A DNA stretch of 64,000 nucleotides. Origin: an uncultured virus (IMG/VR IMGVR_UViG_3300042549_004140). Its lineage: Duplodnaviria; Heunggongvirae; Uroviricota; Caudoviricetes. The translations under genes were made by a program, and so were the position numbers. The notes below the pieces were generated by a model, which saw nothing but the letters and a program-made list of their open reading frames with translations, was not told where the DNA came from and did not search any database. The stretch lies in IMG/VR virus record IMGVR_UViG_3300042549_004140. One strand, given 5' to 3'. Below, in pieces: positions 1 through 64,000 of this stretch. Position 1 is the first letter of the stretch. Every line of letters starts with the position of its first letter.

Positions 1-96
1 ATTTCTAGCATCGTTAGCGAAGATTGCTCCGCAACTACAAGCGGCTCGGTAGTCGTTGGTTGACTCATACCAAGTGTCGATAATTTCGTGGTTCAT
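1..96 (-). CDS. Hypothetical protein (partial, runs off the window)
   Basis: ATG at 96 preceded by AAGGAG, a leader hairpin and a promoter. Confidence 0.6.
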   Translation of the reverse strand, partial: MNHEIIDTWYESTNDYRAACSCGAIFANDARN

Positions 97-133
97 CTGT
101 TTCTCCTTGCGGATTGGTTGGCTCCGCTCTTCA

Positions 134-162
134 AGTCTACGGCACATCGCAAGACAAGTCAA
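134..162 (-). promoter_or_regulatory. Sigma-70/SigA-type promoter, representative of the one in each cassette
   Basis: Minus strand TTGACT (162-157), N17, TAGACT (139-134). Similar TTGAC-N17/18-TANNNT-like pairs lie upstream of nearly every cassette and at ~12130-12160, 13300-13330, 14420-14450 and 16340-16370. Confidence 0.85.
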
Positions 163-242
163 GGATGGTCGCGTCGGTTTCTCTTTTTGGATTCCTGGTT
201 TTCTTATTCTGTTTGAGCGGAGCTCAAATTTCAATTTCAACG

Positions 243-269
243 AAAAACCCCCTAACCGAAGTTAGGGGG
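243..269 (-). terminator. Intrinsic terminator, representative of those closing the cassettes
   Basis: AAAAA-CCCCCTAAC-CGAA-GTTAGGGGG gives a hairpin plus U-tract on the minus strand, just after a stop codon. Confidence 0.85.
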
Positions 270-275
270 CAGTGA

Positions 276-425
276 TTACCAATTTTCGTTGATGAACTCT
301 AAGAGTTCTCTGTATGATTTTCCATCTGAAACCATTTTTACCAACTCGGCGTTTTCAGAAAGCAAGTCCGCCGGAACGGTGGTATCTCCTGAAAGCATAG
401 CGAGAGTATGGATTATCGTTGCCAT
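276..425 (-). CDS. Hypothetical protein, 49 aa
   Basis: ORF MATIIHTL...NENW ending just before the terminator. Confidence 0.6.
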   Translation of the reverse strand: MATIIHTLAMLSGDTTVPADLLSENAELVKMVSDGKSYRELLEFINENW

Positions 426-486
426 TTGTTTCTCTTTTCTTCTTGGTTGTGGTGAGCCTTTTTACAACTTGCTCGGGTTGTGGAAC

Positions 487-687
487 TTAGAGAGCGGTCT
501 GAACTACTTCAAACTTCACTCCACGCTGACGCAACTCAACTAGAAAGTCGCTGGCGTCGTATTCGTCTAACCAGACGAAATCGTTGTGCTTGGCAAATGC
601 TCGGTAGGCAGTAACGAATTTGAACTCGTTCTTATCTACTCGGAGAAAACCTTCGCCTTGTGCTTTCGCAAAAACAAACTTGGTCAT
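487..687 (-). CDS. Hypothetical protein
   Basis: GAGGAG RBS before MTKFVF; cassette context. Confidence 0.7.
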   Translation of the reverse strand: MTKFVFAKAQGEGFLRVDKNEFKFVTAYRAFAKHNDFVWLDEYDASDFLVELRQRGVKFEVVQTAL

Positions 688-893
688 TTCTCCTCCTCTC
701 GATTTGTTAGAGGCTTCCCCTTGCGGGCTGGACACTACGAGCCTATCACGATTGGGGCAGCCAAGTCAAATACTAAGCGACCGCGGCGGATTTTCTTTTT
801 TGGATTCCTGGTTTTGTTATTCTGTTTGAGCGGAGCTCCAATTTCAATTTCCCGGCACGAAGAAAGAGCCAACCTTTCGGCTGGCTCTCTCGT

Positions 894-1250
894 CTACTCG
901 CTTTCACAATAGCCGCACAGACCTTCTTGGTGAATAAACCAATCGTGGGGACAAAAGTCGGTTTCTTGTCGGTGAGCGATTGCGTCATCAACAAAAGCAA
1001 GAGCCTCGGCGTAGGTGTATTCCACTTCATCAACGACAATCGTCTTACCTAAATCCATTGAGGAAGTGTAAATCCTAGATACTTCGCGAAGTGTGTCTAG
1101 CGAATACTCAAGATACGGATTTGGCTTTGGCTCAAATGACTTCGCGAAGTCGTCAAAGTTTTCAGCGGTGAGCGTTCCGCCATTGGCGATAAACTCACTA
1201 ACGGCAAGCAACACTTCGTCAATGCCTTCTTGTTTTTTGGGTGTGGTCAT
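894..1250 (-). CDS. Hypothetical protein
   Basis: AAGGAG RBS before MTTPKK; cassette context. Confidence 0.75.
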   Translation of the reverse strand: MTTPKKQEGIDEVLLAVSEFIANGGTLTAENFDDFAKSFEPKPNPYLEYSLDTLREVSRIYTSSMDLGKTIVVDEVEYTYAEALAFVDDAIAHRQETDFCPHDWFIHQEGLCGYCESE

Positions 1251-1439
1251 TTTTATCTCCTTACGGATTGGTTGTATCCGCATACCTAGGTTATCACGCC
1301 AGCCTGACATAAGTCAAGAACCGAGCCGCGGCGGCTTTTTCTTTGGATTCAGGGGTTTCTTATTCTGTTTGAGCGGAGCTCAAATTTCAATTTCACGGCA
1401 CGCCGAAAAGCCTAACCCTTTCGGGCTAGGCTCTCGGTG

Positions 1440-2027
1440 CTAGGCGAACAAGTCGTATTTGTGCCTGTTCTCGTCTATGCGATTGGTCAGCCAATCCTGC
1501 GGAATGGTGTAGGCTCGCTTGCTGTTGTGCCAAGAGATAGGGGCATCATTGAAAGCAACCTCCACGACGGTTTCGTGAATGAATAGTCGCTCACCATTTC
1601 TGTTGAAGTAGTAGGCAAAGAAGTAATCAGACCAATACTTACTCCAACTAGGCACTCCGCGGTAGTTGTCGCTTGGCAACACAAACCTAGCGTAGTGAAG
1701 TCGGTATCTACCTCGCTCGGCTCTCGGTCTGCGGATAAGTTCTTCCAGACCGAACGGCTGACGAATGAACAAATCGCTATCTATCCAATTCTCAACAGCA
1801 ACCCTCCACTCGTAGTCGTTATCAACAAGAGCGATTTTTAGTGGTTCGGCGGTTTTGCTGTATCCGCCGATTTGTCCGTAATCTCTCGGCTTTGGGTAGT
1901 CATACTTGACAAACTGCGAGGGCATAAGGATTTTGTTATCGGCTGGCGTTTCCAAAACTCTGTGCGTTGGTATGCTATCAACGCTGTCGTCTAGGAAGTG
2001 GGTTCGTGCTTTGTAGACATCAAACAT
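1440..2027 (-). CDS. Hypothetical protein
   Basis: 195-aa ORF with GAGGAG RBS filling one cassette. Confidence 0.8.
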   Translation of the reverse strand: MFDVYKARTHFLDDSVDSIPTHRVLETPADNKILMPSQFVKYDYPKPRDYGQIGGYSKTAEPLKIALVDNDYEWRVAVENWIDSDLFIRQPFGLEELIRRPRAERGRYRLHYARFVLPSDNYRGVPSWSKYWSDYFFAYYFNRNGERLFIHETVVEVAFNDAPISWHNSKRAYTIPQDWLTNRIDENRHKYDLFA

Positions 2028-2211
2028 AGGTTCTCCTCTGCGGTTGGTTGTATCCGCTCTCTAAGTCTTTCATAGATAGTGAGGTTAGTCAAGTAGGCTG
2101 ACCGCGGCGACTTTTTTTTCTGAGAAGGGTTCTTTTATTCTGTTTGAGCGGAGCTCAATTTTCAATTTTCAAATGCCAAACGACCTACCCTTTCGGGCAG
2201 GTCGCTCTTGG

Positions 2212-2586
2212 CTATTCCTTGTAAAGTTGTTCGAGTGCTTGTCGCTGGACTTCTGCCATTCGCATTACTAGTTCTAGCATTTGGTCATTCAAACCTTCGG
2301 TGTATCCCTCTGGGTCTGTTCCGCCTGTAAAGACGACAGGACCGAGGATACATTGGTTCTCTACGCCAACGGCATCTTCGTAAATGGCAGTTGCCATAAA
2401 GTTTTCGGTGAAGTCGTTGCGGAATAAGCCTTCCTCGTTACACCACATAGTTAGGTTCGGTGGTCGAACATCTACGGGCTGTATCAAACCATCAACGGCT
2501 TTCTGTAAAACTGCGAGTGAGTTGTCGTTGTTGAATTCAACGATTTCCGATTTTCCGTCGGTCTGGACTACTAGTGCTTTCTTCAT
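2212..2586 (-). CDS. DUF3846-like protein
   Basis: LQKAVDGLIQPV...MWCNEEG...N..ATAIY...ILGPVVFTG pattern; AGGAG RBS. Confidence 0.65.
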   Translation of the reverse strand: MKKALVVQTDGKSEIVEFNNDNSLAVLQKAVDGLIQPVDVRPPNLTMWCNEEGLFRNDFTENFMATAIYEDAVGVENQCILGPVVFTGGTDPEGYTEGLNDQMLELVMRMAEVQRQALEQLYKE

Positions 2587-2779
2587 TATTTCTCCTGTGT
2601 GGCTGGTTGTATCCACACCTCAATCCTTTCACAGATGGCTAGGTATGTCAAGAACCCCCGGGGCGCGGTTTTCTTTTTTGGATTCCGGTTTTAATTATTT
2701 TGTATGCGCGGAGCGCTAATTCAATTTCCGGCAGCGAACCAAACCAGCCACCTGCTGAAAGCAGCTGGCTGGTCTTTGG

Positions 2780-3016
2780 TTACTCGGTGAAAGTTGTTGC
2801 TTTCTCTAACGCCGAAGAAAGTTTTGCGATTAGTTCAATCGTTTCTTCTAGCGAAAAAGCGGTGTCGCTTGACGAGATAATCCCGCCTCTCTCAACGTGA
2901 GTTGATAGAGTTAGTTGGACAACCTTGCCTTCTGGTAGGTAGTCGCTGTCCTCCTGGGTGCGGTCTACGGCAATAGCGGTTACGAGGGTTCTTGCTTTTC
3001 TTAGTGTCGTGGTCAT
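2780..3016 (-). CDS. Hypothetical protein
   Basis: GAGGTG RBS; fills one cassette. Confidence 0.7.
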   Translation of the reverse strand: MTTTLRKARTLVTAIAVDRTQEDSDYLPEGKVVQLTLSTHVERGGIISSSDTAFSLEETIELIAKLSSALEKATTFTE

Positions 3017-3180
3017 CTTCTCACCTCTTTTCCGGGGAAGCCTTCCCCTAAGTCCAGTCTAGCCGGACAGGGTGCGGCGGTCAAGTGTGGCTGCCGGCGC
3101 GGTTTTCTTTTTGGATATCTTGATTTAATTATTCTGTTTGCGCGGAGCGCGAATTTCAATTTCCGGAACGGCGAATAGCC

Positions 3181-3348
3181 TCACCTTGCGGTGAGGTATT
3201 CGTCAAGTAGGACTTCTTTTACAAAAAACCCGTCCTTCTTAGGTCGGCTGGGGTGAGCCAGCCACTCATAGGCGTAGTCGGAGTCGGTAACAACTTCAAT
3301 GATTGCGAAGTTGCGACCGAGGACATAGACGGTCTTGGGCTTACTCAT
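3181..3348 (-). CDS. Hypothetical protein
   Basis: GAGGAG RBS; overlaps the upstream stop. Confidence 0.6.
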   Translation of the reverse strand: MSKPKTVYVLGRNFAIIEVVTDSDYAYEWLAHPSRPKKDGFFVKEVLLDEYLTAR

Positions 3349-3679
3349 TGTCGCTCTCCTCAATCGGTGGCGAGCAAGTCAGGCAAACCTCGGTGTCGTC
3401 ATAAGCGTCACGCACATCTTCGGGAATGAACTCGTTACAGTAGTTACAAAGGTAAAGCAAGTCCTCGGTGAAATACTCCTTGATGAAGAAGTCGGTAGCA
3501 CCGTTCGGGTAGCCCTCTTTACAATCTCGGCACAGCCAGAAGTAAGTCAGTTCGCGAGCCTTCTGTGAGTCTTTGATGCCCTCTGGAATACTTGCGTTGA
3601 TTTCCACCAGAGCGAATGGGTCGCCGTCGTGAAAGACCGAACAACTGTCGCATTGGATTTCGCTGTATCTGCTAATCAT
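3341..3679 (-). CDS. Cys-rich (CxxC x4) hypothetical protein
   Basis: AGGAG RBS; four CxxC pairs. Confidence 0.75.
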   Translation of the reverse strand: MISRYSEIQCDSCSVFHDGDPFALVEINASIPEGIKDSQKARELTYFWLCRDCKEGYPNGATDFFIKEYFTEDLLYLCNYCNEFIPEDVRDAYDDTEVCLTCSPPIEESDNE

Positions 3680-3872
3680 AGATTTCTCCTATTGTGGTTG
3701 GTTGTGTCCACACTACAATTCTTCCACAGACGGTGCGGTATGTCAAACACCGATTTTGTCGCGGTCTTTTTCTTCTGAAAATGGGTTTTGTTATTCTGTC
3801 TGCGCGGAGCGCTAATTTCAATTTCAGCGAATGGCCGAAGCCACCTAACCATTTCTGATTAGGTGGCGTTGG

Positions 3873-4265
3873 CTATACTGCGACGGGTTCTATTCCCTCG
3901 GCCTTTTCAAGCGATTTAGCGAAGTTACGCTGGCTGTCCTCAATGGTGCGGTTGCCGATACGCTTTATCCATTGGCCGAACGTTTCGTTGCTGACGTTGG
4001 TTCCGTAGCCGATTACGCTTAGTAGGAAGTCGTAGTCATAGAGCGAAGTCTTGACTTTGGTTTCCTCGTCGTAGCGGTAACGAACGGGGCCGTAAAGGGC
4101 GTTCCAGATTTTGATACGGGTGTAAATGTCGCCTAAGTTTTCCTTAGTAACCTTGTTCACTCCGATTGCCATAAGTGCGTAGCAAAAGTAAGCAACGCTT
4201 TCTTTCCACTCCTCAGTGCCTTCGCTCCAATTAGCGACGCGTTCTGCGTTCCAATCTAGGGACAT
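3873..4265 (-). CDS. Hypothetical protein
   Basis: 130-aa ORF filling one cassette. Confidence 0.75.
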   Translation of the reverse strand: MSLDWNAERVANWSEGTEEWKESVAYFCYALMAIGVNKVTKENLGDIYTRIKIWNALYGPVRYRYDEETKVKTSLYDYDFLLSVIGYGTNVSNETFGQWIKRIGNRTIEDSQRNFAKSLEKAEGIEPVAV

Positions 4266-4619
4266 AGTGTCCTGCTTTCTGCGGTTGGTTGTGTCCGCAT
4301 AATAATTCTTTCACACTTACGCGGTCTTGTCAAACACAAGAGGTCGGCGCGGGCGTTTTTTTCTTCTGAAAAGGTTTTTAGTTATTCTGCTTGCGCGGAG
4401 CGCGAATTTCAATTTCAGCGGTAGGTCACAGGGGCTACCCGAAGATAGCCCCTGCTGGCGATAGTTTTTCGTGTCTCAACTTCGGATTGCTCCTAAGCCC
4501 TCACTCCGCTTACCAACGGCTAGTATTGCGGTCTACTAGCAGACGCCAAGTCTCAGCACATTCTAGAAAACTGTCTTGGCTCGTAGTGAGCAGTTTAGCC
4601 ACTTGCTCAGGTGGGTGGT

Positions 4620-4928
4620 TTATTCAGACGGACTTACGATTTCCTCGAACGCCTTGTTGACTTTGTCGGTTTCGGCTTTCTCGGCTCGTTCGATAATGTT
4701 GTGGACTAGTTCGCCAGCCTTGTCGGCGGCTCTAATGCCATTCATCATCAAGCCTAGCATTCCGCCGTGTTCCACAATGTCTTTTGGAAGTGCGTCTGCT
4801 GGAACATCTGGGTCTACTCCGTAGTGAATGGTCATCGCCATAATTCCACAGAGAGCAACAAGGTTCTTGACTTCTTCTTGAGACAAGTCGAAGTCTGGTA
4901 ACTCATTTGGGTTTCTTGCTGAAAGCAT
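4620..4928 (-). CDS. Hypothetical protein
   Basis: AAGGAG RBS; cassette context. Confidence 0.75.
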   Translation of the reverse strand: MLSARNPNELPDFDLSQEEVKNLVALCGIMAMTIHYGVDPDVPADALPKDIVEHGGMLGLMMNGIRAADKAGELVHNIIERAEKAETDKVNKAFEEIVSPSE

Positions 4929-5132
4929 AGTTTCTCCTTCGCGGTTGGTTGTGTCCGCATAATCAGTTTAGCGGTTCTGCCTGACATCTGTCAAGAGAGG
5001 CGGCGCGTTCTTTTTTTTTTTTGGATTTCTGGTTTTGATTATTCTGTTTGCGCGGAGCGCAATTTAGAATTTCACGCACCAAAACCTCAAGCCGAGGGAT
5101 TGGGGGGAGGCTCGGCTTGAGGCGGTCTTTGG

Positions 5133-5417
5133 TTAGAGGATTAGCAAAGCCTCTTTTGCGTCTTTCAGGGTTGTGTATCCCTGAAACTCGCCAAGAGTTT
5201 CTATTCCTTGTTTGGTGGCAACTCTGACGGTGTAAAGGTTTTTAGTTCCGTCAAAGTTTTTTTCGCTTGACACAAAACGCCAGCCGTCGTCGTGCTTGGC
5301 TAGGGTGTCGAAGTAGACGATAGATTGCCAAAACTTCATTGACTCTGGGCTAAACCAAGTAGGATTTGCCTTTTGGATTTGTGTCCAAGTTTTATTGGTT
5401 GCGGAAGTGTTCATCAT
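5133..5417 (-). CDS. Hypothetical protein
   Basis: AAGGAG RBS before MMNTS; cassette context. Confidence 0.75.
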   Translation of the reverse strand: MMNTSATNKTWTQIQKANPTWFSPESMKFWQSIVYFDTLAKHDDGWRFVSSEKNFDGTKNLYTVRVATKQGIETLGEFQGYTTLKDAKEALLIL

Positions 5418-5607
5418 TTTTATCTCCTTATGGTTGGTTGTGTCCACACTACAAGGTTACCATTTACGGCAACCTCGGTCAAGTATGGTCGGGCGGACTT
5501 TTTTCTTTGGATGTTTGTTTTTCTTATTCTGTTTGAACGGAGTTCAAATTATTCAATTTCCGGCCAGCCAGCCTCACCTCTCCTTTCGGAGAGGTTCGGC
5601 TTGAATA

Positions 5608-6123
5608 CTACTCGTATTCCTTACAGTTGGCACAGATACCGTTCTCGTCTTCGTAGACTTCGGCAGGAATACCTCCGTCACATTGCGAGCAAGACTCGGC
5701 TGGCGTGAATGTCCACCTGCCTGTCCCTGTCGGTTCATCGTGAGAATAACGAACGGCATACAACTCGTTACCCTTGATAGTAAACTTGTTCTTGAAGTCA
5801 CCGTCGATTTCCATAACCTTGTGGATTTCAGACACATCAACGAAACCTGCTCCGTTTGTACGATTCCATCGAATACTCTCAGCGATAACCATAACCTTGC
5901 CATCGTCTTTCAAGCCTCGGCGTTCTAGCCAAATAGGTAGGAAGTTGTCGTAAAACTGAAAGACTTCTTCTCGATAACAGTCATAGCACCATTCAGGTCG
6001 TTCTGGATAGCCGTACTCGTCTAACTTTGCCTCGCCTGTTTCTTCGTCATAGATTTCACAGACACAGTCGCTGGTTAGTGTTGCCTTGTATTCTTGTGTT
6101 TCCTCTGTCATTTGTTCCCTCAT
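5608..6123 (-). CDS. Acidic Cys-containing hypothetical protein
   Basis: 171-aa ORF filling one cassette. Confidence 0.75.
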   Translation of the reverse strand: MREQMTEETQEYKATLTSDCVCEIYDEETGEAKLDEYGYPERPEWCYDCYREEVFQFYDNFLPIWLERRGLKDDGKVMVIAESIRWNRTNGAGFVDVSEIHKVMEIDGDFKNKFTIKGNELYAVRYSHDEPTGTGRWTFTPAESCSQCDGGIPAEVYEDENGICANCKEYE

Positions 6124-6294
6124 TCTACGGATTGTCCCGTAAGTCTAGTCTTTCACACTTCGCGACTTGAGTCAAGTCGTGGGTCGGTCGCGAGCTTTTT
6201 TCTTTGGAAAATGCTTTTCTTATTCTGTCTGGGCGGAGCCCTAATTTCAATTTTCCAGCGGAAAAACCCCTAGCCTTTCGGCTAAGGGTCTTGA

Positions 6295-6684
6295 CTACTC
6301 TCCGCGAGTTTCTCCGCATAAGTCGTGAAAACCATTCATCAACTCATCTTCGTTGTCGCTTTCGATTAGTTGCTTACAATAGTGACAATAAACTTCTTCA
6401 TCATCATCATCATTGTCATACTCCATACGCTCACGCCAAGCGTCCGCAACATCACCGGGGTCTGCCTCGGTGTTGTATGGAGTTAGATAGGTGTCGCTGT
6501 CGCAAGAGCAACAGGGTCTATCCTCACATTGGCAACTGCCTCCGTTTGACGACATTAGGTATGGAAGTTCGGCTTTTGCTCGCTCGGCAAGTTCTCGCCA
6601 AGACGAACGGTTGAATGGGTGAGAGTTACGCTCGGCGTGTCCAAGAGCCTCAATGATTTTGTTGTATTCGTATTCAGATAACAT
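6295..6684 (-). CDS. Acidic Cys-rich hypothetical protein
   Basis: AGGGAG RBS before MLSEY; CQCEDRPCCSC motif. Confidence 0.75.
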   Translation of the reverse strand: MLSEYEYNKIIEALGHAERNSHPFNRSSWRELAERAKAELPYLMSSNGGSCQCEDRPCCSCDSDTYLTPYNTEADPGDVADAWRERMEYDNDDDDEEVYCHYCKQLIESDNEDELMNGFHDLCGETRGE

Positions 6685-6875
6685 AGTGTTCTCCCTTGTG
6701 GCTGGTTGTATCCACAGGTCAAGGTTATCACGATAGCCTGACATTCGTCAAGAGCGGTTCGTCGGACTTTTTTCTTCTGAAAATAGTTTTTCTTATTCTG
6801 TCTGGGCGGAGCCCTAATTTCAATTTTTGGCCAGAAAGCCAGAAACCACACCTTTCGGTGTGGCTCTGGTTCGGT

Positions 6876-7322
6876 TTAGTAGCCTCGGTCTTTGATTTCT
6901 ACTTCTGTTCCGTAGTCAAGGTCAAGGTCGTATCCGTCATTTCGGCGGTCATACGACAGCGAGATTTCGGCTTCAATCTCATCTTCCAAGCCTTCAAGCG
7001 ACTTACCAAGCGGAGTGGTAATCGTTCCTGTAACTTCAATGATGATTTTGACAGAGTGTTCTTCGGTTAGTTCCCACTCAAAGATTTCAGCAAGGCTAGT
7101 AACAAACTCGCTGTCGCCGTCAAGCACTTCTTCCTTGACAGCCTCAACGACAAGATTTTCGGCTTGTGTGATTTGGCTTTTGAGTTCGTTGCGGTCTGCG
7201 ATTGCTCGGTCAAACTGCGAGGTCTTGTAAGCCAAGTTGCTTTCAAGAGAGGCTACCTTTGCGAGTAGGGTTTCAATAGAAACTTCCTCGGTTGGTGTTT
7301 CTGGGTTTTCGTGTTCGGACAT
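6876..7322 (-). CDS. Acidic coiled-coil hypothetical protein
   Basis: GAGGG RBS before MSEHE; cassette context. Confidence 0.75.
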   Translation of the reverse strand: MSEHENPETPTEEVSIETLLAKVASLESNLAYKTSQFDRAIADRNELKSQITQAENLVVEAVKEEVLDGDSEFVTSLAEIFEWELTEEHSVKIIIEVTGTITTPLGKSLEGLEDEIEAEISLSYDRRNDGYDLDLDYGTEVEIKDRGY

Positions 7323-7521
7323 AATGCCCTCTGCTTTCTGTGGTTGGTTGTATCCACATAATAATTCAACCACAATCCGTATTCCAAGTCAAGTAGGGGT
7401 CGGCGGACTTTTTTCTTCTGAAAATAGTTTTTAATTATTCTGTTTGTGCGGAGCACTAATTTCAATTTCCGCCGAGCAACGAAAAACCCCCAACTTTCGT
7501 TGAGGGTTGTTCGTTGAATGT

Positions 7522-7896
7522 TTATCCGTAGACTAACTTTCCAAAGAAAGCGTATTGAAGGATTGCGTCTGAACCACAAAAGTCCAAGTCCTCCCAATCT
7601 ATCTTTGCCCCGCAGTGGTGGTAGTCGTCTTTGATTGCGAGAGCGTAGCCACGAACAAGGTCATCAATGTTGAGTTCCTTCTTTACGAACTTGTCGTAAT
7701 CTTCGGGGTCCTCACACCAGAGCGTAAGTAACCCTGGTTCGTTCCAATCCGAGCCTTCGCTGTATTTCCACTTCTGCCACCAAGAGCCTTCCTCCCAGCC
7801 ACTACCGAGAACGCAAGACCAGAACTCTCTTACATCAACAGCGAACGGAATAATGATACTTCCGTAGTTCTTTTTTACTTCTAGTTTTTCACTCAT
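7522..7896 (-). CDS. Hypothetical protein
   Basis: GAGGA RBS before MSEKL. Confidence 0.7.
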   Translation of the reverse strand: MSEKLEVKKNYGSIIIPFAVDVREFWSCVLGSGWEEGSWWQKWKYSEGSDWNEPGLLTLWCEDPEDYDKFVKKELNIDDLVRGYALAIKDDYHHCGAKIDWEDLDFCGSDAILQYAFFGKLVYG

Positions 7897-8110
7897 TTTG
7901 TTCCTCATTTCCTAGATAGTGAGTGTTTGTGTTTTCGTCTGTCCAATACATAGCGGTTTGGCAGTTTGGGCAGAACGGGGTTGTGTAGTTATCCATACAG
8001 CCATACCAGCCAGAATACCAAACATCAGATTTGGCACAGGTGTCAGAGCAGTAGAGAACTTCGTCAATGGTGTCGCCATTTATGTCTTGAATAAAAACTA
8101 CATTAGCCAT
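7889..8110 (-). CDS. Small Cys-containing hypothetical protein
   Basis: ORF coupled to both neighbours. Confidence 0.65.
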   Translation of the reverse strand: MANVVFIQDINGDTIDEVLYCSDTCAKSDVWYSGWYGCMDNYTTPFCPNCQTAMYWTDENTNTHYLGNEEQNE

Positions 8111-8258
8111 TATTTATCTTCTTCATTTCCGCACGAAACAACTGCGTTGCCTCACGCTTGGTGTAAAAGAAATACTGACGAGATACTAAGTATCCGTTTT
8201 TGTCGGAGGCGTAAAGTTCCCACGCACCCTGAAAAGTTCTTCGGTAATTGATTGCCAT
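8103..8258 (-). CDS. Hypothetical protein, 51 aa
   Basis: AGGAG RBS before MAINYRR. Confidence 0.6.
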   Translation of the reverse strand: MAINYRRTFQGAWELYASDKNGYLVSRQYFFYTKREATQLFRAEMKKINNG

Positions 8259-8702
8259 TTTTTCTCCTAGTTGGTTGATAGGTAGAACCGAGTGAGAGAG
8301 TGAATGAGGGGGAGGTCTTTACTCTATCTCACTCGGTTCTAAGTCAAGTCTAAACGAAAGCCCTGACATTTGTCAATACAAGTTTGAGGTCGGCGGACTT
8401 TTTCTTTTTTGAAAAAGGTTTTAATTATTCTGTTTTGGGCGGAGCCCAATTTTCAATTTCCGCTCAAAGGCGTTAGTCGCCTACCGAGGAGAAAGCATAA
8501 CGCCTCGGTAGACGACCTCAACACACTATTTACAGAAAGGAGATTTCTATGAATAGAGCCTTTTTCTAACTTGCTCAGGTTACTTGCCAATGTCATCTCT
8601 GAATAATGTAGTTTGGGGGGAAACTACCTCAATGTTGAACTTACAAGGCGAAGTCTTGGTGGTAAGCAGTTTTACAACTTGCTTAGGTTGTGGAGGGTGC
8701 GA

Positions 8703-9023
8703 CTACGCAGTTCTGATGTAGTCGTATTCGGTTGTCCGTAGAGTGGCTTGGAAAGCCTCTGGAAACATAGTTTCCAACATCTCTCGGTCAAACGAAGTGT
8801 TCTTGCTAGATACCAACGAGAACGCTTTGGTCTTGCCAACATAGCCAACCTTTTTGCCAGCCTTGTCAAGAGCCTCGCGAAGTAGTTGCTCGGCTTGTGC
8901 CTTGCGTTCCTTTGCTGATTTTTCGTCTGCCTTTGCCTGAACAAAGTCAGCGATAGCGTCTTTCACCTTTTTTGAAGTGATAGATACTGCGTCGTCTGGC
9001 AACTGAAATTCGTTATTGCTCAT
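8703..9023 (-). CDS. Hypothetical protein
   Basis: AAGGAG RBS; cassette context. Confidence 0.75.
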   Translation of the reverse strand: MSNNEFQLPDDAVSITSKKVKDAIADFVQAKADEKSAKERKAQAEQLLREALDKAGKKVGYVGKTKAFSLVSSKNTSFDREMLETMFPEAFQATLRTTEYDYIRTA

Positions 9024-9229
9024 TTGTATTTCTCCTTGTGAGATTGTCTATTTGCCTCACATAACAATCTAACCACACAGCACCGACATTTGTCAATACC
9101 AACTTTGGAGGGTCGCGACTTTTTTCTTTTGAAAAAGGTTTTTAATTATTCTGTTTTGAGCGGAGCTCAATTATTCAATTTCCGCTGGCAAACCAAAGCC
9201 CGAACGGATTTCTCCATTCGGGCTATCGG

Positions 9230-9670
9230 TTAGGAAACTTTGACCCAACGACTAGCGGTTTGTAGCAAGTGGTCGTAGTCGCCACTTGTGCTTTCCTTGT
9301 AGTATTCGTCAAGTTCCGTCTGTGGAACGCCAGCCTTACGGAGTGCCTTTTGAACAGCACCCATAATCGCAAAGGCGTTTCCGTCTGTGCCTGTGAGTTT
9401 TACTTTTACATCTGGGTATTTGATGTTTGACATTTTTTCACTTTCGGTTAGTTTGATTTTTGTTGCTAGGGCATCAACGCCACCTTGTCGGTATGCGTCA
9501 AGTATGTCCTCGATAATCCTGTCATTTATGACTTCAAGGAAGTTTCCGTCATTGACTTCTTCTCCCATCATAAAGGACAAGTCCTCGGTGTCGTATTCCA
9601 TTACGATTGTGATTTTGGCTTTCACTTTGTTACCTTTCGTCATTCGGGTCATAGTCCGCGAAGTAATCAT
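9230..9670 (-). CDS. Hypothetical protein (start uncertain; possibly two fused modules)
   Basis: The C-terminal half (VKLTGTDGNAFAIMGAV..ALRKAG..SGDYDHLL) resembles a small conserved phage protein. Confidence 0.65.
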   Translation of the reverse strand: MITSRTMTRMTKGNKVKAKITIVMEYDTEDLSFMMGEEVNDGNFLEVINDRIIEDILDAYRQGGVDALATKIKLTESEKMSNIKYPDVKVKLTGTDGNAFAIMGAVQKALRKAGVPQTELDEYYKESTSGDYDHLLQTASRWVKVS

Positions 9671-9878
9671 CTCGGTCTTGGTCGAGGCTACTCTCTCGGT
9701 TGGTTACTCCGCAGAACTCACATTCCACAGAGTAGTTGCCCCAATCGTCAGTTGTTGCTTGACTTGCCTCGTTGGTTTTTTCGCACTCCTCGTTCTCGCA
9801 ATCGAACTCGTCATACGAAACTTCCTGTGCGTAGATACCAGACCCACGCATAGAACCCTCTGGGTAGTTGCTACTCAT
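9630..9878 (-). CDS. Acidic Zn-ribbon-like hypothetical protein
   Basis: CxxxxC...CxxC; coupled ORF. Confidence 0.65.
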   Translation of the reverse strand: MSSNYPEGSMRGSGIYAQEVSYDEFDCENEECEKTNEASQATTDDWGNYSVECEFCGVTNRESSLDQDRDDYFADYDPNDER

Positions 9879-10123
9879 TAGTCCTCCTTTGGTCTTAGAA
9901 TAATGATTGGTGTGTTCTCGTCATAGTCATACGAGTTCGTTAGTAGTTCTTCTAGCGTGTCTACCCACAAGCAACCTACTCCGTCTGGTGAGTAGAAGTA
10001 GTCGGTTTGGCGACCCATTTCATCTTGGTAGATTACATCTGTTCGCCAGCCCTCCTCCATACCACGCCATTCGTAGTCTGCGTGGGTTAGATACATAACT
10101 GATTTTTTGGTTGGTTTAGTCAT
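9878..10123 (-). CDS. Hypothetical protein
   Basis: AAAGGA RBS before MTKPT. Confidence 0.65.
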   Translation of the reverse strand: MTKPTKKSVMYLTHADYEWRGMEEGWRTDVIYQDEMGRQTDYFYSPDGVGCLWVDTLEELLTNSYDYDENTPIIILRPKED

Positions 10124-10378
10124 TGTGTTCCTTTCCATAATACAAGTCTAGCGGTTTGGGCTGACAAGTCAAGCGTGGGTCGAGGTCGGCGTTCTTTTTC
10201 TTTTGAAAAAGGTTTTAGTTATTCTGGCTGTGCGGAGCACGAATTATTCAATTTCCGGCCAGAAAGGGTGAACCCCCCTAGCAACCAATCTAGGGGGGTT
10301 CGGCAGAGGTGAAAGTAAACAAAGCCCTCTGCGGTTATCGGTAGGGGAAATGAGAATAAAAAACCTACCGATAAGTTG

Positions 10379-10777
10379 TTACACGATTTCTGGTTCTGGC
10401 TCTAACGCACTTGGCTTTTCACGAACCAAGACATTACGAGTGAATGAGGAGTTTCCCCACGCTAGGTCGTGTGAAATGCTGTCTGCCTCAATCTCGACAG
10501 AAGTTCCTGCTCGCTCTCCGTTATCCCAATCTCGGATAACGATACTTCCTGTTAGAGATACACGCTCGCCTTTGTGGATAGAACCTGCGGTGTTGATAGC
10601 CAACTGACGGAACGAAGTGATTGTATACCAATTCGTGTGTTCCTTGTATTTTCCGTCAGCGTTGCTGGTGTAGCCCTCGGTTTCCGCTACTCGGAATGAA
10701 GTTATTGGTAATCCCTCTGCGGTTACTATGTGTCGTGGTGTGGTCGCTACTAGACCTGTGATTGTGATTTTTGCCAT
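10379..10777 (-). CDS. ssb: Single-stranded DNA-binding protein
   Basis: ITITGLVATTP...ITSFRVA...TNWYTITSFRQLAIN...KGERVSLTG...SVEIEADSISHDL is an actinobacterial SSB OB-fold pattern. Confidence 0.9.
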   Translation of the reverse strand: MAKITITGLVATTPRHIVTAEGLPITSFRVAETEGYTSNADGKYKEHTNWYTITSFRQLAINTAGSIHKGERVSLTGSIVIRDWDNGERAGTSVEIEADSISHDLAWGNSSFTRNVLVREKPSALEPEPEIV

Positions 10778-10783
10778 TTTGTC

Positions 10784-11053
10784 CTACTTTCCGTATCGGC
10801 GTTGGTGCTTGGTTAGTTTGGTTTCTGAAATCATTTGGACTACTTCTTGGCGTTCGCTACGGAATTTGGTTTCCACAGCCACAGCCTCGGAGTAGCATAG
10901 TGATTTGATTTGTGTTTCTGTGATTGCTCGGAACACTCGTAGTTCTGCGGAGGTCTGCTCGTTTAGAAGTTCGAGTGCTTTTTTGAGGCTTGGTAGAACC
11001 TCAATGAGCGTGATGTTATCGGTGTTGGTGTCGTAGATTGCGTAGTTGGTCAT
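10784..11053 (-). CDS. Hypothetical protein
   Basis: ORF with AAAGG RBS in the operon. Confidence 0.65.
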   Translation of the reverse strand: MTNYAIYDTNTDNITLIEVLPSLKKALELLNEQTSAELRVFRAITETQIKSLCYSEAVAVETKFRSERQEVVQMISETKLTKHQRRYGK

Positions 11054-11074
11054 TTTTACCTTTCTACTGAAAGT

Positions 11075-11365
11075 CTACTTGTTTTGGAGTTCCAAGTCAA
11101 GAAGGAACTTTTTGTCGAATTCTGTCGCTCGCATTTTCATTCTCCAGCCCGCCAAAATAACTAAGTCGCATAGGTCGTAATCTAACGCTTTTGCTAGGCA
11201 CTCCAAGATTTCTGACGAACCTTCTTTCTGCCCTCGCTCGACTTCCGAGATGTAACCAAGAGCCACAGACGACTTCGTTGAAAGTTGGCGTAGCGTTAGC
11301 ATTTTCTCCTCGGTGCGGATTTCTTTTATGATTTCTCCGATTGCGTGGTTGAATTTCATTTTCAC
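11075..11365 (-). CDS. XRE-family HTH regulator, ClgR-like
   Basis: LTLRQLS..SSVALGYISEVERGQKEGSSEILECLAKALD matches the actinobacterial ClgR HTH pattern. Confidence 0.8.
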   Translation of the reverse strand: MKMKFNHAIGEIIKEIRTEEKMLTLRQLSTKSSVALGYISEVERGQKEGSSEILECLAKALDYDLCDLVILAGWRMKMRATEFDKKFLLDLELQNK

Positions 11366-11367
11366 TC

Positions 11368-11790
11368 CTAGTAAATAAGGTTTGGTTCTTCTGGGTTGAG
11401 GTCTGGCTTATTGCGTTCCTCTTGTTGAGCATACGCAAAAGCAACTGCCTCGTCTAGTTCAAAGATTGGCTCGGAGTAATAATCGAGGTCGGTGTCCGAG
11501 TAAACCTCGAACCAAGGATTGTTATACCAAGTTATTAGGTCTTTGTCGGCTAGTCGTTTGAGGTCGGTGTCGCTTTTGATACCTGCCTCCTCTAAGTCGG
11601 CTGGTTGCCTAATGTCGTGTTCTTTGCCCTCCTCGTCTACGAGAAGTATTCGAGTATCGCCACAGGCGACAACATAGAAGTCGCAATCGTCAGATTTCCA
11701 GACAACCTCTACATCACCGCTTGTGTAAAAAATAGCGTCTTGCTGGTCGAGGTCTGTGCCATAGGCACTAAGGTTCTCAATGAGAGCCAC
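11368..11790 (-). CDS. Acidic hypothetical protein, ends EEPNLIY
   Basis: ORF track; operon context. Confidence 0.75.
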   Translation of the reverse strand: MALIENLSAYGTDLDQQDAIFYTSGDVEVVWKSDDCDFYVVACGDTRILLVDEEGKEHDIRQPADLEEAGIKSDTDLKRLADKDLITWYNNPWFEVYSDTDLDYYSEPIFELDEAVAFAYAQQEERNKPDLNPEEPNLIY

Positions 11791-12101
11791 TACTCGACCT
11801 CCCTCGGCTCATACTCAATCGCACCGGTATCGGCATTGACAATGACAGGTGGGTTGTCGTCAGCGTAGTCAATGTCGCTGGCAACGCTAATCCCGAAACC
11901 GAGGTTGCCTGTGTAGTTGCCGAGTTCAGCGAACTTGTGGAAAATCTGTGCTGTCAAGTAAGAGGGGTCGCCAACTCGGTCTGTGTGAGTTAGCACTTCC
12001 TCAACTGCCTTGATGTTATCTTCGCCTGACCAATGCCCGTAGAGGTGGATTGGTTTTTCGAATTGTTCCGAAGTGATGTAGATACTTGCTCTGTCGCCCA
12101 T
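11790..12101 (-). CDS. Hypothetical protein
   Basis: MGDRA...LYGHWSG; own promoter and RBS. Confidence 0.75.
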   Translation of the reverse strand: MGDRASIYITSEQFEKPIHLYGHWSGEDNIKAVEEVLTHTDRVGDPSYLTAQIFHKFAELGNYTGNLGFGISVASDIDYADDNPPVIVNADTGAIEYEPREVE

Positions 12102-12161
12102 TTTGTTTGTCCTTTCTCTGGGTCTAATCCAAGTCTAGTCTTTTGGTGGTGCTTGTCAAGT

Positions 12162-12509
12162 TTAGTAAACGATTTCTTTTTCTTCGCCTGAACAAGACAC
12201 GCAGACTTTCTCTCCCTTGTCTTTTTCTTTGGCATTGTAGTCATAACCAAAGCAATCTTGACATTTGAACTTTACGAGAGTGTCGTGTAGCGAACTTCTG
12301 AAAGTGTCCTGCGTAATGTCGGCCAGATAGTCGGTGTCCATTCCGTCAATAACTTTCAACCAATCTTCGTCTTTTATCTCGAAGTCCTCCACATCTCCGT
12401 TGTGGAGTTCAGCAACCTCGTCTTTGTCGTAGATGATTGCGAAAACCTGCTCGTCAGGGTCTTTCCTTGCGAAATAGTCCGCGAGCCACTTATTCGTGTA
12501 AACAGCCAT
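12162..12509 (-). CDS. Zn-ribbon protein, paralog 1, ends EEKEIVY
   Basis: C-terminal CxxC..CxxC; similar to the 12509 and 13330 ORFs. Confidence 0.8.
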   Translation of the reverse strand: MAVYTNKWLADYFARKDPDEQVFAIIYDKDEVAELHNGDVEDFEIKDEDWLKVIDGMDTDYLADITQDTFRSSLHDTLVKFKCQDCFGYDYNAKEKDKGEKVCVSCSGEEKEIVY

Positions 12510-12856
12510 TAGTAGACCTCATCTTCTTCTTCGCCACAGCCCTTACAGATGTTCTCGCCTGTGTCGCCAGCGTTTTTGAGTTCGTAGTCGAGAGTGTCGC
12601 ATTGTTCGCACTTATAGCCCGACATTACATCATAAACGCTGTCCGAGAAGTCCTCGTAATAGCCCTCGTAAATCCTACTTCGATTTTCGACAGCAGTAGC
12701 GATTGTCGCCCAATGCTCGTCTTTGATTTTGAAACGAGCGTCAAACCCGCCTCCGTAGAAACTGCTCTCCACATCTCGGCGGTCAAACCAAGTGATGATG
12801 ATTTCATCTTCTGGGTCTAACCCAGAGAGTGCCTCTAAAACTTTGCTAACTTTCAT
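12509..12856 (-). CDS. Zn-ribbon protein, paralog 2, ends EEEDEVY
   Basis: Same architecture as the 12162 ORF. Confidence 0.8.
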   Translation of the reverse strand: MKVSKVLEALSGLDPEDEIIITWFDRRDVESSFYGGGFDARFKIKDEHWATIATAVENRSRIYEGYYEDFSDSVYDVMSGYKCEQCDTLDYELKNAGDTGENICKGCGEEEDEVY

Positions 12857-12866
12857 TTTGTCCTCT

Positions 12867-13292
12867 CTAAATCAAGTTTGGTTCATAAGCAGGGAGGCTG
12901 TCAAGCCATTCGACTAACTTTCTTGGGGCAATCCCACCGCTTTTGTTCACTAGGTCGTTCACATAGTCGGAGGTGTTGCCCAAGTAGGTAGTCCACTCGT
13001 CTAGGTCGCCTATTGCTAACCAATCTGGCATACCGAGTTTGTAGCAGAGCAGGTAGTCAATCATTTTGTAGTCTGCCTCTTTATCGGGGTAAAAGTTCTC
13101 TGTGAAATACTCTGCGCTGTAATCTGTGCCGAGGACTTCCTCTGGGTCGTCTTTATCAACCGATAGTTGATACGCTGTGATGTTCAGCACTCCGCTTTCG
13201 AGCGACCAGATGTTTATGTCATAGTTGCGATAGCCCGAATACATTATTGGGGGCGTAACCAAGTCTGGTTCTTCGTAGATTTTTCTGTCCAT
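12867..13292 (-). CDS. Hypothetical protein
   Basis: 141-aa ORF directly behind a promoter (possibly leaderless). Confidence 0.7.
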   Translation of the reverse strand: MDRKIYEEPDLVTPPIMYSGYRNYDINIWSLESGVLNITAYQLSVDKDDPEEVLGTDYSAEYFTENFYPDKEADYKMIDYLLCYKLGMPDWLAIGDLDEWTTYLGNTSDYVNDLVNKSGGIAPRKLVEWLDSLPAYEPNLI

Positions 13293-13329
13293 ACCTAAAT
13301 CCTAAGTTCTAACGAACTTCGTGTCAAGT

Positions 13330-13647
13330 TTAGTAAACGATTTCTTTTTCTTCTCCGCACTTCGAGCAAATAAACCCTCGTTTGTCTAGGTCTTGGGCTT
13401 TGTAGTCATACAGCCCACACTTGTCGCATAGGAACTCTCCGTCCACGCAATCCGCCAGCGTTTCGACTACATACTCCCAATCGCCACTAAATTCATTTAT
13501 GAACTTCGTGAAATCATCATCAGAGATTTCACAGCCCTCAACGAAGTATTCGCTAACATCATCTTTGCCAGCGTAAGCCCACCAGAGCAGAGTGTCTGGT
13601 GGCATTTTTGATAGCCTGTCAATCAGGTCTTTTGCTGTGTAACTCAT
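13330..13647 (-). CDS. Zn-ribbon protein, paralog 3, ends EEKEIVY
   Basis: ATG overlaps the upstream TAA; same architecture as the 12162 ORF. Confidence 0.8.
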   Translation of the reverse strand: MSYTAKDLIDRLSKMPPDTLLWWAYAGKDDVSEYFVEGCEISDDDFTKFINEFSGDWEYVVETLADCVDGEFLCDKCGLYDYKAQDLDKRGFICSKCGEEKEIVY

Positions 13648-14387
13648 TAGTAGACCACATCTGGTTCTTCGACAGCACCCTCGCACTCACAGCCGTCATA
13701 GCCGTATTCGAGGTGGTGTCGCTTGATTTCGAGTGCCTTGTCTGGGCAATCGTCATACCAATCGTGAGGTTCATCTTCTGACCACTCGCATTGGCAAGTT
13801 CTATCACGCTTGGCGTTATCTTCGTGGCTGTCTGGTATGTCCCAAGTTTCCGTAATAGTGAACTCACCCTCGACACCAGAGTAGGTAGCCCCCCAGCCCT
13901 GTTCTTCTTCGCCCTCGAAGTCGAATGACAACTCTGGGTGCTGTTCAGTAATAGCCCTAAATCCCTGCTCTGGGATAGACCACTTGCTCTCGAACGAGTA
14001 GTTCACGCTGGCAGTTTTTCCGTCATCAGAAATCTCAATCTCGGCTGGGTTGGTCAGTTCCCAAATGTCGTGGCTAATGCCCCAATTGCGATAGTTCCAA
14101 TCGGAGGCGTTCTTGCCAGAGAAAGACATTCGCCAAGCCAACTGCTTTTCGTCTGACCACTTCTCATAGCCCTTTGGCTTTTCCTCTTGCTTGCGACCAT
14201 AGTAGTAGTCCAAGTCCTCCTCTGGTGGTCGCACGAAGTTCCAGAAAGCAAATCCGCAATCCATAACTTCTTCTTTGTCGCTGTTCGACCATTTCTGGGA
14301 GTAAGGCTTTCCAGCCTTAGCCATAAAAGCCTGAATGTCCTCGGTGCTACCGCTGACACCAAACCAATTGCTTACATAGTTTGCCAT
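13647..14387 (-). CDS. DUF1281/YubB ferredoxin-like domain protein, ends EEPDVVY
   Basis: MANYVSN...DWNYRNWG...YSFESKWSIP...HPELSF...EEQGWG pattern. Confidence 0.65.
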   Translation of the reverse strand: MANYVSNWFGVSGSTEDIQAFMAKAGKPYSQKWSNSDKEEVMDCGFAFWNFVRPPEEDLDYYYGRKQEEKPKGYEKWSDEKQLAWRMSFSGKNASDWNYRNWGISHDIWELTNPAEIEISDDGKTASVNYSFESKWSIPEQGFRAITEQHPELSFDFEGEEEQGWGATYSGVEGEFTITETWDIPDSHEDNAKRDRTCQCEWSEDEPHDWYDDCPDKALEIKRHHLEYGYDGCECEGAVEEPDVVY

Positions 14388-14497
14388 TTCGTTTGTCCTT
14401 TCGTTTGGCTATACCTCAATGTTAGTTCCAACGAAACTTCGTGTCAAGTTGGATTTTGGAGGAGGGCAGAGAGGAATTTGCCCTCCCCCAAGTTTGG

Positions 14498-16309
14498 TCA
14501 GTAAGCGTTTCGCTTACCAATGCTTTCGAGAGCCTTTGCCCCAGCCTCACCAATCAGGATTGCCGATTGCTCAACCGACTTGCCAGATAGCGAAACAGCG
14601 TGAGCCGAACTGCCAGCCCCGAAGTAGTTTTCGACCTGTGAGGTGCTGTTGTCGAAAGTCAGCCAGAGAACCGCCACGCCAAGTCTGTCGCACTCGGCAA
14701 TCCACTTCTTAGCGTGGCTTGGCTCTGACCCTGCGTAGTGTCCGTCAGAAACGATTACCAGCAACCTCGCACCTTTTCCGTCTAGCAAGTTGAGGTGTCC
14801 GTCAATGGCTCGGAACGCTTGGTCGAACTTCTCTGTTCCGTCTGGGGCTGTGTAGACCCTGACTTCATCAAGTGGCTCACCTTTTCTAAGCGTTGGGAAT
14901 ACGCCAGAGCCGAAGTAGACCATAGCAGTTGAGGCTTGGATACGCCGACCAGCGTTTGCCAGCACCCACGCTGTAATCGCCATTGGTGTCATAGCCCCAC
15001 CCATTGAGCCTGAAATGTCTACCATTACTCCAATGGACAAGGTTGGCTCGTCTGTGTGCTTGCGAGTTTTGTGTTCCCACGCCTCGACCTGCGTGTGGAT
15101 ACCTTTTGATTTGAGAGCCTGTGCCTGAACCAATGCCCTCGACTTCAAGCGACCCTGTGGCAAGACCGAGCGAACGATAGTTACATCACGCTCGCGATAC
15201 TTTGCCTTTTCTAACATCTGGGCGACCTTGACCGAGGCTACTCGCTCAACCGAGGTTGGCTTGCGAACTTCGGAAAGTTTTGAGGAGGAGGAGGTTTCAC
15301 CAGCACCAGAGTTCTTGGCAAAGGTCTTGTTAGCCTCTTTCTTGTTTTCATCTCGGCGTTTGCTGTCGTTGGACTTTTCCTTGACTTCGTTCTCCCAGCG
15401 TTCGTCTTGTTGCTGGTCGCCAATCTCAACGACAACTTGGAAACCTGTTTCCTCCGCACCATTTTCGAGAGCCTCTTTGATTTTGTCAATCATCTCTTGG
15501 GGCATTGGGAAACCACAGCCACCCTCGCCACCCTCGCCCTCGCCCTCGCCCTCGCCATTCTCTTTGGCTTTGTCCTCGACCAACTTATCCCACTCGATAG
15601 CAAGTTGGTAAAGAGGTTCAGCGTTGTTGTGGATTGTGTAGTTTTGAGCCTTACGCCAGATAGTGCGTAGTTGCCCATAAAGTTCTTCACCGAGGTTGAA
15701 CTTCACTAGGTCAATCACATCTGCTACATCAGAAAGTTCCAAAACGCCAGCATCAATTCTTGCCCCGACCAGCCCTGCGATTTTGGCACAGGCTCGCGTG
15801 GTGCTGTGTAGTCCGAGGTCGTCTGGGTTGAGGTCAGCGATAACGATTTCCATAGCACAGGCTCGGAGGAACACTCTGTTCTTCGGGAAAGTCAAAACGC
15901 CCATAGCCTCAATGCGACCCTCCTCTAACAAGTGGAGTGCCTCATTCTGCCCTCTGGTCAAATCTTCGTTGGACTTCATCAAATCCCATTGAGTGAACCG
16001 AGCGTGTAAGGCTTCGTGGAGGATAGCACCTGTGGCTCTTGGGAACTCGAACATCATTTCCCTATCGTTCAGGTCGCCAATGATTTCTGGTTCAGTAACC
16101 CCGAAAGCCACTTTGGTATTGACTTCGATTTCTGCTGTGCGTGGGTCGAATAGGGCTGGGGCTGGGGCAGACATAACCTCACCAACATAAACCACTAGGT
16201 CGTTTCGTTCAGCCCACTTGTTTACAAGTTGCCCAACCTGTGAGCCAACTTTGAGCCACTCGCTAGGAGTGTTCTTTACTGCTGTTTTGCTAGTTCCGAA
16301 GTGCGACAT
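14498..16309 (-). CDS. VWA-domain protein with N-terminal HExxH region (CobT/MoxR-partner-like)
   Basis: MIDAS motif VDISGSM, GT, VIVSDG; HEALH; acidic GE-repeat linker. Confidence 0.85.
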   Translation of the reverse strand: MSHFGTSKTAVKNTPSEWLKVGSQVGQLVNKWAERNDLVVYVGEVMSAPAPALFDPRTAEIEVNTKVAFGVTEPEIIGDLNDREMMFEFPRATGAILHEALHARFTQWDLMKSNEDLTRGQNEALHLLEEGRIEAMGVLTFPKNRVFLRACAMEIVIADLNPDDLGLHSTTRACAKIAGLVGARIDAGVLELSDVADVIDLVKFNLGEELYGQLRTIWRKAQNYTIHNNAEPLYQLAIEWDKLVEDKAKENGEGEGEGEGGEGGCGFPMPQEMIDKIKEALENGAEETGFQVVVEIGDQQQDERWENEVKEKSNDSKRRDENKKEANKTFAKNSGAGETSSSSKLSEVRKPTSVERVASVKVAQMLEKAKYRERDVTIVRSVLPQGRLKSRALVQAQALKSKGIHTQVEAWEHKTRKHTDEPTLSIGVMVDISGSMGGAMTPMAITAWVLANAGRRIQASTAMVYFGSGVFPTLRKGEPLDEVRVYTAPDGTEKFDQAFRAIDGHLNLLDGKGARLLVIVSDGHYAGSEPSHAKKWIAECDRLGVAVLWLTFDNSTSQVENYFGAGSSAHAVSLSGKSVEQSAILIGEAGAKALESIGKRNAY

Positions 16310-16439
16310 TTGTTTTCCTCTCGTTTGTCGTCTAAGTCCAAGTTACCAGATTTGATTTGTTTGTCAAGTCTGATAAAAAACGAGGGAGGGTAGTGGGGGA
16401 ACTACCCTCCCTCTCAACAAAATCTAGTTGGACAAATAA

Positions 16440-17480
16440 CTAGATTTTGGCTGGTCGGCACTCCTCGCCAAACACTCTGGTAAATGTTTCAGCGACTACT
16501 GCCCTGTCATTTTCAGGTGAGGAGGCGAGCAAGTTCTCGATTGCGAACTTAGTGCCAAAGGTGTTTGCGTTATCTCGGAAACCCTCCAACTCTCGCATTT
16601 GAGGCGACCAAGAGATTTGACCCTCTTGTTGCTTTTTTGCGAGGTTGAGCGAGGCTGTGATAGCCATAGCAGGGATACCAAGTTTTTTGGCTAGTCCATA
16701 GTCTGTCGTCATTTCAGCCTGAATGATGAAACGAGATAGCAGAGCCTCGGACAAGCGAACGCCAGGTGCGTTTGGATTGGTAGCACCAATCACGAAGAAA
16801 CCCTCTTGGGCTTTGACCAGCCCTCGCTCTGGGTTTTGCGTGATTGTGATTTCGCCACGACCATCTATCAAGCCATAGAGAGCCGAGAGAACCTTAGTGT
16901 CAATCAGACCAATCTCGTCAATCAGTAGTGGGCGACCCTGTTCAGCCGCTTTTACCAAATCTCCGTCTACCCACTCGAAACCGCCACTTGGTGTCTGAAC
17001 ATAGCCACCAATGAAGTCTGCTAATTCTGTGTCGCCAGAGCCGAGGATAGTGAACAAGTCCTCACCAAAAGCCGCCTCGACCAGAGCAGTTTTGCCACAG
17101 CCCGGACTACCATAAAGCAAGGTGTAAAGTTTCTTCGAGCGAGCCATTCGCAACACCTCAACATCAGCGTTGTCAGTAGACCCCCACTTGCGAGCGTGAT
17201 ACGCCACTCCATTCGGGCGAATGTAAGTTCCCTCGCCAACGAGTGCCTCTGTTTCCACAGCAGTTTCCTCTTTCGTTCCTGCCCCACGCTTGGTCAGTTT
17301 GCCAGCGTTGGGAAAGTAGGTGTCAAGGGCTGGGTTGGTAGCGAACTTTTCGCTAAGACCCTGACCAGCGATAGATACAATCAGGTCGCCTAGACCCTCA
17401 AACATTCTATCAGAGGTCGAAATTCTGTCTTTGGTGTTGAGTTCCTCGAACTCGATTTCTGTGTAATTCGCAGTAGTCAT
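16440..17480 (-). CDS. MoxR/CbbQ-NirQ-type AAA+ ATPase
   Basis: Walker A GSPGCGKT, Walker B LLIDE, ATNP, LSEALLSRF; adjacent to the VWA gene. Confidence 0.9.
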   Translation of the reverse strand: MTTANYTEIEFEELNTKDRISTSDRMFEGLGDLIVSIAGQGLSEKFATNPALDTYFPNAGKLTKRGAGTKEETAVETEALVGEGTYIRPNGVAYHARKWGSTDNADVEVLRMARSKKLYTLLYGSPGCGKTALVEAAFGEDLFTILGSGDTELADFIGGYVQTPSGGFEWVDGDLVKAAEQGRPLLIDEIGLIDTKVLSALYGLIDGRGEITITQNPERGLVKAQEGFFVIGATNPNAPGVRLSEALLSRFIIQAEMTTDYGLAKKLGIPAMAITASLNLAKKQQEGQISWSPQMRELEGFRDNANTFGTKFAIENLLASSPENDRAVVAETFTRVFGEECRPAKI

Positions 17481-17492
17481 TGTTTGTCCTCT

Positions 17493-17981
17493 CTACTCTG
17501 CGTTTTCGTTTAGTAGTTCATCTGGGAAACCTAGTTCTTTTCTTGCTCGCATTATTCTACGAACCAGAGCCGAGGGAGTTTCCCATTCCTTAGTGTTCAG
17601 CAAGTCCTCCATAGAGAATTCCAGAACGATTGGGGCTTTGTAAAGTTCCCACTTGTTATTGTGGAGGTTGTTCAGGGTCTTTGTCAATTCGACAATCATT
17701 TCCTGTGCCATTGGCTCTGGGTCAATACCCTCTGGTAGTGGAACTACCTTGCCGACATTCTGTTCCTTGCGTTCCGAGAGCGTAGCCTCGTTTGGTGCTG
17801 TGTAGCATTTCCAAGGCTTTTTAGGCGACCAAGTAGAAATCTGCCTACGCCAAGTTGATACAGGAACATAGTTCCCCTCGCTGTCAAAGCCCTCTGGCGT
17901 GATAACGATTTGTGCTGTGTTTACACCTTTGCGGAATTCAAGGTAGAGTGCCTTGCCGATTAGGTTTGCGTGGTCTGACAT
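17493..17981 (-). CDS. Hypothetical protein
   Basis: AAAGGA RBS before MSDHA. Confidence 0.75.
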   Translation of the reverse strand: MSDHANLIGKALYLEFRKGVNTAQIVITPEGFDSEGNYVPVSTWRRQISTWSPKKPWKCYTAPNEATLSERKEQNVGKVVPLPEGIDPEPMAQEMIVELTKTLNNLHNNKWELYKAPIVLEFSMEDLLNTKEWETPSALVRRIMRARKELGFPDELLNENAE

Positions 17982-18061
17982 TGTTTGTCCTTTCGTTTGT
18001 CTGACATTACTGACATTACTCTCGTTGAAAGTTCGTGTCAAGTTTATTTTGATTTATTTTT

Positions 18062-18667
18062 TTAGTGGTGGAAATCAACAGGGATTAGGTATTGCTTTTG
18101 TGGGTTCTTCGCACAGCGTTCGTGGTAGTCGCGAAGTGAGGCTGTCCAAGAAGATAAGTCATAGATAGCACTCTCATAGTTCCAATCATCACCGAGCAGT
18201 TCGATTAGTTTTCCTAGTTTCCAGAAATCGTGAGCAAGGAATGGAACACCTGCTGGGTTGTATTCATCAACCAAAGTTGATAGGTCTGGAATACCTACTG
18301 CTGGAACGCACTCACGCATAGCCTGTTTGCGATAGCCGAGAAACCTGTCCATTACATAGTCAGCAAGTTCGGGATTGTCTGCGTAGCAGAGGTAGTTAGG
18401 AATGGTGTCCTTGTCCAGAGTGCCAGCCTCAATAAGAGCCTCTTGCTCTGGTGTGATGAAAACCTGACCAGACCAACGCCCAGCGAAGTTCATACTTGCG
18501 TAGTCGCTGGCATTGTGCCAATCAGACCAAGCGGGGGTGTGGTCGTTTTCTAAGGTCATCTCGATTTCTCGAAACGCCTCCTCTGGGCTGTCTGCCTCGA
18601 CCAGAATTATTTGGATTGTGTGAATGGTGTGTCCTCTCGTAAAAGTGCCATAAGAGAAGTAAAGCAC
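18062..18667 (-). CDS. Hypothetical protein (start uncertain)
   Basis: ~200-aa ORF. Confidence 0.7.
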   Translation of the reverse strand: MLYFSYGTFTRGHTIHTIQIILVEADSPEEAFREIEMTLENDHTPAWSDWHNASDYASMNFAGRWSGQVFITPEQEALIEAGTLDKDTIPNYLCYADNPELADYVMDRFLGYRKQAMRECVPAVGIPDLSTLVDEYNPAGVPFLAHDFWKLGKLIELLGDDWNYESAIYDLSSWTASLRDYHERCAKNPQKQYLIPVDFHH

Positions 18668-18739
18668 ACGCCACCGACATTTGGCAAGTTATTACGAAAG
18701 TTCGTGAAAAGTGTTTATAACGAAATGGTAACGATACGC

Positions 18740-18976
18740 CTAAAAGCCTTGTGGGTCTATGACAGGCGTGTAACACTCATCACATACAAACCAAACTTCA
18801 TCAGCAGATAGGACAACAGCAAATGGATAGAACTCGTCAAGGTCAGAGCCGACCACCTCTTCGCAGTTCTCGCACTGAAGTTTCTCTTCAGGTTCAAGGA
18901 GACCAGCAGTGATGGCGTGGGTAATGTCAATGTCGCTCGTGAGCAGATGTACTTCGAAGTGTTCCATACGTAACAT
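18740..18976 (-). CDS. Small CxxC protein
   Basis: Two CxxC motifs. Confidence 0.6.
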   Translation of the reverse strand: MLRMEHFEVHLLTSDIDITHAITAGLLEPEEKLQCENCEEVVGSDLDEFYPFAVVLSADEVWFVCDECYTPVIDPQGF

Positions 18977-19012
18977 CTTAAAACATCTAGCGGTTGCCTA
19001 TTTTAGGCGCGG

Positions 19013-19264
19013 TTACAGGCCTGTGTCTCCCAAAGACAAGCCACGGTTCGTGGCACGCCATACACTGGCCGAGTGGTTAGCTTCGATACTCGCCTTGGCT
19101 TCAGGGTCCTCATACAGACGTAGGATGTGGACGCATGGGTCCTCGCCATCTTCGAACGCGGTTTCCTCATCCTGGGTCATAGGCATGCCGTCATGCGTTT
19201 CACATACTGGCGGGCCAGCCCATCCGTTATCAATACCAATCTGTAGCCATGCCTCGAAGTCCAT
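19013..19264 (-). CDS. Hypothetical protein
   Basis: AAAGG RBS; GPPVCETHDG...DPCVHILR. Confidence 0.7.
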   Translation of the reverse strand: MDFEAWLQIGIDNGWAGPPVCETHDGMPMTQDEETAFEDGEDPCVHILRLYEDPEAKASIEANHSASVWRATNRGLSLGDTGL

Positions 19265-19406
19265 CGGTTAACCTTTCCTGGCCCTATAGCAGGCCGCTGT
19301 CTCGATTCTATCATCTCGAGCGGTTCAAATATTAGCAACGGTTGCACGCCTGCAAGTTTTTGCATGCCGTGACTCGTCAGTCAAGCTGCGAGCTTCGCAC
19401 GAATCT

Positions 19407-19859
19407 TCGTTAAAAGTTTCCGCCGGATCCGCCTTCACCCGTCGGCGGGACATCGTTCGTTAAAAGTTGATGTCGCCTTCCGGATCCGGGCCCGGCGGCG
19501 GGACATCGAATGAGGTTCGTTAAAAGTTTTACCTGGAGTTACTCAACTACGCGGAACACGCCAGTCAACTTTGCAAGTACTCGCAATGAGTTGACGTCGG
19601 GTACACCGGAAGCTGCGTCTCCGATATAACCAAGGCTTCGTTGAAAGTTTGCGAAGGCGGCCCTGGTCTTGTGATCAAACTCTCCCCGCGGCGCAGACTT
19701 CAAACCAACAGTCATCGAAAGTGCTACCTGGATGAGCGCGACGTACGGGTGCTTCATGCCAAGTTTGATCGAGGGCCCCTGGATGACTGGAATCTCTTTC
19801 GTTAAAAGTTCTCCTGGATCCGACATCCGGGAAGCTTCAAGCTCAGCTCGTTGAAAGTT
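19407..19859 (+). repeat. Direct repeats TCGTTRAAAGTT
   Basis: Copies at 19407, 19457, 19517, 19638, 19799 and 19848, also 18022; variant at 21439. Confidence 0.85.
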
Positions 19860-20324
19860 TGGGCGGGCGAAGGCGAGCACGTCGTATGCATAGCGGTTAC
19901 GTCGATACACACCGTTGCGTGCTGCGAGTCCCTTTGGCGTGCCGCTGTCTGTTTGACCTTCGATGCACTGGAACATCCCATGCTTACTGTAGTGAGAGAC
20001 GTCGGTTACTATTCCCACGTGTGGCTGGCCGAGATTCGAATCACTGGCCGTTTGAAAAAAGACGATGTCTCCAGGTTCTGGCCGCGGGAAGATCCGGTTA
20101 GTTTTAATGAAGCTCGCCAAAGCGCTCGCGGTTGATATAAACGACGGCAGATGCAGGCCGGCCTTCTTTGCACAGACGTCAATGAATGGACCTGCCCATG
20201 GAATGCCTGGCCGTCCAACTGCAGAACTAAACATATCGGCTACAGATTGATTCGCCGTGTATCCAACATGGGACTCGGCTTCCTGGATGAGTCGGCTAGC
20301 TGCCGTGGATTTCTTTTTGAACAT
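19539..20324 (-). CDS. CHAP-like domain plus peptidoglycan-binding domain protein
   Basis: PEPGDIVFF...HVGIV...IEGQT; C-terminal VALIQVAL..GEFD..T.AA..FQR.....GV PG-binding pattern. Confidence 0.75.
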   Translation of the reverse strand: MFKKKSTAASRLIQEAESHVGYTANQSVADMFSSAVGRPGIPWAGPFIDVCAKKAGLHLPSFISTASALASFIKTNRIFPRPEPGDIVFFQTASDSNLGQPHVGIVTDVSHYSKHGMFQCIEGQTDSGTPKGLAARNGVYRRNRYAYDVLAFARPNFQRAELEASRMSDPGELLTKEIPVIQGPSIKLGMKHPYVALIQVALSMTVGLKSAPRGEFDHKTRAAFANFQRSLGYIGDAASGVPDVNSLRVLAKLTGVFRVVE

Positions 20325-20471
20325 TTAACGTCTCTTCGATCTGCTGCACAAGCAGCGCGGCCTCGTTGGCCCTTGTAGTTAATCTTACATGCTCGATGCG
20401 CGTCGATGCCAACTTTACGTCATCGGCAAGTTGCCGGGCCAAAGCCTTCGCAAGTTCTAACGTAGTTTCGT

Positions 20472-21491
20472 TCATTCTTTTTCTCCGGCTTCCGGTGACT
20501 CGTCAGTCACAATCTCAGCGTCGACGATCTTTGGATCCGCCGCTTCAACGTCGTTAGAAGTTATCGCGATCCCGGCGTCGTGCAATCTTGCAGCTGCGTC
20601 AGCTGCGTTGACCGCGAGTCTGTTCAAACGTTCAGCAATGATGCTGGCCGCGGGGCGGACATCGATATTGACGTTCGTGTCAAGTTCTACTCCACCCCGG
20701 ATGCCGGCGCGATCCAAAATCTCCGTGGCAGCTTTTAGCTTTACGGGCTCGGACTCCGCGAACTCCATCATAGTCTCGAGGACGTCGACTGCGTAAGGGG
20801 CCGCCTGGGTCAACTTTGCACGAGCTCGTTCAATGTCATCTCCCGGACGATGTTTGATCGAACGTAGGTGCACGCGACATAGCGAGTCATCCTGTAGACG
20901 TCCCGATGACCACAACTGGCATCTGATCCCGTCGTCCTTGACGGCGGCACATCTCGTTGGAAGTGTAGCTGGTTGACGTTTACCAGACTTAGGCGGTTCA
21001 TTCTGTTCTTTAGTCCAAGCACGTGTAGCACCTACAACCCAAGGCGGTACGAGATAGTCAGAGGCTTCTTCGGCTAGGAGGTCGTATCCGGTTATGTAAT
21101 CGCTGTTACGGTTATTAGGGTCTACAAGGAGAGGCCGCTTCTCTCCCAAAGAGATGATGCGCTTCTGCGTGGCCATCTCCTGGGAGACTGCTTGGATCAA
21201 TCCGGTTGGCACGCCGTTCGTTGCATATACCGGGATCCAGTTCATACGAGCTCGACGTAAGATGTGACGGTTCTCATATGTATCTTCGCAGATGCCGCGA
21301 TCTGTTTCGTCGATGCCGAGTTCCGATAGGTCTGGACGTAGATTGACAGCGGTGTCAATTTCTATAATAGGTTTCTCTTCAATCGGCTTGCCGAATGGGT
21401 CGGTATCGTCGAGCGCTTCGTTATCCAATGAACGTCCTTCGTTTAAAGTTAGCCGGGCCAGCTGGGGAGAGACTTGTGGCCCGACTAACAT
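20472..21491 (-). CDS. Hypothetical protein, possibly terminase small subunit-like
   Basis: C..C..CxxH finger followed by helical AAPYAVDVL..M...ESEPVKLKAATEILDRAG, as seen in some TerS-like proteins. Confidence 0.4.
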   Translation of the reverse strand: MLVGPQVSPQLARLTLNEGRSLDNEALDDTDPFGKPIEEKPIIEIDTAVNLRPDLSELGIDETDRGICEDTYENRHILRRARMNWIPVYATNGVPTGLIQAVSQEMATQKRIISLGEKRPLLVDPNNRNSDYITGYDLLAEEASDYLVPPWVVGATRAWTKEQNEPPKSGKRQPATLPTRCAAVKDDGIRCQLWSSGRLQDDSLCRVHLRSIKHRPGDDIERARAKLTQAAPYAVDVLETMMEFAESEPVKLKAATEILDRAGIRGGVELDTNVNIDVRPAASIIAERLNRLAVNAADAAARLHDAGIAITSNDVEAADPKIVDAEIVTDESPEAGEKE

Positions 21492-21727
21492 TTTTTGAGG
21501 TTTTATTATCTAAGTTTCAACGTCGATAAGAACTTCAGTAGAGGTAGTCTCTTCCGTCGAACTAAGTTTTGACGAAGTTCGATAGTTACATTGTTACATG
21601 GAGTTCAAAAAGTTTTTTTCGCTCGTGGAGAGAGATAGCAGCATTTTCTCTTTACAAACAAAAGAAAAACCCTGTAAAATCAAGGGGTCTGATTTTGACA
21701 GGGTCTCTTTTTAAAATGCTTTGAGAA

Positions 21728-21958
21728 TTAGACGAAAGTTCCGTCTTTCTTTCTCTTGCGATATGCCTTTGAAGTTCTGTTACCTCGGCGTTGTTGTCCT
21801 AACTCAAGTTGCTCTTGGACTTCGATTGGGTCGACTTGGTAGTTCCATTTGTTGCCAAGGGTGAAGTGTTTCTTCACATAGCCACGCTTGGTGAGATAGG
21901 TAATCATCTCTGGGCTGACTCCGCAGAGTGTCGCAGCGACTTTCCTATCAACCAGCAT
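21728..21958 (-). CDS. Small HTH (excisionase/MerR-like) DNA-binding protein
   Basis: RKVAATLCGVSPEMITYLTKRG. Confidence 0.55.
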   Translation of the reverse strand: MLVDRKVAATLCGVSPEMITYLTKRGYVKKHFTLGNKWNYQVDPIEVQEQLELGQQRRGNRTSKAYRKRKKDGTFV

Positions 21959-22126
21959 GATTGCACATCCGTTCTAATCTAGCCATCAACTTTTCTTGGG
22001 ACTCGAATGGTCGCTGGGTCAGTTGAACTTTGTGGATGGGGCAAAAAGCACTGGCTCTACTTTTTAGCATTAGCCCTCTTTTGAGATACTGGGTGACGTT
22101 TCTTTGAAGCCTGTAACTTCTCGAGT

Positions 22127-22357
22127 TCAGCTTGCTTTTGTTTCTTCGTCTTGAATAGGTTCTTCAACCACTTCTTCATTCGTCATTCCTTCTTCCTGCT
22201 CGTCTTGAGCATTCTTTGAGTCTACCCTCTGGGGGTGACATTTTTCACAACTACAATCCCAGACCTTATCGAAATAGGTAATACTAGTTTTACAGTCTTC
22301 ATGGTTTCCTGTCAAGCACCACCCACATCTGGTGCTACCTGTTGCTCCTCGACTCAC
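22127..22357 (-). CDS. Small Cys-rich protein
   Basis: CGWC...H..C...CSC..CH. Confidence 0.6.
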   Translation of the reverse strand: MSRGATGSTRCGWCLTGNHEDCKTSITYFDKVWDCSCEKCHPQRVDSKNAQDEQEEGMTNEEVVEEPIQDEETKAS

Positions 22358-23022
22358 GCTGGTGGCAACTCGTAGATTACAGATTTGTGATGCTTGACTC
22401 GAACGGTTGGCTCGACATAGGTTTTGAATCCATTGCGATAGGCGTTCATACAGAACGAGTAGTCTTCACCAACATTGGTGTCGAAGTCTAGTTCGAACCA
22501 TCGAATGTGTTCAATCTTGAACCAAGGTCTATCGCACTTCTCAAAGACACCTTGCTTGATTGCCACAAATCCAAATCCGACTCCGAACACTTCGACAGGT
22601 TCATCTGCCATAAAGAAATCTGTCTCATGGACTTTTTCAGGTAGGCCTAGCGCATCTCGGAATGAGCAGGCGACAGTTCCATTTGGATGACTCTGATACA
22701 AACCTCCGATGATATCTAGTTCGTGTTCGTATAACTTTTGGAAGTCCGAGACTTCCCATTCGATATCTGAATCAATCCAGAAGATTTTGTCGTAGGTGTA
22801 TTGACCTGCTCCAACCTCTCGGGTATCCCAGTCATTCTGATACAAATCTAAAGCGGTTAGCTCTCGACCTGATGGAATGAATGAACTTGCTTTGGTTAGG
22901 AACTTGTAAGTCAGTCCTTGCGAACTTAGCCAAGCACAAGTCTTGACCAAACTCTCGACAAAGGCTGGCTCCATACTTTTGCCAGGCGTTGCAATGAGAA
23001 CGTTATAGTGTGGTTTGGACAT
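22354..23022 (-). CDS. Glycosyltransferase-like (GT-A) protein
   Basis: IATP, FWIDSD (DxD), GFGFVAIK.GVFE, GEDYSFC, H. Confidence 0.75.
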   Translation of the reverse strand: MSKPHYNVLIATPGKSMEPAFVESLVKTCAWLSSQGLTYKFLTKASSFIPSGRELTALDLYQNDWDTREVGAGQYTYDKIFWIDSDIEWEVSDFQKLYEHELDIIGGLYQSHPNGTVACSFRDALGLPEKVHETDFFMADEPVEVFGVGFGFVAIKQGVFEKCDRPWFKIEHIRWFELDFDTNVGEDYSFCMNAYRNGFKTYVEPTVRVKHHKSVIYELPPA

Positions 23023-23236
23023 TCTCATCTTCCGGGTAGCACTGACCATTCAGTTCGCAAGTAGTTGGGGTGCTGTCGCAGAGTCCGCAGATTGTTCCCT
23101 CTTCGCAGTGGGCGCATTCTTTCCAAAGGTCTTGGATTGCGTAGCCATCTTCGTCAAACCCAATCTTTGGTATCTGACCTTGGCCCTCGCATTGAGGGCA
23201 GGTGTCGTAAACAAAGTTTTCTTCAAACGCTGACAT
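23003..23236 (-). CDS. DnaJ-type Zn-finger-like small protein
   Basis: CPQCEGQG...CAHCEEG. Confidence 0.55.
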   Translation of the reverse strand: MSAFEENFVYDTCPQCEGQGQIPKIGFDEDGYAIQDLWKECAHCEEGTICGLCDSTPTTCELNGQCYPEDENVQTTL

Positions 23237-23586
23237 TAGAACTCTCCACTCTTAGCATCATCTTCAGGACCTCCAATGCTGGAGAGTCTGTTACTTGTTA
23301 CCATCCACTGTTGCATGATACGGTTCAGTTCTTTCATCGACATAGATGAGAACTTTCTATCCCAGTCTTCTGGATCAACTAGACAAAGTTGGAAGGCCTC
23401 GACCATCAACAGCATCCGACCCTCTCCAGAGTTTTCCATAATCTCTTGCATCTGCAATAGTGGAATCTCCTCAAGTGAGATTAACTGAACTGCACCCATT
23501 GTAGTTTGAATCTCCATCAGATCTACAACATCCTTGAATGCCTCGTTAATCATTTTTACTCTGCGATTATCGTCGCGTTTTCCCAT
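23236..23586 (-). CDS. Hypothetical protein
   Basis: AAAGGA RBS; loosely resembles the 32700 ORF (SMS.KE....WM). Confidence 0.7.
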   Translation of the reverse strand: MGKRDDNRRVKMINEAFKDVVDLMEIQTTMGAVQLISLEEIPLLQMQEIMENSGEGRMLLMVEAFQLCLVDPEDWDRKFSSMSMKELNRIMQQWMVTSNRLSSIGGPEDDAKSGEF

Positions 23587-23623
23587 CTGTTAATTTCCTT
23601 TCTGTTTATTTACTGTAACACAC

Positions 23624-24097
23624 TTAGTTCCCTGAACGGCAGTTTCTGCACAATAATGCATCATAGCCTGTTGCTTCAAATTGTACAATACCTTCGCGAG
23701 TTGTTGGTACAGGACTAACATTACCCTCTGCACCGCACTTATCGCAAATCATATCAATCAGCCACTCAACATCTTTGCCATCGTCATACGATGCCAAGAT
23801 ACCTCGAGCCAATGCATGCTCTGGTCCAGGTCCCATAGTCTTACGCAAAAACTTGCGAGCATCTCCAGCTAACAACACTGGTCGAACATTCTTACAAGGG
23901 CACACCATTCTTGATGGCGTACAAAGAACAATCCCACTCGAACTTACAGTGTGACTATTCATCGGATGACCACAGGTGCAGATTCTCTTATCCCTATCCG
24001 GGCGAGACATACCTTTGATCTTTTCTTCAGCGGTTCGAACTTCTTCAACATCGAAGTCAAAGAACTCGAACGGGTTTTCTTTATTTTCCATATTCAC
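23624..24097 (-). CDS. Cys-rich hypothetical protein
   Basis: CTCGH..H, CPC and two CxxC motifs. Confidence 0.7.
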   Translation of the reverse strand: MNMENKENPFEFFDFDVEEVRTAEEKIKGMSRPDRDKRICTCGHPMNSHTVSSSGIVLCTPSRMVCPCKNVRPVLLAGDARKFLRKTMGPGPEHALARGILASYDDGKDVEWLIDMICDKCGAEGNVSPVPTTREGIVQFEATGYDALLCRNCRSGN

Positions 24098-24407
24098 ATC
24101 CTAGCACAACTTACCAACCTTTTGTCAACCAAACTTCACAAGTTACCTCGAGTCTACGAGTTCCGATTAAATATTCTGCCACCCTATACACACGCGCACA
24201 CGCGTATAGTAAATTAAGTTGACAATCGTAAATAGGTTGACATAGGTTGACATACTATACGTTTTTACCAATTTATTTTTCCTCTTTTCTTATAGTATCT
24301 CCAACACCCTTTTTCAGAGATACTATACGTTTCGACTTGACATATTTTCCAAAAGCTCATAGTATCCAATACAGAACTAAAAACTAATACTTTAAGGAGT
24401 AAGCAAC

Positions 24408-24662
24408 ATGCTAACCATGTCACTCATGCCAATCGCAATTTGGATCGTTTTATTATCTATTTTTTGGCCTCTGACTCTCGGATATGCCATCCAACACCTA
24501 ACCAAAAATACCAAAGCAACCACAATACTGACGTCCATTATTACAGTCACCACTCTTTATTTTGCCCTCACCACCCCATACACATACAACATCTTCTTCT
24601 ATGCATCTCTGATTTCTGTCTGCGCAGCTCTCTTTACATGGATGTACGACATGGCTTCATAG
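24408..24662 (+). CDS. Small membrane protein
   Basis: AAGGAG RBS; three hydrophobic segments. Confidence 0.7.
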   Translation: MLTMSLMPIAIWIVLLSIFWPLTLGYAIQHLTKNTKATTILTSIITVTTLYFALTTPYTYNIFFYASLISVCAALFTWMYDMAS

Positions 24663-24739
24663 CCCAAAATAAAGTCAGCCCGCCCCGAATTTGCTACAAT
24701 TGAAGGGCTTGGGAGAGCATACAGAAGGCACTCTCCCCA

Positions 24740-27412
24740 ATGAAAAAGTCCCCCAAAGGAAGAGGACCACTGTTTATTACAGTGGCCCTCATTTTTGCTG
24801 CACCAATCTGCATAGCAGAATCAGCGCACGCTACTTCTTTCCAGGGGTCTTCTTTTCAGCGACCTTCTGCAACTGCGCCTGTTCCAACTTCTTTGTATTA
24901 CGGACAGTCACTATGGTTGCAATCACAAGCAGGCTCAACACACCTACTACAAAACCAACCCAGAACGAATCCAAGTTCACGGTTACTAGCATCTTCACTC
25001 CCTTCTTTAGAGGATATCAACAACCTCGAGTTTACACTAAGTAACCTAAAAACTCAACTAAATACGCTAAAAAGCAAAAAAGTTAATCCCACAACCATTT
25101 CCAGCATCCAGGGTCAAATCTCCGACCTCGAAACAGCAATCCAAGATGCAAAAGATGCTAGAACCTCATACGAACGTGCTCAAGCAACCCTCAAGACTCT
25201 TCTAAGCGACCTTGAGAAGCAAAAAAGCACTAACGAGACACTTCTAACTCAAAAAACTACTGCCCAAGCAGAGCTAGAGGCAAAGAAGCTCACTCTTACA
25301 GAGATTCAAGCAATCCAGACTGCTGCACAGGCTTCCCTAGCAGAGACCCGGACTCTTCTAAGCCAAGCACAGACAGAACTTGATGCCTACAACACGTCAA
25401 TGATTGCTCAGACAGAAGTCAAGAACCAAGCACAGGAAAATCTAACTGCACGTCAAGAGGCTTTCGTCTTAGCAACAGCAGACTTGGAAACTGCAAGTCA
25501 GCAACTCGCAATCGCCACGCAAGAACTTCAGCAAGCACAGCACAACTACGACAACAACCTCATTCCAGACCCAGACTGGACAGCACCTACTTATCAAAAA
25601 GAAAACATCCGCACAGTCGAGAACACCAGAACGGTAGAAGTTCGTACTCTTGTTCCACACACAACCACCACACTTCAGGAACAAGTAATCCCAAACCTAC
25701 TCTTCAACTCAGACTTCTCACGAGGCACAGAGGGTTGGTCTGGTGTAAACCCAGGGTGGCAAGGCTCCAACCCAGCACTTATAAATGGGGAGGTTGTATT
25801 CTCTTACCAAACTCAAACAGTAAGTCAAGGTCTGTTCTCTGGTCCTTTCCAGAACGCTACCCTCACCCTATCTGCCGACTGGTTTAACAATGATTCCAAC
25901 ACGGGCAGGGTAGACAACTACTCGATGACTGTCGAAGCTAAGGACATCAATCAAAACACAGTAGGTTCAGCGACCTACACATCAACCGGAGCACACGACT
26001 GGGATAGAAAGTCTGTCTCACTCACAGCAACAGGTCCTGTTTCCTACATCACAGTCTCATTTACGGGTGTTGACTCTGGTTTTTGGTACGGAGTTTATGG
26101 ACCTCACGTTAAGAACCCAGTTCTTCAAGTTTCTCACGGGCAGATGGTGACTGAAACAACCTATGAAGAAGTCATCACTTACGAGCAGGAAACCTACTAC
26201 ACCTACGAGACCTACTACACCACCGAACTAGTTACCACCGAGGGAACTCTCAATGTAAAGATTAATGAAGGCGGTCAAGCAACTTTCAACGCACCAGCAG
26301 GTGCAACCTTTACCTCATCTAACCTACGCTACGAATCAATCAACAACCCAACTTGCGGGCGTAACATTGCACCAAACATCAACGGACTTTCTAGCATCAC
26401 AATCCAAGCACTCAACTCTGTTTGGGGTGACCCTTGTGGCGGACAATACAAGCACATCACAGGGACTATCTCGTACCTAGGCGCTCCTACTGCACCACTC
26501 ATCAAAGACCCAGCACTTCTACCAATTCTTCAACAGAAGCAAGCAGCGTTTACTGAAGCACAAACTAGCTACGACGCAAAACTTTCAACGAAGAACTCGT
26601 TGCAAGAACTTAAGACATCGGCAGAAGCAACACTTCTAACGGAGATGCAGGAGCTCGACGCTATCACAACTTCTTACGAAGCAAAACAAGCAACGGTTCA
26701 GGACATCCAGGTTCAGGAACAACAAGCAGTTTCTCAAGTTACAGAAGCTACAACGAACGTCGAAGTTGCTTCATCAAATGTTGTCGCCGCCGAACAAACC
26801 TTCCAGGCGGCGTCTACTTTGCACGAAGAATCTAACACTCAGCTCAGCGAAACAGAAGCTCAGGTTACTCAAGCTAAAACAACAGAAGCGACTTCATTAA
26901 ATGTTGCTGCACAAACATACACACAAGCATCACAAAAAGCAAGCACAACATCTAACGAAATCGAATCCATTCCGGAGGAAGGTTCACAAGAACTTCCCGC
27001 AGAGATCACAGCCGACTCCCTACTTGAAACCGACCTAACCCAAGTTGACCCAACAGAGATGACACCAGAGCAGGCTGAAGAACTAAAGGAAGCAGCCCTC
27101 GAAGTATTCCTCACAGCCGAAGAAGGCTCCGCCGAATATGAGCAAGCCCTTGACGCCCTCTATCTAGCCGCGGAGCAAGATGACATTGTGCTTGACCCAT
27201 CTTTAGCCGCGATTCCGGGTCTAGCAGCCGCTACAGAGCTTGTTAACTTCTTTGGCAACGCAGGCTCAGATATGTCTCCAAAGACTCGTGAAGAGTCCGA
27301 GAAGGTGGTTGTTACAGCGGTTGTTGCCGCTGGAGCAGCCATTCAAAGTGCAGCAGCCGCTGCCTCAACAGCTTCCGTTTCATCAAGCGGATCTAGAAAG
27401 ATAGGAAAATAA
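24740..27412 (+). CDS. Large secreted/membrane coiled-coil protein with an inserted carbohydrate-binding-like beta domain
   Basis: Signal peptide (..AESAHA), two Q/E/A-rich coiled-coil tracts around a NLLFNSDFS..W beta-rich domain, Ala-rich C-terminus. Confidence 0.75.
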   Translation: MKKSPKGRGPLFITVALIFAAPICIAESAHATSFQGSSFQRPSATAPVPTSLYYGQSLWLQSQAGSTHLLQNQPRTNPSSRLLASSLPSLEDINNLEFTLSNLKTQLNTLKSKKVNPTTISSIQGQISDLETAIQDAKDARTSYERAQATLKTLLSDLEKQKSTNETLLTQKTTAQAELEAKKLTLTEIQAIQTAAQASLAETRTLLSQAQTELDAYNTSMIAQTEVKNQAQENLTARQEAFVLATADLETASQQLAIATQELQQAQHNYDNNLIPDPDWTAPTYQKENIRTVENTRTVEVRTLVPHTTTTLQEQVIPNLLFNSDFSRGTEGWSGVNPGWQGSNPALINGEVVFSYQTQTVSQGLFSGPFQNATLTLSADWFNNDSNTGRVDNYSMTVEAKDINQNTVGSATYTSTGAHDWDRKSVSLTATGPVSYITVSFTGVDSGFWYGVYGPHVKNPVLQVSHGQMVTETTYEEVITYEQETYYTYETYYTTELVTTEGTLNVKINEGGQATFNAPAGATFTSSNLRYESINNPTCGRNIAPNINGLSSITIQALNSVWGDPCGGQYKHITGTISYLGAPTAPLIKDPALLPILQQKQAAFTEAQTSYDAKLSTKNSLQELKTSAEATLLTEMQELDAITTSYEAKQATVQDIQVQEQQAVSQVTEATTNVEVASSNVVAAEQTFQAASTLHEESNTQLSETEAQVTQAKTTEATSLNVAAQTYTQASQKASTTSNEIESIPEEGSQELPAEITADSLLETDLTQVDPTEMTPEQAEELKEAALEVFLTAEEGSAEYEQALDALYLAAEQDDIVLDPSLAAIPGLAAATELVNFFGNAGSDMSPKTREESEKVVVTAVVAAGAAIQSAAAAASTASVSSSGSRKIGK

Positions 27413-27413
27413 T

Positions 27414-27599
27414 ATGAAGAAGTTTCTACTGGGACTATTTAAAGACATAATCGAACAGGCTTGGACCCTTTTAGGTATGGCAGTCGCATGGCTCGTACTT
27501 GAAGGCTCTGCTAAAGATTTAACAGGAAACCTCATCCTGATAACTCTTTGCGTCTGGGTTCTTACGTTCCCTCTACGTCGCGACAAGGATGAAGACTAA
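27414..27599 (+). CDS. Small 2-TM membrane protein
   Basis: Two hydrophobic helices and a charged tail. Confidence 0.65.
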   Translation: MKKFLLGLFKDIIEQAWTLLGMAVAWLVLEGSAKDLTGNLILITLCVWVLTFPLRRDKDED

Positions 27600-27829
27600 T
27601 GAAACGCTTCTTTCTTTATCTAAAGTTCTACAGCGAACCAAACAAGTACGATGTCCAGAAACTTGCAACGAAGAGCTGGCGCGACTATGTGGGTACCAAC
27701 AAAGACAAGCGTTATGATATGACGTTCTGCCAAAACTACCTAGCAGGCTATGAAAAGCACTACAGAACTGCCTATGCAACCACTGCAATCGAATCACTAA
27801 ACCCAAGCAAGAGTAAAATTAGTAAGTAG
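27599..27829 (+). CDS. Hypothetical protein
   Basis: TAATG-coupled ORF. Confidence 0.55.
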   Translation: MKRFFLYLKFYSEPNKYDVQKLATKSWRDYVGTNKDKRYDMTFCQNYLAGYEKHYRTAYATTAIESLNPSKSKISK

Positions 27830-27865
27830 AGAACCTCTCTCATATTCACTTCGAAGGAATAAGTA

Positions 27866-28696
27866 ATGGCAAAATCACAGTGGCCGGTAGACGGCAAACC
27901 TGGTAAGGCGTGGAAGGTAACCAGCCCGTTCGGTTGGCGCGTCCACCCTATCAAGAAAACAAAGAAGCACCACAACGGTGTTGACATCTGGAAGGGTGGA
28001 GAACCCACCTACCTAGAGGCATGGGCTGACGGAAAAGTAATTGCAGTTAAGCCTAACGACTCACCAACATCAGGCGGACATTCAGTTATTGTCCAATCAA
28101 CAGTCATGGGCAAGAAGGTCACATGGACCTACTTCCACATGGTCAAGGGTTCAATCAAAGTCAAGAAGGGTCAGCGCGTCGAAGCTGGCACAATCATCGG
28201 CAAGATGGGTATGACCGGTTTCGCAACTGGTAAGCACCTCCACTGGGAAATCTGGGCAGGACACATCAAGGGTCAGCCAATGGCAGGCTTCCACAATGGT
28301 AAGGGCTACTACAACCCAATGACTTTCTGCAAGGCTGTCATTGAGTTTGAGAGAGCTCACGTCGAAGCAGGCAAGGAAACCCCTGAAGATGCCCCAGTAA
28401 CTCTCGCTCCAACTCACTCTGTACCAGAGATCCCAACAGTTGCAGTTCCAAAGGAAGCCCCTATTGTGAAGCCAGAGGCTGTAGTTGCTGCACCAGTTGC
28501 CGCCCCTACTGCTAAGCAAATACTAAAGGTAGGCTCAAAGGGAACTGCTGTAAAGGTAGTCCAGAAGAAGATTGGTGTTGCCCCTGACGGAGCATTTGGT
28601 CCAAAGACTCAGGCTGCTTTAAAGGCATACCAAACCAAGCACGGAATCCCAGCGACAGGCGTTGTTGACGCTGCAACCTGGGCCAAACTAGGCTAA
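27866..28696 (+). CDS. M23 peptidase plus peptidoglycan-binding domain (endolysin-like)
   Basis: SPFGWR.HP, HNGVD, YFHM, TGKHLHWE; C-terminal DGAFGPKT..ALKAYQ..HG...TGVVD..TW. Confidence 0.9.
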   Translation: MAKSQWPVDGKPGKAWKVTSPFGWRVHPIKKTKKHHNGVDIWKGGEPTYLEAWADGKVIAVKPNDSPTSGGHSVIVQSTVMGKKVTWTYFHMVKGSIKVKKGQRVEAGTIIGKMGMTGFATGKHLHWEIWAGHIKGQPMAGFHNGKGYYNPMTFCKAVIEFERAHVEAGKETPEDAPVTLAPTHSVPEIPTVAVPKEAPIVKPEAVVAAPVAAPTAKQILKVGSKGTAVKVVQKKIGVAPDGAFGPKTQAALKAYQTKHGIPATGVVDAATWAKLG

Positions 28697-28744
28697 CCGG
28701 AAATAAAAGTAATTATTACATAATACAATACGCCGGTAGAGAGA

Positions 28745-28777
28745 ACCCCCCACCTTTCGAGGTAGGGGGGCTTCTTT
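28745..28777. terminator. Terminator between convergent genes
   Basis: CCCCCCACCT-TTCG-AGGTAGGGGGG followed by a T-rich tail. Confidence 0.75.
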
Positions 28778-29283
28778 TACCCGCGTTGGCGGGCTTGATA
28801 GATCCAGTCGTGGACAGTTCTCACGTTTACATTAAGAATGTCAGAGAGTAGTTGAGCGATTTCCTTGACTCGGAACTGCTGAGCAAGGCTGTAAGCAGCC
28901 ACAAAACGATCTTTAGCACCGACAAACACCCCAGAATCCACATAGTAAGTGATATGACGTCTGGCAATCTCGAACTTTAGGCTCTTTGTAGGCGTTGAAT
29001 GCACCTTTGCACCCCCGTCATACACGCTTAGAATCAGGTCTAAAACGGTCTTCCGTAAGTGTACGACCTTCTTACTGGCATCTTCCAGTGTCTCACCCCA
29101 CACAGGCACACACAGGGAGCCGACAACCAGTAACTCCCCCTCAAAGTTACCGGACACCCACCACTCAGTACTATAGCCACCATCCGTCTTGATGATTTCA
29201 ACAGTTGCAAAGAACGAATCTCCACCCAGATTTATAATCTCAGGGACGTCGACAGCAACAACTTCAGTAGTTTTGTTTCTCAT
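28777..29283 (-). CDS. Protein with a C-terminal HTH
   Basis: LSDILNVNVRTVHDWIYQARQRG. Confidence 0.65.
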   Translation of the reverse strand: MRNKTTEVVAVDVPEIINLGGDSFFATVEIIKTDGGYSTEWWVSGNFEGELLVVGSLCVPVWGETLEDASKKVVHLRKTVLDLILSVYDGGAKVHSTPTKSLKFEIARRHITYYVDSGVFVGAKDRFVAAYSLAQQFRVKEIAQLLSDILNVNVRTVHDWIYQARQRG

Positions 29284-29302
29284 AGCGCCATCCTACCATA
29301 TC

Positions 29303-29782
29303 TTAGGCAGGAACGTGCGTCACCCAGTAGTAGTTGCACTTCTCGCAGCATGGCTCATTCCACGCGTCCTCCACAGCATTACAGAAGTCCACATAGAAGT
29401 AAGGGTCTTTCTTATAGAGGTTGGCTCTGTGCGTCATAACGACACGATTGAGAGCCTCTGCATTGCTAAACCACTCAGGAAGACCATAGCCCCACATGTG
29501 ACCAGCACGATCACGCAAGGCTCGCAGGTTCTCTACGTTCTTGTCTGTCTTGATGCCTCGGCGGTCAGCCTCTTCAACACACTCGAAGATATAGTTCCAT
29601 AGAGCCACCTCGTGACCTCTCCACATCTTTACTGCAGGGTGATTGCGCCATCCAGCGCGAGGGTCGTCATTACTAAGGACGTTGAGGATCTGGTATCCCT
29701 CAAGGATTTGCTTGTTTAGTCGCTTGCTGTCCAGGGCCTTAGCTGACTCACTGAACTCAATAAAAGGTAGAAATGTTTGCAT
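29303..29782 (-). CDS. Pyrimidine-dimer DNA glycosylase/endonuclease V-like (MSMEG_6728 family)
   Basis: MQTFLP...LD.KRL.KQ..E..QIL...GW.NHPAVKMWRG...HRANL..KDP.FY. Confidence 0.85.
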   Translation of the reverse strand: MQTFLPFIEFSESAKALDSKRLNKQILEGYQILNVLSNDDPRAGWRNHPAVKMWRGHEVALWNYIFECVEEADRRGIKTDKNVENLRALRDRAGHMWGYGLPEWFSNAEALNRVVMTHRANLYKKDPYFYVDFCNAVEDAWNEPCCEKCNYYWVTHVPA

Positions 29783-29953
29783 AGTTAGAAATTAGCACTA
29801 CACAAATAGTTTGTCAAGTCGAAAAACCCCCCGATTTCTCGAGGGGCTTTTCTTGACAGAAAGGAGAAACATGGCTGATAACGTCCATGCTAGTGCTGGC
29901 AACAACTCCCGCACTAACTAAATTGTATCACAATGTTTGCTAAATATGTCGTT

Positions 29954-30145
29954 TTATGCACGAACAACAAAAGCGAATCCAAGCAAGTTCCAGAGAACGT
30001 TGAACATAATAGTGGAGATAACGAACTCCCAAAGAGCACGGTCACGCGACCAGAACAAGATGATGAAGATCCCTAGAAGATAAACAAGAAGTCCCGGAAT
30101 CGAGAACAACCACGGCCCCATAGTAACTACGCCATAAGAATCCAT
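29954..30145 (-). CDS. Small membrane protein
   Basis: Two hydrophobic segments. Confidence 0.55.
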   Translation of the reverse strand: MDSYGVVTMGPWLFSIPGLLVYLLGIFIILFWSRDRALWEFVISTIMFNVLWNLLGFAFVVRA

Positions 30146-30840
30146 TATGGTGCCACGCGTCCGTTCTTGTTGAAGGCTTCATAGGTAAGAGGCATCTTCT
30201 CTGCGAAGTGGCACTCCATCTGCTCAGCAACCATTTCGATTTCACGCTGAGGGAAACTAGGGAAGTGCGTTCCCTCACGGGTAGTACGTAACGACAGGAA
30301 GTTCATCAAAGCACGAGCATTCATAGTTACATACATAGAAGAATACAAACCAACAGGAAGAACTCCACGAGCAATCTCTCGGGCTACACCAGCGTGCAAC
30401 ATCTTCTGATACTCCTCATAGGCAGCCTTGTTCGCATTGTAACTTGAGCGATAAACAGTAGCCAACTGACTAATGTCTCCAAGCTCAAACTCGTAAGCAC
30501 CTGGCTTACCTTTTTGAACCAACTTACGTTCTAGGTTAGGGACGTAGAACACAGGCTCCAGCTCCTTGTAACGTCCACTCTCCTCATTGTAAGAAGCCAT
30601 GCGGTGACGCATAAACTCACGGAACACGAAGATAGGAGCTTCAATGTAGAACGTAAAAGCGTTGTGTTCAAACGGAGAACCATGACGATCTCGCATCAGG
30701 TAGTTGATTAGTCCGGCTTCTTTTTCCGGAGTGCTCTCCACAGCACCAGTTGATACGCGGGCAGCCAGTGTTACTGCCGAGTCCGAAGCCATGCTCTGCA
30801 CAAGCTTAACGGTCATGTCACTGCGGTATTTGATTTCCAT
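30145..30840 (-). CDS. thyX: Flavin-dependent thymidylate synthase
   Basis: HGSPFEH, REFMRHRMASYNEESGRY, NARALMNFLSLR. Confidence 0.97.
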   Translation of the reverse strand: MEIKYRSDMTVKLVQSMASDSAVTLAARVSTGAVESTPEKEAGLINYLMRDRHGSPFEHNAFTFYIEAPIFVFREFMRHRMASYNEESGRYKELEPVFYVPNLERKLVQKGKPGAYEFELGDISQLATVYRSSYNANKAAYEEYQKMLHAGVAREIARGVLPVGLYSSMYVTMNARALMNFLSLRTTREGTHFPSFPQREIEMVAEQMECHFAEKMPLTYEAFNKNGRVAP

Positions 30841-30865
30841 AACGCAATACTAGCACAGCGTTTTG

Positions 30866-31045
30866 TTATTCGTCAATACGAAGATACACAATGGACGTCC
30901 ACGGGTAGAACACAGTATTACGTTTTACCTGAACAAGAACCCCTATTGAACTCTCCTCAATAACTACACCCTCAGCTGCACCCATCTCGATTACATATCG
31001 AAGTCCGATGGAAACCTTTTTTCCGACAAAGGAGTTAGTAGACAA
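30866..31045 (-). CDS. Hypothetical protein (TTG start)
   Basis: Start embedded in the upstream EEPDIVY junction. Confidence 0.6.
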   Translation of the reverse strand: MSTNSFVGKKVSIGLRYVIEMGAAEGVVIEESSIGVLVQVKRNTVFYPWTSIVYLRIDE

Positions 31046-31373
31046 TATCAGGTTCCTCAACATTCATAAGACAAACACGTTCATGTCTAATCTTACACCC
31101 TTCGCTGCAGTACCAAGTCTTACCCTCCCCCACCACAAACCTCTGATCAGACAAATCAAACTCAGACTCGCAGCACTCACAGGTCCTAAAGAACGACATT
31201 GCAGGAGGCTCAAGGCAATCCTCATTATGTAGGAGGATAGGCTCACCAGTATCTACTGCAGCCCACTCACTATAAGTCTCTTCATCTTCATCCGAAAGAT
31301 CTTCACCACATCTAAAGCAGCGGTAGTCCGGCTCAGGGTAATCCTCTATGCCAAACTCAGGCTCAGTAGACAA
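31035..31373 (-). CDS. Cys-rich protein, ends EEPDIVY
   Basis: ORF track; TTG start in the junction motif. Confidence 0.75.
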   Translation of the reverse strand: MSTEPEFGIEDYPEPDYRCFRCGEDLSDEDEETYSEWAAVDTGEPILLHNEDCLEPPAMSFFRTCECCESEFDLSDQRFVVGEGKTWYCSEGCKIRHERVCLMNVEEPDIVY

Positions 31374-31650
31374 TGTCCGGTTCCTCATATTTACCAGGAA
31401 TCAGAGATTCATCTAACCAGCGCTCCACGATACCCCTACGTTCATGCGGCTCAAGGTCCACAAACATTTGATAGGTATATTCAGTGGACTTAACGAGAGC
31501 GTATCTAGCAAACGTATCCTCAGCTATATTCATAGCGCGGTATTTGATTATGTAAGGAACATACTCTCCACCAGTTTCCCCCTGCAGTTCGAGCAGAGGC
31601 TTAGCAAAGAGAACCATACCCTTGTGATTGATTCTAATGTCAGTAGACAA
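31363..31650 (-). CDS. Hypothetical protein, ends EEPDIVY
   Basis: ORF track; TTG start in the junction motif. Confidence 0.75.
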   Translation of the reverse strand: MSTDIRINHKGMVLFAKPLLELQGETGGEYVPYIIKYRAMNIAEDTFARYALVKSTEYTYQMFVDLEPHERRGIVERWLDESLIPGKYEEPDIVY

Positions 31651-31885
31651 TATTTGGCTCCTCACCAAGATTAAGATGACTCACCACTGGTCCAGCAACT
31701 CGAATAAGTTGATTATCAGTCACAGGGTACTCTTTTCCATCTTCCGAAGCAACCATAACTACACGCTCAATATTAAAGCCATAACCACTCGTAACGATAC
31801 GAACAACCTTATAGACGTCAGCGGTGTGTATGTCAGGGCTGTTTTTAAAGACAGCGTAATCCCCAAGCTGTAAATCAGTAGACAA
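31640..31885 (-). CDS. Hypothetical protein, ends EEPNIVY
   Basis: ORF track; TTG start in the junction motif. Confidence 0.75.
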   Translation of the reverse strand: MSTDLQLGDYAVFKNSPDIHTADVYKVVRIVTSGYGFNIERVVMVASEDGKEYPVTDNQLIRVAGPVVSHLNLGEEPNIVY

Positions 31886-32171
31886 TGTCAGGCTCTTCTC
31901 CATTATTTAGGGACGTCGACAAACCTACACCATTACAGGCGTCATACCAAACTTTGATTACGCGAAGCTTCACAGGATTCGCTAACGAGTTAAAAACATC
32001 TTTGTCACGCTTAGTCTTCAAAGCCGAAAGCATGTAAGGCAGAAAAGAAAACGTAATCTCCCCACCACTCATAGCTAGCGAACGCGTCATACCAAAGTTC
32101 AGCTCAATGTCCTCTTTGTAGTTCTTAGCCACAAAAGGAAACCCACCAACTCGAAACTCAAGATCTGCCAT
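31875..32171 (-). CDS. Hypothetical protein, ends EEPDIVY
   Basis: ORF track; start uncertain. Confidence 0.7.
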   Translation of the reverse strand: MADLEFRVGGFPFVAKNYKEDIELNFGMTRSLAMSGGEITFSFLPYMLSALKTKRDKDVFNSLANPVKLRVIKVWYDACNGVGLSTSLNNGEEPDIVY

Positions 32172-32493
32172 AGTCATCTTCCAATCTTTCAATGTCTTCT
32201 TCATGGTACACACCTTTTATGATTTCCGCAACATATCCAACATCACTCCCATCATTGATTAGTCTATGAACCATACCGACGTCGACGATATAGGTTTTGC
32301 CAACCACCAAATCATACATACCAGCGCCTATGCGAGCTGACAGCCCGCCAGTAATCGGACGCCACTCTTCCGAACGAAGAGCGTGAGTTTGCAGCGACAG
32401 GCGCTTTCCAGGAAGCACCTTGAGAATCTTCATGGTAACTTCAGGGCTACTGTAAACAATCATGTAGCCGCCCCAAGGTCTCTCAATAAACAA
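32158..32493 (-). CDS. Cupin, mannose-6-phosphate isomerase type II C-terminal-like
   Basis: ERPWGGY...KILKVLPGKRLSLQTH..RSEEW...HRL.N...EEDIERLEDDYGR. Confidence 0.85.
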   Translation of the reverse strand: MFIERPWGGYMIVYSSPEVTMKILKVLPGKRLSLQTHALRSEEWRPITGGLSARIGAGMYDLVVGKTYIVDVGMVHRLINDGSDVGYVAEIIKGVYHEEDIERLEDDYGRS

Positions 32494-32707
32494 TGTCCGG
32501 CTCCTCTTTGTTAAAAACTCTAGGACTCAGCATACAGTCAATCGCGAAGATGTGGTAGAGCTTTCCATCATCATCTGTAGCGACATTACGAACGCGGTCC
32601 TCGTTGAACCCCTTATAGATAGCTCCATCGCAAACCTTGCACCTAGGCCAAGGGATAGTCTCTATACCGATACTAGAACCAATAGCGTGCTCAGCAATCC
32701 TAGACAA
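32483..32707 (-). CDS. Hypothetical protein, ends EEPDIVY
   Basis: ORF track; TTG start in the junction motif. Confidence 0.7.
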   Translation of the reverse strand: MSRIAEHAIGSSIGIETIPWPRCKVCDGAIYKGFNEDRVRNVATDDDGKLYHIFAIDCMLSPRVFNKEEPDIVY

Positions 32708-32975
32708 TCTCTGGCTCCTCTCCATCACGCTCCGTTGACTTGCTCATCCACTCAGTAACCAAAGCAACCGCCTCACTAGCAGACATACCGTCAATCACGT
32801 CCACGTCCTCCTCCTCCAGTTGCTCGCACAGAGCCTCCAAAGACAACATGAACTGTTGGTTAGGATCCTTTTCCTTAAGGATTACCATCATAGTTTTTAC
32901 AGGAAGATCTAGATACTTAGGGACGTCGACGATTCGATCCCCAATCTTCAACGACACTGTTTCTTTAGTAGACAA
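32700..32975 (-). CDS. Hypothetical protein, ends EEPEIV
   Basis: ORF track; TTG start in the junction motif. Confidence 0.7.
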   Translation of the reverse strand: MSTKETVSLKIGDRIVDVPKYLDLPVKTMMVILKEKDPNQQFMLSLEALCEQLEEEDVDVIDGMSASEAVALVTEWMSKSTERDGEEPEIV

Positions 32976-33183
32976 CGTCTGGCTCCTCACCATTGTTTTC
33001 CGGAATATAAAAGGTGTTCACTACAACAGGACCACCTATGTATTTATCGTAGCACTCATCCGAGCAAATTGCATCTTCAGCCCCGCCCTCCACGACACTA
33101 TCTGCAGCACTGAACTCACGCGCACACTCTCCGCAATACGCGATTCCGTTGTCCCAGTCCGCCTCCATACTTCTCCAGCCCAT
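32965..33183 (-). CDS. Cys-containing protein, ends EEPDVVY
   Basis: ORF track. Confidence 0.7.
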   Translation of the reverse strand: MGWRSMEADWDNGIAYCGECAREFSAADSVVEGGAEDAICSDECYDKYIGGPVVVNTFYIPENNGEEPDVVY

Positions 33184-33338
33184 TAGTAAATCACTTCCTC
33201 TTCTTCACGGTTGAAGCACTCAGGGCTAGAGAAAGTATTCTCAGCAGAGTATCGGCCACAACCACACACACAGCGCGGAGTATTTACAGCCTCGCGGAGG
33301 ATCTCCTCTAGAGACTTCTTACTATACGTTGCGCTCAC
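33183..33338 (-). CDS. Small protein, ends EEEEVIY
   Basis: Read manually: GTG start, CVCGC motif, TAATG overlap with the next gene. Confidence 0.55.
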   Translation of the reverse strand: MSATYSKKSLEEILREAVNTPRCVCGCGRYSAENTFSSPECFNREEEEVIY

Positions 33339-33499
33339 AGCGACTCAACCTTTCTTCCTTACGTTGACGTTTTGCTTGTTCATACAGGCGCTTTTGCTGC
33401 ATCAAACGCTCAAGCTTTATTTGCTTAGCGACGCGCTCACACTCTTTTTGAAAGTCGTTCATATATACATCTTAGGGACGTCGACGACATTTTGTCAAG

Positions 33500-33730
33500 T
33501 CAGAGTTCAGAAAGTTTTTCGTAGACCCAAGAGAGAACTTCTACCGCCACCGAATCTCCGGCAGCATCCTTCTCCCCAATCAGCTCTCGGAGCTTCTCAA
33601 AGAACTCAACGCGCTGACGGTCTTCACCGAGTTGCTCGGCTCTTCTAACTTGGTCCACAGCGTAGGCTTCTAGTTTTTCTAGTTCGAAGTCAATGTCTTC
33701 TAGCCCCGCGGGAGAGTGCGGATCTTTCAT
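33500..33730 (-). CDS. Hypothetical protein
   Basis: ORF track. Confidence 0.6.
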   Translation of the reverse strand: MKDPHSPAGLEDIDFELEKLEAYAVDQVRRAEQLGEDRQRVEFFEKLRELIGEKDAAGDSVAVEVLSWVYEKLSEL

Positions 33731-33749
33731 ACTTCTATTGTAACTTATC

Positions 33750-33824
33750 TGGAGCCCCCAGTGAATTCCGAGATCACAACCTCCGCTTTACAAGAGCGGC
33801 GCTCTACCGTTGAGCTATAAGGGC
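33750..33824 (-). tRNA. tRNA-Thr(UGU) with atypical T-arm
   Basis: Acceptor stem GCCCTTA/TGGGGGC plus TCCA; D arm GCTC/GAGC; anticodon arm CCGCT-CTTGTAA-AGCGG. Confidence 0.9.
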
Positions 33825-34074
33825 AGTTTGCCAGATGAATCCTTACTGGCGTGTCCGGAACCGTTCCGGCAAGGCGCATAGAAGAACCACCAAATAGCGC
33901 CTGATTCGAGATTATTCTAGCACACCTAGTCAGTCAACCTTTGCAGAACATCAAGCTGTGCTTCAATAAGGTCTAGTTTCTCACGGAGCACTTTCAAAGT
34001 AATCTCCACAATCTCAATCTTCTCTCCAAGGATTTCCCTCTGGACGTCGACGTTTTCGTTTTCTGACATAAGCC

Positions 34075-34605
34075 CTAGATTCCTTGCCTTCCTTGAGTCC
34101 AGTCAATCTTTCTACCAGAGGCTACAGCCTCTTTCACTCTACGCAACCTACCAGAGATTATGTCTTTAGATGTACCAAGCAGCTTTCCGATCTCGCTCAA
34201 TGAGAGGTCTGGATTATTGATTCGCGCCTGAAGTATGTCAAAGGTCTCCAGAGGCATACCTTCCCGTTGCTCTTCTAGGGCCTGCTTGTATAGGTGAATG
34301 CTTGCCTCCAAAGCCATTCTTGGCCGGTCAGCGTTTACGGCCCTGGCCACTACCAATGCATGACCTTTCGGCTTGTCAGTGCCCCTGGCAACTCGGCGTC
34401 TCTCCCTCTCCGTTAGACCACCCCAGACTCCAACTTCATCAAGCATTGTCAGCCCCATGTCTCGACACTCCTTTTGAACAGGGCATCTCATGCAAATAGA
34501 CTTTGCATAACGCAGGGTCTCGCGGTCATAGGCACCATCATCATCTGGAAAGAAGACGTCCAAATCTTTTTCGTCTTTGCAGACTCCTTGAGTCATATCA
34601 AACAT
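34075..34605 (-). CDS. whiB: WhiB-family regulator fused to a WhiA-like C-terminal HTH
   Basis: C..FFP..AKSICMRCPVQKEC..GVWGGLTERERR, then ARINNPDLSLSEIGKLLGTSKDIISGRLRR. Confidence 0.85.
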   Translation of the reverse strand: MFDMTQGVCKDEKDLDVFFPDDDGAYDRETLRYAKSICMRCPVQKECRDMGLTMLDEVGVWGGLTERERRRVARGTDKPKGHALVVARAVNADRPRMALEASIHLYKQALEEQREGMPLETFDILQARINNPDLSLSEIGKLLGTSKDIISGRLRRVKEAVASGRKIDWTQGRQGI

Positions 34606-34851
34606 TTATTTCTTAACCTTCTTTTTCTCCGCGATGCGAACTTTCTCGATATAGCGATCTGCCCACTTAGTGAAACTAACGACTAGGGTAATAACTATCC
34701 CAGCCGCCACAAAAAGCAGGAAGATCTGAATCTCAAGGACCTGGGTAGCTGCATAAACAAATAGCCCAAGCAGCCCAAAAAGAGCAGCGCCAAGCACAAC
34801 GTAAACAGTTGTCATCCACGAACGTGCGACATAGTATTTCCAGTCTCTCAC
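34606..34851 (-). CDS. 2-TM membrane protein
   Basis: Hydrophobic helices and a basic tail. Confidence 0.65.
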   Translation of the reverse strand: MRDWKYYVARSWMTTVYVVLGAALFGLLGLFVYAATQVLEIQIFLLFVAAGIVITLVVSFTKWADRYIEKVRIAEKKKVKK

Positions 34852-35093
34852 TCGTTCTCTCCGTCTCTATCAAACTCAACCTTGTCCGAAAACGCAATCT
34901 CGTCAATCAAGTCATTTAGGTCGTTGACTGACATTGACCCCTTAAGGACGTCGACCATCTCAGACATCTTACGCTCTAGGATAGTCAGCGTGCGCTCGCG
35001 CTCAACCTTAGTCGCGTGACAGATGGGGCAACCCATGTCGTCAGCAGGGTCCCAGCTCCAACCATGTACTTCACACTCACTACTTAGTGCCAT
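34848..35093 (-). CDS. Hypothetical protein
   Basis: CEVH...CPIC; coupled ORF. Confidence 0.65.
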   Translation of the reverse strand: MALSSECEVHGWSWDPADDMGCPICHATKVERERTLTILERKMSEMVDVLKGSMSVNDLNDLIDEIAFSDKVEFDRDGENE

Positions 35094-35529
35094 TAACTCT
35101 CTCCTTATAGTCTTTCAGAATCCAGCTCGAGCTGTTCTTCTTGTCTTCCCCACCTACGCCAAAAACGAAGTGAAGTCTTTCCGACTCTACCACCATCTCA
35201 GGGATATTCTCAAGCGTCCTATCCCCGCCATTGGCAAAGATAACCTCGTCCTCAGGGTAAAGCTCGAGAACCTGCTTAATCGCGTCTATTGCTGTACCAT
35301 CTGCGTCATCAAACTCAATAACGACGTCGACAGACTTGAACTCCTCAATGATGCCGCCACGCTCGTCAAAGGGCATGAAAGGCTCACCTTTCTTGCGAGC
35401 CAACCAAGCGTCCGAGTTGACTCCAACAATAAGGACGTCGCCCAACCCACGCGCGGCTCGGATGTACGAGATGTGACCGGAGTGCACAGGGTCGAACCCT
35501 CCGGTCACCAGAACAATCTTTTTAGGCAA
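35080..35529 (-). CDS. Cytidylyltransferase-family nucleotidyltransferase
   Basis: TGGFDPVHSGH, VGVNSD.WL.RKKG.PFM, FANGGDR, KKNSSSWIL; probable TTG start. Confidence 0.9.
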   Translation of the reverse strand: MPKKIVLVTGGFDPVHSGHISYIRAARGLGDVLIVGVNSDAWLARKKGEPFMPFDERGGIIEEFKSVDVVIEFDDADGTAIDAIKQVLELYPEDEVIFANGGDRTLENIPEMVVESERLHFVFGVGGEDKKNSSSWILKDYKERVNGTK

Positions 35530-35691
35530 TGTTAAGTTCCTTCTTAACGAACTGCCAGAAGTCCTCCATGTCCTCGATATAGATTTCATCGCTGACTTCC
35601 TGGACGTCGCCACTTCGCTTTTCGCGGAAGTAGTGCATTGAGCACATCCCCCGCCCAAAAACCTTTTTCTCGCAACTGTCAATCTTGCACA

Positions 35692-36015
35692 CTACTTCTG
35701 CTCTCCTAGCATCTCTAGTATCTGTCTTTTCAGGTCCGATAGCGCAATGTCTCCACGCATCGGAGGGTTTTTCATCATCTTGTCAATCAGGTCCAGAATC
35801 TCTTCTGTTTCCGATAGTTTCCTTATGGACGTCGACAAATCGGTCTCGAAGACCTCATCATTCGACATGGACTTACCACAGTTGCATACATACTTGGCTC
35901 CACCTTGCGGAGTCTTGTAGAAGGTGTGAATGTGCTCATCCAGAGAATACTCTTCAGTATCCTTAGCTTTCAGCGGATTGTACTTGCTGAACAGTTCAAA
36001 GAAATCTTTACTCAT
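35692..36015 (-). CDS. Hypothetical protein
   Basis: ORF track. Confidence 0.6.
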   Translation of the reverse strand: MSKDFFELFSKYNPLKAKDTEEYSLDEHIHTFYKTPQGGAKYVCNCGKSMSNDEVFETDLSTSIRKLSETEEILDLIDKMMKNPPMRGDIALSDLKRQILEMLGEQK

Positions 36016-36234
36016 ATCTACATCTTACATCCCCCCAAAGAAATATGTCAAATCAGCACGAACGCGCGGATCTAGCTCCGACACAACTTATCACGAAGCT
36101 TCGTTCAAACTTCTACCGGACGTCGAGATTTTATTATATAAAGTATCATATTGTACAGAAAAGGCCCCCCGAAGGGAGCCTCTTTTGTGCGTGTAAACTT
36201 AAACCTAAACTATTTATAATCTTATACGGTTTTA

Positions 36235-36924
36235 CTAGCTGAGCCTGTCATATATGTTTTTTACACTAGTTGGATACCACTTACCACCATTAGATGTAGG
36301 TACGCTATCCTTATTTAAACCCGCGGCTATTTTACCAAAACTAGTACCAGACCTACGCTCCGCTAAAATCCTATCCTTTACCTCTTTAGGCGTTTTATCC
36401 TTGGGGCCAACATCCATCCCCCACACCAACCCGCTATCCCTAAGGCTTTGATGTCTACCTTTAGCTTTTTCACTCATTAACTTGATCTGCTCTTCAGTGA
36501 AGACATGCTTAGGCCTGCTCATAGTCCTATCCCTCTGAGCCGCCCTCTTTTCCGGAGTCCAGTAGGCCCTAATCTTTTCTATAGACTCACTAGTGTGAGA
36601 CCCGCCAACAAAACCATCTCCGCCATCAGTGACATTAAGTAGACTAGAATCTTTTACTCGATAGTCGCTAATATGAGAAGCCTCTAAGACGCAGGCTTCA
36701 TCCCAGGATAGGCCAGACTCTAGTATCACATACCCAATAGAGAATCCATCTGACTCATGTCTGTTTATCCATTTGTAGACCGGAAGATGTTTTACCTTAT
36801 TGCCGTTTCTAGCCGAGCTAAGGTGGGCAGCAAATCTTTTATCAGCATTCTCATATTTACTAATCCCAATGTAACGAATCCTATCAGGCTCTTTAGTTGA
36901 GAATAAACCATATACGCAGCTCAT
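36235..36924 (-). CDS. GIY-YIG-like endonuclease with a recombinase-type C-terminal DNA-binding domain
   Basis: VYGL...RYIGIS...RF..H...E...LLN.T.GGDG, a NUMOD-like HTSESIEKI segment, and a C-terminus homologous to the 55142 ORF. Confidence 0.75.
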   Translation of the reverse strand: MSCVYGLFSTKEPDRIRYIGISKYENADKRFAAHLSSARNGNKVKHLPVYKWINRHESDGFSIGYVILESGLSWDEACVLEASHISDYRVKDSSLLNVTDGGDGFVGGSHTSESIEKIRAYWTPEKRAAQRDRTMSRPKHVFTEEQIKLMSEKAKGRHQSLRDSGLVWGMDVGPKDKTPKEVKDRILAERRSGTSFGKIAAGLNKDSVPTSNGGKWYPTSVKNIYDRLS

Positions 36925-36961
36925 AACTCTAGTATATCTTAACTTTATATGACTGACTTAT

Positions 36962-37231
36962 TTAGCCTAATACAGCGAAGACATCTTCTTCTGCAAGGAC
37001 TAGGTATTCCTTAGATCCAAGGGTCAGGGTAGTGCCAGCGTACTTCGAGTAGATTACGGTGTCGCCTACAGCGATGTCCTCTACCTTACTGCCGATGGCA
37101 ACTACTTCACCCTGCTGCGGCTTCTCCTGCGCTACGTCTGGAATGATTAGTCCAGAGGCAGTTGTCTGCTCTGCATCTTTCTGCAGGATGGCAACTCGGT
37201 TGCCGATTGGCTTAATCTTGATCTGACTCAT
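36962..37231 (-). CDS. groES: Co-chaperonin GroES
   Basis: IKPIGNRV, TTASGLIIPD.AQEKPQQGEVVAIG, VGDTVIYSKYAGT. Confidence 0.95.
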   Translation of the reverse strand: MSQIKIKPIGNRVAILQKDAEQTTASGLIIPDVAQEKPQQGEVVAIGSKVEDIAVGDTVIYSKYAGTTLTLGSKEYLVLAEEDVFAVLG

Positions 37232-37556
37232 TGAGTTCTTCTTTCTTATCTTTTAACTTCTGCTTGTATTCAGCAGCAAGGTTCTGTACGGTTTGGTTCT
37301 TGTAGTGGACTGTCTTTACTCGGTCCAGCTTGAAGCTTCGCATCTGCTCAGCCCCCTTCTTTCCGCCCCACACATCTAACCACTCGGTTGTCGGAGTGAC
37401 AATGTATTGGACAAATCTATAACGCCCACGCTCCCCGCGTATCTTCAGCTCGGTTCCCTTGCTGACGTTCCTCCCGTTGATCTGCATCTCCAGGATGTAC
37501 TTCCAGCTGTCGTTAGGGCGAGGTCCTTCAGGACCCTTGCTCTTTTTCCTACCCAC
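37212..37556 (-). CDS. Hypothetical protein
   Basis: GTELKIRGERGRYRF; operon context. Confidence 0.7.
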   Translation of the reverse strand: MGRKKSKGPEGPRPNDSWKYILEMQINGRNVSKGTELKIRGERGRYRFVQYIVTPTTEWLDVWGGKKGAEQMRSFKLDRVKTVHYKNQTVQNLAAEYKQKLKDKKEELNESDQD

Positions 37557-38110
37557 TATACCTCATTCCCCCAAACGCTCCAACCTTCCATTGGACGTCT
37601 GGCAAACATCTCCAGCTTTGTAGCGTCTGGGTATAGACGCTCAATCCTGCGGTGGACCTCGTCCGGCTTCCGCGAATGCTCCATCTTAGCAGCAAGAATA
37701 GTATGAGGCACACCCTCATCTGAAATAGGCAGCGGTCTGCCTTTAGGAATGTTCGAAGCAACCAGCACGTACTCGGCTGTTGGCTTCACTACGCTTGGGC
37801 GAACACCCTGCGCCCCGATTGGAGTAACTCCATCCGCCCTGGTCTTAATCCAGGTGAACGCTACCCCACGATAAGTTAGCCCCCAATGCCGGAGAAGATC
37901 GATGGCAAAGTCCAAGCGAGGAGAGGTAACCCACATAAAAACCACTCCAGGCTTTTCCAAAATGCCCTTGATGTCCATTGCCATCAGATCTTCGTCCGAC
38001 ATAGTCGGATAGAACTTCGCAGCTGCACCCATCTTATCCTGGGCACCATAATAAGACCAGGGTGGATCCATAAGGATAACCTGGTACTTAGAGTCTGGAA
38101 GTTCGGTCAC
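37556..38110 (-). CDS. MT-A70-family adenine methyltransferase
   Basis: YQVILMDPPW, FMWVT, WG..Y....F.WIK, HSRKP, LEMFAR..GW.VWGNE. Confidence 0.92.
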   Translation of the reverse strand: MTELPDSKYQVILMDPPWSYYGAQDKMGAAAKFYPTMSDEDLMAMDIKGILEKPGVVFMWVTSPRLDFAIDLLRHWGLTYRGVAFTWIKTRADGVTPIGAQGVRPSVVKPTAEYVLVASNIPKGRPLPISDEGVPHTILAAKMEHSRKPDEVHRRIERLYPDATKLEMFARRPMEGWSVWGNEV

Positions 38111-38112
38111 GA

Positions 38113-38484
38113 CTACTTCTGGTGAATCATTAGGTCTAGGCCATTGTCTGGGTGGTATGACCACTCAGCCTCAAAGCCGTCCCAGTCACCAGTCTGCTTA
38201 CCGTCAAGAGCACGAGTAGTCTCGATACTGTTGATGATAAACTCAGGCATCTTGATACGCTGCGACTGAACTACGCAGACGATATCATCGATGTTGGCAC
38301 CAGTGTATTCGTCTTCACCCATCATGTCTAGGGACAGGGTCTTACCTTCGTCACCAATCCGAAAACCGTCAGACAGGTTGCACTCTTCAGAAACCTTCTG
38401 AAGTGTGGTAGGCCCTGCAGCGCATCCGGAAAGTGTTGCTGCCAATAGGCCAGCGATGCCAAAAATGGCAAGTGTCTTTTTCAT
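38113..38484 (-). CDS. Lipoprotein
   Basis: Lipobox LSGC after a hydrophobic signal. Confidence 0.8.
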   Translation of the reverse strand: MKKTLAIFGIAGLLAATLSGCAAGPTTLQKVSEECNLSDGFRIGDEGKTLSLDMMGEDEYTGANIDDIVCVVQSQRIKMPEFIINSIETTRALDGKQTGDWDGFEAEWSYHPDNGLDLMIHQK

Positions 38485-38621
38485 ACGTCTTCTATCATTG
38501 AGGGGACATGCTTATCATAGCACACAAAATAAAAACCTCATCCGAAGATGAGGCTTTATCCCCAGGCATCGAGCCGACCGTCCGGACGGCCATTACCTGT
38601 TCGACCGCCTAACGGTCTGGT

Positions 38622-38964
38622 TAGTGGAGATGGGGGCATCCGAGAGCCCCGTCCGCTAAATATTTAATCGTTCTTCTACAAGCTTAGGCAGTTTATATTT
38701 CCAGGACCGAACTGCCACATCCTGTGGTGCTGGGGTTTAACGTCCACAGCATCGACGTACTACAGGTTGTTCTACTTATTTAGAACCTGACTGCCCAGCT
38801 AGAACTACTGCTTTGTCAGGGGCCTTAGCGGAGTAGCGAGGCTACGCTGCTAGTGCGAATGCGGAACGTGAGTTTGCATTTAGGGGTTTGCCACACTTAA
38901 GAGTGCGTGGCCGTCTCTGCTTGCTTCACCGACTTCAGATTTAACGTCGAAACCTGTCATCCCC
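38622..38964 (-). ncRNA. ssrA: tmRNA; tag peptide ANSRSAFALAA
   Basis: 5' GGGGATGACAGGTTTCGAC pairs with 3' CATCTCC-A including G3-U70; tag ORF 38877-38842. Confidence 0.95.
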
Positions 38965-38985
38965 GTGAACACTATTCAGTTGTAA

Positions 38986-39381
38986 TTAAAGTGTAGCAGA
39001 TTTTTGCGCATCGCGCCAGCTGAGGATGTGTTCTTCTTTACATGTAAAGCAGCGGCAACCATTCTCAAACTTTTCTGCTGTACCACAAGCGAGAAGGGCA
39101 GCTTCGCCATTCTTGCTGTTCTGGAGAGCAGTCTTGTCTTCGTGACACGACTCACACAGAACTTGGCAGTCCTTAAGCTCTTTCTTACGAACCTCTTCGC
39201 TACGAGACCAGATGTCTCGAGGATTGAAGGTCTTGTTGTCTTGGTCCTTGTGATCAACTTCAAGGTTCCGAGTAGAGCCACACTTGACGCACTTACCGCC
39301 CTTGGACTCAATCCACTCGCGTTTGCGTTTAGTTACAAAGGCGAGCTGGTAGTCGCGTTTCTTTTTTCCTGTATAGCCCAT
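38986..39381 (-). CDS. HNH endonuclease
   Basis: CVKCG...LEVDH...CQVLCESCH..KT. Confidence 0.85.
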   Translation of the reverse strand: MGYTGKKKRDYQLAFVTKRKREWIESKGGKCVKCGSTRNLEVDHKDQDNKTFNPRDIWSRSEEVRKKELKDCQVLCESCHEDKTALQNSKNGEAALLACGTAEKFENGCRCFTCKEEHILSWRDAQKSATL

Positions 39382-39390
39382 GCTTCTATT

Positions 39391-40128
39391 TTACAGCAGA
39401 TTACGAATTAGGACTAGCGTCTCTTCCGGGCTAAACACATGCTGAAAGTCTACTCCAGTACCTATAACAGGGAAGTCGTTGCCGCCAGGCTCAAGCCGAT
39501 CTCCAACAAACAGAATACTGTCTGGGGATATGTGAGTACGCTTGCAGAGCTCATAGATTCCATAGCTTTTATCGATACCAAGCCTAGTAATGTCTATGCT
39601 AGTAGACCCACCTGACCGCACATCGAACTCAGGCAGCATTGAAGCTACGGTTCTCCTCAGCTGATCACGCCTAGATTTATCAGGATCCCAGGCTTCTTTC
39701 TCTTCCAACGGGGCATCTTGCCCTAGAGCGGAGAATGTTATCTGAGAGCCGCGATTGTCGATTACCTCGCCATATGGATTGTCCGGCCACACCCCAAGCA
39801 ATGCAGCAGACACGTGCAACACACTAATAATTCTCTCAGCCTGAGCTGGAGTAAAGTCTTCCGAGTATACAGTACGCCAACGACCAAAGTGGCGCTTGAG
39901 GTAACGAGCACCGCTTGTCGGCATTAGGTGTAGGTTTCGGAGGTTAGCACCGGCAGGAAGCTTACTAACTACCTGAGACATAATCTGCTGCTCGGTACCG
40001 CCGCTAATGATGCACACCTGCGTGATATCTAGAAGACTCTTAAGAGCCTTAGCCATCTCGCACGAAATAGGACCCTTGCTAGGTGCAAGGGTCCCATCGA
40101 GATCGAAAGCAATGAGCTTAAGACCCAT
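39391..40128 (-). CDS. HAD-IIB hydrolase, phosphomannomutase-like
   Basis: FDLDGTLA, ISGG, RGSQITFSALGQ, GGSTSID, FVGD...GGND. Confidence 0.88.
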   Translation of the reverse strand: MGLKLIAFDLDGTLAPSKGPISCEMAKALKSLLDITQVCIISGGTEQQIMSQVVSKLPAGANLRNLHLMPTSGARYLKRHFGRWRTVYSEDFTPAQAERIISVLHVSAALLGVWPDNPYGEVIDNRGSQITFSALGQDAPLEEKEAWDPDKSRRDQLRRTVASMLPEFDVRSGGSTSIDITRLGIDKSYGIYELCKRTHISPDSILFVGDRLEPGGNDFPVIGTGVDFQHVFSPEETLVLIRNLL

Positions 40129-40370
40129 TAGTCGCGAGTAACCAGTCGGCGCTTGATTGCGTCAAAAATCTTTGGACGCTTCTTAGCAGCCTTACCGTTC
40201 GTGCGTGAGTCGTTACGAGCTGGACCGGACTTCTGTCCGCCTCCGCCTTTACCTTTTGCCATTTGGGCTCCTGTCTTCAGAACTACATTCTAACACAAAG
40301 ATTAGCAAAAATTAGTTTGCAATTTATCATTACACCTATTATTATGTAAGTACCAGATAAAAGGAGCAAC

Positions 40371-40847
40371 ATGAACGAAGAGATCTTCGAATACTACGCG
40401 ATACAGATGGAGCCACTGCTTCCGCTAGCTAGAAAAGCCTACGGCTCTAGAACAACCAAGTCGCCGCAGCATGACGCTTCCCGCGAGTACACTCGACTCC
40501 TAGTCGAGTTCTACCGCAAGGGCGGGAGCCTAATACAGATGGCAAAGCGTCTGGACGTAACCTACCCTGGCATCCGCAGAAGAATTTTGACCGATGAAAT
40601 TCCAGCAGAGCCAAAAGGTAAGAACAGCAAGTCCTCACCGCATGAAGTGGTAGAAGCCGCAGTACGAGTTAAGTTGGCTCACCTAGAGGATGGGTCAGCC
40701 GCATACCACGACCAGATCCGCCATGAGTACGAGGTCAACAAGATATCCCTAGCGAAGCTTGCTAAGGAGCTCGGGCTTAGCTCAGCCAACCCACTCTACT
40801 ATGCAGTGACTCGATCAAGACTCAATAGTCGACAAGACGCCCTGTAA
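40371..40847 (+). CDS. Putative double-HTH DNA-binding protein
   Basis: SLIQMAKRLDVTYPGIRRR and SLAKLAKELGLS; AAGGAG RBS. Confidence 0.65.
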   Translation: MNEEIFEYYAIQMEPLLPLARKAYGSRTTKSPQHDASREYTRLLVEFYRKGGSLIQMAKRLDVTYPGIRRRILTDEIPAEPKGKNSKSSPHEVVEAAVRVKLAHLEDGSAAYHDQIRHEYEVNKISLAKLAKELGLSSANPLYYAVTRSRLNSRQDAL

Positions 40848-40888
40848 AAGAATACCCCCTCGAAAGAGGGGGTATCTTTTTACTCAGT

Positions 40889-41155
40889 TTAGAGTTCTGA
40901 TGCAGCCTTGTTCTTAGCAACCTCTGCTTCAGCAGACGATGCAAAAGCAACGTTGATTTCGTCTTCGTCAAGAACACCGTCTACAACGTAGGCACGTGCT
41001 AGAGACTCAGCAACTTCCATGACACCAACAAATGCGGCGACAAGGGCTGACTGCCAGAGTTCGACTCCGGCGATTGAACCAGCGGCTAGAACACCGCTAA
41101 CTTTTAGGATCACAAGAGCAATAGTTCTCTTGAAAATCTTCTTTGCAATTTCCAT
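40889..41155 (-). CDS. Small membrane protein (holin-like?)
   Basis: Two hydrophobic segments. Confidence 0.5.
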   Translation of the reverse strand: MEIAKKIFKRTIALVILKVSGVLAAGSIAGVELWQSALVAAFVGVMEVAESLARAYVVDGVLDEDEINVAFASSAEAEVAKNKAASEL

Positions 41156-41220
41156 TTGGATCTCCCAGGGGTAGGTTAATGAATAACCCTCTCCCAGGTC
41201 TAATCCAATTATACATCAGA

Positions 41221-41547
41221 TTATGTATGACGACGAGACGGTATGATTGGCGTGATACGAAGACCGCGACGAATCTTTGAGCGATCAATCTCAGTGGTTC
41301 CGCCCCAGATTCCTTCAAGTTCAGGACGCTTCATAGCGTAGGCACGACACGCGTGCATGTACTCACAGCCACCGCATATCTTCTTAGCTTCACGCTCGTA
41401 GGTGTATCGCCCGCGAGCCTTCTTCATCGAGCCCTCCGGAGCATCTTCCGAGAAAAATGCTTCAGGGTTAGACTCTGTGCAAGGAGGCGGACCATACAGC
41501 TCGAAGTCTGGGTAGTCTTCTTCTGGCTGGAATACAAAAATTGTCAT
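41221..41547 (-). CDS. whiB: WhiB-family regulator
   Basis: C...PEAFF...AKKICGGC....C......GIWGGTTE.DR. Confidence 0.9.
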   Translation of the reverse strand: MTIFVFQPEEDYPDFELYGPPPCTESNPEAFFSEDAPEGSMKKARGRYTYEREAKKICGGCEYMHACRAYAMKRPELEGIWGGTTEIDRSKIRRGLRITPIIPSRRHT

Positions 41548-41567
41548 GCGTCTCTGTCTCTTTCGTT

Positions 41568-41759
41568 CTACACGAAGGGCTTGTTAGTGCTGAATCCGCC
41601 ACCCTTAAAACTAATTGGTGGTGCAGTAAACACTCTCTGAAGTTTACCAGAGCAACCCTCGCTAACGCAAGTCAGCTGCTTCTGGTCCTCGGACATGCTG
41701 CGTTCTTCGCTGTATTTGTGCTCGCTATTTTCAGAGCATTTGTATTCATAGGTAGGCAT
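41568..41759 (-). CDS. FmdB-family Zn-ribbon protein
   Basis: MPTYEYKC...C...C...RVF.APPI.FKGGGF. Confidence 0.85.
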   Translation of the reverse strand: MPTYEYKCSENSEHKYSEERSMSEDQKQLTCVSEGCSGKLQRVFTAPPISFKGGGFSTNKPFV

Positions 41760-41858
41760 ATCACAATCATACCGCATAAAGGAAAACCCCTCCCGAGGGA
41801 GAGGTTCTCATTTACTTATTAGAGCAGCAAGAGCAGCTACCGCACTCACAACCAAACA

Positions 41859-44947
<3,089 letters not shown>

Positions 44948-45333
44948 TCCATCTTCCTTTTAACTTCGAGTACATCGTCAGGAGTTCCAAATATTTCTAT
45001 TCGATGCAGCAATGGAACTCCCGTTTTTGCTGAAACGATTTCTGCGGCTTTACAGTAATGCTCGCCAAAGTTTGTGTTACCCAACCCCACAACACCTTTG
45101 ATGTGGGATCTATTTTGTGGAACATTGAGAAACTTAACTACTTGCCTAGGAACAGAGTGGGGTTCACTCCCACCACCGTATGTCGGTACAAATAGTATGT
45201 AATCAATGTCCACTAAAGTTGGTGCCTCATCGTCCCATCTAATAGGAATTCTAGTCGATGGTAGGTCCAGTTTTTCAATAAACCGATGAGTGTTGCCAGA
45301 ATAGTTGGAGAAATATACAATCTCCATGATTAA

Positions 45334-45555
45334 CTATTCGGCCAGTGATGAAATCTTGTCTGGACGAAATCCACTCCAGTGGGTGTCACCTGAAATAACA
45401 ACAGGAGCAGCCGCATACCCTAGCTCACGAACCATGTCCATAGCCTCAGAGTCTTGACTTAGGTCAACTACTTCAAATGGCGTTCCGTTCTTTGTAAGCA
45501 TACGCTTGGTGCTATCGCATTGGACACAGGCTGGGAGAGTATAAACGGTTACCAT
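45334..45555 (-). CDS. nrdH: Glutaredoxin-like NrdH
   Basis: CVQC, APVV, HWSGFRPDKI. Confidence 0.95.
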   Translation of the reverse strand: MVTVYTLPACVQCDSTKRMLTKNGTPFEVVDLSQDSEAMDMVRELGYAAAPVVISGDTHWSGFRPDKISSLAE

Positions 45556-45622
45556 TAGAGATCTTTCTAGATGAGGGAGGGTGGGGTATTCCAGTATAAG
45601 TCAAAAATCAAAAATCGATTTT

Positions 45623-45853
45623 CTACTTGAATGATGATACCGCATCTACTATGTCTTTGCAAATCGGGCAGACTTTTAGCTTCTGAGGGTCGCGGTGAGG
45701 TATAAAAACTTTACCACACAAGGCAACTACAGGGGTTCCCATTACGTAGCCCTCGGTGACCTTTGCCGCCTCCGCATAATGAGCCATAGGATCATCATCT
45801 TTTTCATCAACATCTAGGTCAACATCTGGCTTCTCAAGCACGTCTACGGACAC
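45623..45853 (-). CDS. DUF3039-like protein
   Basis: HY......E..V.GTPVVALCGKVF.P.RDP....VCP.CK. Confidence 0.85.
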   Translation of the reverse strand: MSVDVLEKPDVDLDVDEKDDDPMAHYAEAAKVTEGYVMGTPVVALCGKVFIPHRDPQKLKVCPICKDIVDAVSSFK

Positions 45854-46797
45854 TAAATTTCCTTCAAACTTTCTAAAACTGCTTCCAGTTTAATTTTACC
45901 AAGATACGAGGCCACATCTTTATACCCATAGGATACCACAACATCATCACCGCATACCACCAAACCAGCCGCAAACTCAATGTCGGCATCAGAAAGCTTA
46001 AACTTATCAGAGAGGTGAGTCAGTGTTCCGTTGTCGCTGTACCGAGCGAATCTGTGAAAATAACTTCTTTTAGTTTTAGTCACCAGCCCAAACTTTCTAG
46101 GAGAATAGTTGGTCTCTTCCCAGGTCACAACCTCATGCACGATTGCCAAGTTATAGTCGCCCATGCTCCACAAAGCACTACCCCCACGAATCTTATTCAA
46201 TAAAGACTCGTCCTTGTCTCTTCTATATATCTTACCTACCTCAGACTTATACACGGATGCGCCACTATATACATAGTCGCAGTCGTCTGGTTTTTTATAG
46301 AACGGCATCCAGTTCTTCTCGATCGGCTGCAGATCACCCTCAGTGTGGAGTTTCAATAGCACAGCTTTAGTGCCGTCTAGCTTGTATTTAGCAATCCTAG
46401 GGATGTCGTCACTAATATACGGCTCACGCATTACAGAAAGAATATGCCAAGCGCCGTCTTGCCAATACAAGCGACCATCCTCCGGCCCACGCAAAAACCG
46501 ACCGCATTCGGAAAAATCAATCTCTTCTAGGGTGGAGCTGTCTATTTGCCAATTTTTGTCGAGGCTGGCCATAAACATCCTATTTTTAACCCTATTTCCA
46601 ATAGTGGCAACCGCATCCCCAGTCTGAGGGTCGAAAAAATAGTTACTGGACCTAAATAAAATCACATACCCATGTTCCGGCGAATAGGCCACGGACGGGT
46701 TAAAAGCAGACCAACGTTTGTCATTTTCGTCTACAAACCTAAGAACGCGCCAAGTTTCGCCTCCAAGGTCGGAAAATGAGGTGTTTTTGCTTGACAT
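45853..46797 (-). CDS. Beta-propeller glycosidase-like protein
   Basis: FNPSV, EDGRL, EKNWMP, RGGS, HE, IEFAAG, SYG..D; paralog of the 53243 ORF. Confidence 0.7.
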   Translation of the reverse strand: MSSKNTSFSDLGGETWRVLRFVDENDKRWSAFNPSVAYSPEHGYVILFRSSNYFFDPQTGDAVATIGNRVKNRMFMASLDKNWQIDSSTLEEIDFSECGRFLRGPEDGRLYWQDGAWHILSVMREPYISDDIPRIAKYKLDGTKAVLLKLHTEGDLQPIEKNWMPFYKKPDDCDYVYSGASVYKSEVGKIYRRDKDESLLNKIRGGSALWSMGDYNLAIVHEVVTWEETNYSPRKFGLVTKTKRSYFHRFARYSDNGTLTHLSDKFKLSDADIEFAAGLVVCGDDVVVSYGYKDVASYLGKIKLEAVLESLKEI

Positions 46798-46882
46798 AGA
46801 TACTTTTATTGTACCCGATAAAACTTACCATGCAATAATTAAGGTAAAATAAGAGAAGCGTTATCTCCCACTAAGGACGTCA

Positions 46883-47242
46883 ATGAGCTGCTCAATTTCT
46901 GGTGTTTACAACATATCCTGTGATCAAGGTGCCACTTTCTCGCGAGTCATCACTTGGACCGACTCAGCACGCTCGCCATACAACATTACCGGCTATACCG
47001 CTAGAATGCACGTTAGATCCAATGTTACCGCTAATACCACCGCTATCACGCTCACAACAGAAAACAGCCGAATCACACTAGGCGGCGCAGCTGGAACCGT
47101 GACCCTAACTATTGCCGCAACAGACACAGCGAACTTAACTGCAGGTCTTTATGTATACGACCTAGAACTCGTCTCTTCGGCTAACGTTGTAACCCGTCTT
47201 ATTGAAGGTAACTTTAACGTTAAGGCCGAGGTGACGCGCTAG
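46883..47242 (+). CDS. Tail-fibre-associated Ig/BppU-like protein
   Basis: DQGATF...GYTARM.VR...YVYDLEL...RLIEG.F.V..EVTR, directly upstream of the fibre gene. Confidence 0.65.
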
Positions 47243-50200
47243 TGGCTGTAGAGTTTGAAGACACAAATAGAAAAGTAATAATCAACCAGCGTGACCAGAA
47301 CAAGGTCATAGTTCAAGATGTCATAAACAAGGTTGAAGTTGGCATAGGCGGCCCGCAAGGACAAGAAGGTGCTCAGGGGACTCAAGGAGTTCAAGGCACT
47401 AAGGGCAATCAAGGAGCCACAGGTACTCAAGGCGCAGTTGGAACACAGGGCATACTCGGTACAACTGGAGCACAAGGTGTAATAGGCTCTACCGGTGCTC
47501 AAGGCACAACAGGTATTCAAGGCTCACAAGGTGTGACCGGCTCCACAGGTGTACAGGGTGCAGCAGGGCAAACTGGATCGCAAGGCACCGTTGGAGCTCA
47601 GGGTGTGACCGGAACGCAGGGCACAACTGGCTCACAAGGTATTACAGGTGTTCAGGGTCAAATAGGTTCACAGGGCAACACTGGCGATACCGGTGCACAG
47701 GGTGTAACAGGTTCTACAGGTGTACAGGGTGTAACAGGTTCTACAGGTTTGCAAGGTGTTACGGGCGCACAGGGGACGACTGGCACAACAGGTTCTCAGG
47801 GAACTACAGGTTTTGTAGGCTCGCAAGGTATAACAGGCTCACAAGGCACAACGGGCGCAACAGGCTCACAGGGTGTGACCGGAACCACTGGCTCTACTGG
47901 TGTACAAGGTGTCACAGGCTCACAAGGAATTACAGGAGATGTAGGCGCTCAAGGAACCACAGGTTCAACTGGTGTTCAGGGTGCGGTTGGCACAACTGGA
48001 GCTCAGGGAGTAGTCGGCTCCCAGGGCACAACAGGAATCCAGGGTTTTAATGGTGCACAAGGCACAACAGGTATCCAAGGCAACACGGGCATCCAAGGAA
48101 CGCAAGGCACAACAGGTACACAAGGCACAACAGGTCCAACTGGCGATACAGGTCTGCCTGGTGAAACAGGCCCACAAGGTGCAACTGGACAAGGATTTGA
48201 TTTTCGAGGTCCATACACTCCAGGAGCAACTTACAACGAGTACTTTGTAGTAACTTACAATGGTTCTACCTACATCTGCCGCGATAATGGTGTTGTTAAT
48301 GTTGTACCAGGCTCTAGCCCGGCTTGGGATTTATTTACAGAAAAGGGTTCAACTGGTGCTCAAGGTACAACAGGCGCACAAGGAACACTAGGGGAGACCG
48401 GAGCGCAGGGGATTACAGGAGCTACCGGCAATACTGGTTCTCAGGGTACAACTGGCACCACGGGTTCCACTGGTATCCAAGGCACCACGGGTACGCAAGG
48501 CCTTACGGGAGACGTCGGTTCTCAGGGTGTGACAGGTTCAACTGGCGTCCAAGGAGCACTGGGCACCACTGGTGCGCAAGGTGCAGTAGGTTCAACTGGT
48601 ATTCAAGGTATAACAGGGACCACTGGTGCTCAAGGCACAATCGGTACAACTGGAGCTCAAGGAACTACAGGAGCACAAGGCACGACGGGGACCACCGGCG
48701 ACACGGGTATTCAGGGTGCAGTAGGTACAACGGGCTCAACGGGCGCACAAGGAACCACCGGTACGCAAGGAACAGTCGGAGCCACGGGAGCTCAAGGAAC
48801 AATAGGCTCTACTGGAATCCAGGGTATTACTGGAGGGACTGGCTCACAAGGTGTTCAGGGTATTCAGGGTCTTTCGATTCAAGGTCTTCAGGGTGTAGAC
48901 GGAACTCCAGGTGCCGGTGGATCTCAGGGATACTACGGCTCTTTCTTTGACACTACAGACCAACGAATAGTCACACCGTCCGTGGCTCAAGCAGTTACAA
49001 TAAACTCAGTTTATCCAAACGGTTACAGTGGAATTTCAGTTCTTGATGGTAGCGAAATAACTATTGCTAATCCAGGAACCTACACAATGACGGTTATTGC
49101 AAGGGTATCTAATGACGCAAACTCCGTTCAAGAAGCAACGTTCTGGCTAAAACTAAACAACAACGACTACCCGAACTCTGCAACTACAGTCACCTTGCAG
49201 CCTCGCAAATCTTCAAGTGAGCCATCTTTCCAGTTAATGACTCTTACTTTTACTGGAACTTCAACTAGTGCCAATGACTACGTTCAAATTTATTGGCATG
49301 GCACAAATACAAGTTTGTCCTTAGAGCATAGTGCTGCAGGGACATCACCGACTCACCCAGTAACTCCTTCAGTAATCGTTAGTATCACTCAGGTTATGTA
49401 CACCCAGCTCGGCCCTCAGGGTACGACCGGTACTCAAGGTTTGACAGGCGTTCAGGGCACCACAGGTGTGACCGGAACTCAAGGAACAACTGGAACTACA
49501 GGCTCACAAGGAACCATTGGAAGTCAGGGCACAATTGGTGCTACTGGTGCTCAGGGTACGACTGGCTCCACAGGTATCCAAGGTGCTGTAGGTTCAACGG
49601 GTTCTCAAGGAACTATTGGAAGCCAAGGAACTTCAGGTACAAATGGCGCGCAAGGAACAATCGGTGCAACGGGAAGCCAAGGCACAACCGGCTCTACTGG
49701 AGAGACAGGCACGCAGGGTACAACTGGAACGCAAGGTGTCACGGGTACACAAGGAACCACCGGCACAACGGGAGCACAGGGAACTACTGGAACTCAAGGA
49801 ACTACTGGTGTTCAAGGTCTGACTGGCTCATTCGGCGGTGCAACATTTGAGTACGAGTTTGACAATGGAACTACAGACCCAGCAACTCTTGACACAGGAA
49901 CATTCAGACTAAACAACGCCGACCCAACTCTGGCAAACGTTATGTACATCTCGTTCAATGACGACCTTGGCGTAAACATATACAACTTCCTACAAACAAT
50001 CGACGACTCTACATCTCAAATCAAGGGTACGTTTAAAGCTACAAAAAAGACTGACACTAACGAGTTTGCTTTCTTTAACATCACAGGAAGCCACGTTCAC
50101 GACGACGACCATTTCAATGTTCCAATTTCTTTTGTTAGCGGAAATACATTTACTCCAGCTGACACAGAGGTATTCTACCTAACATTCCAGCGAACCGGTG

Positions 50201-52674
50201 ACATTGGTGACACTGGTGCGCAAGGAACAACTGGTACGCAGGGTGTTCAGGGTGTGCTAGGTTCTACAGGTATTCAGGGAACCACGGGTGCAACCGGGCC
50301 ACAGGGCACGACCGGACCGCAGGGTATTCAAGGCGGTGTCGGAACTCAAGGCACTACAGGTTCTACCGGTGTGCAAGGTCTGACCGGTTCGACCGGAAGT
50401 CAGGGAACAACGGGTACGACAGGCATACAGGGAACAACCGGCTCCACTGGCATCCAGGGAACTACGGGAGCAACCGGAAGTCAAGGTACAACTGGTACGA
50501 CCGGTGCTACAGGGTCTACTGGTATTCAGGGAGCAATTGGTTCACAAGGCACAACTGGAACAACGGGTGCCACAGGCATTCAGGGTATATCGGGAACTAA
50601 TGGTTCTCAAGGAACTACGGGAGCAACAGGTTCTACAGGTGCTACAGGTTCTCAAGGTCTTACCGGCTCTACAGGCATTCAAGGAACGACGGGGGCTACT
50701 GGTGTTCAAGGAACAACAGGCGCGACCGGGTCTCAGGGTATTACAGGCTCAACAGGAGCGACAGGTTCAACTGGTGTTCAGGGTGCCACCGGTACCACAG
50801 GCTTACAGGGTGTAACTGGCGCAACGGGAGCCACTGGTTCGCAGGGCACGACTGGAACAACTGGTAACACTGGTGCAACCGGTGCTCAAGGAGTTCAAGG
50901 TTTACTAGGTATTCAAGGCACAACTGGTGCGACCGGCGCGCAAGGAACCCTGGGAACAACTGGAGCACAGGGCACGACTGGTGCTACAGGCTCACAAGGT
51001 ATCACTGGTTCCACTGGTGCGACAGGTTCTACTGGTATTCAAGGAACAACAGGCGCAACTGGCTCACAAGGAACTACAGGCGCGACTGGAACAACAGGCG
51101 CAACTGGCTCACAAGGAACTACCGGAACTACCGGTTCTCAAGGTGTTCAGGGCACACTAGGTGCGCAAGGCACGACCGGCACTACTGGACTTCAGGGGCT
51201 AACTGGAGCTACAGGTAGTACAGGAGCCACTGGTTCGCAGGGCACGACTGGAACGCAGGGTACAACAGGTATTCAGGGAACAACAGGTTCAACTGGAGCG
51301 ACAGGTATTCAAGGAACAACTGGTACAACCGGTGCTACCGGTTCTCAAGGAACTACGGGAACAACGGGTGCTACTGGTGCTCAGGGGACTGTAGGCACAA
51401 CCGGTGCTCAGGGTACGACTGGCGCAACAGGCGCTCAGGGTATTATAGGCTCTACTGGTGCTACGGGTTCTACAGGTGCCCAGGGAACTACGGGAGCAAC
51501 TGGTTCAACAGGTGCGCAAGGTATTACTGGTACGACCGGTGCGACAGGTTCTCAGGGTACAACTGGAACTACAGGTAATACAGGAGCGACGGGCTCACAA
51601 GGTATTACTGGTTCGACCGGTATTCAGGGCTCAACAGGTGCTACTGGTATTCAAGGTTCAGTAGGTGCGCAAGGAACGACTGGCTCTACAGGTATTCAAG
51701 GTGCCACAGGCATACAGGGAACCACGGGAACCACTGGTGCCCAAGGAACCACGGGAGCAACCGGCGCGCAGGGCACCACAGGGGCCACCGGAACTCAAGG
51801 TATTACAGGTTCTACAGGTATTCAGGGAACCACGGGTGCGACGGGGTCTCAGGGTGTTACGGGCTCTACAGGTACTCAGGGTATTACGGGTACGGGAATT
51901 CAGGGTACTACTGGTGCACAAGGGACAACTGGAGCAACGTATTCACTTCCGACAGCAACCTCCACAACACTAGGAGGAATTGAGCTATTTTCCGATACAA
52001 CACAGTCTGTTGCAGCCAGTGCAGTCACTTCCACTGCATCAAGAACATACGGAATACAGTTAAACGCAACAGGTCAAGCAGTTGTCAACGTCCCATGGGT
52101 AGATACTGACACTAACACCTTTCCAACCACTTGGGCGTGGACTTCCGGAGCGGGGTCTGGTCCTACTGCTAATATTACTGGCACATCAGCCACTATCTCA
52201 GTAGCAGCAATTCCTTCGGCATCAAATACAGCGTCTGGAATCGTGACTACAGCTGCACAAACGTTTGCCGGAACTAAAACTTTTACCAGCAACATTTATG
52301 CAAATGACTCAGGTTGGATAACTACATCTTCTGCAGGTGTTCCTCTTACCGCATCAACTGGCTGGTCGCTCACTAGCTTCAGTGTCCGTCGCTTAAACGG
52401 CATGGTTAATGGAATCATTACAGTTAGCCGTACTGGTGCAAACATTACAGTACCTGCCACAGGTAACATTACTAACTCACAGATTGCATTTTTCTCAAGC
52501 GGTTGGTATGGCTCAACCGCCGCAAGCGGAATGGTTCTCACAAACGGTTCTGGTCCACTAATTGGTGGCTTTGTAGATGTTAGCGGAAATATTACTATTA
52601 GTGCGGCATCCTCTGGTGCAACAATCTCAACTGGAGATACTTTTAGCTTTACCATCTGGGAGATGCTGGATTAG
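47242..52674 (+). CDS. Collagen-like (Gly-X-Y) fibre protein, 1810 aa
   Basis: Long G-X-(T/Q) triplet blocks separated by globular inserts; C-terminal beta-rich tip. Confidence 0.9.
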
Positions 52675-52683
52675 GTAAACTAA

Positions 52684-53256
52684 CTAGACGTCTAGTCTAT
52701 CTAAATTATCTTTAGAGGCTTTTCTATAAATCTCCGGGCAATCCTTGTCGGCAGCAAGTTTTCTAAGTGCAGCCAAGCTTTCTGACTTACGGCCAATCCA
52801 CCACGCGGCAACCGCTTTTTGGAATGTTGCCGAATACCAGTCGTAATAGCCGACACTCACAGGCAATTCAAACACCTGTCTGTTGTGCGTTAGCGAAAGG
52901 CTAGCAAACGTGTAGCTCTCCTGCCATTGACCAGCAAGTTCATAAAAAACAGATAATGCCCAGTAAGCTTCCGGACGAGTAGGTAGATACTCCACGGCCT
53001 GAAGTAGGCTATTGCTAACGGTAAGCCCACGACCCGTCTGCCTATCAATACAAGATGCGACTTTGACAAGAGCCGCATACGTCAAGTCCATGTGAGTCTT
53101 GTATCCGTACTCAGCCGCACGCAGATAGAAACTGACAGCAGATGCAGTTTGACCGAGCTTTTCATACTCCACTGCCAAAGCAAGATTTTTTTCAGGATTG
53201 TAGGAGTCTTTAGATAGCTCTACCGTTAGAAATTCGATTCTTTTATTTGGATTCAT
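52684..53256 (-). CDS. TPR-like helical repeat protein
   Basis: LAVEYEKLGQTASAVSFYLRAAE, PTRPEAYWALS..YE, AVAAWWIG. Confidence 0.7.
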   Translation of the reverse strand: MNPNKRIEFLTVELSKDSYNPEKNLALAVEYEKLGQTASAVSFYLRAAEYGYKTHMDLTYAALVKVASCIDRQTGRGLTVSNSLLQAVEYLPTRPEAYWALSVFYELAGQWQESYTFASLSLTHNRQVFELPVSVGYYDWYSATFQKAVAAWWIGRKSESLAALRKLAADKDCPEIYRKASKDNLDRLDV

Positions 53257-54262
53257 ACTCTAAGGCCTCGCTAACTAAGTCATCAACCACACTAGATGGC
53301 ATTCTTAGGACAAAAGCGGCATTGTCTTGAAATCCAAAACTAACAAGCAAGTCGCCTTTATAGATTGCAGCGCCAGCAACAAACTCAATATCTCCCCCAA
53401 GAAAGACAAGCGGCATCTGAGACATGCCAATCAGCTTAAAGTCTTGATCCCAGACAACCAACCTATGCCTGTAGATGCCATCCTTTTGGTTTAGGTAGTT
53501 TCTTTCTAGGTCCACTTCATGCGTGAAAGCAATGTAGTAATCCCCCCACCTAACCACATGAGAACCGCCACGCTGGTCTTTTTCTGGAGCAAAAGATTCA
53601 ACTAGAGCAACCTGGGCACAACCGGCCGGCTCTTCTGGCCAAGTACGCACAACTTCAGTCGGTGACGTCCACTTTACAAAGTGGAAAGGCTTATCAAGAA
53701 TCGGCATCCAGTTTTTCTCGCAGTACGAGTTGTCTTCTCCAGGGGCAGGAATGCGTAGACGGGACACTTCTTTAACTGTCCAAGCATCTTCGTCGATCTC
53801 AATCTCGCTCAGTTCCATGCGACCCTGGCCATTAGTAGTTGTATCGCGCCGAACTCCGATTGCGTACCATCTGCCTTCCCACTTAACTAGGCGGCAGTCT
53901 TCTTCCCCAGCAAACTCCCAGAGAGGCGGAACGTCAAGTTTAGAAGTGTCAATGAGACCGAAGTCGGCCATTGAGAGATTCTCATCTAACTTACAGATGT
54001 AGTTAGTAGTACGTAGGTTCTGATCCGCTTCCGGATGCAGGTAAGCAAGTGGACCCCATCGACTAGGGAATCGCTGGTCATTTTCAGAATGATAGAGAGT
54101 GTAGTTAACGTGACGCAGGTTTACGTAGATTTCATCCTCGTCGGTAACAAAGACCGAAGGATTCATAAGTCCAGTCCCAGCGGTCAACCCCTGAGAAATA
54201 ACAAGAGGACTAAGTTGCCCGCCACTGGCTACAGATTTTTGCACAAGATTGTTGTTCGTCAT
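53243..54262 (-). CDS. Beta-propeller glycosidase-like protein
   Basis: MNPSV, EDCRL, EKNWMP, RGGS, HE, IEFVAG, SFGFQD. Confidence 0.75.
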   Translation of the reverse strand: MTNNNLVQKSVASGGQLSPLVISQGLTAGTGLMNPSVFVTDEDEIYVNLRHVNYTLYHSENDQRFPSRWGPLAYLHPEADQNLRTTNYICKLDENLSMADFGLIDTSKLDVPPLWEFAGEEDCRLVKWEGRWYAIGVRRDTTTNGQGRMELSEIEIDEDAWTVKEVSRLRIPAPGEDNSYCEKNWMPILDKPFHFVKWTSPTEVVRTWPEEPAGCAQVALVESFAPEKDQRGGSHVVRWGDYYIAFTHEVDLERNYLNQKDGIYRHRLVVWDQDFKLIGMSQMPLVFLGGDIEFVAGAAIYKGDLLVSFGFQDNAAFVLRMPSSVVDDLVSEALEYESK

Positions 54263-54325
54263 TAGACCAATTCTAGCACTTTTGCTAGGCCTTAGTGTAG
54301 ACTTATTCAAAGTGATAGGAACATA

Positions 54326-54589
54326 ATGACAACTAATAATCAAAAACTTTACCGCGTTGACTGGAAGCAATCGACCGACATAATCCCAGGGCAGTTCTTT
54401 GACGAGTACTCGTACGTCGCAGCTAAGTCAGAAACAGAGGCAATCAAAGACCTCTATGGAACTGATTTCAAAGTCAGGGAAGCGACGATTGAAGAGATGG
54501 AAGCCTACGTTCGAGGATATGAGGACGGCTATGACTCAGGCATCCTAACTGAGAGAATCAGAATTGCAGAAACCTCCGAAGAGGTCTAA
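54326..54589 (+). CDS. Hypothetical protein
   Basis: AGGA RBS. Confidence 0.65.
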   Translation: MTTNNQKLYRVDWKQSTDIIPGQFFDEYSYVAAKSETEAIKDLYGTDFKVREATIEEMEAYVRGYEDGYDSGILTERIRIAETSEEV

Positions 54590-54591
54590 AG

Positions 54592-55134
54592 GTGATTATT
54601 GGACTAAGCGGATACGCGCGCTCAGGCAAAGACACTATTGCTGATTATCTAGTCGAGCATCACGGATTTATCAAACTATCATTTGCTGCTCCGATGCGCG
54701 AAGCACTCTACAAACTAAACCCAGAGATTACGGATATGACTGGATTAGTTTATGGTTTTAGACAGGCCGTAAATCTATTTGGCTGGGACGATATGAAGAC
54801 ATACTTCCCCACCTACCGAGGGCTCATGCAACGTATGGGCACGGAGGTTGGCCGAGAGATGTTTGGCGAAAACTTTTGGGTGGAGCAGGCATTGAAGCAG
54901 GTAACCGAAGGGTCTAACTTCGTATTGTCTGACGTTAGATATCAAAACGAGGCCAACTCGGTTCAAGCAGTCGGCGGAGAGGTTTGGAGAGTAGAGCGCC
55001 CAGGGGTAAAAGCTGCCAACGACCACACCTCTGAGCACGACCTAGACGACTACAAGTTTGATCACCGCATTATGAACTATGGGCCCGTAGAGGATCTCTA
55101 TCAAACAGTAACAACTATTCTTACTGACCTATAA
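54592..55134 (+). CDS. Deoxynucleoside monophosphate kinase
   Basis: IIGLSGYARSGKDT, FAAP, RGLMQRMGTEVGR, SDVRY.NE, H.SE. Confidence 0.92.
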   Translation: MIIGLSGYARSGKDTIADYLVEHHGFIKLSFAAPMREALYKLNPEITDMTGLVYGFRQAVNLFGWDDMKTYFPTYRGLMQRMGTEVGREMFGENFWVEQALKQVTEGSNFVLSDVRYQNEANSVQAVGGEVWRVERPGVKAANDHTSEHDLDDYKFDHRIMNYGPVEDLYQTVTTILTDL

Positions 55135-55141
55135 TTAATAC

Positions 55142-55795
55142 GTGGACATAGAACCTACAGACTTAGCAATACTTTACGCACGCGTATCTACCCAACTACA
55201 GGTAAACGACGGCGTATCCCTTGACGTCCAAGAACGTCAACTGCAGCAGGCAGCCGAGATGGCTGGCTACACAAACATTGAACTTGTCCGAGAAGAAGGC
55301 CGCTCTGGAAAAAATATTAGCGGACGTCCAGCACTTACAGACGCACTAAAAAGATTAGATGCCGGAGAAGCTAAAGCACTATTTGTTACCCGCATTGATC
55401 GTCTAGCTCGCTCAACACAAGACTTCCTTAGCGTTGTAGACCGAGCCAACAAGAACGGTTGGCGTCTTGTGATGCTAGATCTAAACCTAGACACTTCTAG
55501 TTACCAAGGTCGCTTCGTAGTCACAATCATGTCAGCCCTAGCTGAGATGGAACGTGGGATCATTGCCGAGCGTCAGAAGGACGTACACAAAGACCGACGT
55601 GCACGCGGGGTAGTCTGGGGGGTTGACATGGGACCAAAGAATAAGACCCCAGAAGAGATCAAACAGCGCGTTACTGCTGAACGATCTTCCGGGGCCTCAT
55701 ACCGCAAGATTGCAGACGGACTAAACCGAGATCAAGTGCCTACTCAGAATGGTCGTCAGTGGTATCCGACAACTGTTCGGAATCTTTTACTTTAG
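55142..55795 (+). CDS. Serine recombinase (resolvase catalytic domain plus short recombinase-type DNA-binding domain)
   Basis: YARVST, SGKN..GRPAL, VTRIDRLARS, ALAEMER..I.ER. Confidence 0.93.
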   Translation: MDIEPTDLAILYARVSTQLQVNDGVSLDVQERQLQQAAEMAGYTNIELVREEGRSGKNISGRPALTDALKRLDAGEAKALFVTRIDRLARSTQDFLSVVDRANKNGWRLVMLDLNLDTSSYQGRFVVTIMSALAEMERGIIAERQKDVHKDRRARGVVWGVDMGPKNKTPEEIKQRVTAERSSGASYRKIADGLNRDQVPTQNGRQWYPTTVRNLLL

Positions 55796-56531
55796 TAGAC
55801 ATCTCATGTCTAAGCTGGACATCTTGAGCAAACCGACCACTGAACTGATAGTCACCGGCGTGGACCACATTTACCCACGGAGCGGCATAAACTTTACCGC
55901 CCATCTCGCGCCATTTACGGCAGAAGTGGTAGTCCTCGGATAGCAAAATCCCATCCTCTGTAATACTGGTAGCAAAGAACTCGGTAACCATCCGATCAAA
56001 GTCAAACTGACCGTTGGAACCATTCAAAGCATACTTAGGACAGAGCGGCTCCATCTCTTCAAACACACTTCGCTTAATCAACATTAGACCGGTAGCAACT
56101 TCTGTAACCTCAACCGGCTCATTCAGTTTAATGGTAGATGTTCCAGGAAGAAGATTCATTGCAAAAATACCAGAGTAGTCAGCTAGGTTTTCTTTCCCAG
56201 CCAGCGCAGCGGCACGGACACCGTCCCAGTTAATGTTTTTCATAGGATAAATCCCACCAATAACATCGGCCTCAATTTCAATCATTGCCACGACATCTGC
56301 AACATTAAAGCCCTCATCGGCATCGATAAAGAAGAGGTAGTCAGCGTCACTGTCTAAAAACTCCTTGACCAGATTATTTCTGGCCCTTGTGATAAGACTC
56401 TCATTGTAGATTTTAGAGAATGATATCTGATAACCTTTTCGAGCAAGCTCAAAGGTAAGGTTGATAACGCTGTCCATGTAGATGCCTTTACAGTTCCCAC
56501 CGTACATAGGTGTTGCAATGCGTATATGCAT
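55740..56531 (-). CDS. Glycosyltransferase-like (GT-A) protein
   Basis: IATPMYGG, ESLITRARN, FFIDAD, TGLMLIKR.VFE, LSEDYHFC..WR..GG. Confidence 0.8.
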   Translation of the reverse strand: MHIRIATPMYGGNCKGIYMDSVINLTFELARKGYQISFSKIYNESLITRARNNLVKEFLDSDADYLFFIDADEGFNVADVVAMIEIEADVIGGIYPMKNINWDGVRAAALAGKENLADYSGIFAMNLLPGTSTIKLNEPVEVTEVATGLMLIKRSVFEEMEPLCPKYALNGSNGQFDFDRMVTEFFATSITEDGILLSEDYHFCRKWREMGGKVYAAPWVNVVHAGDYQFSGRFAQDVQLRHEMSTKVKDSEQLSDTTDDHSE

Positions 56532-56655
56532 AAAAATCCTAACTAAAAAGAAGGGGCCGGGAAGGGAGACTACCCGGCCCCATTGTGCCTCTCTCCCAAG
56601 GAGCACAATCACATTCTATCGCACAATCGATAGAAAGTGTTAAATATTTACTTTT

Positions 56656-59280
56656 TTAGTTAGCGAGTCTGCTAGCCAAGTTCCAGTCGATACCATTCGA
56701 CTCAACAGCACGAGGAGCCATCACATACTCTTTCAGCTCAGCGCGAGAGCCCTGACCCATAATGGTTAGACCTCGGTCAGATAGCTTACGGTGGAATGCA
56801 ATCTGAGTCATAGGACGCTCACCACGTTCATCAGACCAAACTCGATACACCGCATAGACTTCTTTAACTCGAGTAGTCGCACCCTCAACCTGCTTCATTT
56901 CTTCGTTCAAGAACATACCAAGACGGTCTTCGTTCTTGCGGTACATGTCAGCAGCTTCAGCTACGGCAGTACACCAACCTAGAGGATCACGGGCAGAAGA
57001 ACCTAGATACTTGATCGCGCCCTCAACGGCCCAAGCAAGCACGGCTGGCAGACCACCTTCAGGGTCAAACAAGTATGCCTTCAGGTCTGGATCGGAAGAT
57101 TCAGGAACCTTGCTCCATGGAATCGGACGAATACGACGCCACATAGCATCATCAGTGATCATAGGGCGGTGGTTAGTGGTAACCCACAGCTTAGCCTGGG
57201 CCTTGAATGTAAACGGCTTCTCGCCAGGCGAACGCGCCGAGATTTCAGATGAACCAGTCAACTTCTTAATAGAGTTTTCCTTGATGCGCTCAGACTCTGG
57301 CAACTCGTCAACCCAAACCATACGCTTACCACGAAGTTCGGCCCAGTGATATAGGTCGGTGCTGCTGGTAGCTCCACCATTGTCAGCAAGGATGCTTGAA
57401 TCCAGCGGCCACGAATACTGCTGAGTTCCGAGAGCCTTAACGATTGCTTCAACAAATGTGTTCTTACCAGAGCCCGGAGGACCGTAGACCAAGAACATAA
57501 GGTCCTGATTATTTAGACCGGTGAGTGTGTAGCCAACAGCGCGCTGAATCCAATCCTGAAGCTCTTTGTCAGCACCGGTAGCAAAGTCTAGGAACTGCTC
57601 CCAGCGGACATTACGCATTCCAGGGGTATAGGCAACAGGGGTGCGCTTCGTGATATGCAAGTCTGGACGTCCACGCAAAAGCTCACCGGTGCGTAGGTTA
57701 ATAACACCATTGGCCACACCAAGAAGATACTCGTCGCCGTCCCATTCTTCTACAGGGACCACAACACGAGGGTCGGAGTTTGCGCTTTCGATTGCAGAGT
57801 TCAGGCGTGAGTTTGACTTAGCCTGATTAGCCCACTTCAAGACTTCATTCTTTTTATCTTGGTCGTCGTATTTGGCAACCTCAGTGGCAATAATAGTTGG
57901 AACACGCTTAGCAACCTCACGCATACCGAGGTCCTCGGCATCTGGACGCCAGTAGCTGCCGTCCCAGATAAACCAACCGATACCTGGAGTGTATCGAATT
58001 GAGGACCCAAACGAGTCTACGATTCGACGACCGTTACCGATATCAGAGAGCGAACGCCTACCAGGCGAGCCACCCTCATGCTCAGAGATAGCGTCTGGGT
58101 CCTTGGGAACGTCAACGTTACCACTGCTGAACGCATCGGCAATTGAAACACCGCTGTGGGCGGCGTCGGCCATAGCCGCGCCAATAGTGCCGTACACAAC
58201 TTCGGAGTGGCGTTCGTTGCCTTCGGAATCTTTAACCTTAGGGGCTGGATTAGATGGGGTAGATCTGGTCTCCTCTTGGTTACGCTTAGCCCAATCCTGA
58301 GCACCCGGCCAAATCAAATCGCCAACTGGGTTATTAGCAACAAAATCAATAGCACGTCGAACGTGCATCAGTAGGCCACCCTGGCCCTCAAGCTCTAGCG
58401 GTGGACGAACCTTCTCGTGGTTGAAGCGAATCATAAGAGTCTCTACTGCAAGCTTTCCAGCCTCAGAGTCCACGCCCATCTTGTTCGCAATTGCACATGC
58501 TAGCTTGTAGATGTCTACAGCACGAGAGCCTTCTTCAATACCTTCTTCAAGAAACTTGTTAATATCAACGCGCTCGTCGCCAGAGTTCAGATCCCCGAGC
58601 CAGCTCCAGTCACCTTGACCAAGGCTTGTCCCACCACGGCCACGGCTGCTACGCTTACGGATTGCATTTAAAAGTTCTTCGGGGGCCTCAGCCATACGCA
58701 TTTCCCATGGAGATTGTCCAGGTGCCCAGTCATATGTAACACCAGACCCGTGACGAGACGGCGACACCATAACGTAGCCGTTGTACTTAATGTCGATACC
58801 GTTCAAACCATAAGACTTTAGGTTTCCCATAAACTGGTCGCCGTCTTCGACCCTGAAGTACAGGTGACGTCCACGGTTTTGAGAACCCTGATAGCTATAC
58901 AAACCAGTCAGCGCTTCTACAGTCTTTGGAAGAGTTATCCCAAGTAGCTCTTCAAACTTCTCAAACGACTCGATACCGCCAGAGCGCGGGTCAATGTCGA
59001 CAACGATAAATCCAGAACCCTGGCAGTAAACACCAATGTTGTTTTCAGGATTGCGATCCCACCAAGACTCTACGATTTCTATCTCATCCGTAGCGCGGTT
59101 ATTCCAATCGCCAATCTGGGGGTGCTTACCAATGTCCTTTGGCTCAGCGTGCTGACCATTACAGGTACAGCGACCTCCATCTGTAATACCGAAGCAAGGG
59201 AGAATCTTCCATCCCTGCTTGGCGTACCAAACAGACCCTTTTGCTAGTCGTTCAGCGTGCGTCGTTTTGGGAGATGACAT
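56656..59280 (-). CDS. Bifunctional primase-polymerase / D5-like SF3 helicase
   Basis: GKHP, NIG, VVDIDPR, GRHLYF, YVMVSPS.H.SG; YGPPGSGKNT, WVDE, KKLTG, TNHRP, D.AMWRR. Confidence 0.93.
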   Translation of the reverse strand: MSSPKTTHAERLAKGSVWYAKQGWKILPCFGITDGGRCTCNGQHAEPKDIGKHPQIGDWNNRATDEIEIVESWWDRNPENNIGVYCQGSGFIVVDIDPRSGGIESFEKFEELLGITLPKTVEALTGLYSYQGSQNRGRHLYFRVEDGDQFMGNLKSYGLNGIDIKYNGYVMVSPSRHGSGVTYDWAPGQSPWEMRMAEAPEELLNAIRKRSSRGRGGTSLGQGDWSWLGDLNSGDERVDINKFLEEGIEEGSRAVDIYKLACAIANKMGVDSEAGKLAVETLMIRFNHEKVRPPLELEGQGGLLMHVRRAIDFVANNPVGDLIWPGAQDWAKRNQEETRSTPSNPAPKVKDSEGNERHSEVVYGTIGAAMADAAHSGVSIADAFSSGNVDVPKDPDAISEHEGGSPGRRSLSDIGNGRRIVDSFGSSIRYTPGIGWFIWDGSYWRPDAEDLGMREVAKRVPTIIATEVAKYDDQDKKNEVLKWANQAKSNSRLNSAIESANSDPRVVVPVEEWDGDEYLLGVANGVINLRTGELLRGRPDLHITKRTPVAYTPGMRNVRWEQFLDFATGADKELQDWIQRAVGYTLTGLNNQDLMFLVYGPPGSGKNTFVEAIVKALGTQQYSWPLDSSILADNGGATSSTDLYHWAELRGKRMVWVDELPESERIKENSIKKLTGSSEISARSPGEKPFTFKAQAKLWVTTNHRPMITDDAMWRRIRPIPWSKVPESSDPDLKAYLFDPEGGLPAVLAWAVEGAIKYLGSSARDPLGWCTAVAEAADMYRKNEDRLGMFLNEEMKQVEGATTRVKEVYAVYRVWSDERGERPMTQIAFHRKLSDRGLTIMGQGSRAELKEYVMAPRAVESNGIDWNLASRLAN

Positions 59281-59456
59281 ACGTATAAACCTTTCTGTAG
59301 TGTTATCAAAGACGATAATACACCCTAGGCGCTAAAAATCAAAATTGAATACAGCATCTGAGTGTCTTGAAGTGTAGCACGCCTAGGGCTAATCACTAAG
59401 TACAGGCTGTTGTACAATTATACATAGCCCGTGAAAACCCCATTGGATTCCCTATC

Positions 59457-59789
59457 ATGCCACTTGAGCTCATCTTTACAGTATCAGCTGTAGTCACCGC
59501 CATCGGCGTTATCGTCGGTGGCATTGTTGCAATCTACAGAATAGCACAGACTATTAGCAAATCTATTGGATTGGATGCAAAAGGTAGAACCATTTCTGAA
59601 CGACTAGACCGGGTAGAGCACCAACTCTGGGAAAACGGCGGTAGCTCTCTAGCCGACAGAGTCAATACAATTGAAGAGCATGCAATCAAAACAAGCACTG
59701 AATTAGAAATCATAAAAAACTTCTTAATCCCAGCTCAAACTAGTACAATACAACCAGCTAGAAAAACTAGAGCAAAAAAAGCTAGTTAA
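59457..59789 (+). CDS. Membrane protein (N-terminal TM, NGGSSL.D motif)
   Basis: TM helix plus a coiled segment typical of actinophage lysis-region proteins. Confidence 0.65.
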   Translation: MPLELIFTVSAVVTAIGVIVGGIVAIYRIAQTISKSIGLDAKGRTISERLDRVEHQLWENGGSSLADRVNTIEEHAIKTSTELEIIKNFLIPAQTSTIQPARKTRAKKAS

Positions 59790-59860
59790 TTCTTAGCAAA
59801 ATGGCGTTTTATACGCTAAGATGATTTAAAGACACAAATGACGAATGAAGGAGTTACAAC

Positions 59861-60127
59861 ATGTCACTGTCCGACAAGCTTCAAAAAGCTACTCAAATGG
59901 CAAAAGTATCGCTATGTAAAGTTGGCATATTGCTGTCTACCGACATACTTAATCCAAAAGATAAAGAACAGCTAGCAGCAATTCTAGCGGTCTCGATGGG
60001 TGACCCTAAACGAGTACCGAACTCTATGTTGGCAAAAGTCCTCCGAGAAGAGGGTCACGACATCTCAAATAGCGCAGTAGACCGCCACCGTCGCGGAGAC
60101 TGCAGCTGCGCCCGAAAGGTTATGTAA
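59861..60127 (+). CDS. Hypothetical protein
   Basis: AAGGAG RBS; RHRRGDCSC; coupled to the phosphoesterase gene. Confidence 0.7.
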   Translation: MSLSDKLQKATQMAKVSLCKVGILLSTDILNPKDKEQLAAILAVSMGDPKRVPNSMLAKVLREEGHDISNSAVDRHRRGDCSCARKVM

Positions 60128-61326
60128 TGGGTTTATCAGATAAACTAGAAGATTTAGCCAATCCAGGCAAATCTGGATCAGATTTCAAAGCACTTAATAC
60201 CCCAGAGAACTGGCGTTCAAAGATGGACGTCGACGACATCTCTGGAGGTTTTATCGTTTCTCAGCCTCGCCCAGCCGGCGAGCCTCAAGACGCTCGTCAG
60301 ATTCTTGAGGACTTTGACCTCAACCCTGACGACTGGAATGTCACTTCAATCCGCCGCGGTAAGTGGCAGAAGTACGACGGCGAGTACCTGGAGTCGCTGC
60401 GAGTAAACGTAGTGCCAAACCGAGTCGCATACGCGGACCGACTAGACGCCGAGAAACTAATTGACGAAATCAAGAAGTGGCGTCCAGAGCGTGGCATTAA
60501 AGTAGCCAACGGTACTGGATCATTCCTAGCCGCCCCAGCTGATCAGCAGATCGGTAAGAAGGCAGGTGGACAAGGCACTCAGCAATCGATTGACCGCATC
60601 CTAGCCCTGACTGACGCATCAGTACAAAAATTTAAAGACTACCAAAAGATGGGTCTAAATCTAGGGTCGATCACCCTAGCACTTCCAGGAGACCACGTTG
60701 AAGGTAACGTGTCACAGAATGGACGTCTACAAGGTCTAGCCGCATCAGACCTAGGCCTCACTGAGCAGGTCCGTGTTGCACGTCGACTTCTTATGGCTCA
60801 GATTAAAGCTTTCGCTCCACTAGCAGAGCGTATGGTTGTTCCGGTCATTAACGGGAACCACGACGAAGTAACACGTCAGGTTGCTGCCGATCCCGCTGAT
60901 GGCTGGAACGTCGAAATTGCTGCAGCAGTGCAAGACGCCTGCGCAGAGAACCCTGCGCTACAGCACGTAGAGTTCAGGTTCCCAGCCTCTGGTCACCAGA
61001 CTCTAGTTGTAGACATTGAAGGCACACACCTCGGGCTATTCCACGGCCACCAGGCGAACCAGAACAATGTACTGAAGTATCTATCGGGCCAGGCTGCCGG
61101 TCAGACCGCACTCGGTAACGCAGACGTCTGGGTGTCCGGACACTTCCACAACTTCCGCACAATGGATATCGGTGACCGTCTATGGTGTCAGTGCCCTACA
61201 ACGGATCCTGGCTCAGAGTGGTTCCGTGACCGTGCAGGTCTCGAGTCTAAGCCGGGTCTACTGACTATGGTACTAGGCAGAGACTTCGACCCAAGAGAGT
61301 TTATTAGCGTACTGCCAGTAAAATAG
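60127..61326 (+). CDS. Calcineurin-like metallophosphoesterase/nuclease
   Basis: DQQIG, GDHVEG, GNHD, HGH, GHFH. Confidence 0.85.
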   Translation: MGLSDKLEDLANPGKSGSDFKALNTPENWRSKMDVDDISGGFIVSQPRPAGEPQDARQILEDFDLNPDDWNVTSIRRGKWQKYDGEYLESLRVNVVPNRVAYADRLDAEKLIDEIKKWRPERGIKVANGTGSFLAAPADQQIGKKAGGQGTQQSIDRILALTDASVQKFKDYQKMGLNLGSITLALPGDHVEGNVSQNGRLQGLAASDLGLTEQVRVARRLLMAQIKAFAPLAERMVVPVINGNHDEVTRQVAADPADGWNVEIAAAVQDACAENPALQHVEFRFPASGHQTLVVDIEGTHLGLFHGHQANQNNVLKYLSGQAAGQTALGNADVWVSGHFHNFRTMDIGDRLWCQCPTTDPGSEWFRDRAGLESKPGLLTMVLGRDFDPREFISVLPVK

Positions 61327-61327
61327 T

Positions 61328-62152
61328 ATGAAAAAAACTAGCAAAATGTATATCCCGATCTGGGACCAGGTCCTGAAGAATGGGATCCGTATCGATGACC
61401 AGCTAACTAAAGCCGGGATCGAGTTCCTAATCTGGGACCTAAACCCAGTTCCTCAAAAACGAACTAACTGGGTTCCGGCAGAGAAAGTTTGGTATTACGG
61501 ACACTTCTACAACTCACTAGAAGATTTTGCTAAGACCGATCACGGCATCTTTATTTTCAATGCTGGAGATGCCTACAGTGACCAGCACGCCGAGTTTGTC
61601 AGACTTCTAGAAGACCAGATGACAGCAGACGAAGACATCTGGGTGATGTCACCACGTATGGTAAATGACGCCAGCGAGGGGATGTTCTCGCTAATTCAAA
61701 TGTCCAAAAGCCACGAGAACATGGGGTTAATGTCATTCATTAACGGTATCTATGTTGCGATGAATCGAGAAGCTGCATTAGATATTCTGGAATACTACCG
61801 CTGGCTTCTAGCGAACGACTACATGGACTTTTCAAAGATGGTAACCGGCCACTGCCTAGACAAGGTTTGCGGTGCCTGGGCAATCTACAACAATAAAAAG
61901 GTATACCGCAAATGGGACTTTTTTATGAGAACAGAAATCAGCACCTCGTACGCCTTAGAAACTGCAGCCAGTGACTGCAAAAACATTAAAGACAGATTTG
62001 CAGAATATCTAGAATATCTAGGAAAAGACTCTGCACCACTAAAAGTAATATACGAAGCAATCGAAGACAAAGCCAACTACCACTTCCGCACAGAGTACCC
62101 GATTGAAAAAATATACGCCAACTTGAAGAACATCGAGGATCTAGATTACTAA
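61328..62152 (+). CDS. Hypothetical protein (possibly glyco-related)
   Basis: 274-aa ORF coupled to the cytidylyltransferase gene. Confidence 0.65.
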   Translation: MKKTSKMYIPIWDQVLKNGIRIDDQLTKAGIEFLIWDLNPVPQKRTNWVPAEKVWYYGHFYNSLEDFAKTDHGIFIFNAGDAYSDQHAEFVRLLEDQMTADEDIWVMSPRMVNDASEGMFSLIQMSKSHENMGLMSFINGIYVAMNREAALDILEYYRWLLANDYMDFSKMVTGHCLDKVCGAWAIYNNKKVYRKWDFFMRTEISTSYALETAASDCKNIKDRFAEYLEYLGKDSAPLKVIYEAIEDKANYHFRTEYPIEKIYANLKNIEDLDY

Positions 62153-62580
62153 TGAATACTCCAGTTGTTTACACAGGAGGCACATTCGATCTCCCGCACC
62201 CAGGGCACTATCGACTCTTAGAACGAGCTGCAGACTTTGGCAAGGTTGTGGTAGCCCTAAACACAGACGAGTTTATCTACAACTACAAGGGAAAATACCC
62301 AGTTCTGACCTACAACGAACGCGAAGAGATTCTAATGGCCTGTAAATGGGTAGACCGCGTGATCCCAAACTTTGGCGGGGAGGACTCAACTATTTCGATT
62401 GATATGGTAAAGCCAGACTACATTATTATTGGGTCCGACTGGGCACGTAGAGACTACTACAAGCAAATGGGGTTTACTCAAGACTGGCTTGACGAGCGCG
62501 GGATTGGACTCATCTACGTGCCGTACACAAAAGGCATAAGTAGTACCGACATTAAGAAACGTATGAAGGATCTAGACTAA
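62152..62580 (+). CDS. Glycerol-3-phosphate cytidylyltransferase-like (TagD family)
   Basis: YTGGTFDLPHPGH, VALNTDEF, GSDW, YT.GISSTDIK. Confidence 0.9.
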   Translation: MNTPVVYTGGTFDLPHPGHYRLLERAADFGKVVVALNTDEFIYNYKGKYPVLTYNEREEILMACKWVDRVIPNFGGEDSTISIDMVKPDYIIIGSDWARRDYYKQMGFTQDWLDERGIGLIYVPYTKGISSTDIKKRMKDLD

Positions 62581-63119
62581 AAAAGTCTACCATCCAAGTC
62601 TTCTTCTAGCTCAGCAGCCTCTGCTGCAGCAATAGCTTCTAACTCTTTACGAAGTTTCTTTTCCGCAATCATAGATTTATAAGCATTTACAGCATTAGCA
62701 CTAGTGCGACTTCTCCAAGTAAATCCGCAGTCAGTACAACTGACAAGTCTAACTGTAGTCCAACGACCACCGTCCGGGTTCTCAGCAATCACTGGCTCAA
62801 GCTTTTTAGCTGTAGCACCGCAAAAAAGACACTGAGGGTAGCGGTCCCTGCGAATCTCAGCTCCGTCTGCATTTACAGATAAAGTACGACGAATCTCGTG
62901 CTCGTCTTTGCCTCCCCATATCCCCCAGATCTGGCTATTCTCTAGAGCCCACTTGATGCAATCTTTACGAACGGGGCAGAGGGCGCAGATACTCCGAGCA
63001 ACTGCTTTTTCCTTAGGATCTTCGGAAAAGAAAAATTCTACCTTTTCCATATTTTTATTTTTAGCGCACTCTGCATCAGACTGCCAATCCATGTCCTTGC
63101 TAGGAACCCATTCAACCAT
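62577..63119 (-). CDS. whiB: WhiB-family regulator with a C-terminal Zn ribbon
   Basis: WQSDAEC...FF...ARSICALCPVRKDC...WGIWGG, then CLFC...CTDC. Confidence 0.9.
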   Translation of the reverse strand: MVEWVPSKDMDWQSDAECAKNKNMEKVEFFFSEDPKEKAVARSICALCPVRKDCIKWALENSQIWGIWGGKDEHEIRRTLSVNADGAEIRRDRYPQCLFCGATAKKLEPVIAENPDGGRWTTVRLVSCTDCGFTWRSRTSANAVNAYKSMIAEKKLRKELEAIAAAEAAELEEDLDGRLF

Positions 63120-63522
63120 TAAGCTCTACCCACGTAATTTCTAGTATTTCATCAACAACATCACCAGAATCAGTTTCTCCAAACTCATTACAGACCGTGA
63201 GAAAGATCTCACCGTCAATATATCCACCAAAACCATGAGTAATCAACCCAGCATCTGCCAGCCGGTAGCCCTCACCAAGAGATATAGCTATACCATCTCT
63301 CTGCAGCGAAGACGCTAGAGCGCGTTTCACAACATCAATCTCAACGTCTACATGCTCAAAAGTGTAGAACATAATTGAAGAAGGTCTGAAGGGGACAAAC
63401 CCTTCTCCAGACCATTCTACCCATAGGCCCTCGCCTACTCTAGAATCCTTCAATTCACGCTCCTGATATACCTCTATTTTACAAGTTTTTCTGCCCATAA
63501 TTACAATAAAACCAAGCCACAA
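63112..63522 (-). CDS. Hypothetical protein (start uncertain)
   Basis: ORF overlapping the whiB start. Confidence 0.6.
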   Translation of the reverse strand: MWLGFIVIMGRKTCKIEVYQERELKDSRVGEGLWVEWSGEGFVPFRPSSIMFYTFEHVDVEIDVVKRALASSLQRDGIAISLGEGYRLADAGLITHGFGGYIDGEIFLTVCNEFGETDSGDVVDEILEITWVELNG

Positions 63523-63600
63523 AATTAAAACATAGGAGATTATAGGGGATGGATTTTCGTAGTAAAATTACTGTATACGTACTACGAATAGGAATACACA

Positions 63601-63768
63601 ATGTCAGACAACACTGAACTTTTCAACAACGTTCTAGCAGTCACCCGCGATCAACTAAGCAAGTCCATGGGACTAAATGCGGAACTTGAAGCACTGCTCA
63701 TGGTGGAGCGCAATAAGGTGGCTGAGCTAGAAAAGCAACTTGAAGAAGCTAAAAAAGAAAAGAAGTAG
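63601..63768 (+). CDS. Small coiled-coil protein
   Basis: AGGA RBS, 55 aa. Confidence 0.6.
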   Translation: MSDNTELFNNVLAVTRDQLSKSMGLNAELEALLMVERNKVAELEKQLEEAKKEKK

Positions 63769-63770
63769 TC

Positions 63771-64000
63771 ATGTACGAAGTTAAAGATGGTGCCAGAACT
63801 TTACAGTTCAACGGCACTCTTCTAGGCAAGTCTACTTCGTGGCGCAGGGGCTCAACCAGATGGATTGAGTTTGAACTTTACAAAACCGAGAGCGGCTCAT
63901 ACATCCTTTCTAGGATTGGAGTCTCTACGGTATTTCATGGAGCCGCATGCTCACTTGTGAAGCGATACGGACTTAGCGAAGCACACTACTCCTCGCTAAG
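63771..64000 (+). CDS. Hypothetical protein (partial)
   Basis: Open frame from ATG 63771 to the window end. Confidence 0.55.
   Translation, partial: MYEVKDGARTLQFNGTLLGKSTSWRRGSTRWIEFELYKTESGSYILSRIGVSTVFHGAACSLVKRYGLSEAHYSSL

Follow-up and report, generated by a model that had tools for sequence, protein, structure and literature searches.

A strand-biased DNA mini-hairpin as an optional insert in the shuffling cassette array of an uncultured freshwater actinophage

The architecture most closely resembling the locus considered here is that of the PeSL cassettes of T4-like phages. As described in PMC2839356 and PMC4122927, PeSL is a composite repeat that flanks ORFans in a plastic genome region and unites a terminator stem-loop with an AT-rich region and a strong, sigma-70-like promoter; exchange between copies gives rise to indels, replacements and permutations between close relatives and needs no dedicated recombinase. 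The array reported below shares each of these traits, but it belongs to a lineage near the Microbacterium phages and DSL-LC01 rather than to a T4-like myovirus. Furthermore, whereas the stem-loop of PeSL is the terminator, the array carries a mini-hairpin as an extra element in its AT-rich block, with a DNA-type GNA loop. Equating this mini-hairpin with the PeSL "stem-loop" was considered and rejected, as the latter corresponds to the large terminator hairpin.

Integron cassettes likewise form a one-orientation row of small unrelated genes with structured sites between them, and what is conserved in their attC sites, as in the array palindrome, is the pairing on one strand and not the sequence. 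They are promoterless, however, and need a tyrosine integrase and imperfect attC sites of 57-141 bp, whereas every cassette here appears to be equipped with both a promoter and a terminator, the palindrome is perfect and 11 bp long, and the only recombinase is a small serine recombinase that hairpin-less relatives have too. The REP/BIME elements of bacteria offer a further likeness, being short strand-specific extragenic palindromes with compensatory variation that lie between transcription units and for which roles in local DNA topology have been proposed; unlike the array palindrome, REPs are longer, imperfect, spread by RAYT transposases and usually located after genes.

For the hairpin itself, the nearest precedent is provided by the early promoters P1-P3 of phage N4, used by its virion RNA polymerase. 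PMC4496689 and PMC13037366 give, in common with the array hairpins, the same GCGGAGC heptamer on the template strand, a C:G-closed GGA or GAA loop of 3 nt and a short stem in which the variable positions must be complementary but are otherwise free, and they report that this type of hairpin extrudes in vivo under gyrase-driven supercoiling. N4 differs in having three promoters at one genome end, a fixed -17 to +1 sequence, a purine at -11 and an encoded gp50, whereas here 23 copies each lie upstream of a host-type promoter, and in the relatives the loop centre, flanks and copies per unit vary and the hairpin may be absent; no polymerase was found. The underlying physical-chemistry motif, the mini-hairpin DNA d(GCGNAGC) and d(GCGNNAGC) of Hirao and co-workers, has a GNA or GNNA loop with any N and C:G closure, as here; in PMC13037366, all 64 GCNNNGC loops were tested and the mini-hairpin formed only with GNA, GCGNNAGC likewise formed one, and the GCGGAGC mini-hairpin was bound by N4 mini-vRNAP. 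In nature this motif is known from the G4 and ssiA replication origins and from N4 promoters rather than from arrays that precede host-type promoters.

The window, a 64,000-nucleotide stretch (IMG/VR IMGVR_UViG_3300042549_004140), derives from an uncultured freshwater (lake) actinophage related to Microbacterium phages and DSL-LC01. Its array genes lie on the minus strand (Table 1). A pattern search for perfect palindromes of the form NNNC-GGA-GNNN (4-bp arms) located 16 copies spaced 434-1072 bp apart, all on the plus strand, which bears out the original prediction of 16 co-oriented elements at every position and reproduces its stem counts exactly (GAGC five, GCGC five, GGGC three, GTGC two, GAAC one). 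Three further GGA palindromes in the whole window (26970 on the plus strand, 4814 and 24 on the minus strand) are devoid of the array flanks. A looser pattern of flank plus loop gave 15 matches, compared with a mean of 1.6 in dinucleotide shuffles, none of 100 of which reached 15; 14 of the 15 were true copies, and the remaining two of the 16 copies bear a 1-nt flank insertion. As a background control, of 120 metagenome-contig sites that matched the motif's 3' half by chance, a single one was palindromic. The array had been expected to continue left of the window, and three near-identical IMG/VR records (G001, G002 and G003; 99.9-100% identity to the window over 31.6-51.7 kb) do hold seven further copies there. 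The resulting 23 copies include an additional compensated stem variant, GCAC/GTGC, and the heptamer GCGGAGC is present in 21 of them; the 23 units lie between the SSB gene and the lysin, terminase and portal genes.

Table 1. Features of the cassette array and its surroundings in the window
Feature	Position	Strand	Remark
Cassette array, 16 of 23 units	1..10300	genes -	other 7 units to the left, in G001/G002/G003
Mini-hairpin GAGC-GGA-GCTC	215..225	+	GNA loop on + (= template) strand; stem extendable to 7 bp
Mini-hairpin GAGC-GGA-GCTC	828..838	+	palindrome regex
Mini-hairpin GAGC-GGA-GCTC	1371..1381	+	extended stem 7 bp
Mini-hairpin GAGC-GGA-GCTC	2146..2156	+	orthologous unit: loop GATA in L153, different 7-bp stem in L154
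Mini-hairpin GCGC-GGA-GCGC	2706..2716	+	palindrome regex
Mini-hairpin GCGC-GGA-GCGC	3140..3150	+	palindrome regex
Mini-hairpin GCGC-GGA-GCGC	3802..3812	+	palindrome regex
Mini-hairpin GCGC-GGA-GCGC	4393..4403	+	palindrome regex
Mini-hairpin GCGC-GGA-GCGC	5050..5060	+	palindrome regex
Mini-hairpin GAAC-GGA-GTTC	5535..5545	+	third stem pair compensated too
Mini-hairpin GGGC-GGA-GCCC	6231..6241	+	one border of 573-bp cassette absent from X14 contig
Mini-hairpin GGGC-GGA-GCCC	6804..6814	+	second border of that cassette
Mini-hairpin GTGC-GGA-GCAC	7446..7456	+	palindrome regex
Mini-hairpin GGGC-GGA-GCCC	8437..8447	+	extended stem 6 bp; flank 1 nt longer
Mini-hairpin GAGC-GGA-GCTC	9158..9168	+	extended stem 6 bp
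Mini-hairpin GTGC-GGA-GCAC	10230..10240	+	first unit in transcription order, directly downstream of SSB gene
Promoter-like TTGACT-17-TAGACT, sigma-70 type	134..162	-	unit of hairpin 215; consensus scan
Promoter-like TTGACC-17-TAGACT	3056..3084	-	unit of hairpin 3140; consensus scan
Promoter-like TTGACA-17-AAGAAT, TG extension	3718..3746	-	unit of hairpin 3802; consensus scan
Promoter-like TTGACA-17-AAGAAT, TG extension	4305..4333	-	unit of hairpin 4393; consensus scan
Promoter-like TTGACA-18-TAAACT	4965..4994	-	unit of hairpin 5050; consensus scan
Promoter-like TTGACA-18-TAGACT	8347..8376	-	unit of hairpin 8437; consensus scan
Promoter-like TTGACT-16-TAGACT	10145..10172	-	unit of hairpin 10230; consensus scan
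Terminator-like GC stem-loop, 10 pairs, TTCG loop, T-run	247..270	-	closes cassette upstream of hairpin 215
Terminator-like stem-loop, GAAA loop	7485..7508	-	before hairpin 7446
Terminator-like stem-loop, 12 pairs	9197..9224	-	before hairpin 9158
Weak second promoter-like motif TTGAAA-17-CAGAAT	206..234	-	hairpin = its spacer
SSB gene	10379..10777	-	bounds array upstream; occurs in hairpin-less relatives too

Alignment of the 16 units places the palindrome inside a repeated intergenic module of ~160 bp, of which the element, first put at ~35 bp, is only the core. In transcription order the module runs from a GC-rich terminator-like stem-loop through an A/T-rich block and a short GC-rich box to a promoter (TTGAC -35, TGnTAnnCT-type -10) and a leader; within the block, GAAATTGAAATT is followed by the palindrome, ACAGAATAA and an A-tract. 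Downstream of the promoter are a 5' leader hairpin, an SD and one to three genes, mostly ORFans, in agreement with the unit order proposed at the outset (terminator, element, A-tract, TTGAC/TAnnnT promoter, leader, SD, gene). A variable stem-loop, its loop mostly GAAA or GCAA, precedes every unit. A consensus scan returned 28 promoter-like sites, where shuffled sequence yielded 11.6 +/- 3.3, as well as terminator-like stem-loops before units, and the nine window units without a promoter entry in Table 1 have a TTGAC -35 at equal offset in the alignment. Independent expression of the cassettes, as predicted, is thus supported by promoter-like and terminator-like signals in each; the genes may be early or host-takeover genes, and none of the RNA runs holds the stretch. 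That the element is itself the promoter, as had also been suggested, is ruled out by its position in the window phage, where 52-61 bp separate it from the -35 of the sigma-70/sigmaA-type promoter downstream, and by the same promoter type occurring without a hairpin, both in the window (at about 11100, 12160 and 13330) and throughout the arrays of L155 and of L164, L165 and L167, the last three with terminator and A/T block present. The corresponding distances are 51-57 bp in L153, 54-60 bp in L154, 52-57 bp in L168/L169 and 41-52 bp in L170.

Selection for structure rather than sequence, another part of the original prediction, is supported by the conservation of pairing. All 23 copies of the window phage pair perfectly, and when units were picked by their flanks alone, with the hairpin not used, a perfect hairpin was found in 21/21 units of the window phage, 10/11 of L153 and 11/11 of L154, leaving a mismatched arm in one of the 43 units from the three closest hairpin-bearing phages. 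Pairs 5 and 6, farther out and unused in selection, form in 50 and 51, respectively, of the 69 distinct copies; copy counts of this kind overstate the number of independent events because the copies are paralogous and the phages related. Orthologous promoters of relatives keep a perfect palindrome despite changes in both stem and loop, the hairpins at one nearly identical promoter reading GAGC-TCC-GCTC, GAGC-TATC-GCTC or AGCCGAG-CAAG-CTCGGCT. Such variation bears on the very unlikely possibility that the palindrome is an operator at which a dimeric phage or host protein switches the whole array off in a coordinated way, or that one of its strands carries a primase signal of the G4/ssiA type. 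The window encodes an HTH_3 regulator and a WhiB-HTH fusion, a primase/helicase is present in the phage, and mini-hairpins occur at the G4 and RSF1010 priming sites (PMC13037366), but a duplex-read operator would conserve sequence, whereas the stem here varies freely while remaining complementary; moreover, within the region open to comparison no gene tracks the presence of the hairpin, and 23 promoter-tied priming sites are hard to rationalise.

The palindrome obeys the rule published for highly stable DNA mini-hairpins and for the hairpin of the N4 promoter, with a G(N)NA loop, C:G closure, location on the strand complementary to the mRNA and a stem of 4-8 bp in which all substitutions are compensated. 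Five related uncultured phages possess the same kind of array with differing stems and loops, and in nearly all of these hairpins the template strand reads C-GNA-G or C-GNNA-G. A scan of seven arrays in which the loop was left free (GC-rich 4-bp palindromes, any 3-5-nt loop, A/T-rich flanks) returned 62 matches, comprising 49 C-TNC-G, with all four bases at N, and eight C-TNNC-G (TATC, TTAC). On the opposite strand these loops are GNA and GNNA, so that 57/62 palindromes follow the rule, although C:G-closed GNNA is also an RNA GNRA design and the eight tetraloop cases alone therefore cannot separate DNA from RNA. Loop type is largely uniform per genome (all GGA in the window phage; GATA, in nine copies, or GAA in L153), and the central loop base is A, C, G or T within single genomes of L168, L169 and L170. 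The purine loop lies on the template strand in ~89 copies and on the sense strand in four; in L154, four units have a GAA loop on the sense strand and two have loops outside the rule (CAAG, CAG). A nearest-neighbour DNA model assigns equal, modest energies to both strands (-4 to -9 kcal/mol), and any extra stability of the hairpin would follow from the published loop rule rather than from the energies computed here.

Terminators in these genomes are of a different design, with long stems and GAAA or GCAA tetraloops on the sense strand. An RNA role on the antisense strand, in which the hairpin and a T-rich tract on the plus strand would form a small intrinsic terminator stopping divergent or spurious antisense transcripts from the strong promoters before the preceding cassette, is unlikely. 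Several copies were flagged as terminator-like on the plus strand (e.g. 211-229, 1367-1385 and 8435-8449), the stem in L168/L169 reaches 8 bp (TTTG...CAAA) with a long T-run after it on the antisense strand, and flipped copies would still fold as RNA. However, the G(N)NA/C:G rule and the triloop preference would be unexplained, RNA terminators of these genomes using long stems and GNRA/UUCG tetraloops; the GATA of the L153 copies is not GNRA, a 4-bp stem with a triloop is estimated to be very weak as RNA, and large terminator hairpins already lie immediately beyond. The sense strand is also A-rich on both sides of the hairpin, so the T-run opposite is not a specific feature.

The hairpin is an optional insert of the A/T block, present in one to three copies per unit in six related phage lineages (one to three in tandem in L168) and absent from a close relative and most others. 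The close relative, L155, has it in none of 12 units and keeps the same A/T block; any regulatory effect is thus non-essential, the hairpin being dispensable in L155-type phages. This patchiness, the variable copy number per unit and the mostly uniform loop type per genome, as concerted evolution predicts, would suit a small selfish or neutral insertion without function, its arms held identical by intrastrand template switching in quasi-palindromes and by gene conversion among copies; mutation is known to correct one palindrome arm from the other. Such an origin is nonetheless quite unlikely: mismatched arms are rare, and neutral drift predicts neither the G(N)NA/C:G rule nor the strand bias. 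Furthermore, the palindrome has a constant place in the module, with 10 such palindromes, five per strand, in the 53.7 kb of the window outside the array.

The reading tentatively preferred is that PeSL-like shuffling cassettes carry an optional mini-cruciform at the DNA level, probably sensitive to supercoiling, which may modulate or insulate the promoters. The palindrome would act as DNA, not RNA: negative supercoiling would extrude a small cruciform from the easily melted A/T-rich surroundings, like the N4 promoter hairpin, and the cruciform would act in cis on a putative early promoter ~60 bp downstream, presumably one used by the host RNA polymerase, either modulating it in response to torsion or insulating closely packed, strongly transcribed units from one another. 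Extrusion in vivo and promoter control by such a hairpin have a precedent in PMC4496689. Cruciform extrusion by itself leaves the strand bias unexplained. That bias would fit an N4-type hairpin promoter, in which the template-strand mini-hairpin is recognised by a single-subunit RNA polymerase or primase that the phage encodes and possibly injects, and RNA starts at a fixed distance downstream, so that each cassette would have, ahead of its host-type promoter, another one specific to the phage. The heptamer, GGA loop and template-strand position equal those of N4 P2 (PMC4496689, PMC13037366), and with the N4 spacing given there (start 8 nt downstream of -8) RNA would begin, by counting in the alignment, at the G of the invariant GAATAA; in addition, an SSB gene adjoins the array and a giant ORF (at least 1766 aa in the window, 3289 aa in DSL-LC01) follows the portal gene. 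This arrangement is nevertheless rather improbable. The central loop base is variable in L168/L169/L170, whereas N4 reads -11G (PMC4496689), the distance from hairpin to AGAATAA shifts from 4 nt to 7-9 nt in L154, and units may hold tandem (L168), flipped (four in L154) or no hairpins (L155). Both the giant protein and SSB exist in hairpin-less relatives, and a search of PDB sequences with the giant proteins of the window and DSL-LC01 gave no RNA polymerase match. The only domain identified was that of a DEDDh exonuclease; PF00940 had no match in five partial records, a weak test as control genomes were also unmatched.

In keeping with the shuffling component of the preferred reading, cassettes are gained, lost and permuted between relatives through exchange within the repeated module, and the PeSL analogy drawn originally holds for architecture and shuffling. 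Instead of the fixed gene order named beforehand as evidence to the contrary, cassette order is permuted among close relatives, and homology ends inside the module, within -60 to +130 of a hairpin, in 29 of 36 cases (a zone occupying 31% of the array; binomial P about 2e-9), a figure subject to bias, since similarity between paralogues carries alignments on into the repeated block. In a 1825-nt lake contig of run X14, position 6214 is followed directly by 6788, so that 573 bp, exactly one cassette, are missing and 40 letters are shared at the joint; as this de Bruijn contig is a single one of low depth (4.8x) and spans a 40-nt repeat, the joint could be an assembly artefact. As to the proposed role of the element as recombination joint, the hairpin is not required for shuffling, since the order of hairpin-less L155 is permuted as well. 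Shuffling would be ordinary homologous recombination between module copies, as in PeSL, with the hairpin at most facilitating a break or crossover point. It is improbable that the hairpin is primarily a recombination hotspot, its extruded form being cut by a structure-specific nuclease, either a phage resolvase or a host enzyme of the SbcCD type, so that breaks would fall precisely on the borders of cassettes and drive modular exchange: L155 is equally permuted, 60-160 bp of module homology suffice for exchange, selection for evolvability is indirect, and the strand bias and fixed promoter offset would be unexplained. Consistent with a hotspot are, besides the clustered breakpoints, one L153 unit with arms from two variants (GAGC...GCCC), as expected of a crossover in the loop, variants common to neighbouring copies, and an RB49 PeSL crossover mapped to the loop of the PeSL stem-loop. 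The suggested link to the serine recombinase is unsupported, a syntenic orthologue of 68% identity being present in hairpin-less DSL-LC01. A weak second promoter-like motif around the hairpin, unconserved in relatives, is flagged in 11 of the 16 window units.

The palindromic element that punctuates the array, four perfectly paired bases on either side of GGA, was recovered by a regular-expression search of the 64-kb window in 16 copies, all on the + strand and therefore on the template strand of the array genes, which are encoded on the minus strand. The stem variants and their numbers are precisely those of the original prediction (five GAGC/GCTC, five GCGC/GCGC, three GGGC/GCCC, two GTGC/GCAC and one GAAC/GTTC), and the rest of the window holds just three GGA palindromes, which are unrelated to the array; a looser flank-plus-loop pattern gave 15 matches, against a mean of 1.6 in dinucleotide shuffles. 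Three IMG/VR records represent the same phage (99.9-100% identity over 31.6-51.7 kb), and in these the array runs on leftward beyond the window, as had been anticipated, to a total of 23 copies that include an extra compensated variant, GCAC/GTGC. Genes for SSB and an HTH regulator lie upstream of the array, and downstream, on the same strand, are those for an NlpC/P60 protein, a peptidoglycan-binding protein, the large terminase (TerL) and the portal, followed by a giant ORF. Pfam scanning of 34 ORFs, 29 of them from the array and five from just upstream, left 29 without a family. All 24 public runs in which the stretch occurs are lake-water DNA, with no RNA run listed, and no nucleotide match to it was found among deposited phages in near or distant mode.

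Alignment of the 16 units in transcription orientation defines a repeated module of ~160 bp. It opens with a GC-rich stem-loop that is variable, has mostly GAAA, GCAA or TTCG as its loop and frequently has T's after it. Next come GAAATTGAAATT, the palindrome (GNGC-TCC-GCNC in the sense-strand reading) and A(A/G)ACAGAATAA with an A-tract. A GC-rich box (15-23 bp) separates the A-tract from the -35, TTGAC, which is paired with a TGnTAnnCT-like -10; beyond these are the leader hairpin (GYGG...CCRC), an AGGAG motif and the start codon. Promoters predicted from the sequence, with TTGAC and TAnnnT aligned, are present in 16/16 units. In a consensus scan 28 promoter-like sites were found, compared with 11.6 +/- 3.3 in shuffles, seven unit promoters reached at least 9/12 matches, and terminator-like stem-loops preceded the units. 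The proposed unit order of terminator, element, A-tract, promoter, leader, RBS and gene is thus correct by both alignment and scan. The suggestion that the element itself acts as the promoter does not fit the spacing, since the palindrome is located 52-61 bp upstream of the -35. A weak TTGAAA/CAGAAT motif, the 17-18-nt spacer of which is filled by the hairpin in 11 of the 16 window copies, was considered as a genuine upstream promoter (TTGAAA-17-CAGAAT) and rejected, as the spacing would be 19-20 in the related uncultured phage L154 and the hexamers are missing in two other relatives, L168 and L169.

When flanks alone served to pick the units (AGAATAA, with TTGAC downstream of it), perfect hairpins were found in 21/21 units of the window phage, 10/11 of the related phage L153 and 11/11 of L154. 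The sole L153 exception pairs a GAGC-type arm with a GGGC-type arm, a hybrid of the kind that a crossover within the loop would produce. Among 77 aligned copies (69 distinct), where the way copies were selected guarantees pairing at the inner four positions, the fifth and sixth pairs, which were not used for selection, are paired in 50 and 51 of the 69, respectively, with several pair types, and neither shuffles nor slid registers come anywhere near these counts. One orthologous cassette has a nearly invariant promoter and leader across three phages, in which the hairpin reads GAGC-TCC-GCTC, GAGC-TATC-GCTC or AGCCGAG-CAAG-CTCGGCT. The copies show abundant compensatory change, and the retention of pairing in flank-defined units, with stems and loops that vary between orthologues, bears out the proposal that structure rather than sequence is selected. 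A neutral palindrome, maintained by templated repair, would be another source of paired copies, and one that is considered quite improbable.

A TerL search yielded 433 related IMG/VR stretches, from which 80 loci were retained, and similar arrays with differing stems and loops are located upstream of TerL in five of them, namely L153 and L154 (TerL identity 97-98%) and L168-L170 (89-91%). A loop-unbiased scan of seven arrays, accepting GC-rich 4-bp palindromes with any 3-5-nt loop and A/T-rich flanks, gave 62 matches. C-TNC-G accounted for 49, with all four N seen, and C-TNNC-G (TATC, TTAC) for eight, the remainder being two register duplicates and three others; a common mini-hairpin rule, C-GNA-G or C-GNNA-G on the template strand, therefore holds for 57 of the 62. 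A scan of metagenome contigs used a loose pattern with at least 120 chance matches and served as a background control only. In the window phage the heptamer GCGGAGC occurs in 21 of the 23 copies, with stems of 4-7 bp and the GNA loop on the template strand. Exceptions were detected in L154, where two units have CAAG or CAG loops and four copies are flipped, carrying GAA on the sense strand; overall, the purine loop is on the template strand in ~89 copies versus 4 on the other. Some units of L168 and L169 contain two or three hairpins. In place of A/T-rich flanks, L170 has GC-rich ones punctuated by spaced A4 tracts.

According to the available text of the Hirao review, of the 64 possible GCNNNGC loops only GNA (any N) gives an extraordinarily stable DNA mini-hairpin, GCGNNAGC also forms a mini-hairpin, the N4 mini-vRNAP binds the GCGGAGC mini-hairpin with GGA or GAA loops, and natural GNA sites are few, comprising the N4 early promoters and the priming sites of G4 and RSF1010 (PMC13037366). 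That the palindromes of the array serve as operators or priming sites themselves is very unlikely. Because the GNA/GNNA rule is kept, and because sense-strand terminators in the same genomes are of a different design, with long stems and GAAA or GCAA tetraloops, the element is read as a DNA rather than an RNA structure, with the caveat that GNNA closed by C:G is the RNA GNRA design too. Folding energies do not differ between the strands under standard DNA parameters, which have no term for the exceptional stability of the mini-hairpin. An RNA-level role on the + strand, as an antisense terminator, appears unlikely; some copies are flagged on that strand in a simple terminator scan, but these stems are short, and the reading would leave the loop rule without explanation.

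The strand bias keeps alive a further reading, in which the template-strand mini-hairpins would be promoter or primer start signals for a still unrecognised hairpin-reading polymerase of siphovirus-like actinophages, providing N4-style structured single-strand promoters in parallel to the host-type promoters on every early cassette. The template-strand hairpin, its 3-nt loop and the prevalent GC-rich heptamer match features of N4 promoters. However, the N4-like -11G loop centre and fixed start distance hold in the window genome only; in L168-L170 all four bases, A, C, G and T, occur at the loop centre of single genomes, spacing and copy number vary, with flank spacing in L154 differing from that of the window phage, and the flipped L154 copies and the hairpin-less relative L155 also argue against such a signal. 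No polymerase was found in the partial genome data: the phage RNA polymerase family PF00940 had no match in near-identical records G001 and G002 or hairpin-bearing records G006-G008 (36-43% complete), the control genomes being unmatched as well, and giant virion-region proteins had no RNAP match in PHROGs, Pfam, PDB sequences or the ESM Atlas. A hairpin-reading polymerase is regarded as distinctly improbable; if true, it would represent an N4-style strategy beyond N4-like podoviruses. An 890-aa ORF considered as a polymerase candidate was rejected, as it contains a lectin-like stretch.

The hairpin is an optional part of the module. L155 (TerL 96%), many proteins of which are 55-90% identical to those of the window phage, has the homologous A/T block and promoters and the GC palindrome in 0/12 units; relatives L164, L165 and L167 likewise have no hairpin alongside their terminator, A/T block and promoter, and three further promoters of the same type in the window lack the upstream block. 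The freshwater phage DSL-LC01 has 0 matches to the element and no C-GGA-G enrichment, and carries a different extended -10 promoter, AGATTCTAAAGATGTTATAAT, repeated at least 33 times. The first 29.6 kb of Microbacterium phage Pumpernickel contain nothing comparable, with 10 scattered G(N)NA palindromes and no repeated 11-mer. No ORF of at least 70 aa in the window phage was shared with all of G006-G008 and absent from all of the hairpin-less records G009-G011, in a comparison where the hairpin-less contigs reach only ~22 kb upstream of the array, and the SSB gene occurs in both groups alike.

In the N4 literature, as far as the available text goes, duplex DNA under physiological supercoiling extrudes hairpins of the same type in a gyrase-dependent manner, and such a hairpin placed between the -35 and -10 of rrnB P1 left the promoter silent until gyrase was inhibited (PMC4496689). 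Given this precedent, and since the hairpin is set in easily melted A/T-rich DNA between tightly packed transcription units, its distance to a host-type promoter being roughly constant, the favoured mechanism is one in which negative supercoiling would drive extrusion of a mini-cruciform that would modulate or insulate the adjacent early promoter. The whole package, PeSL-like shuffling cassettes with a supercoil-driven mini-cruciform acting on the adjacent early promoter, is put forward by analogy as a tentative reading that falls a little short of probable, its descriptive parts being much firmer than its mechanism. A plain cruciform leaves the strand bias unexplained.

Cassette order is permuted among relatives. 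With the cassettes of the full array numbered c01-c23, L153 has the order c09, c10, c12, c13, c11, c14, c15, c17, c20, c23, L154 the order c10, c05, c13, c12, c14, c16, c15, c17, c19, c20, c22, c23, and L155 the order c14 (weak), c06, c10, c09, c13, c05, c15, c20, c23. The ends of homology, taken from the best non-overlapping nucleotide alignments within the array, fall within -60 to +130 of the hairpin start in 29 of 36 cases, a zone that constitutes 31% of the array (binomial P ~2e-9, a generous value because paralogous similarity pulls alignment ends toward the block). A hairpin acting as a nuclease-targeted recombination hotspot would place exchanges in this vicinity, although such a role is unlikely. 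In X14, a lake-water DNA run, an 1825-nt contig joins 6214 to 6788 at 40 shared letters, which removes precisely the 573-bp stretch bounded by two identical GGGC units; the joint is seen in one contig of low depth and could have arisen as an artefact of assembly. Joints in reads or contigs with sides of 24-34 letters, where contigs end inside the repeat, were left out, and 'goes back' joints in DNA-run contigs, considered in relation to the excised mini-circles of PeSL, have sides of 31-63 letters inside repeats and are not interpretable. The serine recombinase, the only recombinase found, had been suggested as a candidate for acting on element pairs; it has a 68%-identical orthologue in the same place in hairpin-less DSL-LC01, and nothing ties it to the element.

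The PeSL of Arbiol and Comeau, as described in the available text, combine a terminator stem-loop, an AT-rich region and a sigma-70 promoter, and undergo homologous exchange between copies (PMC2839356, PMC4122927); a GC-rich box between A-tract and -35 is not part of that description. The analogy drawn in the original prediction stands for the terminator, the strong sigma-70-like promoter (here predicted) in each repeat, the ORFans flanked in a plastic region and the exchange of copies among relatives. It does not extend to the T4-like lineage. PHROG and Pfam scans identify a large actinophage with two WhiB-like proteins, ribonucleotide reductase, thymidylate synthase and a primase/helicase, and its primase and TerL are closest to those of DSL-LC01 (129 kb, an Actinomycetia phage; primase identity 66%) and of Microbacterium phages (186-195 kb; 50-53%). 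In integron attC systems the cassettes are promoterless, the integrase is a tyrosine recombinase and the attC sites are long and imperfect, whereas each cassette here has its own promoter and terminator, and the sole recombinase is of the serine type.

The window array is accordingly classed as PeSL-like cassettes with an N4-type DNA mini-hairpin, elements of known kinds in a new variant. No description of such arrays was found in the texts available to a literature search, and the words 'promoter' and 'repeat' are absent from the DSL-LC01 paper. The arrays provide ~90 new instances of the GNA mini-hairpin, in six related phages and at one defined place upstream of host-type promoters, and they carry the PeSL model of modular gene shuffling beyond T4-like coliphages to freshwater actinophages, which are abundant and have 20-50 ORFan cassettes ahead of the terminase gene. 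Since natural variants are at hand, in the form of flipped copies and a close relative without hairpins that amounts to a knock-out, the in vivo formation and importance of very small cruciforms outside N4 are directly testable.

Locations of features in the window phage and related phages
Feature	Location	Strand	Remarks
Mini-hairpin elements	window, starts 215...10230	+
Promoters lacking the upstream block	window, ~11100, 12160, 13330
Leader hairpin (examples)	window, 2040-2060, 2610-2630, 7340-7360	-
Pseudoknot-like motif	window, 452-483, 4585-4617, 8555-8586, 8662-8695	-	ORF stops at 487, 4620, 8703
Pseudoknot-like motif in L155	4344, 4469
ORF with lectin-like stretch	window, 24740-27412		890 aa
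WhiB-like protein	window, 34075-34605	-	long; fused C-terminal HTH
WhiB-like protein	window, 62577-63119	-	long
Collagen-like tail-fibre ORF	window, 47242-52674	+	1810 aa
Serine recombinase	window, 55142		217 aa
Giant ORF after portal gene	L022:3-5300, left of window	-	at least 1766 aa (contig end)
Giant ORF of DSL-LC01	L029:2800-12669		3289 aa
Extended -10 promoters of DSL-LC01	L028:22600-43330
Tandem mini-hairpins	L168:3337-3373, 4444-4502, 5817-5854; L170:1526-1551, 2064-2118		2-3 hairpins, 15-29 nt apart
TTC-loop clusters	L151:11430-11600; L164:10124-11063; L167:11440-11519		just downstream of TerL
GGGCTT hexamer run	L151, from ~12040		long, tandem

Other structured motifs were detected in these phages. 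The leader hairpin (GYGG-AYACAACCAR-CCRC), which is common to the window phage, L153 and L154, is positioned between the -10 and SD of most units, at the predicted 5' end of the mRNA, and its second pair changes from C-G to T-A with compensation; it may be an mRNA stabiliser or a regulator site. A non-coding motif of 32-34 nt with H-type pseudoknot topology occurs behind three cassette genes, shortly after the longest ORF there ends, and is doubled at the third site, with copies ~110 nt apart. Its first stem is ACAAC/GTTGT, CCAC/GTGG or TAAC/GTTA and its second, beyond an A-rich linker, TGAGC/GCTCA or TAAGC/GCTTA, with compensation; the motif is also found in L155 and L169 and has no Rfam match at E <= 1. 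At the same threshold, window positions 1-13000 gave one chance match only, to psRNA14 (28.7 bits, compared with a gathering score of 60), and no tRNA genes were found in the window. In DSL-LC01 the extended -10 is enclosed by the arms of a 5-bp inverted repeat, GATTC...GAATC, with matched changes in some copies (AGATC...GATCT, GAATC...GATTC).

Among the proteins, the HTH fused to one WhiB-like protein matches WhiA-type and sigma-70 region-4-type models, and the tail-fibre ORF has very strong repeated matches to tail-fibre PHROGs. The giant protein of the window phage contains a DEDDh exonuclease domain at residues 1290-1490 and resembles its DSL-LC01 counterpart over the first ~300 residues only (35% identity). 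After the terminase gene, several relatives have another cluster of small palindromes with a TTC loop, accompanied by a repeated word, ACTGGAGTTGAAC, and in L151 the hexamer run lies between TerL and a small-terminase-like gene.

Follow-up and report, generated by a model that had tools for sequence, protein, structure and literature searches.

The window, a 64,000-nt stretch of DNA, belongs to a lake actinophage whose genome of about 135 kb was rebuilt from overlapping contigs (G001, G002, and G004 together represent the whole genome). The phage probably infects an actinobacterium, judging from its three WhiB genes and its nearest named relatives. At one end of the window lies an array of early cassettes whose genes are found on the minus strand, as open reading frames with a visible Shine-Dalgarno sequence and ATG; the plus strand is therefore the template. 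The array adjoins an SSB-like gene immediately upstream of it (10379 to 10777, minus strand; phrog_44), and an XRE-type helix-turn-helix (HTH) gene (window 11075 to 11365; phrog_8 and phrog_3) is found just upstream as well. A Prim-Pol/D5-type primase-helicase of 874 aa is encoded at 56656 to 59280 on the minus strand. An intergenic element with A/T-rich flanks forms part of the upstream region of every early cassette and is present in 16 copies in the window and in 23 in the genome; the 7 further copies lie just outside the window start, on near-identical viral contigs.

The window was scanned for GGA loops closed by a perfect stem of 4 bp or more, which gave 19 matches on the plus strand and 5 on the minus strand. 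The element accounted for 16 of the 19 plus-strand matches. Those at 8750, 17740, and 26974, as well as all five minus-strand matches, were rejected as background unrelated to the element. A repeat search recovered the same copies as repeat families of 56 to 85 nt. All cores read on the plus strand, and the position of the first loop G follows each pair of coordinates. Copy 1 (204 to 241; 219) consists of TTATTCTG, the stem arm TTTGAGC, the loop GGA, the arm GCTCAAA, and then TTTCAATTTC. Copy 2 (817 to 854; 832) has a GAGC/GCTC stem around the GGA loop, and copies 3 (1360 to 1397; 1375) and 4 (2135 to 2172; 2150) have stems of 7 and 6 bp, respectively. A GCGC stem is found in copies 5 (2695 to 2731; 2710), which has TTATTTTG in place of TTATTCTG, 6 (3129 to 3166; 3144), 7 (3791 to 3828; 3806), and 8 (4382 to 4419; 4397), and is TTGCGC in copy 9 (5039 to 5076; 5054). 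Copy 10 (5524 to 5563; 5539) carries a GAAC/GTTC stem with a compensated change of G:C to A:T at -8/-14. The stem is GGGC in copies 11 (6220 to 6257; 6235) and 12 (6793 to 6830; 6808) and GTGC/GCAC in copy 13 (7435 to 7472; 7450). Copies 14 (8425 to 8463; 8441; stem TTGGGC) and 15 (9146 to 9186; 9162; stem TTGAGC) each have one extra nucleotide between TTATTC and the loop. Copy 16 (10219 to 10258; 10234), with a GTGC stem, is the first in the direction of transcription and lies directly downstream of the SSB-like gene.

In all 16 window copies the loop is closed by C:G on the plus strand and the GGA lies on the template for the minus-strand genes, as a sequence-only reading of this DNA had stated. 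The motif C-GGA-G is invariant, and each of the 23 genomic copies has a perfect stem of 4 to 7 bp and a 3-nt loop on this strand. When these 23 copies, picked by their flanks, were tested for covariation, the inner four stem pairs were paired in 92 of 92 cells. One stem pair occurred as all four Watson-Crick types (AU 9, CG 8, GC 4, UA 2) and another as GC 21 and AU 2; compensated changes were found in both arms (16 cells), and the covariation score was reached by 0 of 500 shuffles. Stem conservation is limited to the inner 4 bp, and half of the copies keep only these. A nearest-neighbor model gave only -2.6 to -5.5 kcal/mol and did not distinguish the two strands. A recount agreed with the earlier statement that the C of TTATTC is exactly 9 nt from the loop in 13 of the 16 window copies; the copy at 2710 has TTATTT instead, and in those at 8441 and 9162 the distance is 10 nt.

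Among all 64 GCNNNGC triloops, only GNA gives a very stable DNA mini-hairpin (Tm, 70 to 76°C), according to an excerpt of the review PMC13037366. The element has the C:G-closed GNA/GNNA loop and G+C stem of this class, and RNA made from the coding strand would have UNC loops. Covarying stems combined with C:G-closed GNA loops on the template strand are a signature of DNA mini-hairpins and not of RNA, and on these sequence grounds the element is a structure of the DNA mini-hairpin type.

Downstream of the hairpin, a SigA-type promoter is predicted in 21 of the 23 cassettes. The loop center is 58 to 67 nt from the -35 box (TTGAC) in these 21 copies and 81 to 92 nt from the -10 box. In one example, the predicted promoter (TTGACT-17-TAGACT) lies at 134 to 162 on the minus strand and is followed by a second conserved hairpin (110 to 127, minus strand; GCGGAGCCAACCAATCCG) in the 5' UTR, past the -10 box and ahead of the Shine-Dalgarno sequence. 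The preceding cassette has its intrinsic terminator at 247 to 270 (minus strand; a 10-bp stem and a T run), which ends about 15 nt before the core. Two copies depart from this arrangement. Copy -3127 has no TTGAC but a TG-extended -10 box at 87 nt, with a leaderless ATG following at 99 nt; the promoter is of a different kind, yet its distance from the hairpin is kept. Copy -1241 has no recognizable promoter behind it and precedes a conserved GC-rich noncoding element.

Five related phage contigs (L047, L048, L062, L063, and L064) share the cassette layout with hairpins. Their loops and those of the window genome are GGA, GAA, GCA, GTA, or GATA, all C:G closed, so that all four N of the mini-hairpin class are used across the relatives, plus GATA. 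The loops of the relatives are nearly always on the template strand: triloops on the template versus the coding strand number 16 versus 0 in L062, 12 versus 1 in L063, and 17 versus 2 in L064, compared with 23 versus 0 in the window genome, and flipped loops are present in L048. Stem sequences are wholly different in the relatives, and each spacer of L062 to L064 contains one to three hairpins. Even where the spacer has another sequence, the proximal hairpin remains 48 to 68 nt from the -35 box. A further close relative with the same cassette layout, L049 (TerL 96% identical), has no hairpin; its A-rich element and promoters are kept.

The sequence-only reading had likened the element to the hairpin promoters of the coliphage N4 virion RNA polymerase, described there as template-strand hairpins with a C-GNA-G triloop at -10 to -12, and the N4 genome and the part of the review PMC4496689 used here bear this description out. 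The match proved closer than claimed. The coding strand of N4 P2 reads GAAGC-TCC-GCTTC, TTTT, GG; its template strand thus carries GCGGAGC, and the identical heptamer occurs in the same register in 21 of the 23 copies of the element (ACGGAGT in 2). With C209 as +1, copy 1 reads G, C, G, G, and A from -8 to -12. In alignment A1 the bases from -9 to -12 are invariant in 23 of 23 copies; at -8, 21 copies have G, and the other 2 have A together with a compensating change in the opposite arm. The element has the bases that, in that part of PMC4496689, are contacted in N4 (-8G, -9C, -10G, and -11G), together with the sheared -10G:-12A pair. As in N4 and N4-like early promoters, a hairpin on the template strand, with a loop of 3 nt and a short stem (5 to 7 bp in N4, at least 4 bp in the N4-like phage LUZ7, and 4 to 7 bp here), is placed before early genes. 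The transcript starts at a purine about 11 nt past the loop center in N4 and 13 to 14 nt past it in LUZ7; here a coding-strand G lies at 11 nt in 20 of the 23 copies. N4 promoters need gyrase-driven extrusion and SSB, and an SSB-like gene is present here. Unlike N4, the host is judged to be an actinobacterium, a host-type -35/-10 promoter follows the hairpin at a fixed distance, and there are 23 copies rather than the 3 of N4 or the 9 of LUZ7.

On the strength of these likenesses, the hairpin could be a self-contained initiation signal on a single-stranded or extruded template, read by a phage-delivered enzyme, with RNA chains starting about 11 nt from the loop center and heading toward the gene. 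We consider this possible but doubtful. In its strict form the enzyme would be an unrecognized N4-like polymerase, for which LUZ7 offers a precedent: in the sections of PMC9163698 used here, its hairpins have stems of 4 bp or more and its transcripts begin at G. The window holds no RNA polymerase gene, as had been noted, and six-frame searches of G001, G002, and G004 with PF00940 and phrog_2206 gave no match at E values up to 10 (N4 as the positive control gave 9.6e-15 and 0.0075 with PF00940 and 0 with phrog_2206). Profiles of the two giant head-module proteins matched no RNA polymerase chain among PDB sequences at E values up to 10, and Pfam RNA_pol was found in none of the 20 and 19 homologues of these proteins. 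No N4/T7-like or two-barrel polymerase was recognizable in the whole genome, which is half of what the sequence-only reading had said would overturn it. That reading is weakened further by the hairpinless L049, by the flipped loops of L048, and by a register to the conserved AGAATAA that is not kept, the distance from the hairpin varying among relatives. Of the tandem promoters that it proposed for each cassette, the SigA-type one is supported, and a strict N4-polymerase promoter is unlikely.

In the wider form, the reader would be the Prim-Pol/D5 protein or a DnaG core, the only recognized RNA-chain-starting enzymes of the genome. The DnaG-type core (PDB 5w33; E = 1e-42) is outside the window, at the C terminus of a giant 3,163-aa polyvalent head-module protein in which a DnaQ-like exonuclease and a UvrD-like helicase are found as well; its gene lies between the portal and capsid genes, which favors this form. 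DnaG-type primases, however, produce short primers, not messages. The giant proteins are also family-wide in these phages, whereas hairpin arrays are confined to a subclade, and packaging of the giant proteins in the virion is suggested from gene order only. The element resembles the mini-hairpins d(GCGNAGC)/d(GCGNNAGC) at which primases start (the G4, St-1, and alpha3 origins and RSF1010 ssiA) in its C:G-closed GNA/GNNA loop and short G+C stem, and the genome encodes both a DnaG-type primase and an SSB-like protein. Those sites act on a single-stranded genome or a plasmid origin, and a replicon has one or two of them; the element occurs 23 times in a double-stranded phage genome, once for each promoter, and its conserved block is on the 5' side of the hairpin (template). 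At the G4 origin, the hairpin itself is copied into the primer. Escherichia coli DnaG prefers CTG. The window genome has a CTG where the start is predicted, but L048 and L062 to L064 do not conserve it.

Further points favor an initiation signal of this kind. The natural mini-hairpin sites named in the excerpt of PMC13037366 are these primase origins, ssiA, and the N4 promoters, and mini-hairpins are described there as poorly bound by SSB, whose likely gene adjoins the array. Homologues of the giant proteins contain ArdC-N, polyvalent-type metallopeptidase (MPTase-PolyVal), and ADP-ribosyltransferase domains, which, in the portion of PMC5512222 (Iyer et al. 2017) cited here, mark proteins delivered with DNA. 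Apart from the hairpin, the giant proteins themselves resemble the polyvalent proteins of that portion: they are multidomain proteins among head genes, and the two together show exonuclease, UvrD/PIF1 helicase, HExxH peptidase-like, ParB-like, and DnaG/Toprim motifs or domains. According to the same portion, the Toprim primases of polyvalent proteins are "never" phage encoded; to the contrary, this phage and many relatives encode one.

We favor, with a probability of roughly one in three, the reading that the hairpin may be extrudable and act in cis as an accessory to the SigA-type early promoter downstream of it, which the host polymerase would use. Negative supercoiling, whether from gyrase or from heavy transcription of neighboring cassettes, would extrude the short palindrome about 97 nt upstream of the start site; extrusion would absorb twist and kink the A-tract DNA, and the extruded hairpin might tune or insulate the promoter or be a landing site for a structure-specific protein. 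We infer that extrusion occurs in vivo and that it affects the promoter. This accessory reading is supported by the DNA-level nature of the structure, by the position of the hairpin, tied to a host-type promoter, and by the finding of no dedicated polymerase. An accessory role also suits the absence of hairpins from L049, their variable number in L062 to L064, and the flips tolerated in L048, which fit a cruciform and which a strand-specific reader would not allow. Against it, SigA-type promoters without the core are predicted outside the array (window ~12160 and 11100), which makes the element dispensable for the promoter. Copy -1241 is a better fit to a self-contained initiation signal, and in L062 the conserved noncoding element is preceded by three tandem hairpins. 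The 8 bases past the hairpin, CAGAATAA, near-invariant in alignment A1, resemble an initiation region. The energy cost of extruding a palindrome of 11 nt from the duplex is high, and the bias of the loop to the template strand is not predicted by a symmetric cruciform role; it could stem from descent and a fitness valley for flipping.

It is unlikely that the element acts as RNA, a plus-strand hairpin and U-rich tract forming a weak intrinsic terminator against antisense or divergent transcripts entering the preceding cassette. The coding strand is A rich on both sides of the hairpin in every family, so a U tract would arise only in plus-strand RNA, and in L062 and L063 a stem of up to 8 bp is followed by TTTTATTTT on the template strand. 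An intrinsic terminator would have a stem of at least 5 pairs and then a T run; a consensus scan called 6 of the 16 cores terminator-like on the plus strand but left 10 uncalled. Many copies keep just 4 bp, a length at which DNA can still form a mini-hairpin but an RNA terminator would be poor, whereas the real terminators of the phage have stems of 9 to 12 bp. The strict G-N-A loop rule is unexplained at the RNA level, and there is no plus-strand promoter or gene nearby.

It is decidedly unlikely that the core is a second SigA-type promoter (minus-strand TTGAAA, 17 nt, CAGAAT) about 95 nt upstream of the main one, with the palindrome filling its spacer, perhaps as a supercoiling-sensitive switch. 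A scan called TTGAAA-17/18-CAGAAT in 11 of the 16 cores (9 of 12 matches), and some main promoters (window 4333 and 3746) likewise have AAGAAT as their -10 box. By manual count the spacing is 16 to 18 nt in L047, the range expected of a SigA/sigma-70 promoter, and both orphan cores would gain a promoter. The scan is, however, of low specificity (26 matches versus 10.2 ± 3.0 in shuffles), three window copies have 19 nt and L048 has 20 to 21 nt between the boxes, and the -35-like box is missing in L049 and L062 to L064 (manual counts). A promoter spacer would account for neither the covariation nor the GNA loop.

The L5 stoperators and the phiC31 conserved inverted repeats are repeated, orientation-specific sites in actinophage intergenic spaces, conserved in sequence as duplex sites for a repressor. 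The element is like them in its many copies, in its one orientation to transcription, and in its short intergenic spaces; unlike them, its stem sequence is free as long as it is paired, and its loop obeys a DNA-folding rule. That the palindrome of 17 bp serves a dimeric phage regulator as a duplex operator through which the early cassettes are shut off, a role for which the XRE-type HTH protein encoded just upstream of the array would be a candidate, is very improbable: there is one site per cassette and T17, G18, and C28 of alignment A1 are invariant, but compensated changes in both arms are unexpected for a protein-read palindrome, the right arm is conserved less than the left, and the central GNA rule and wholly different stems of the relatives point to structure, not sequence.

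A tiny, very stable hairpin, identical to that of N4, stands before host-type promoters in the early cassettes of this phage, whose genome encodes no recognizable polymerase of the N4 type.

A repeat search identified 16 copies of an approximately 70-nt intergenic repeat within positions 1 to 10300 of the window. On the + strand, its core is made up of TTATTCTG, a short stem, the loop GGA, the complementary stem and AATTTCAATTTC; copies are named by the position of the first G of the loop. A scan of the 64-kb window for GGA loops on perfectly paired stems of 4 bp or more gave 19 matches on the + strand and 5 on the other. The element accounts for 16 of the 19, each closed by a C:G pair, and because the genes of the array lie on the minus strand, the + strand is the template. 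Near-identical viral contigs supplied seven further copies beyond the window start (negative names), bringing the array to 23. These 23, picked by their flanks, were aligned. All 92 cells of the inner four stem pairs were paired; one stem pair occurred as all four Watson-Crick types (AU in 9 copies, CG in 8, GC in 4, UA in 2), and another was GC in 21 copies and AU in 2. The covariation score was reached by none of 500 shuffles, and pairing was lost when the partner was shifted by 1 to 3 columns. The hairpin is real and selected for. The two strands were indistinguishable when the cores were folded with DNA parameters. In the viral collection the exact motif was confined to two contigs, each almost the same in sequence as the window; it was not found in Pumpernickel or DSL-LC01, and window 1-12000 had no megablast match in the phage collection. 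L5 stoperators and the phiC31 inverted repeats are known actinophage repeats. At the array edge, inside the gene for an HTH regulator, window 11136-11164 (+) holds a degenerate inverted core copy, 76% complementary to 10215-10243 and lacking an intact hairpin. A 36-nt repeat family (GTGGTGAGCCTTTTTACAACTTGCTCGGGTTGTGGA-like) occupies four longer intergenic stretches of the array (449-484, 4583-4618, 8551-8586 and 8659-8694 of the window, + strand).

The cassettes share one order. On the minus strand, the stop codon of the previous gene is followed by a strong intrinsic terminator (a 9- to 12-bp stem and a T run), GAAATTGAAATT, the hairpin with loop TCC, (A)ACAGAATAA, an A-rich stretch with AAAGAAAAAAG at its end and a G+C-rich stretch. 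Next comes a promoter comprising TTGAC(T/A/C), 16 to 18 nt and TAGACT, TAAACT or AAGAAT; a second conserved hairpin follows the -10 box, and then come AAGGAG and the start codon. The loop centre lies 58 to 67 nt from the start of the -35 box in 21 of 23 copies and 81 to 92 nt from a -10 box with A2 and T6 in 20 of 23. TTGAC is missing behind two copies, -3127 and -1241. At the former, a TG-extended -10 box lies 87 nt from the loop centre and a leaderless ATG 99 nt from it, which leaves the geometry unchanged. No hairpin core accompanies the SigA-type promoters that lie immediately beyond the array, at ~12160 and ~11100. Each 5' untranslated region contains the second hairpin (GCGGA-nCCAACCAA-TCCGC), placed after the -10 box and before the Shine-Dalgarno sequence, for example in the minus-strand RNA at window 110-127, 1264-1281, 2040-2057, 4281-4298, 4941-4958 and 7340-7357, among others. 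Its loop is conserved and its stem variable, and it may serve to stabilise the 5' end or as a standby site for ribosomes.

Copy -1241 is the sole core without a recognisable promoter. It is followed by a 260-nt G+C-rich non-coding stretch (17610-17880 on the viral-collection contig L024, minus strand, ~1250 to 1500 nt before window position 1), which recurs in five relatives (L047 4798-4962, L048 5606-5713, L059 4765-4838, L060 4959-5032 and L062 4533-4605). This element, 150 to 260 nt long, holds repeats of CTCGCTCGG and, compared across phages, is more conserved than the DNA around it (up to 90% over 74 nt); three tandem hairpins precede it in L062. It matched no Rfam family, the far end of the array gave two Rfam matches far below the gathering score, and the fold z-score of the element's RNA was -1.8. 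The element may be an origin or the gene for a small RNA.

Relatives were sought by their large terminase (TerL), and the best 80 of 433 in the viral collection were examined. Among these 80, six contigs (L047, L048, L049, L062, L063 and L064) have the same cassette layout. The coding-strand loops are TATC and TTC in L047; TCC, TGC and TTC in L048, with three flipped copies carrying GAA; and TGC, TAC, TTC and TCC in L062 to L064, where two or three hairpins often stand in a row within AAAATAAAA tracts. The template loops therefore are GGA, GAA, GCA, GTA or GATA, closed by C:G. L049 has no hairpin and keeps the A-rich element and the promoters. Triloops on the template and coding strands numbered 16 and 0 in L062, 12 and 1 in L063, 17 and 2 in L064, and 8 and 7 in L048. 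In the hairpin-bearing relatives the proximal hairpin lies 48 to 68 nt from the -35 box, with extra hairpins at 74 to 97 nt. From the hairpin to the conserved AGAATAA block, the distance in the window genome and L047 equals the stem plus 4 nt; it is about 5 nt more in L048 and 0 to 1 nt in L062 and L063. Tandem GNA hairpins, two or three per intergenic spacer and ~25 nt apart, are seen at L064 850-920, 1520-1560 and 2060-2130 and at L062 3340-3390 and 4447-4520.

The sequence-only reading had likened the element to the hairpin promoters of the N4 virion RNA polymerase. The heptamer GCGGAGC is indeed common to N4 P2, as found in the N4 genome, and the window element. Excerpts of PMC4496689 give the contacts of the N4 enzyme as -8G, -9C, -10G, -11G and a sheared G:A pair, with the start eight nt beyond -8. 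With C209 taken as +1, the window element agrees with each of these contacted bases and with the start position, and the C of TTATTC does lie exactly 9 nt from the loop in 13 of 16 copies, as had been counted (copy 2710 has T for C, and in copies 8441 and 9162 the spacing is 10 nt). For LUZ7, excerpts of PMC9163698 describe nine mapped early promoters with a stem of at least 4 bp and a conserved 3-nt loop, whose transcripts start at G, 13 to 14 nt from the hairpin centre. According to excerpts of PMC13037366, GNA alone of the 64 triloops forms the stable mini-hairpin (Tm 70 to 76 C), which SSB binds poorly, and natural examples (N4 promoters, G4-type primase origins and ssiA) are sites of enzymatic RNA initiation on single-stranded DNA. 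The present system differs from N4 in host phylum, in its 23 copies, in the lack of an N4 enzyme and in the host-type promoter behind 21 of the 23. E. coli DnaG prefers CTG.

RNA polymerase families of Pfam and PHROGs matched no protein of the window, the preceding 19 kb or the other contig, in a search set made up of the larger ORFs and a portion of those under ~100 aa and of the small ones outside the window; that the window holds no polymerase gene was borne out. Six-frame searches of the overlapping contigs covering the phage genome (G001, G002 and G004) with PF00940 and phrog_2206, the family containing N4 gp50, returned nothing at E values up to 10. In the N4 positive control, PF00940 recovered RNAPII at E 9.6e-15 and the virion enzyme at E 0.0075, and phrog_2206 gave E 0. 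The D-x-DGD motif was not found in any frame. ORFs of at least 450 aa were all accounted for except those for a 603-aa and an 890-aa protein; the latter (window 24740-27412), considered as a hidden polymerase, had no phage tblastn match and lectin-like matches only, and was rejected. At E up to 10, none of the RNA polymerase chains of the PDB was matched by profiles of the 3163-aa and 4294-aa head-module proteins with their homologues, and the RNA_pol domain was present in none of their 20 and 19 homologues. With none found by the family, six-frame, motif and giant-protein profile searches, sequence methods exclude, within their reach, an enzyme like that of N4 or T7, and the cognate polymerase sought elsewhere in the genome did not emerge.

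The genome map built from the same three contigs closes at ~134,980 bp, and a 135,085-bp contig bears a protein identical to one of this phage. The window encodes three WhiB-like proteins, ThyX, class I ribonucleotide reductase, a Prim-Pol/D5 primase-helicase, an M23 endolysin and an 1810-aa collagen-like fibre (47242-52674, + strand, with 13 Pfam Collagen stretches and tail-fibre PHROG matches). By primase, the nearest named relatives are Actinomycetia phage DSL-LC01 (66%) and Microbacterium phages of 186 to 195 kb (50 to 53% identity). Downstream of the array and in the same direction lie genes for an NlpC/P60 protein, a PG-binding protein, TerL, a small-terminase-like protein, the portal, a 690-aa Dps-like protein, the two giant proteins, a 1500-aa protease-like protein and a 679-aa major head protein, and then the tail genes. 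Contig G004 starts between TerL and the small-terminase-like gene (L024 ~11260-11320), and several relatives' contigs end 4 to 6 kb upstream of the giant gene; the phage genome may physically end there, or assemblies may break there.

Both giant proteins, encoded outside the window on + strands (3163 aa, L027 6023-15514; 4294 aa, L042 1070-13954), are polyvalent proteins in the sense used in excerpts of PMC5512222. The former contains a DnaQ-like exonuclease (residues 1290-1490), a UvrD-like helicase (1785-2496) and, at the protein end, a DnaG/Toprim primase core (2819-3143) that matches PDB 5w33 at E 1e-42. The latter contains an exonuclease, two HExxH motifs, GNAT-like and ParB-like motifs and a PIF1 helicase, and some homologues of the giants bear an ArdC-N, MPTase-PolyVal or ADP-ribosyltransferase domain. 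Their least conserved parts are the stretches without an assigned domain. Residues 2045-3660 of the 4294-aa protein had no usable match in the ESM Atlas, and an AlphaFold model of residues 1-460 of the 3163-aa protein (pLDDT 68) had no PDB match by Foldseek at E <= 0.001; the predicted model neither favours nor disfavours a head-targeting fold. The protein that holds the DnaG-type primase is probably packaged in the virion. It is stated in excerpts of the 2017 survey that Toprim/DnaG primases of polyvalent proteins are never phage-encoded (PMC5512222); unlike that statement, polyvalent proteins with a DnaG primase occur also in many lake-phage relatives. The giant primase protein is spread across the family, also where hairpins are absent.

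The GNA rule and the 4-bp stems point to a DNA structure, which disfavours a coding-strand RNA role and a duplex operator. We tentatively favor, at a probability of about one in three, the reading of the hairpin as an accessory cis part of the host-type promoter, which would extrude and influence that promoter. This is suggested by the fixed distance to the host-type start site, including the leaderless case, and by the variation in hairpin number, the lack of a hairpin in L049 and the flips in L048. A/T-rich flanks help cruciform extrusion, and the twin-domain model describes supercoiling.

It is possible, if doubtful, that the hairpin is instead read by an enzyme that the phage delivers. Consistent with this are the N4 register, the near invariance of CAGAATAA, the orphan copy that precedes a conserved non-coding element, the bias of the loops towards the template strand and the primase-helicase-exonuclease protein, itself presumably delivered. 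The strand bias may in part be descent, since the loops appear to vary at the middle base only and a flip would take two changes via unstable intermediates. The joint claim that the hairpins are true single-strand initiation signals and are used by the head-delivered giant polyvalent protein is unlikely. Under it, the exonuclease/helicase/primase protein would open the incoming early region, the template-strand mini-hairpins would fold and withstand SSB, and the Toprim/DnaG or an unrecognised module would begin RNA 11 nt from each loop. A true N4-type polymerase as the delivered reader is very improbable. A second SigA promoter within the core, TTGAAA-17-CAGAAT, fits 11 of 16 cores, but relatives do not keep its spacing. 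A + strand terminator was called by a terminator scan in 6 of 16 cores; the GNA rule and 4-bp stems argue against it, less strongly than against the coding-strand RNA role and the duplex operator. A mobile element (REP/BIME-like or integron attC-like) was rejected: the stems are free to differ from copy to copy, the scanned proteins included no HUH or IntI-type gene, and attC sites are far longer than the core.

Polyvalent proteins with DnaG modules are found here in phages, against excerpts of the 2017 survey (PMC5512222). If the hairpins are single-strand initiation signals used by the head-delivered giant protein, phages of Gram-positive hosts would have a "bring your own polymerase" strategy of their own, the second such and independent of the first, with a primase in place of a T7-like enzyme. 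If a delivered enzyme other than that of N4 reads the hairpins, N4-style early expression would reach beyond Schitoviridae. If the hairpins are accessory promoter parts, small extrudable hairpins would be a general tuning device for strong phage promoters and a new role for cruciform-type DNA.

Follow-up and report, generated by a model that had tools for sequence, protein, structure and literature searches.

We describe a short C-terminal tail, with consensus E-E-(P/E/K)-(D/N/E)-(I/V/L)-(V/I)-Y, which closes fifteen ORFs of an uncultured phage and, with its relatives included, small proteins from 22 or more families unrelated by BLAST, all within a single clade of large actinophages from lakes. 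The tail peptide itself, and not just the DNA encoding it, is conserved. By analogy with known systems, the tail may be a portable docking peptide, short and C-terminal, of the kind that forms the tip of single-stranded DNA binding proteins (SSB), a reading to which we give an even chance.

The shared tail and its carriers

The analyzed window, that is the whole stretch of 64,000 nucleotides, contains two clusters of tail-bearing ORFs, listed in Table 1 along with their context genes: cluster 1, from the SSB gene to the Api92-like gene, and cluster 2, from 31035 to 33338. All fifteen C-termini reported in an earlier, sequence-only reading of this DNA were found at their stops, on the minus strand. 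A degenerate DNA pattern, searched allowing up to 3 mismatches, matched the window 9 times, in every case on the minus strand, while 100 shuffled controls gave 0.03 matches on average. When all 1175 stop-to-stop frames (30 codons or longer, from the six frames of the window) were scored against the consensus, 11 reached 7/7, 2 scored 6 and 2 scored 5, the next 9 scoring only 4. A chance origin of the shared tail is excluded.

Placement is almost only at protein ends: within 462 predicted genes (70,573 residues) the core motif was matched 24 times, being followed by at most one residue in 17 matches and by 2–8 residues in 5, while the 2 internal matches correspond to one N-terminal copy, seen in both members of an ortholog pair.

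Table 1. Tail-bearing ORFs and context genes of the window
Feature	Coordinates	Strand	Remarks
SSB, SsbB type, end EPEPEIV	10379..10777	-	PF00436 E 2.7e-15
140-aa ORF, end EEPNLIY	11368..11790	-	no Pfam/PHROG match; G006 ortholog (43% identity) ends EEPDVVY
zinc-ribbon paralog, end EEKEIVY	12162..12509	-	TTGACA promoter-like site directly after (12159-12132)
zinc-ribbon paralog, end EEEDEVY	12509..12856	-	stop overlaps next ATG (TAATG)
141-aa ORF, end YEPNLI (no Tyr)	12867..13292	-	second motif copy YEEPDLV, residues 7-12; G006 ortholog (55% identity) keeps N-terminal copy FEEPDLV, ends EYEPRKV
zinc-ribbon paralog, end EEKEIVY	13330..13647	-	TTGACA promoter-like site after
Api92/DUF1281-like protein, end EEPDVVY	13647..14387	-	PF18406 E 5.4e-4; best fold match 2ijr (Api92), E 1.7e-3, prob 0.99; directly downstream of VWA gene
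VWA protein, context gene	14498..16309	-	D-I-S-G-S-M MIDAS-type motif; PF05762 E 1e-3
MoxR-like AAA_5 ATPase, context gene	16440..17480	-	PF07728 E 5e-19; gene order kept in relatives
last cluster-2 array ORF, no tail	30866..31063	-	in-frame TTG 31045 inside upstream tail
117-aa Cys-rich ORF, end EEPDIVY	31035..31388	-	C-terminus read; only 3 homologs in a large protein collection (55-97% identity), all 3 ending EEPDIVY
ORF, end EEPDIVY	31363..31668	-	weak BLAST link to G002/G007 array members
ORF, end EEPNIVY	31640..31903	-	C-terminus read
ORF, end EEPDIVY	31875..32213	-	C-terminus read
cupin (mannose-6-P isomerase C-terminal type), no tail	32158..32493	-	PF01050 E 8.3e-17
ORF, end EEPDIVY (ATT GTT TAT)	32483..32728	-	C-terminus read
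ORF, end EEPEIV	32700..32993	-	TAG where others have TAC; weak PHROG match phrog_8595, E 6e-6; relatives in L214 and L233 have the same ending
ORF, end EEPDVVY	32965..33183	-	C-terminus read
51-aa Cys-rich ORF, end EEEEVIY	33183..33338	-	stop overlaps next ATG

The carriers had been called mostly unrelated, and this stands for the set at large: the fifteen ORFs fall by BLAST into 13 families, and not more, because 12162, 12509 and 13330 are zinc-ribbon paralogs. Including relatives, 67 distinct tail proteins were collected, in 22 BLAST families of the clade, and their ORFs form arrays with as many as 7 in a row. The tail is portable, as also indicated by the Api92-like family, in which proteins with and without it are mixed: homologs elsewhere mostly lack it, only 10 among the 120 matches listed being tailed, all of them at 44% identity or more. 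At the syntenic place in the array of two related lineages, G002 and G007, other ORFs carry the same tail. No tail was found in the 43 CDSs read of the related isolate DSL-LC01. Between unrelated carriers, identity is 72% in the tail, a figure inflated because the set was picked by tail score, and 7% in the preceding 20 residues; for homologous pairs below 40% identity, the corresponding values are 67% and 14%.

Peptide conservation and the cluster 2 junction

Codons were analyzed in 27 Tyr-ending tails from four lineages (the window, G002, G007 and G006), which are not all independent, since G002 and G007 represent orthologous sets. Mean entropy at codon positions 1, 2 and 3 is 0.63, 0.28 and 1.30, and differences from the consensus number 35, 13 and 80, respectively. 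In the tail frame, 58 of the differing codons are synonymous and 40 are not, the two alternative frames giving 11/83 and 10/78. Synonymous variation and the use of all three stops, already remarked upon from the sequence, are thus confirmed (TAA 13, TAG 7 and TGA 7 in the 27 tails), and this third-position variation in the tail frame argues for selection on the peptide, and not only on a junction between ribosome binding site and start codon.

In cluster 2, the nucleotide junction stands alongside the peptide, an observation which adds to the earlier description. There, the tail codons also provide a GAGGA ribosome site, followed after 8 bases by the in-frame TTG of the next ORF. Such a TTG is present at all 7 junctions not using TAATG, with GAGGA/AGGAG 13 bases upstream of it in 6 of them. 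For the cupin ORF the TTG at 32493, inside the upstream tail codons, is the sole in-frame start, and, counted from this TTG, the Pfam match begins at residue 4. Whole-ORF gain or loss in the cluster 2 arrays falls exactly at the repeated junction, G007 having, with respect to G002, an additional 48-aa ORF flanked by it. As the tail codons double as a junction at which ORFs are gained or lost, an entering ORF could acquire both a start signal and an address.

These features would be expected if only the DNA mattered, as a junction of ribosome binding site, start and stop or as a linker for cassette recombination, the peptide having no function of its own. Codon choice points in the same direction, GTC and ATT/GTT being commoner than codon usage predicts (GTC makes up 6 of the 7 tail Val codons, against 16–21% elsewhere; binomial 5e-4 and 1e-4), and so do lake-water contigs which match just the junction of about 45 bases at 32463-32507, with unlike flanks, although the evidence from such short matches is weak. 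However, variation is periodic by codon in the tail frame, orthologs sharing only 37% identity retain the tail through different codons, and cluster 1 tails keep the peptide without TTG and without GAGGAG; what follows them is an SD and ATG of their own, a TAATG or a promoter-like site. We therefore consider this explanation hardly credible: the junction does coexist with the peptide in cluster 2, but as the sole cause of conservation, the possibility against which the sequence-only reading had weighed its proposal, it is largely refuted.

A comparable arrangement is offered by the PeSL cassettes of T4-type phages, promoter and stem-loop repeats which are reported to mediate modular shuffling of small ORFs (PMC2839356, PMC4122927). 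In both cases short repeats border small variable ORFs, and genes are gained and lost at the repeats; however, PeSLs are non-coding regulatory DNA, while the repeat described here is coding, shows conservation of its peptide and also contributes the SD and start of the next ORF.

Likeness to the SSB tip

The tip of the phage SSB corresponds to the tail minus its final Tyr, and the protein encoded at 32700 has the same last five residues. Related phages feature the SSB tips EPEPEIV, EEPTIV and EEPAIV, an EPE-x-E-(I/L/M)-V tip being present in 11 of the 22 related phage loci with an SSB. With the SsbB-like SSB of G008 the phage protein shares 60% identity over 133 residues, including the tail, and with the canonical SsbA of the same genome 34%. 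Its nearest bacterial SSBs (53–67% identity; labelled Rhodoluna, Microbacteriaceae or Micrococcales) also have this motif, in most cases with basic residues after it. SsbB-type SSBs of Rhodoluna-like genomes, which probably represent the host clade, share the phage SSB tip (…EPELELVGAKKK; …EPEPELVGAKKK), and a G007 tail protein with the end EPEQDVVYGSAK is similar to the second of these. This likeness of the tail to the tips of both the phage SSB and the host-clade SsbB is a further addition to what had been read from the sequence.

The tail-to-tip link rests on a likeness of 5–6 residues between acidic-hydrophobic peptides. A free terminal carboxylate defines classical SSB-Ct binding; here it is apparently not strictly needed, since the SsbB tails of the host clade continue with GAKKK and 5 of the 24 motif copies have 2–8 trailing residues. 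To our knowledge, no partner of any SsbB tail has been described. The canonical SsbA tip of the host clade, …DDTPF, is unlike the tail; it is resembled by the end, …PADAPF, of a DUF669 protein which adjoins Sak4 in the lineage and may be the SSB that talks to replication and recombination enzymes, a point against the tail-to-tip link. As to function, binding of Sak4 depended on the six terminal residues of a phage SSB (PMC5928155), and S. coelicolor SsbB deprived of its C-terminus lost complementation (PMC3616714).

Predicted exposure of the tail, and possible turnover or loading signals

Where AF2 models were built, the hydrophobic end of the tail is predicted to be free or to lie in a low-confidence extension. 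The Api92-like protein has a mean pLDDT of 87, its last 16 residues, at 54 and 48, being modelled as low-confidence coil. The model of the zinc-ribbon protein at 13330 (mean pLDDT 86) places residues 100-102 in the last strand of the ribbon and leaves the final IVY as free coil, at lower confidence; the acidic part of the tail is thus modelled within the fold, and its conservation in this family may be partly structural.

An exposed tail could be a turnover tag, by which a host or phage protease would clear a whole group of accessory proteins at a given stage, or a decoy for such a protease. Bacterial degrons usually are C-terminal tags, and the carriers are small accessory proteins, encoded in operons with sigma-70-like promoter matches. 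Yet the SSB, having nearly the same tip, would be degraded too, no protease gene was found within the window, and ssrA-type tags have a nonpolar ending, unlike the acidic tail; we judge this possibility decidedly unlikely.

The tail could also be a capsid or virion loading signal, delivering the carriers with the DNA at the next infection; one receptor serving many clients would suit the observed pattern. Encapsulins load unrelated cargo proteins through a shared C-terminal peptide in this manner. The carriers, however, belong to the arm for replication and nucleotide metabolism (SSB, ThyX, WhiB, RNR), not near the structural genes, none of which, in the window, has the tail, and a related tip is found on the SSB, so that such a role appears very improbable.

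The neighboring AAA_5 ATPase and VWA protein

A TPR-like gene at 52684 had been suggested as a hub binding the tails, but the region 52684-53256 has no TPR or other match in Pfam or PHROGs. The VWA protein, also suggested, has an intact D-x-S-x-S motif, invariant (D431, S433, S435) in 28 relatives, and is 63–80% identical in G002, G007 and G006. Together with the MoxR-type AAA_5 ATPase it could read the tail as a client tag, the MIDAS site binding an acidic residue and the ATPase engaging the C-terminus, for remodelling or metal loading of the clients. Many tail proteins are in fact Cys-rich, with CxxC-type motifs in about 8 of the 14 non-SSB ones of the window (read from translations), and one gene order (AAA_5, VWA, tailed Api92-like protein, tailed zinc-ribbon proteins, SSB) is common to the window, G002, G006 and G007. 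A MoxR/VWA pair of this kind, the rubisco activase CbbQO, is reported to need two features of its substrate, an acidic residue on the surface, for the MIDAS site, and a C-terminal motif (PMC4660213); like it, the phage pair is encoded beside candidate clients, but it is far more widespread than the tail, which is only a candidate ligand. The pair occurs without the tail in many relatives, including DSL-LC01 and most of 80 loci, and is located about 15 kb from cluster 2. Furthermore, tail position 4 is Asn instead of Asp in 7 of the 27 tails, and host SsbB has a related motif without a known link to such a machine. On balance, we regard a client tag for this pair as unlikely.

Known docking tails and a possible role

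No description of this particular tail system was found in motif-related searches of the literature, in agreement with the sequence-only reading; its statement that no phage system of this form is described was nevertheless too strong, the closest precedent being found in T7. There, two proteins, gp2.5 (SSB) and gp4 (primase-helicase), have acidic C-terminal tails ending in Phe, and both dock on the gp5 polymerase. In T7 as here, unrelated phage proteins, SSB included, have a common acidic, aromatic-ended tail, which in T7 is a docking handle; however, T7 has two tailed replication proteins, and the present clade at least 22 families, mostly of tiny ORFan proteins, in arrays. The gp2.5 tail is the subject of PMC10359462. 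A DNA polymerase gene was found neither in the window nor among the 24 scanned of the 27 G002 ORFs of at least 230 aa. In T4, gp43, gp33 and gp55 dock on the sliding clamp gp45 through similar C-terminal peptides; several unrelated phage proteins thus have similar ends, as here, with one known hub in the T4 case, but the T4 motif is hydrophobic, not acidic, and no sliding-clamp gene was found in the present phage.

Like the bacterial SSB-Ct (D-D-D-I/L-P-F; DEPPF in Streptomyces SsbA), the tail consists of an acidic stretch followed by hydrophobics, aromatic last in most copies, occupies the extreme C-terminus behind a flexible segment, and is present, Tyr-less, on the phage's own SSB. In contrast, it is of the SsbB type (EPEPE-L/I-V), and not of the host-clade SsbA type, some of its copies have trailing residues, and the classical case of one tail and many partners is reversed into many proteins with one tail. 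Elsewhere the SSB tip is the handle by which partners bind, as stated in PMC3616714 and PMC5928155.

Counting against a docking peptide is the lack of a clear biological rationale for more than 12 different small proteins to converge upon a partner of SSB. If the tail is nonetheless of this kind, it would plug all its carriers into one binding site of a candidate partner, either a phage or a host protein, which also reads the SSB tip; the accessory proteins would be brought to that partner, or would compete with SSB for it.

A terminal peptide shared by otherwise unrelated proteins

The sequence-only reading had listed 15 ORFs, in two clusters and named here by their stop coordinates, which end in a common peptide, E-E-(P/E/K)-(D/N/E)-(I/V/L)-(V/I)-Y (the tail): all 15 C-termini were recovered at these stops, on the minus strand. 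A degenerate DNA pattern of the tail, allowing up to 3 mismatches, is found 9 times in the window, on the minus strand only, against 0.03 expected from 100 shuffles. When the last seven residues were scored in every stop-to-stop frame with 30 codons or more (1175 frames), 11 frames gave 7/7, two gave 6 and two gave 5; the next-best frames, nine in number, score 4. Since this gap separates the 15 bearers from the remaining frames, the class is sharply bounded. The description of the bearers as mostly unrelated holds for the group at large, which falls into 13 BLAST families once the tail is trimmed, but not for 12162, 12509 and 13330, which are paralogs made of a helical N-terminal part and a four-Cys ribbon at the C-terminus (the zinc-ribbon proteins).

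The window is part of a large actinophage, and its gene content includes three WhiB genes, DUF3039, NrdHIEF, ThyX, GroES, a PrimPol-D5 helicase, an AAA_5 ATPase and a VWA protein. A blastn search with 30800-33400 for DNA similarity to isolate phages found no match in the phage collection, and a PHROGs search of the tail proteins returned no function, save for one weak match (32700). The coordinates of the main features are collected in the table.

Coordinates of tail-bearing ORFs and of other features
Feature	Coordinates	Strand	Observation
Cluster 1 tail ORFs	10379-14387	-	Include the SSB (10379) and the Api92-like protein (13647)
3' ends of 12162 and 13330	12132-12185, 13299-13353	-	Last six tail codons, stop and next 8 bases identical (29 bases), first Glu codon common too; they lead into an exact TTGACA (-35 hexamer), followed at 16-17 bases by a TAnnnT -10; TTGACA sites of similar kind follow tails in G002 and G007
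12867 gene	12867-13292	-	Motif present twice: YEEPDLV (residues 6-12, kept in G006) and YEPNLI (C-terminus)
Terminator-like hairpin	16382-16413	-	Between AAA_5 and VWA genes; strong: 13 pairs, 8 G-C, then a T run
Cluster 2 tail ORFs	31035-33338	-	
Cupin gene	32158-32493		
46-base stretch of the cupin gene	32164-32209		Conserved C-terminal part; contig depth in lake-water runs X10 and X12 exceeds that of the surroundings several-fold; motif probably shared by another abundant organism, because the high-depth contigs are unlike on both sides
32700 gene	32700-32993	-	Tail ORF in a non-structural array; weak match to PHROG 8595, "tail assembly chaperone" (E 6e-6)
WhiB-family genes	34075-34605, 41221-41547, 62577-63119	-	First one fused to a WhiA-type HTH (PF02650, E 1.6e-7)
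Collagen-repeat protein	47242-52674	+	1810 aa; PF01391 triple-helix repeat in 13 matched stretches (E 1.5e-166); probably a fibre or decoration protein
Gene proposed as TPR-like	52684-53256		
DUF669 gene (L236, a locus from G005, near-identical to the window)	L236:2308-2889	+	E 4.4e-8; Pro/Ala-rich linker; directly after a Sak4-like AAA_24 gene and a PD-(D/E)XK nuclease gene; its end resembles the canonical SsbA tip …GDDTPF of Rhodoluna-like genomes

Selection on the peptide

Codon usage was analyzed in 27 Tyr-ending tails, taken from the window and from its divergent relatives G002 (95 kb), G007 (50 kb) and G006 (28 kb). Across these tails, codon positions 1, 2 and 3 have mean column entropies of 0.63, 0.28 and 1.30 and depart from the consensus 35, 13 and 80 times, a periodicity too strong to stem from the phylogenetic non-independence of the tails, G002 and G007 contributing orthologous sets. 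Differing codons are synonymous in 58 cases and not in 40 when read in the tail frame; reading the same bases in either alternative frame gives 11/83 and 10/78. All three stop codons follow (TAA 13, TAG 7, TGA 7), and replacements within the tails are conservative (D/N/E, I/V/L, P/E/K). The six tails of cluster 1, SSB tip excluded, keep the peptide although the TTG and the GAGGAG seen in cluster 2 are both absent from them; what comes after them is a separate Shine-Dalgarno (SD) sequence with ATG, a TAATG, or a promoter-like site, TTGACA-17-TAnnnT. The Api92-like protein has orthologs, at 37% identity, in which the tail is retained with changed codons. Codon periodicity, cluster 1 tails devoid of TTG and recoded orthologous tails together indicate that the constraint lies in the frame of the upstream protein, and the selection on the peptide that had been deduced from the sequence alone is thus borne out by the frame comparison.

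A junction with two roles in cluster 2

The ORFs of cluster 2 overlap one another. At 7 of the 8 junctions the Ile/Val codons of the tail (ATT-GTC or GTT-GTC) provide a TTG that lies in the frame of the next ORF; the eighth junction is a TAATG. Six of these 7 also have a GAGGA or AGGAG, from the Glu-Glu codons, 13 bases before the TTG. Here, and in this cluster only, the junction can supply both SD and start of the downstream gene. For the cupin gene the TTG is the sole in-frame start, and the Pfam match begins at residue 4; at the other six TTG junctions an ATG or GTG is also in frame, 15-18 bases further up, and the TTG is a candidate start beside it. In the 31035 family, the ATG is the start chosen in public gene calls. 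The tail Val is encoded by GTC in 6 of 7 cluster 2 tails, versus 16-21% elsewhere (binomial 1e-4 to 5e-4), and the TTG is kept in every one of the seven: bias and invariance point to a second constraint, at the nucleotide level.

It could be argued, from these same junctions, that the tail is nothing but linker DNA, or else a ribosome-binding site and start, the latter an explanation which the sequence-only reading had named as one that would undo its proposal. Conservation, however, depends on the upstream reading frame, as seen in both entropy and synonymous counts; the frame-specific variation largely refutes the nucleotide junction as the whole cause, and leaves this explanation with very little credit.

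Whole ORFs are gained or lost at the junction, because G007 differs from G002 by an extra 48-aa ORF lying in a segment with the repeated junction at its borders; what follows the second copy in G007 matches what follows the single copy of G002. In four lake-water runs, contigs match only briefly and at the junction alone, the sides being under 30-45 bases, and these matches were given no weight as signs of rearrangement. The arrangement is reminiscent of the PeSL cassettes of T4-type phages (PMC2839356, PMC4122927), except that the repeat is here coding.

Position of the motif and structure models

In four genomes (462 predicted genes, 70,573 residues) the core [ED][ED]x[DNEQ][ILVM][ILVM] is found 24 times. 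At most one residue follows it in 17 copies, and two to eight in five (for example EEKDLLTT and EEEDLLND); the 2 internal copies correspond to each other, being the N-terminal one (residues 7-12) of the 12867 protein and of its ortholog in G006. As with SSB tips, the motif as a rule closes the protein, beyond its folded part. For the Api92-like protein, AF2 gives a model (mean pLDDT 87) that ends in 16 residues of low-confidence coil (block means 54 and 48). In that of a zinc-ribbon protein (mean pLDDT 86) the terminal I-V-Y is free, the last five residues having a pLDDT of 66, and E-K-E (residues 100-102) sits in the last ribbon strand, so that conservation of the tail in this family may be partly structural. 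Fold searches suggested no function for either: the zinc-ribbon model found nothing at E <=0.001, with generic zinc-ribbon rows only, and the Api92-like model a sole match, 2ijr (E 1.7e-3).

A free terminal carboxylate is not a constant feature, as PEQDVVYGGEA and EEAQIIYQ exist beside the two extended forms cited, and host SsbB tails run on past the motif with GAKKK. Degrons of the ssrA type, read by ClpX or a tail-specific protease, have a nonpolar …LAA ending. The tail, acidic and ending in I-V-Y, is unlike it, and we regard a C-terminal degron, another of the roles first proposed, as improbable; a tag for loading proteins into the virion is more doubtful still.

Distribution among relatives

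The locus syntenic to cluster 2 in G002 and G007 contains five or six small ORFs with the same ending, none of which is similar by BLAST to those of the window, except for a weak link of 31363 to G002 49312 (36% identity over 36 residues, E 3e-4). Scanning of the metagenome collection yielded 23 loci: 14 have ORFs ending in the tail, some of them in consecutive arrays of 6 (L213, L217, L224) or 7 (L233), and 9 are chance matches, with no ORF end at the match. The 67 distinct Tyr-ending proteins fall into 22 BLAST families. Pairwise identity between unrelated tail proteins is 72% in the tail, a figure inflated by selection of the set on tail score, and 7% in the preceding 20 residues; for homologous pairs below 40% identity, the corresponding values are 67% and 14%.

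Homologs elsewhere do lack the tail, as a check proposed at the outset showed for the Api92-like family, where 10 of the 120 homologs listed (145 at E <=0.001) carry it, either bare or followed by one or two residues. These ten (P0001-P0008, P0026 and P0028) all have identities of at least 44%, and the others among the 120 end differently. For the 31035 protein, the large protein collection contains three homologs, all with the tail. The exact pattern plus stop is restricted to six contigs of the viral collection, and the tail DNA pattern has 0 matches in four Rhodoluna-like genomes, versus 3 for the reversed control. The tail is an add-on of one phage clade.

This distribution bears on the idea that the tail marks clients of the neighboring MoxR-type AAA_5/VWA pair. 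Cluster 1, though not cluster 2, adjoins the AAA_5 ATPase (PF07728) and the VWA protein (PF05762), whose MIDAS motif is intact, with D431, S433 and S435 invariant; gene order here is conserved in relatives, and CbbQO offers a precedent for reading an acidic residue and a C-terminal motif (PMC4660213). The pair is, however, far commoner than the tail. The AAA_5/VWA/Api92-like module is common to 80 related phage loci, most of which have the pair without the tail; among nine read gene by gene, the motif was seen in L051 only, in variant forms (EEKEVV, EEEEVV, EDIIYS, EEAQIIYQ), with no comparable sharing of other tails in the tail-less ones. The nearest isolate, Actinomycetia phage DSL-LC01 (44% identity in the VWA protein), also has the pair, and the tail is absent from the 43 CDSs read there. 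We consider a client tag of this machine unlikely. Co-folding of the VWA protein (28-row alignment), Mg and Zn with a zinc-ribbon tail protein (11-row alignment), run without controls, scored 0.00 twice where the mark is 0.32, a result that weighs neither for nor against binding. The gene put forward as TPR-like, and as another possible hub, has no family match.

Relation to SSB tips

The SSB encoded in this genome carries the peptide at its own end: the last five residues of the phage SSB (EPEPEIV) and of the 32700 protein (EEPEIV) are identical, and Tyr is absent also from 32700 relatives in L214 and L233. The SSB tips of the relatives are EEPTIV (G002), EEPAIV (G007) and EPEPEIV (G006), and an EPE-x-E-(I/L/M)-V tip is found in 11 of 22 related phage loci with an SSB. 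The nearest bacterial SSBs, at 53-67% identity, belong to genomes labelled Rhodoluna, Microbacteriaceae or Micrococcales, which mark the probable host clade; several lie on contigs of 160-725 kb, one being flanked by msrA and an ABC-F ATPase. The tails of these bacterial SSBs contain the motif, in most cases extended by small and basic residues (…EPEPELVGAKKK, …EEEELVAAK, …EEKELALAK). Alignment of the phage SSB to an SsbB-like paralog (60% identity) runs through the tail up to the third-from-last residue, versus 34% identity to the canonical SsbA of the same genome. The tail does not match the D-D-x-P-F tip of the essential host SSB (GDDTPF or SDDTPF in SsbA of four Rhodoluna-like genomes), and is instead like the SsbB-type end. 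The end of one G007 protein, …EPEQDVVYGSAK, resembles a hybrid of phage and bacterial forms. Motif sharing by phage SSB, SsbB paralogs and this hybrid indicates that the tail is that of an SsbB-type SSB, to which a final Tyr is as a rule added.

SSB tails are established docking handles: S. coelicolor SsbB has no DEPPF tip, yet its C-terminal deletion fails to complement (PMC3616714), and in phage HK620 binding of Sak4 to SSB-coated DNA is described as needing the last six SSB residues (PMC5928155).

The tail as a putative docking peptide

The tail would be a portable peptide for docking, comparable to SSB tips, by which many accessory proteins would plug into a site reading the SsbB-type tip of a putative partner, a proposal whose chances we judge to be evenly balanced. 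We know of no reader or partner of the SsbB-type tail. Against this proposal, the likeness to the SSB tip is short, the free carboxylate is not required, and the DUF669 protein (…PADAPF), encoded next to the Sak4-like ATPase, may be the SSB serving the recombination enzymes. With this protein the lineage has two different SSB-type tips. The Sak4-like AAA_24 protein was considered as reader of the EPEPEIV-type tip and set aside, being followed by a DUF669 protein of its own with a host-SsbA-like tip.

More tentatively, the tail ORFs may be plug-and-play cassettes: an ORF recombined at the junction of about 24 bases would inherit the upstream ribosome site and TTG, and would carry at its own end an address to the receptor of SsbB-type tips, the whole forming an evolvable accessory library for one hub. 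The cassette arrangement would be similar to that of an integron, with the difference that the shared element is a protein address, and not a recombination site alone.

In the literature covered, from which most subscription journals are excluded, we found neither the motif described nor any account of freshwater actinophages with shared tails. The system is set apart by the number of bearer families, by tandem arrays with a dual-coded junction and by the tie to the SsbB-type, not the canonical, SSB tip. If docking is what the tail does, a single peptide opens a whole class of otherwise unannotatable phage ORFans, and a common partner would show where more than 20 families of accessory proteins act. 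The tail could also serve as a ready-made protein-targeting tag in Rhodoluna-like freshwater actinobacteria, for which genome editing is reported (PMC11577799). That one stretch of 24 bases would combine address, ribosome site and start, with gain or loss of ORFs at the repeat, suggests a route by which new genes are drawn into a functional network in phages. If true, docking would give the first clue to the binding partner of the C-terminus of actinobacterial SsbB-type SSBs, which in Streptomyces is needed for SsbB function (PMC3616714).
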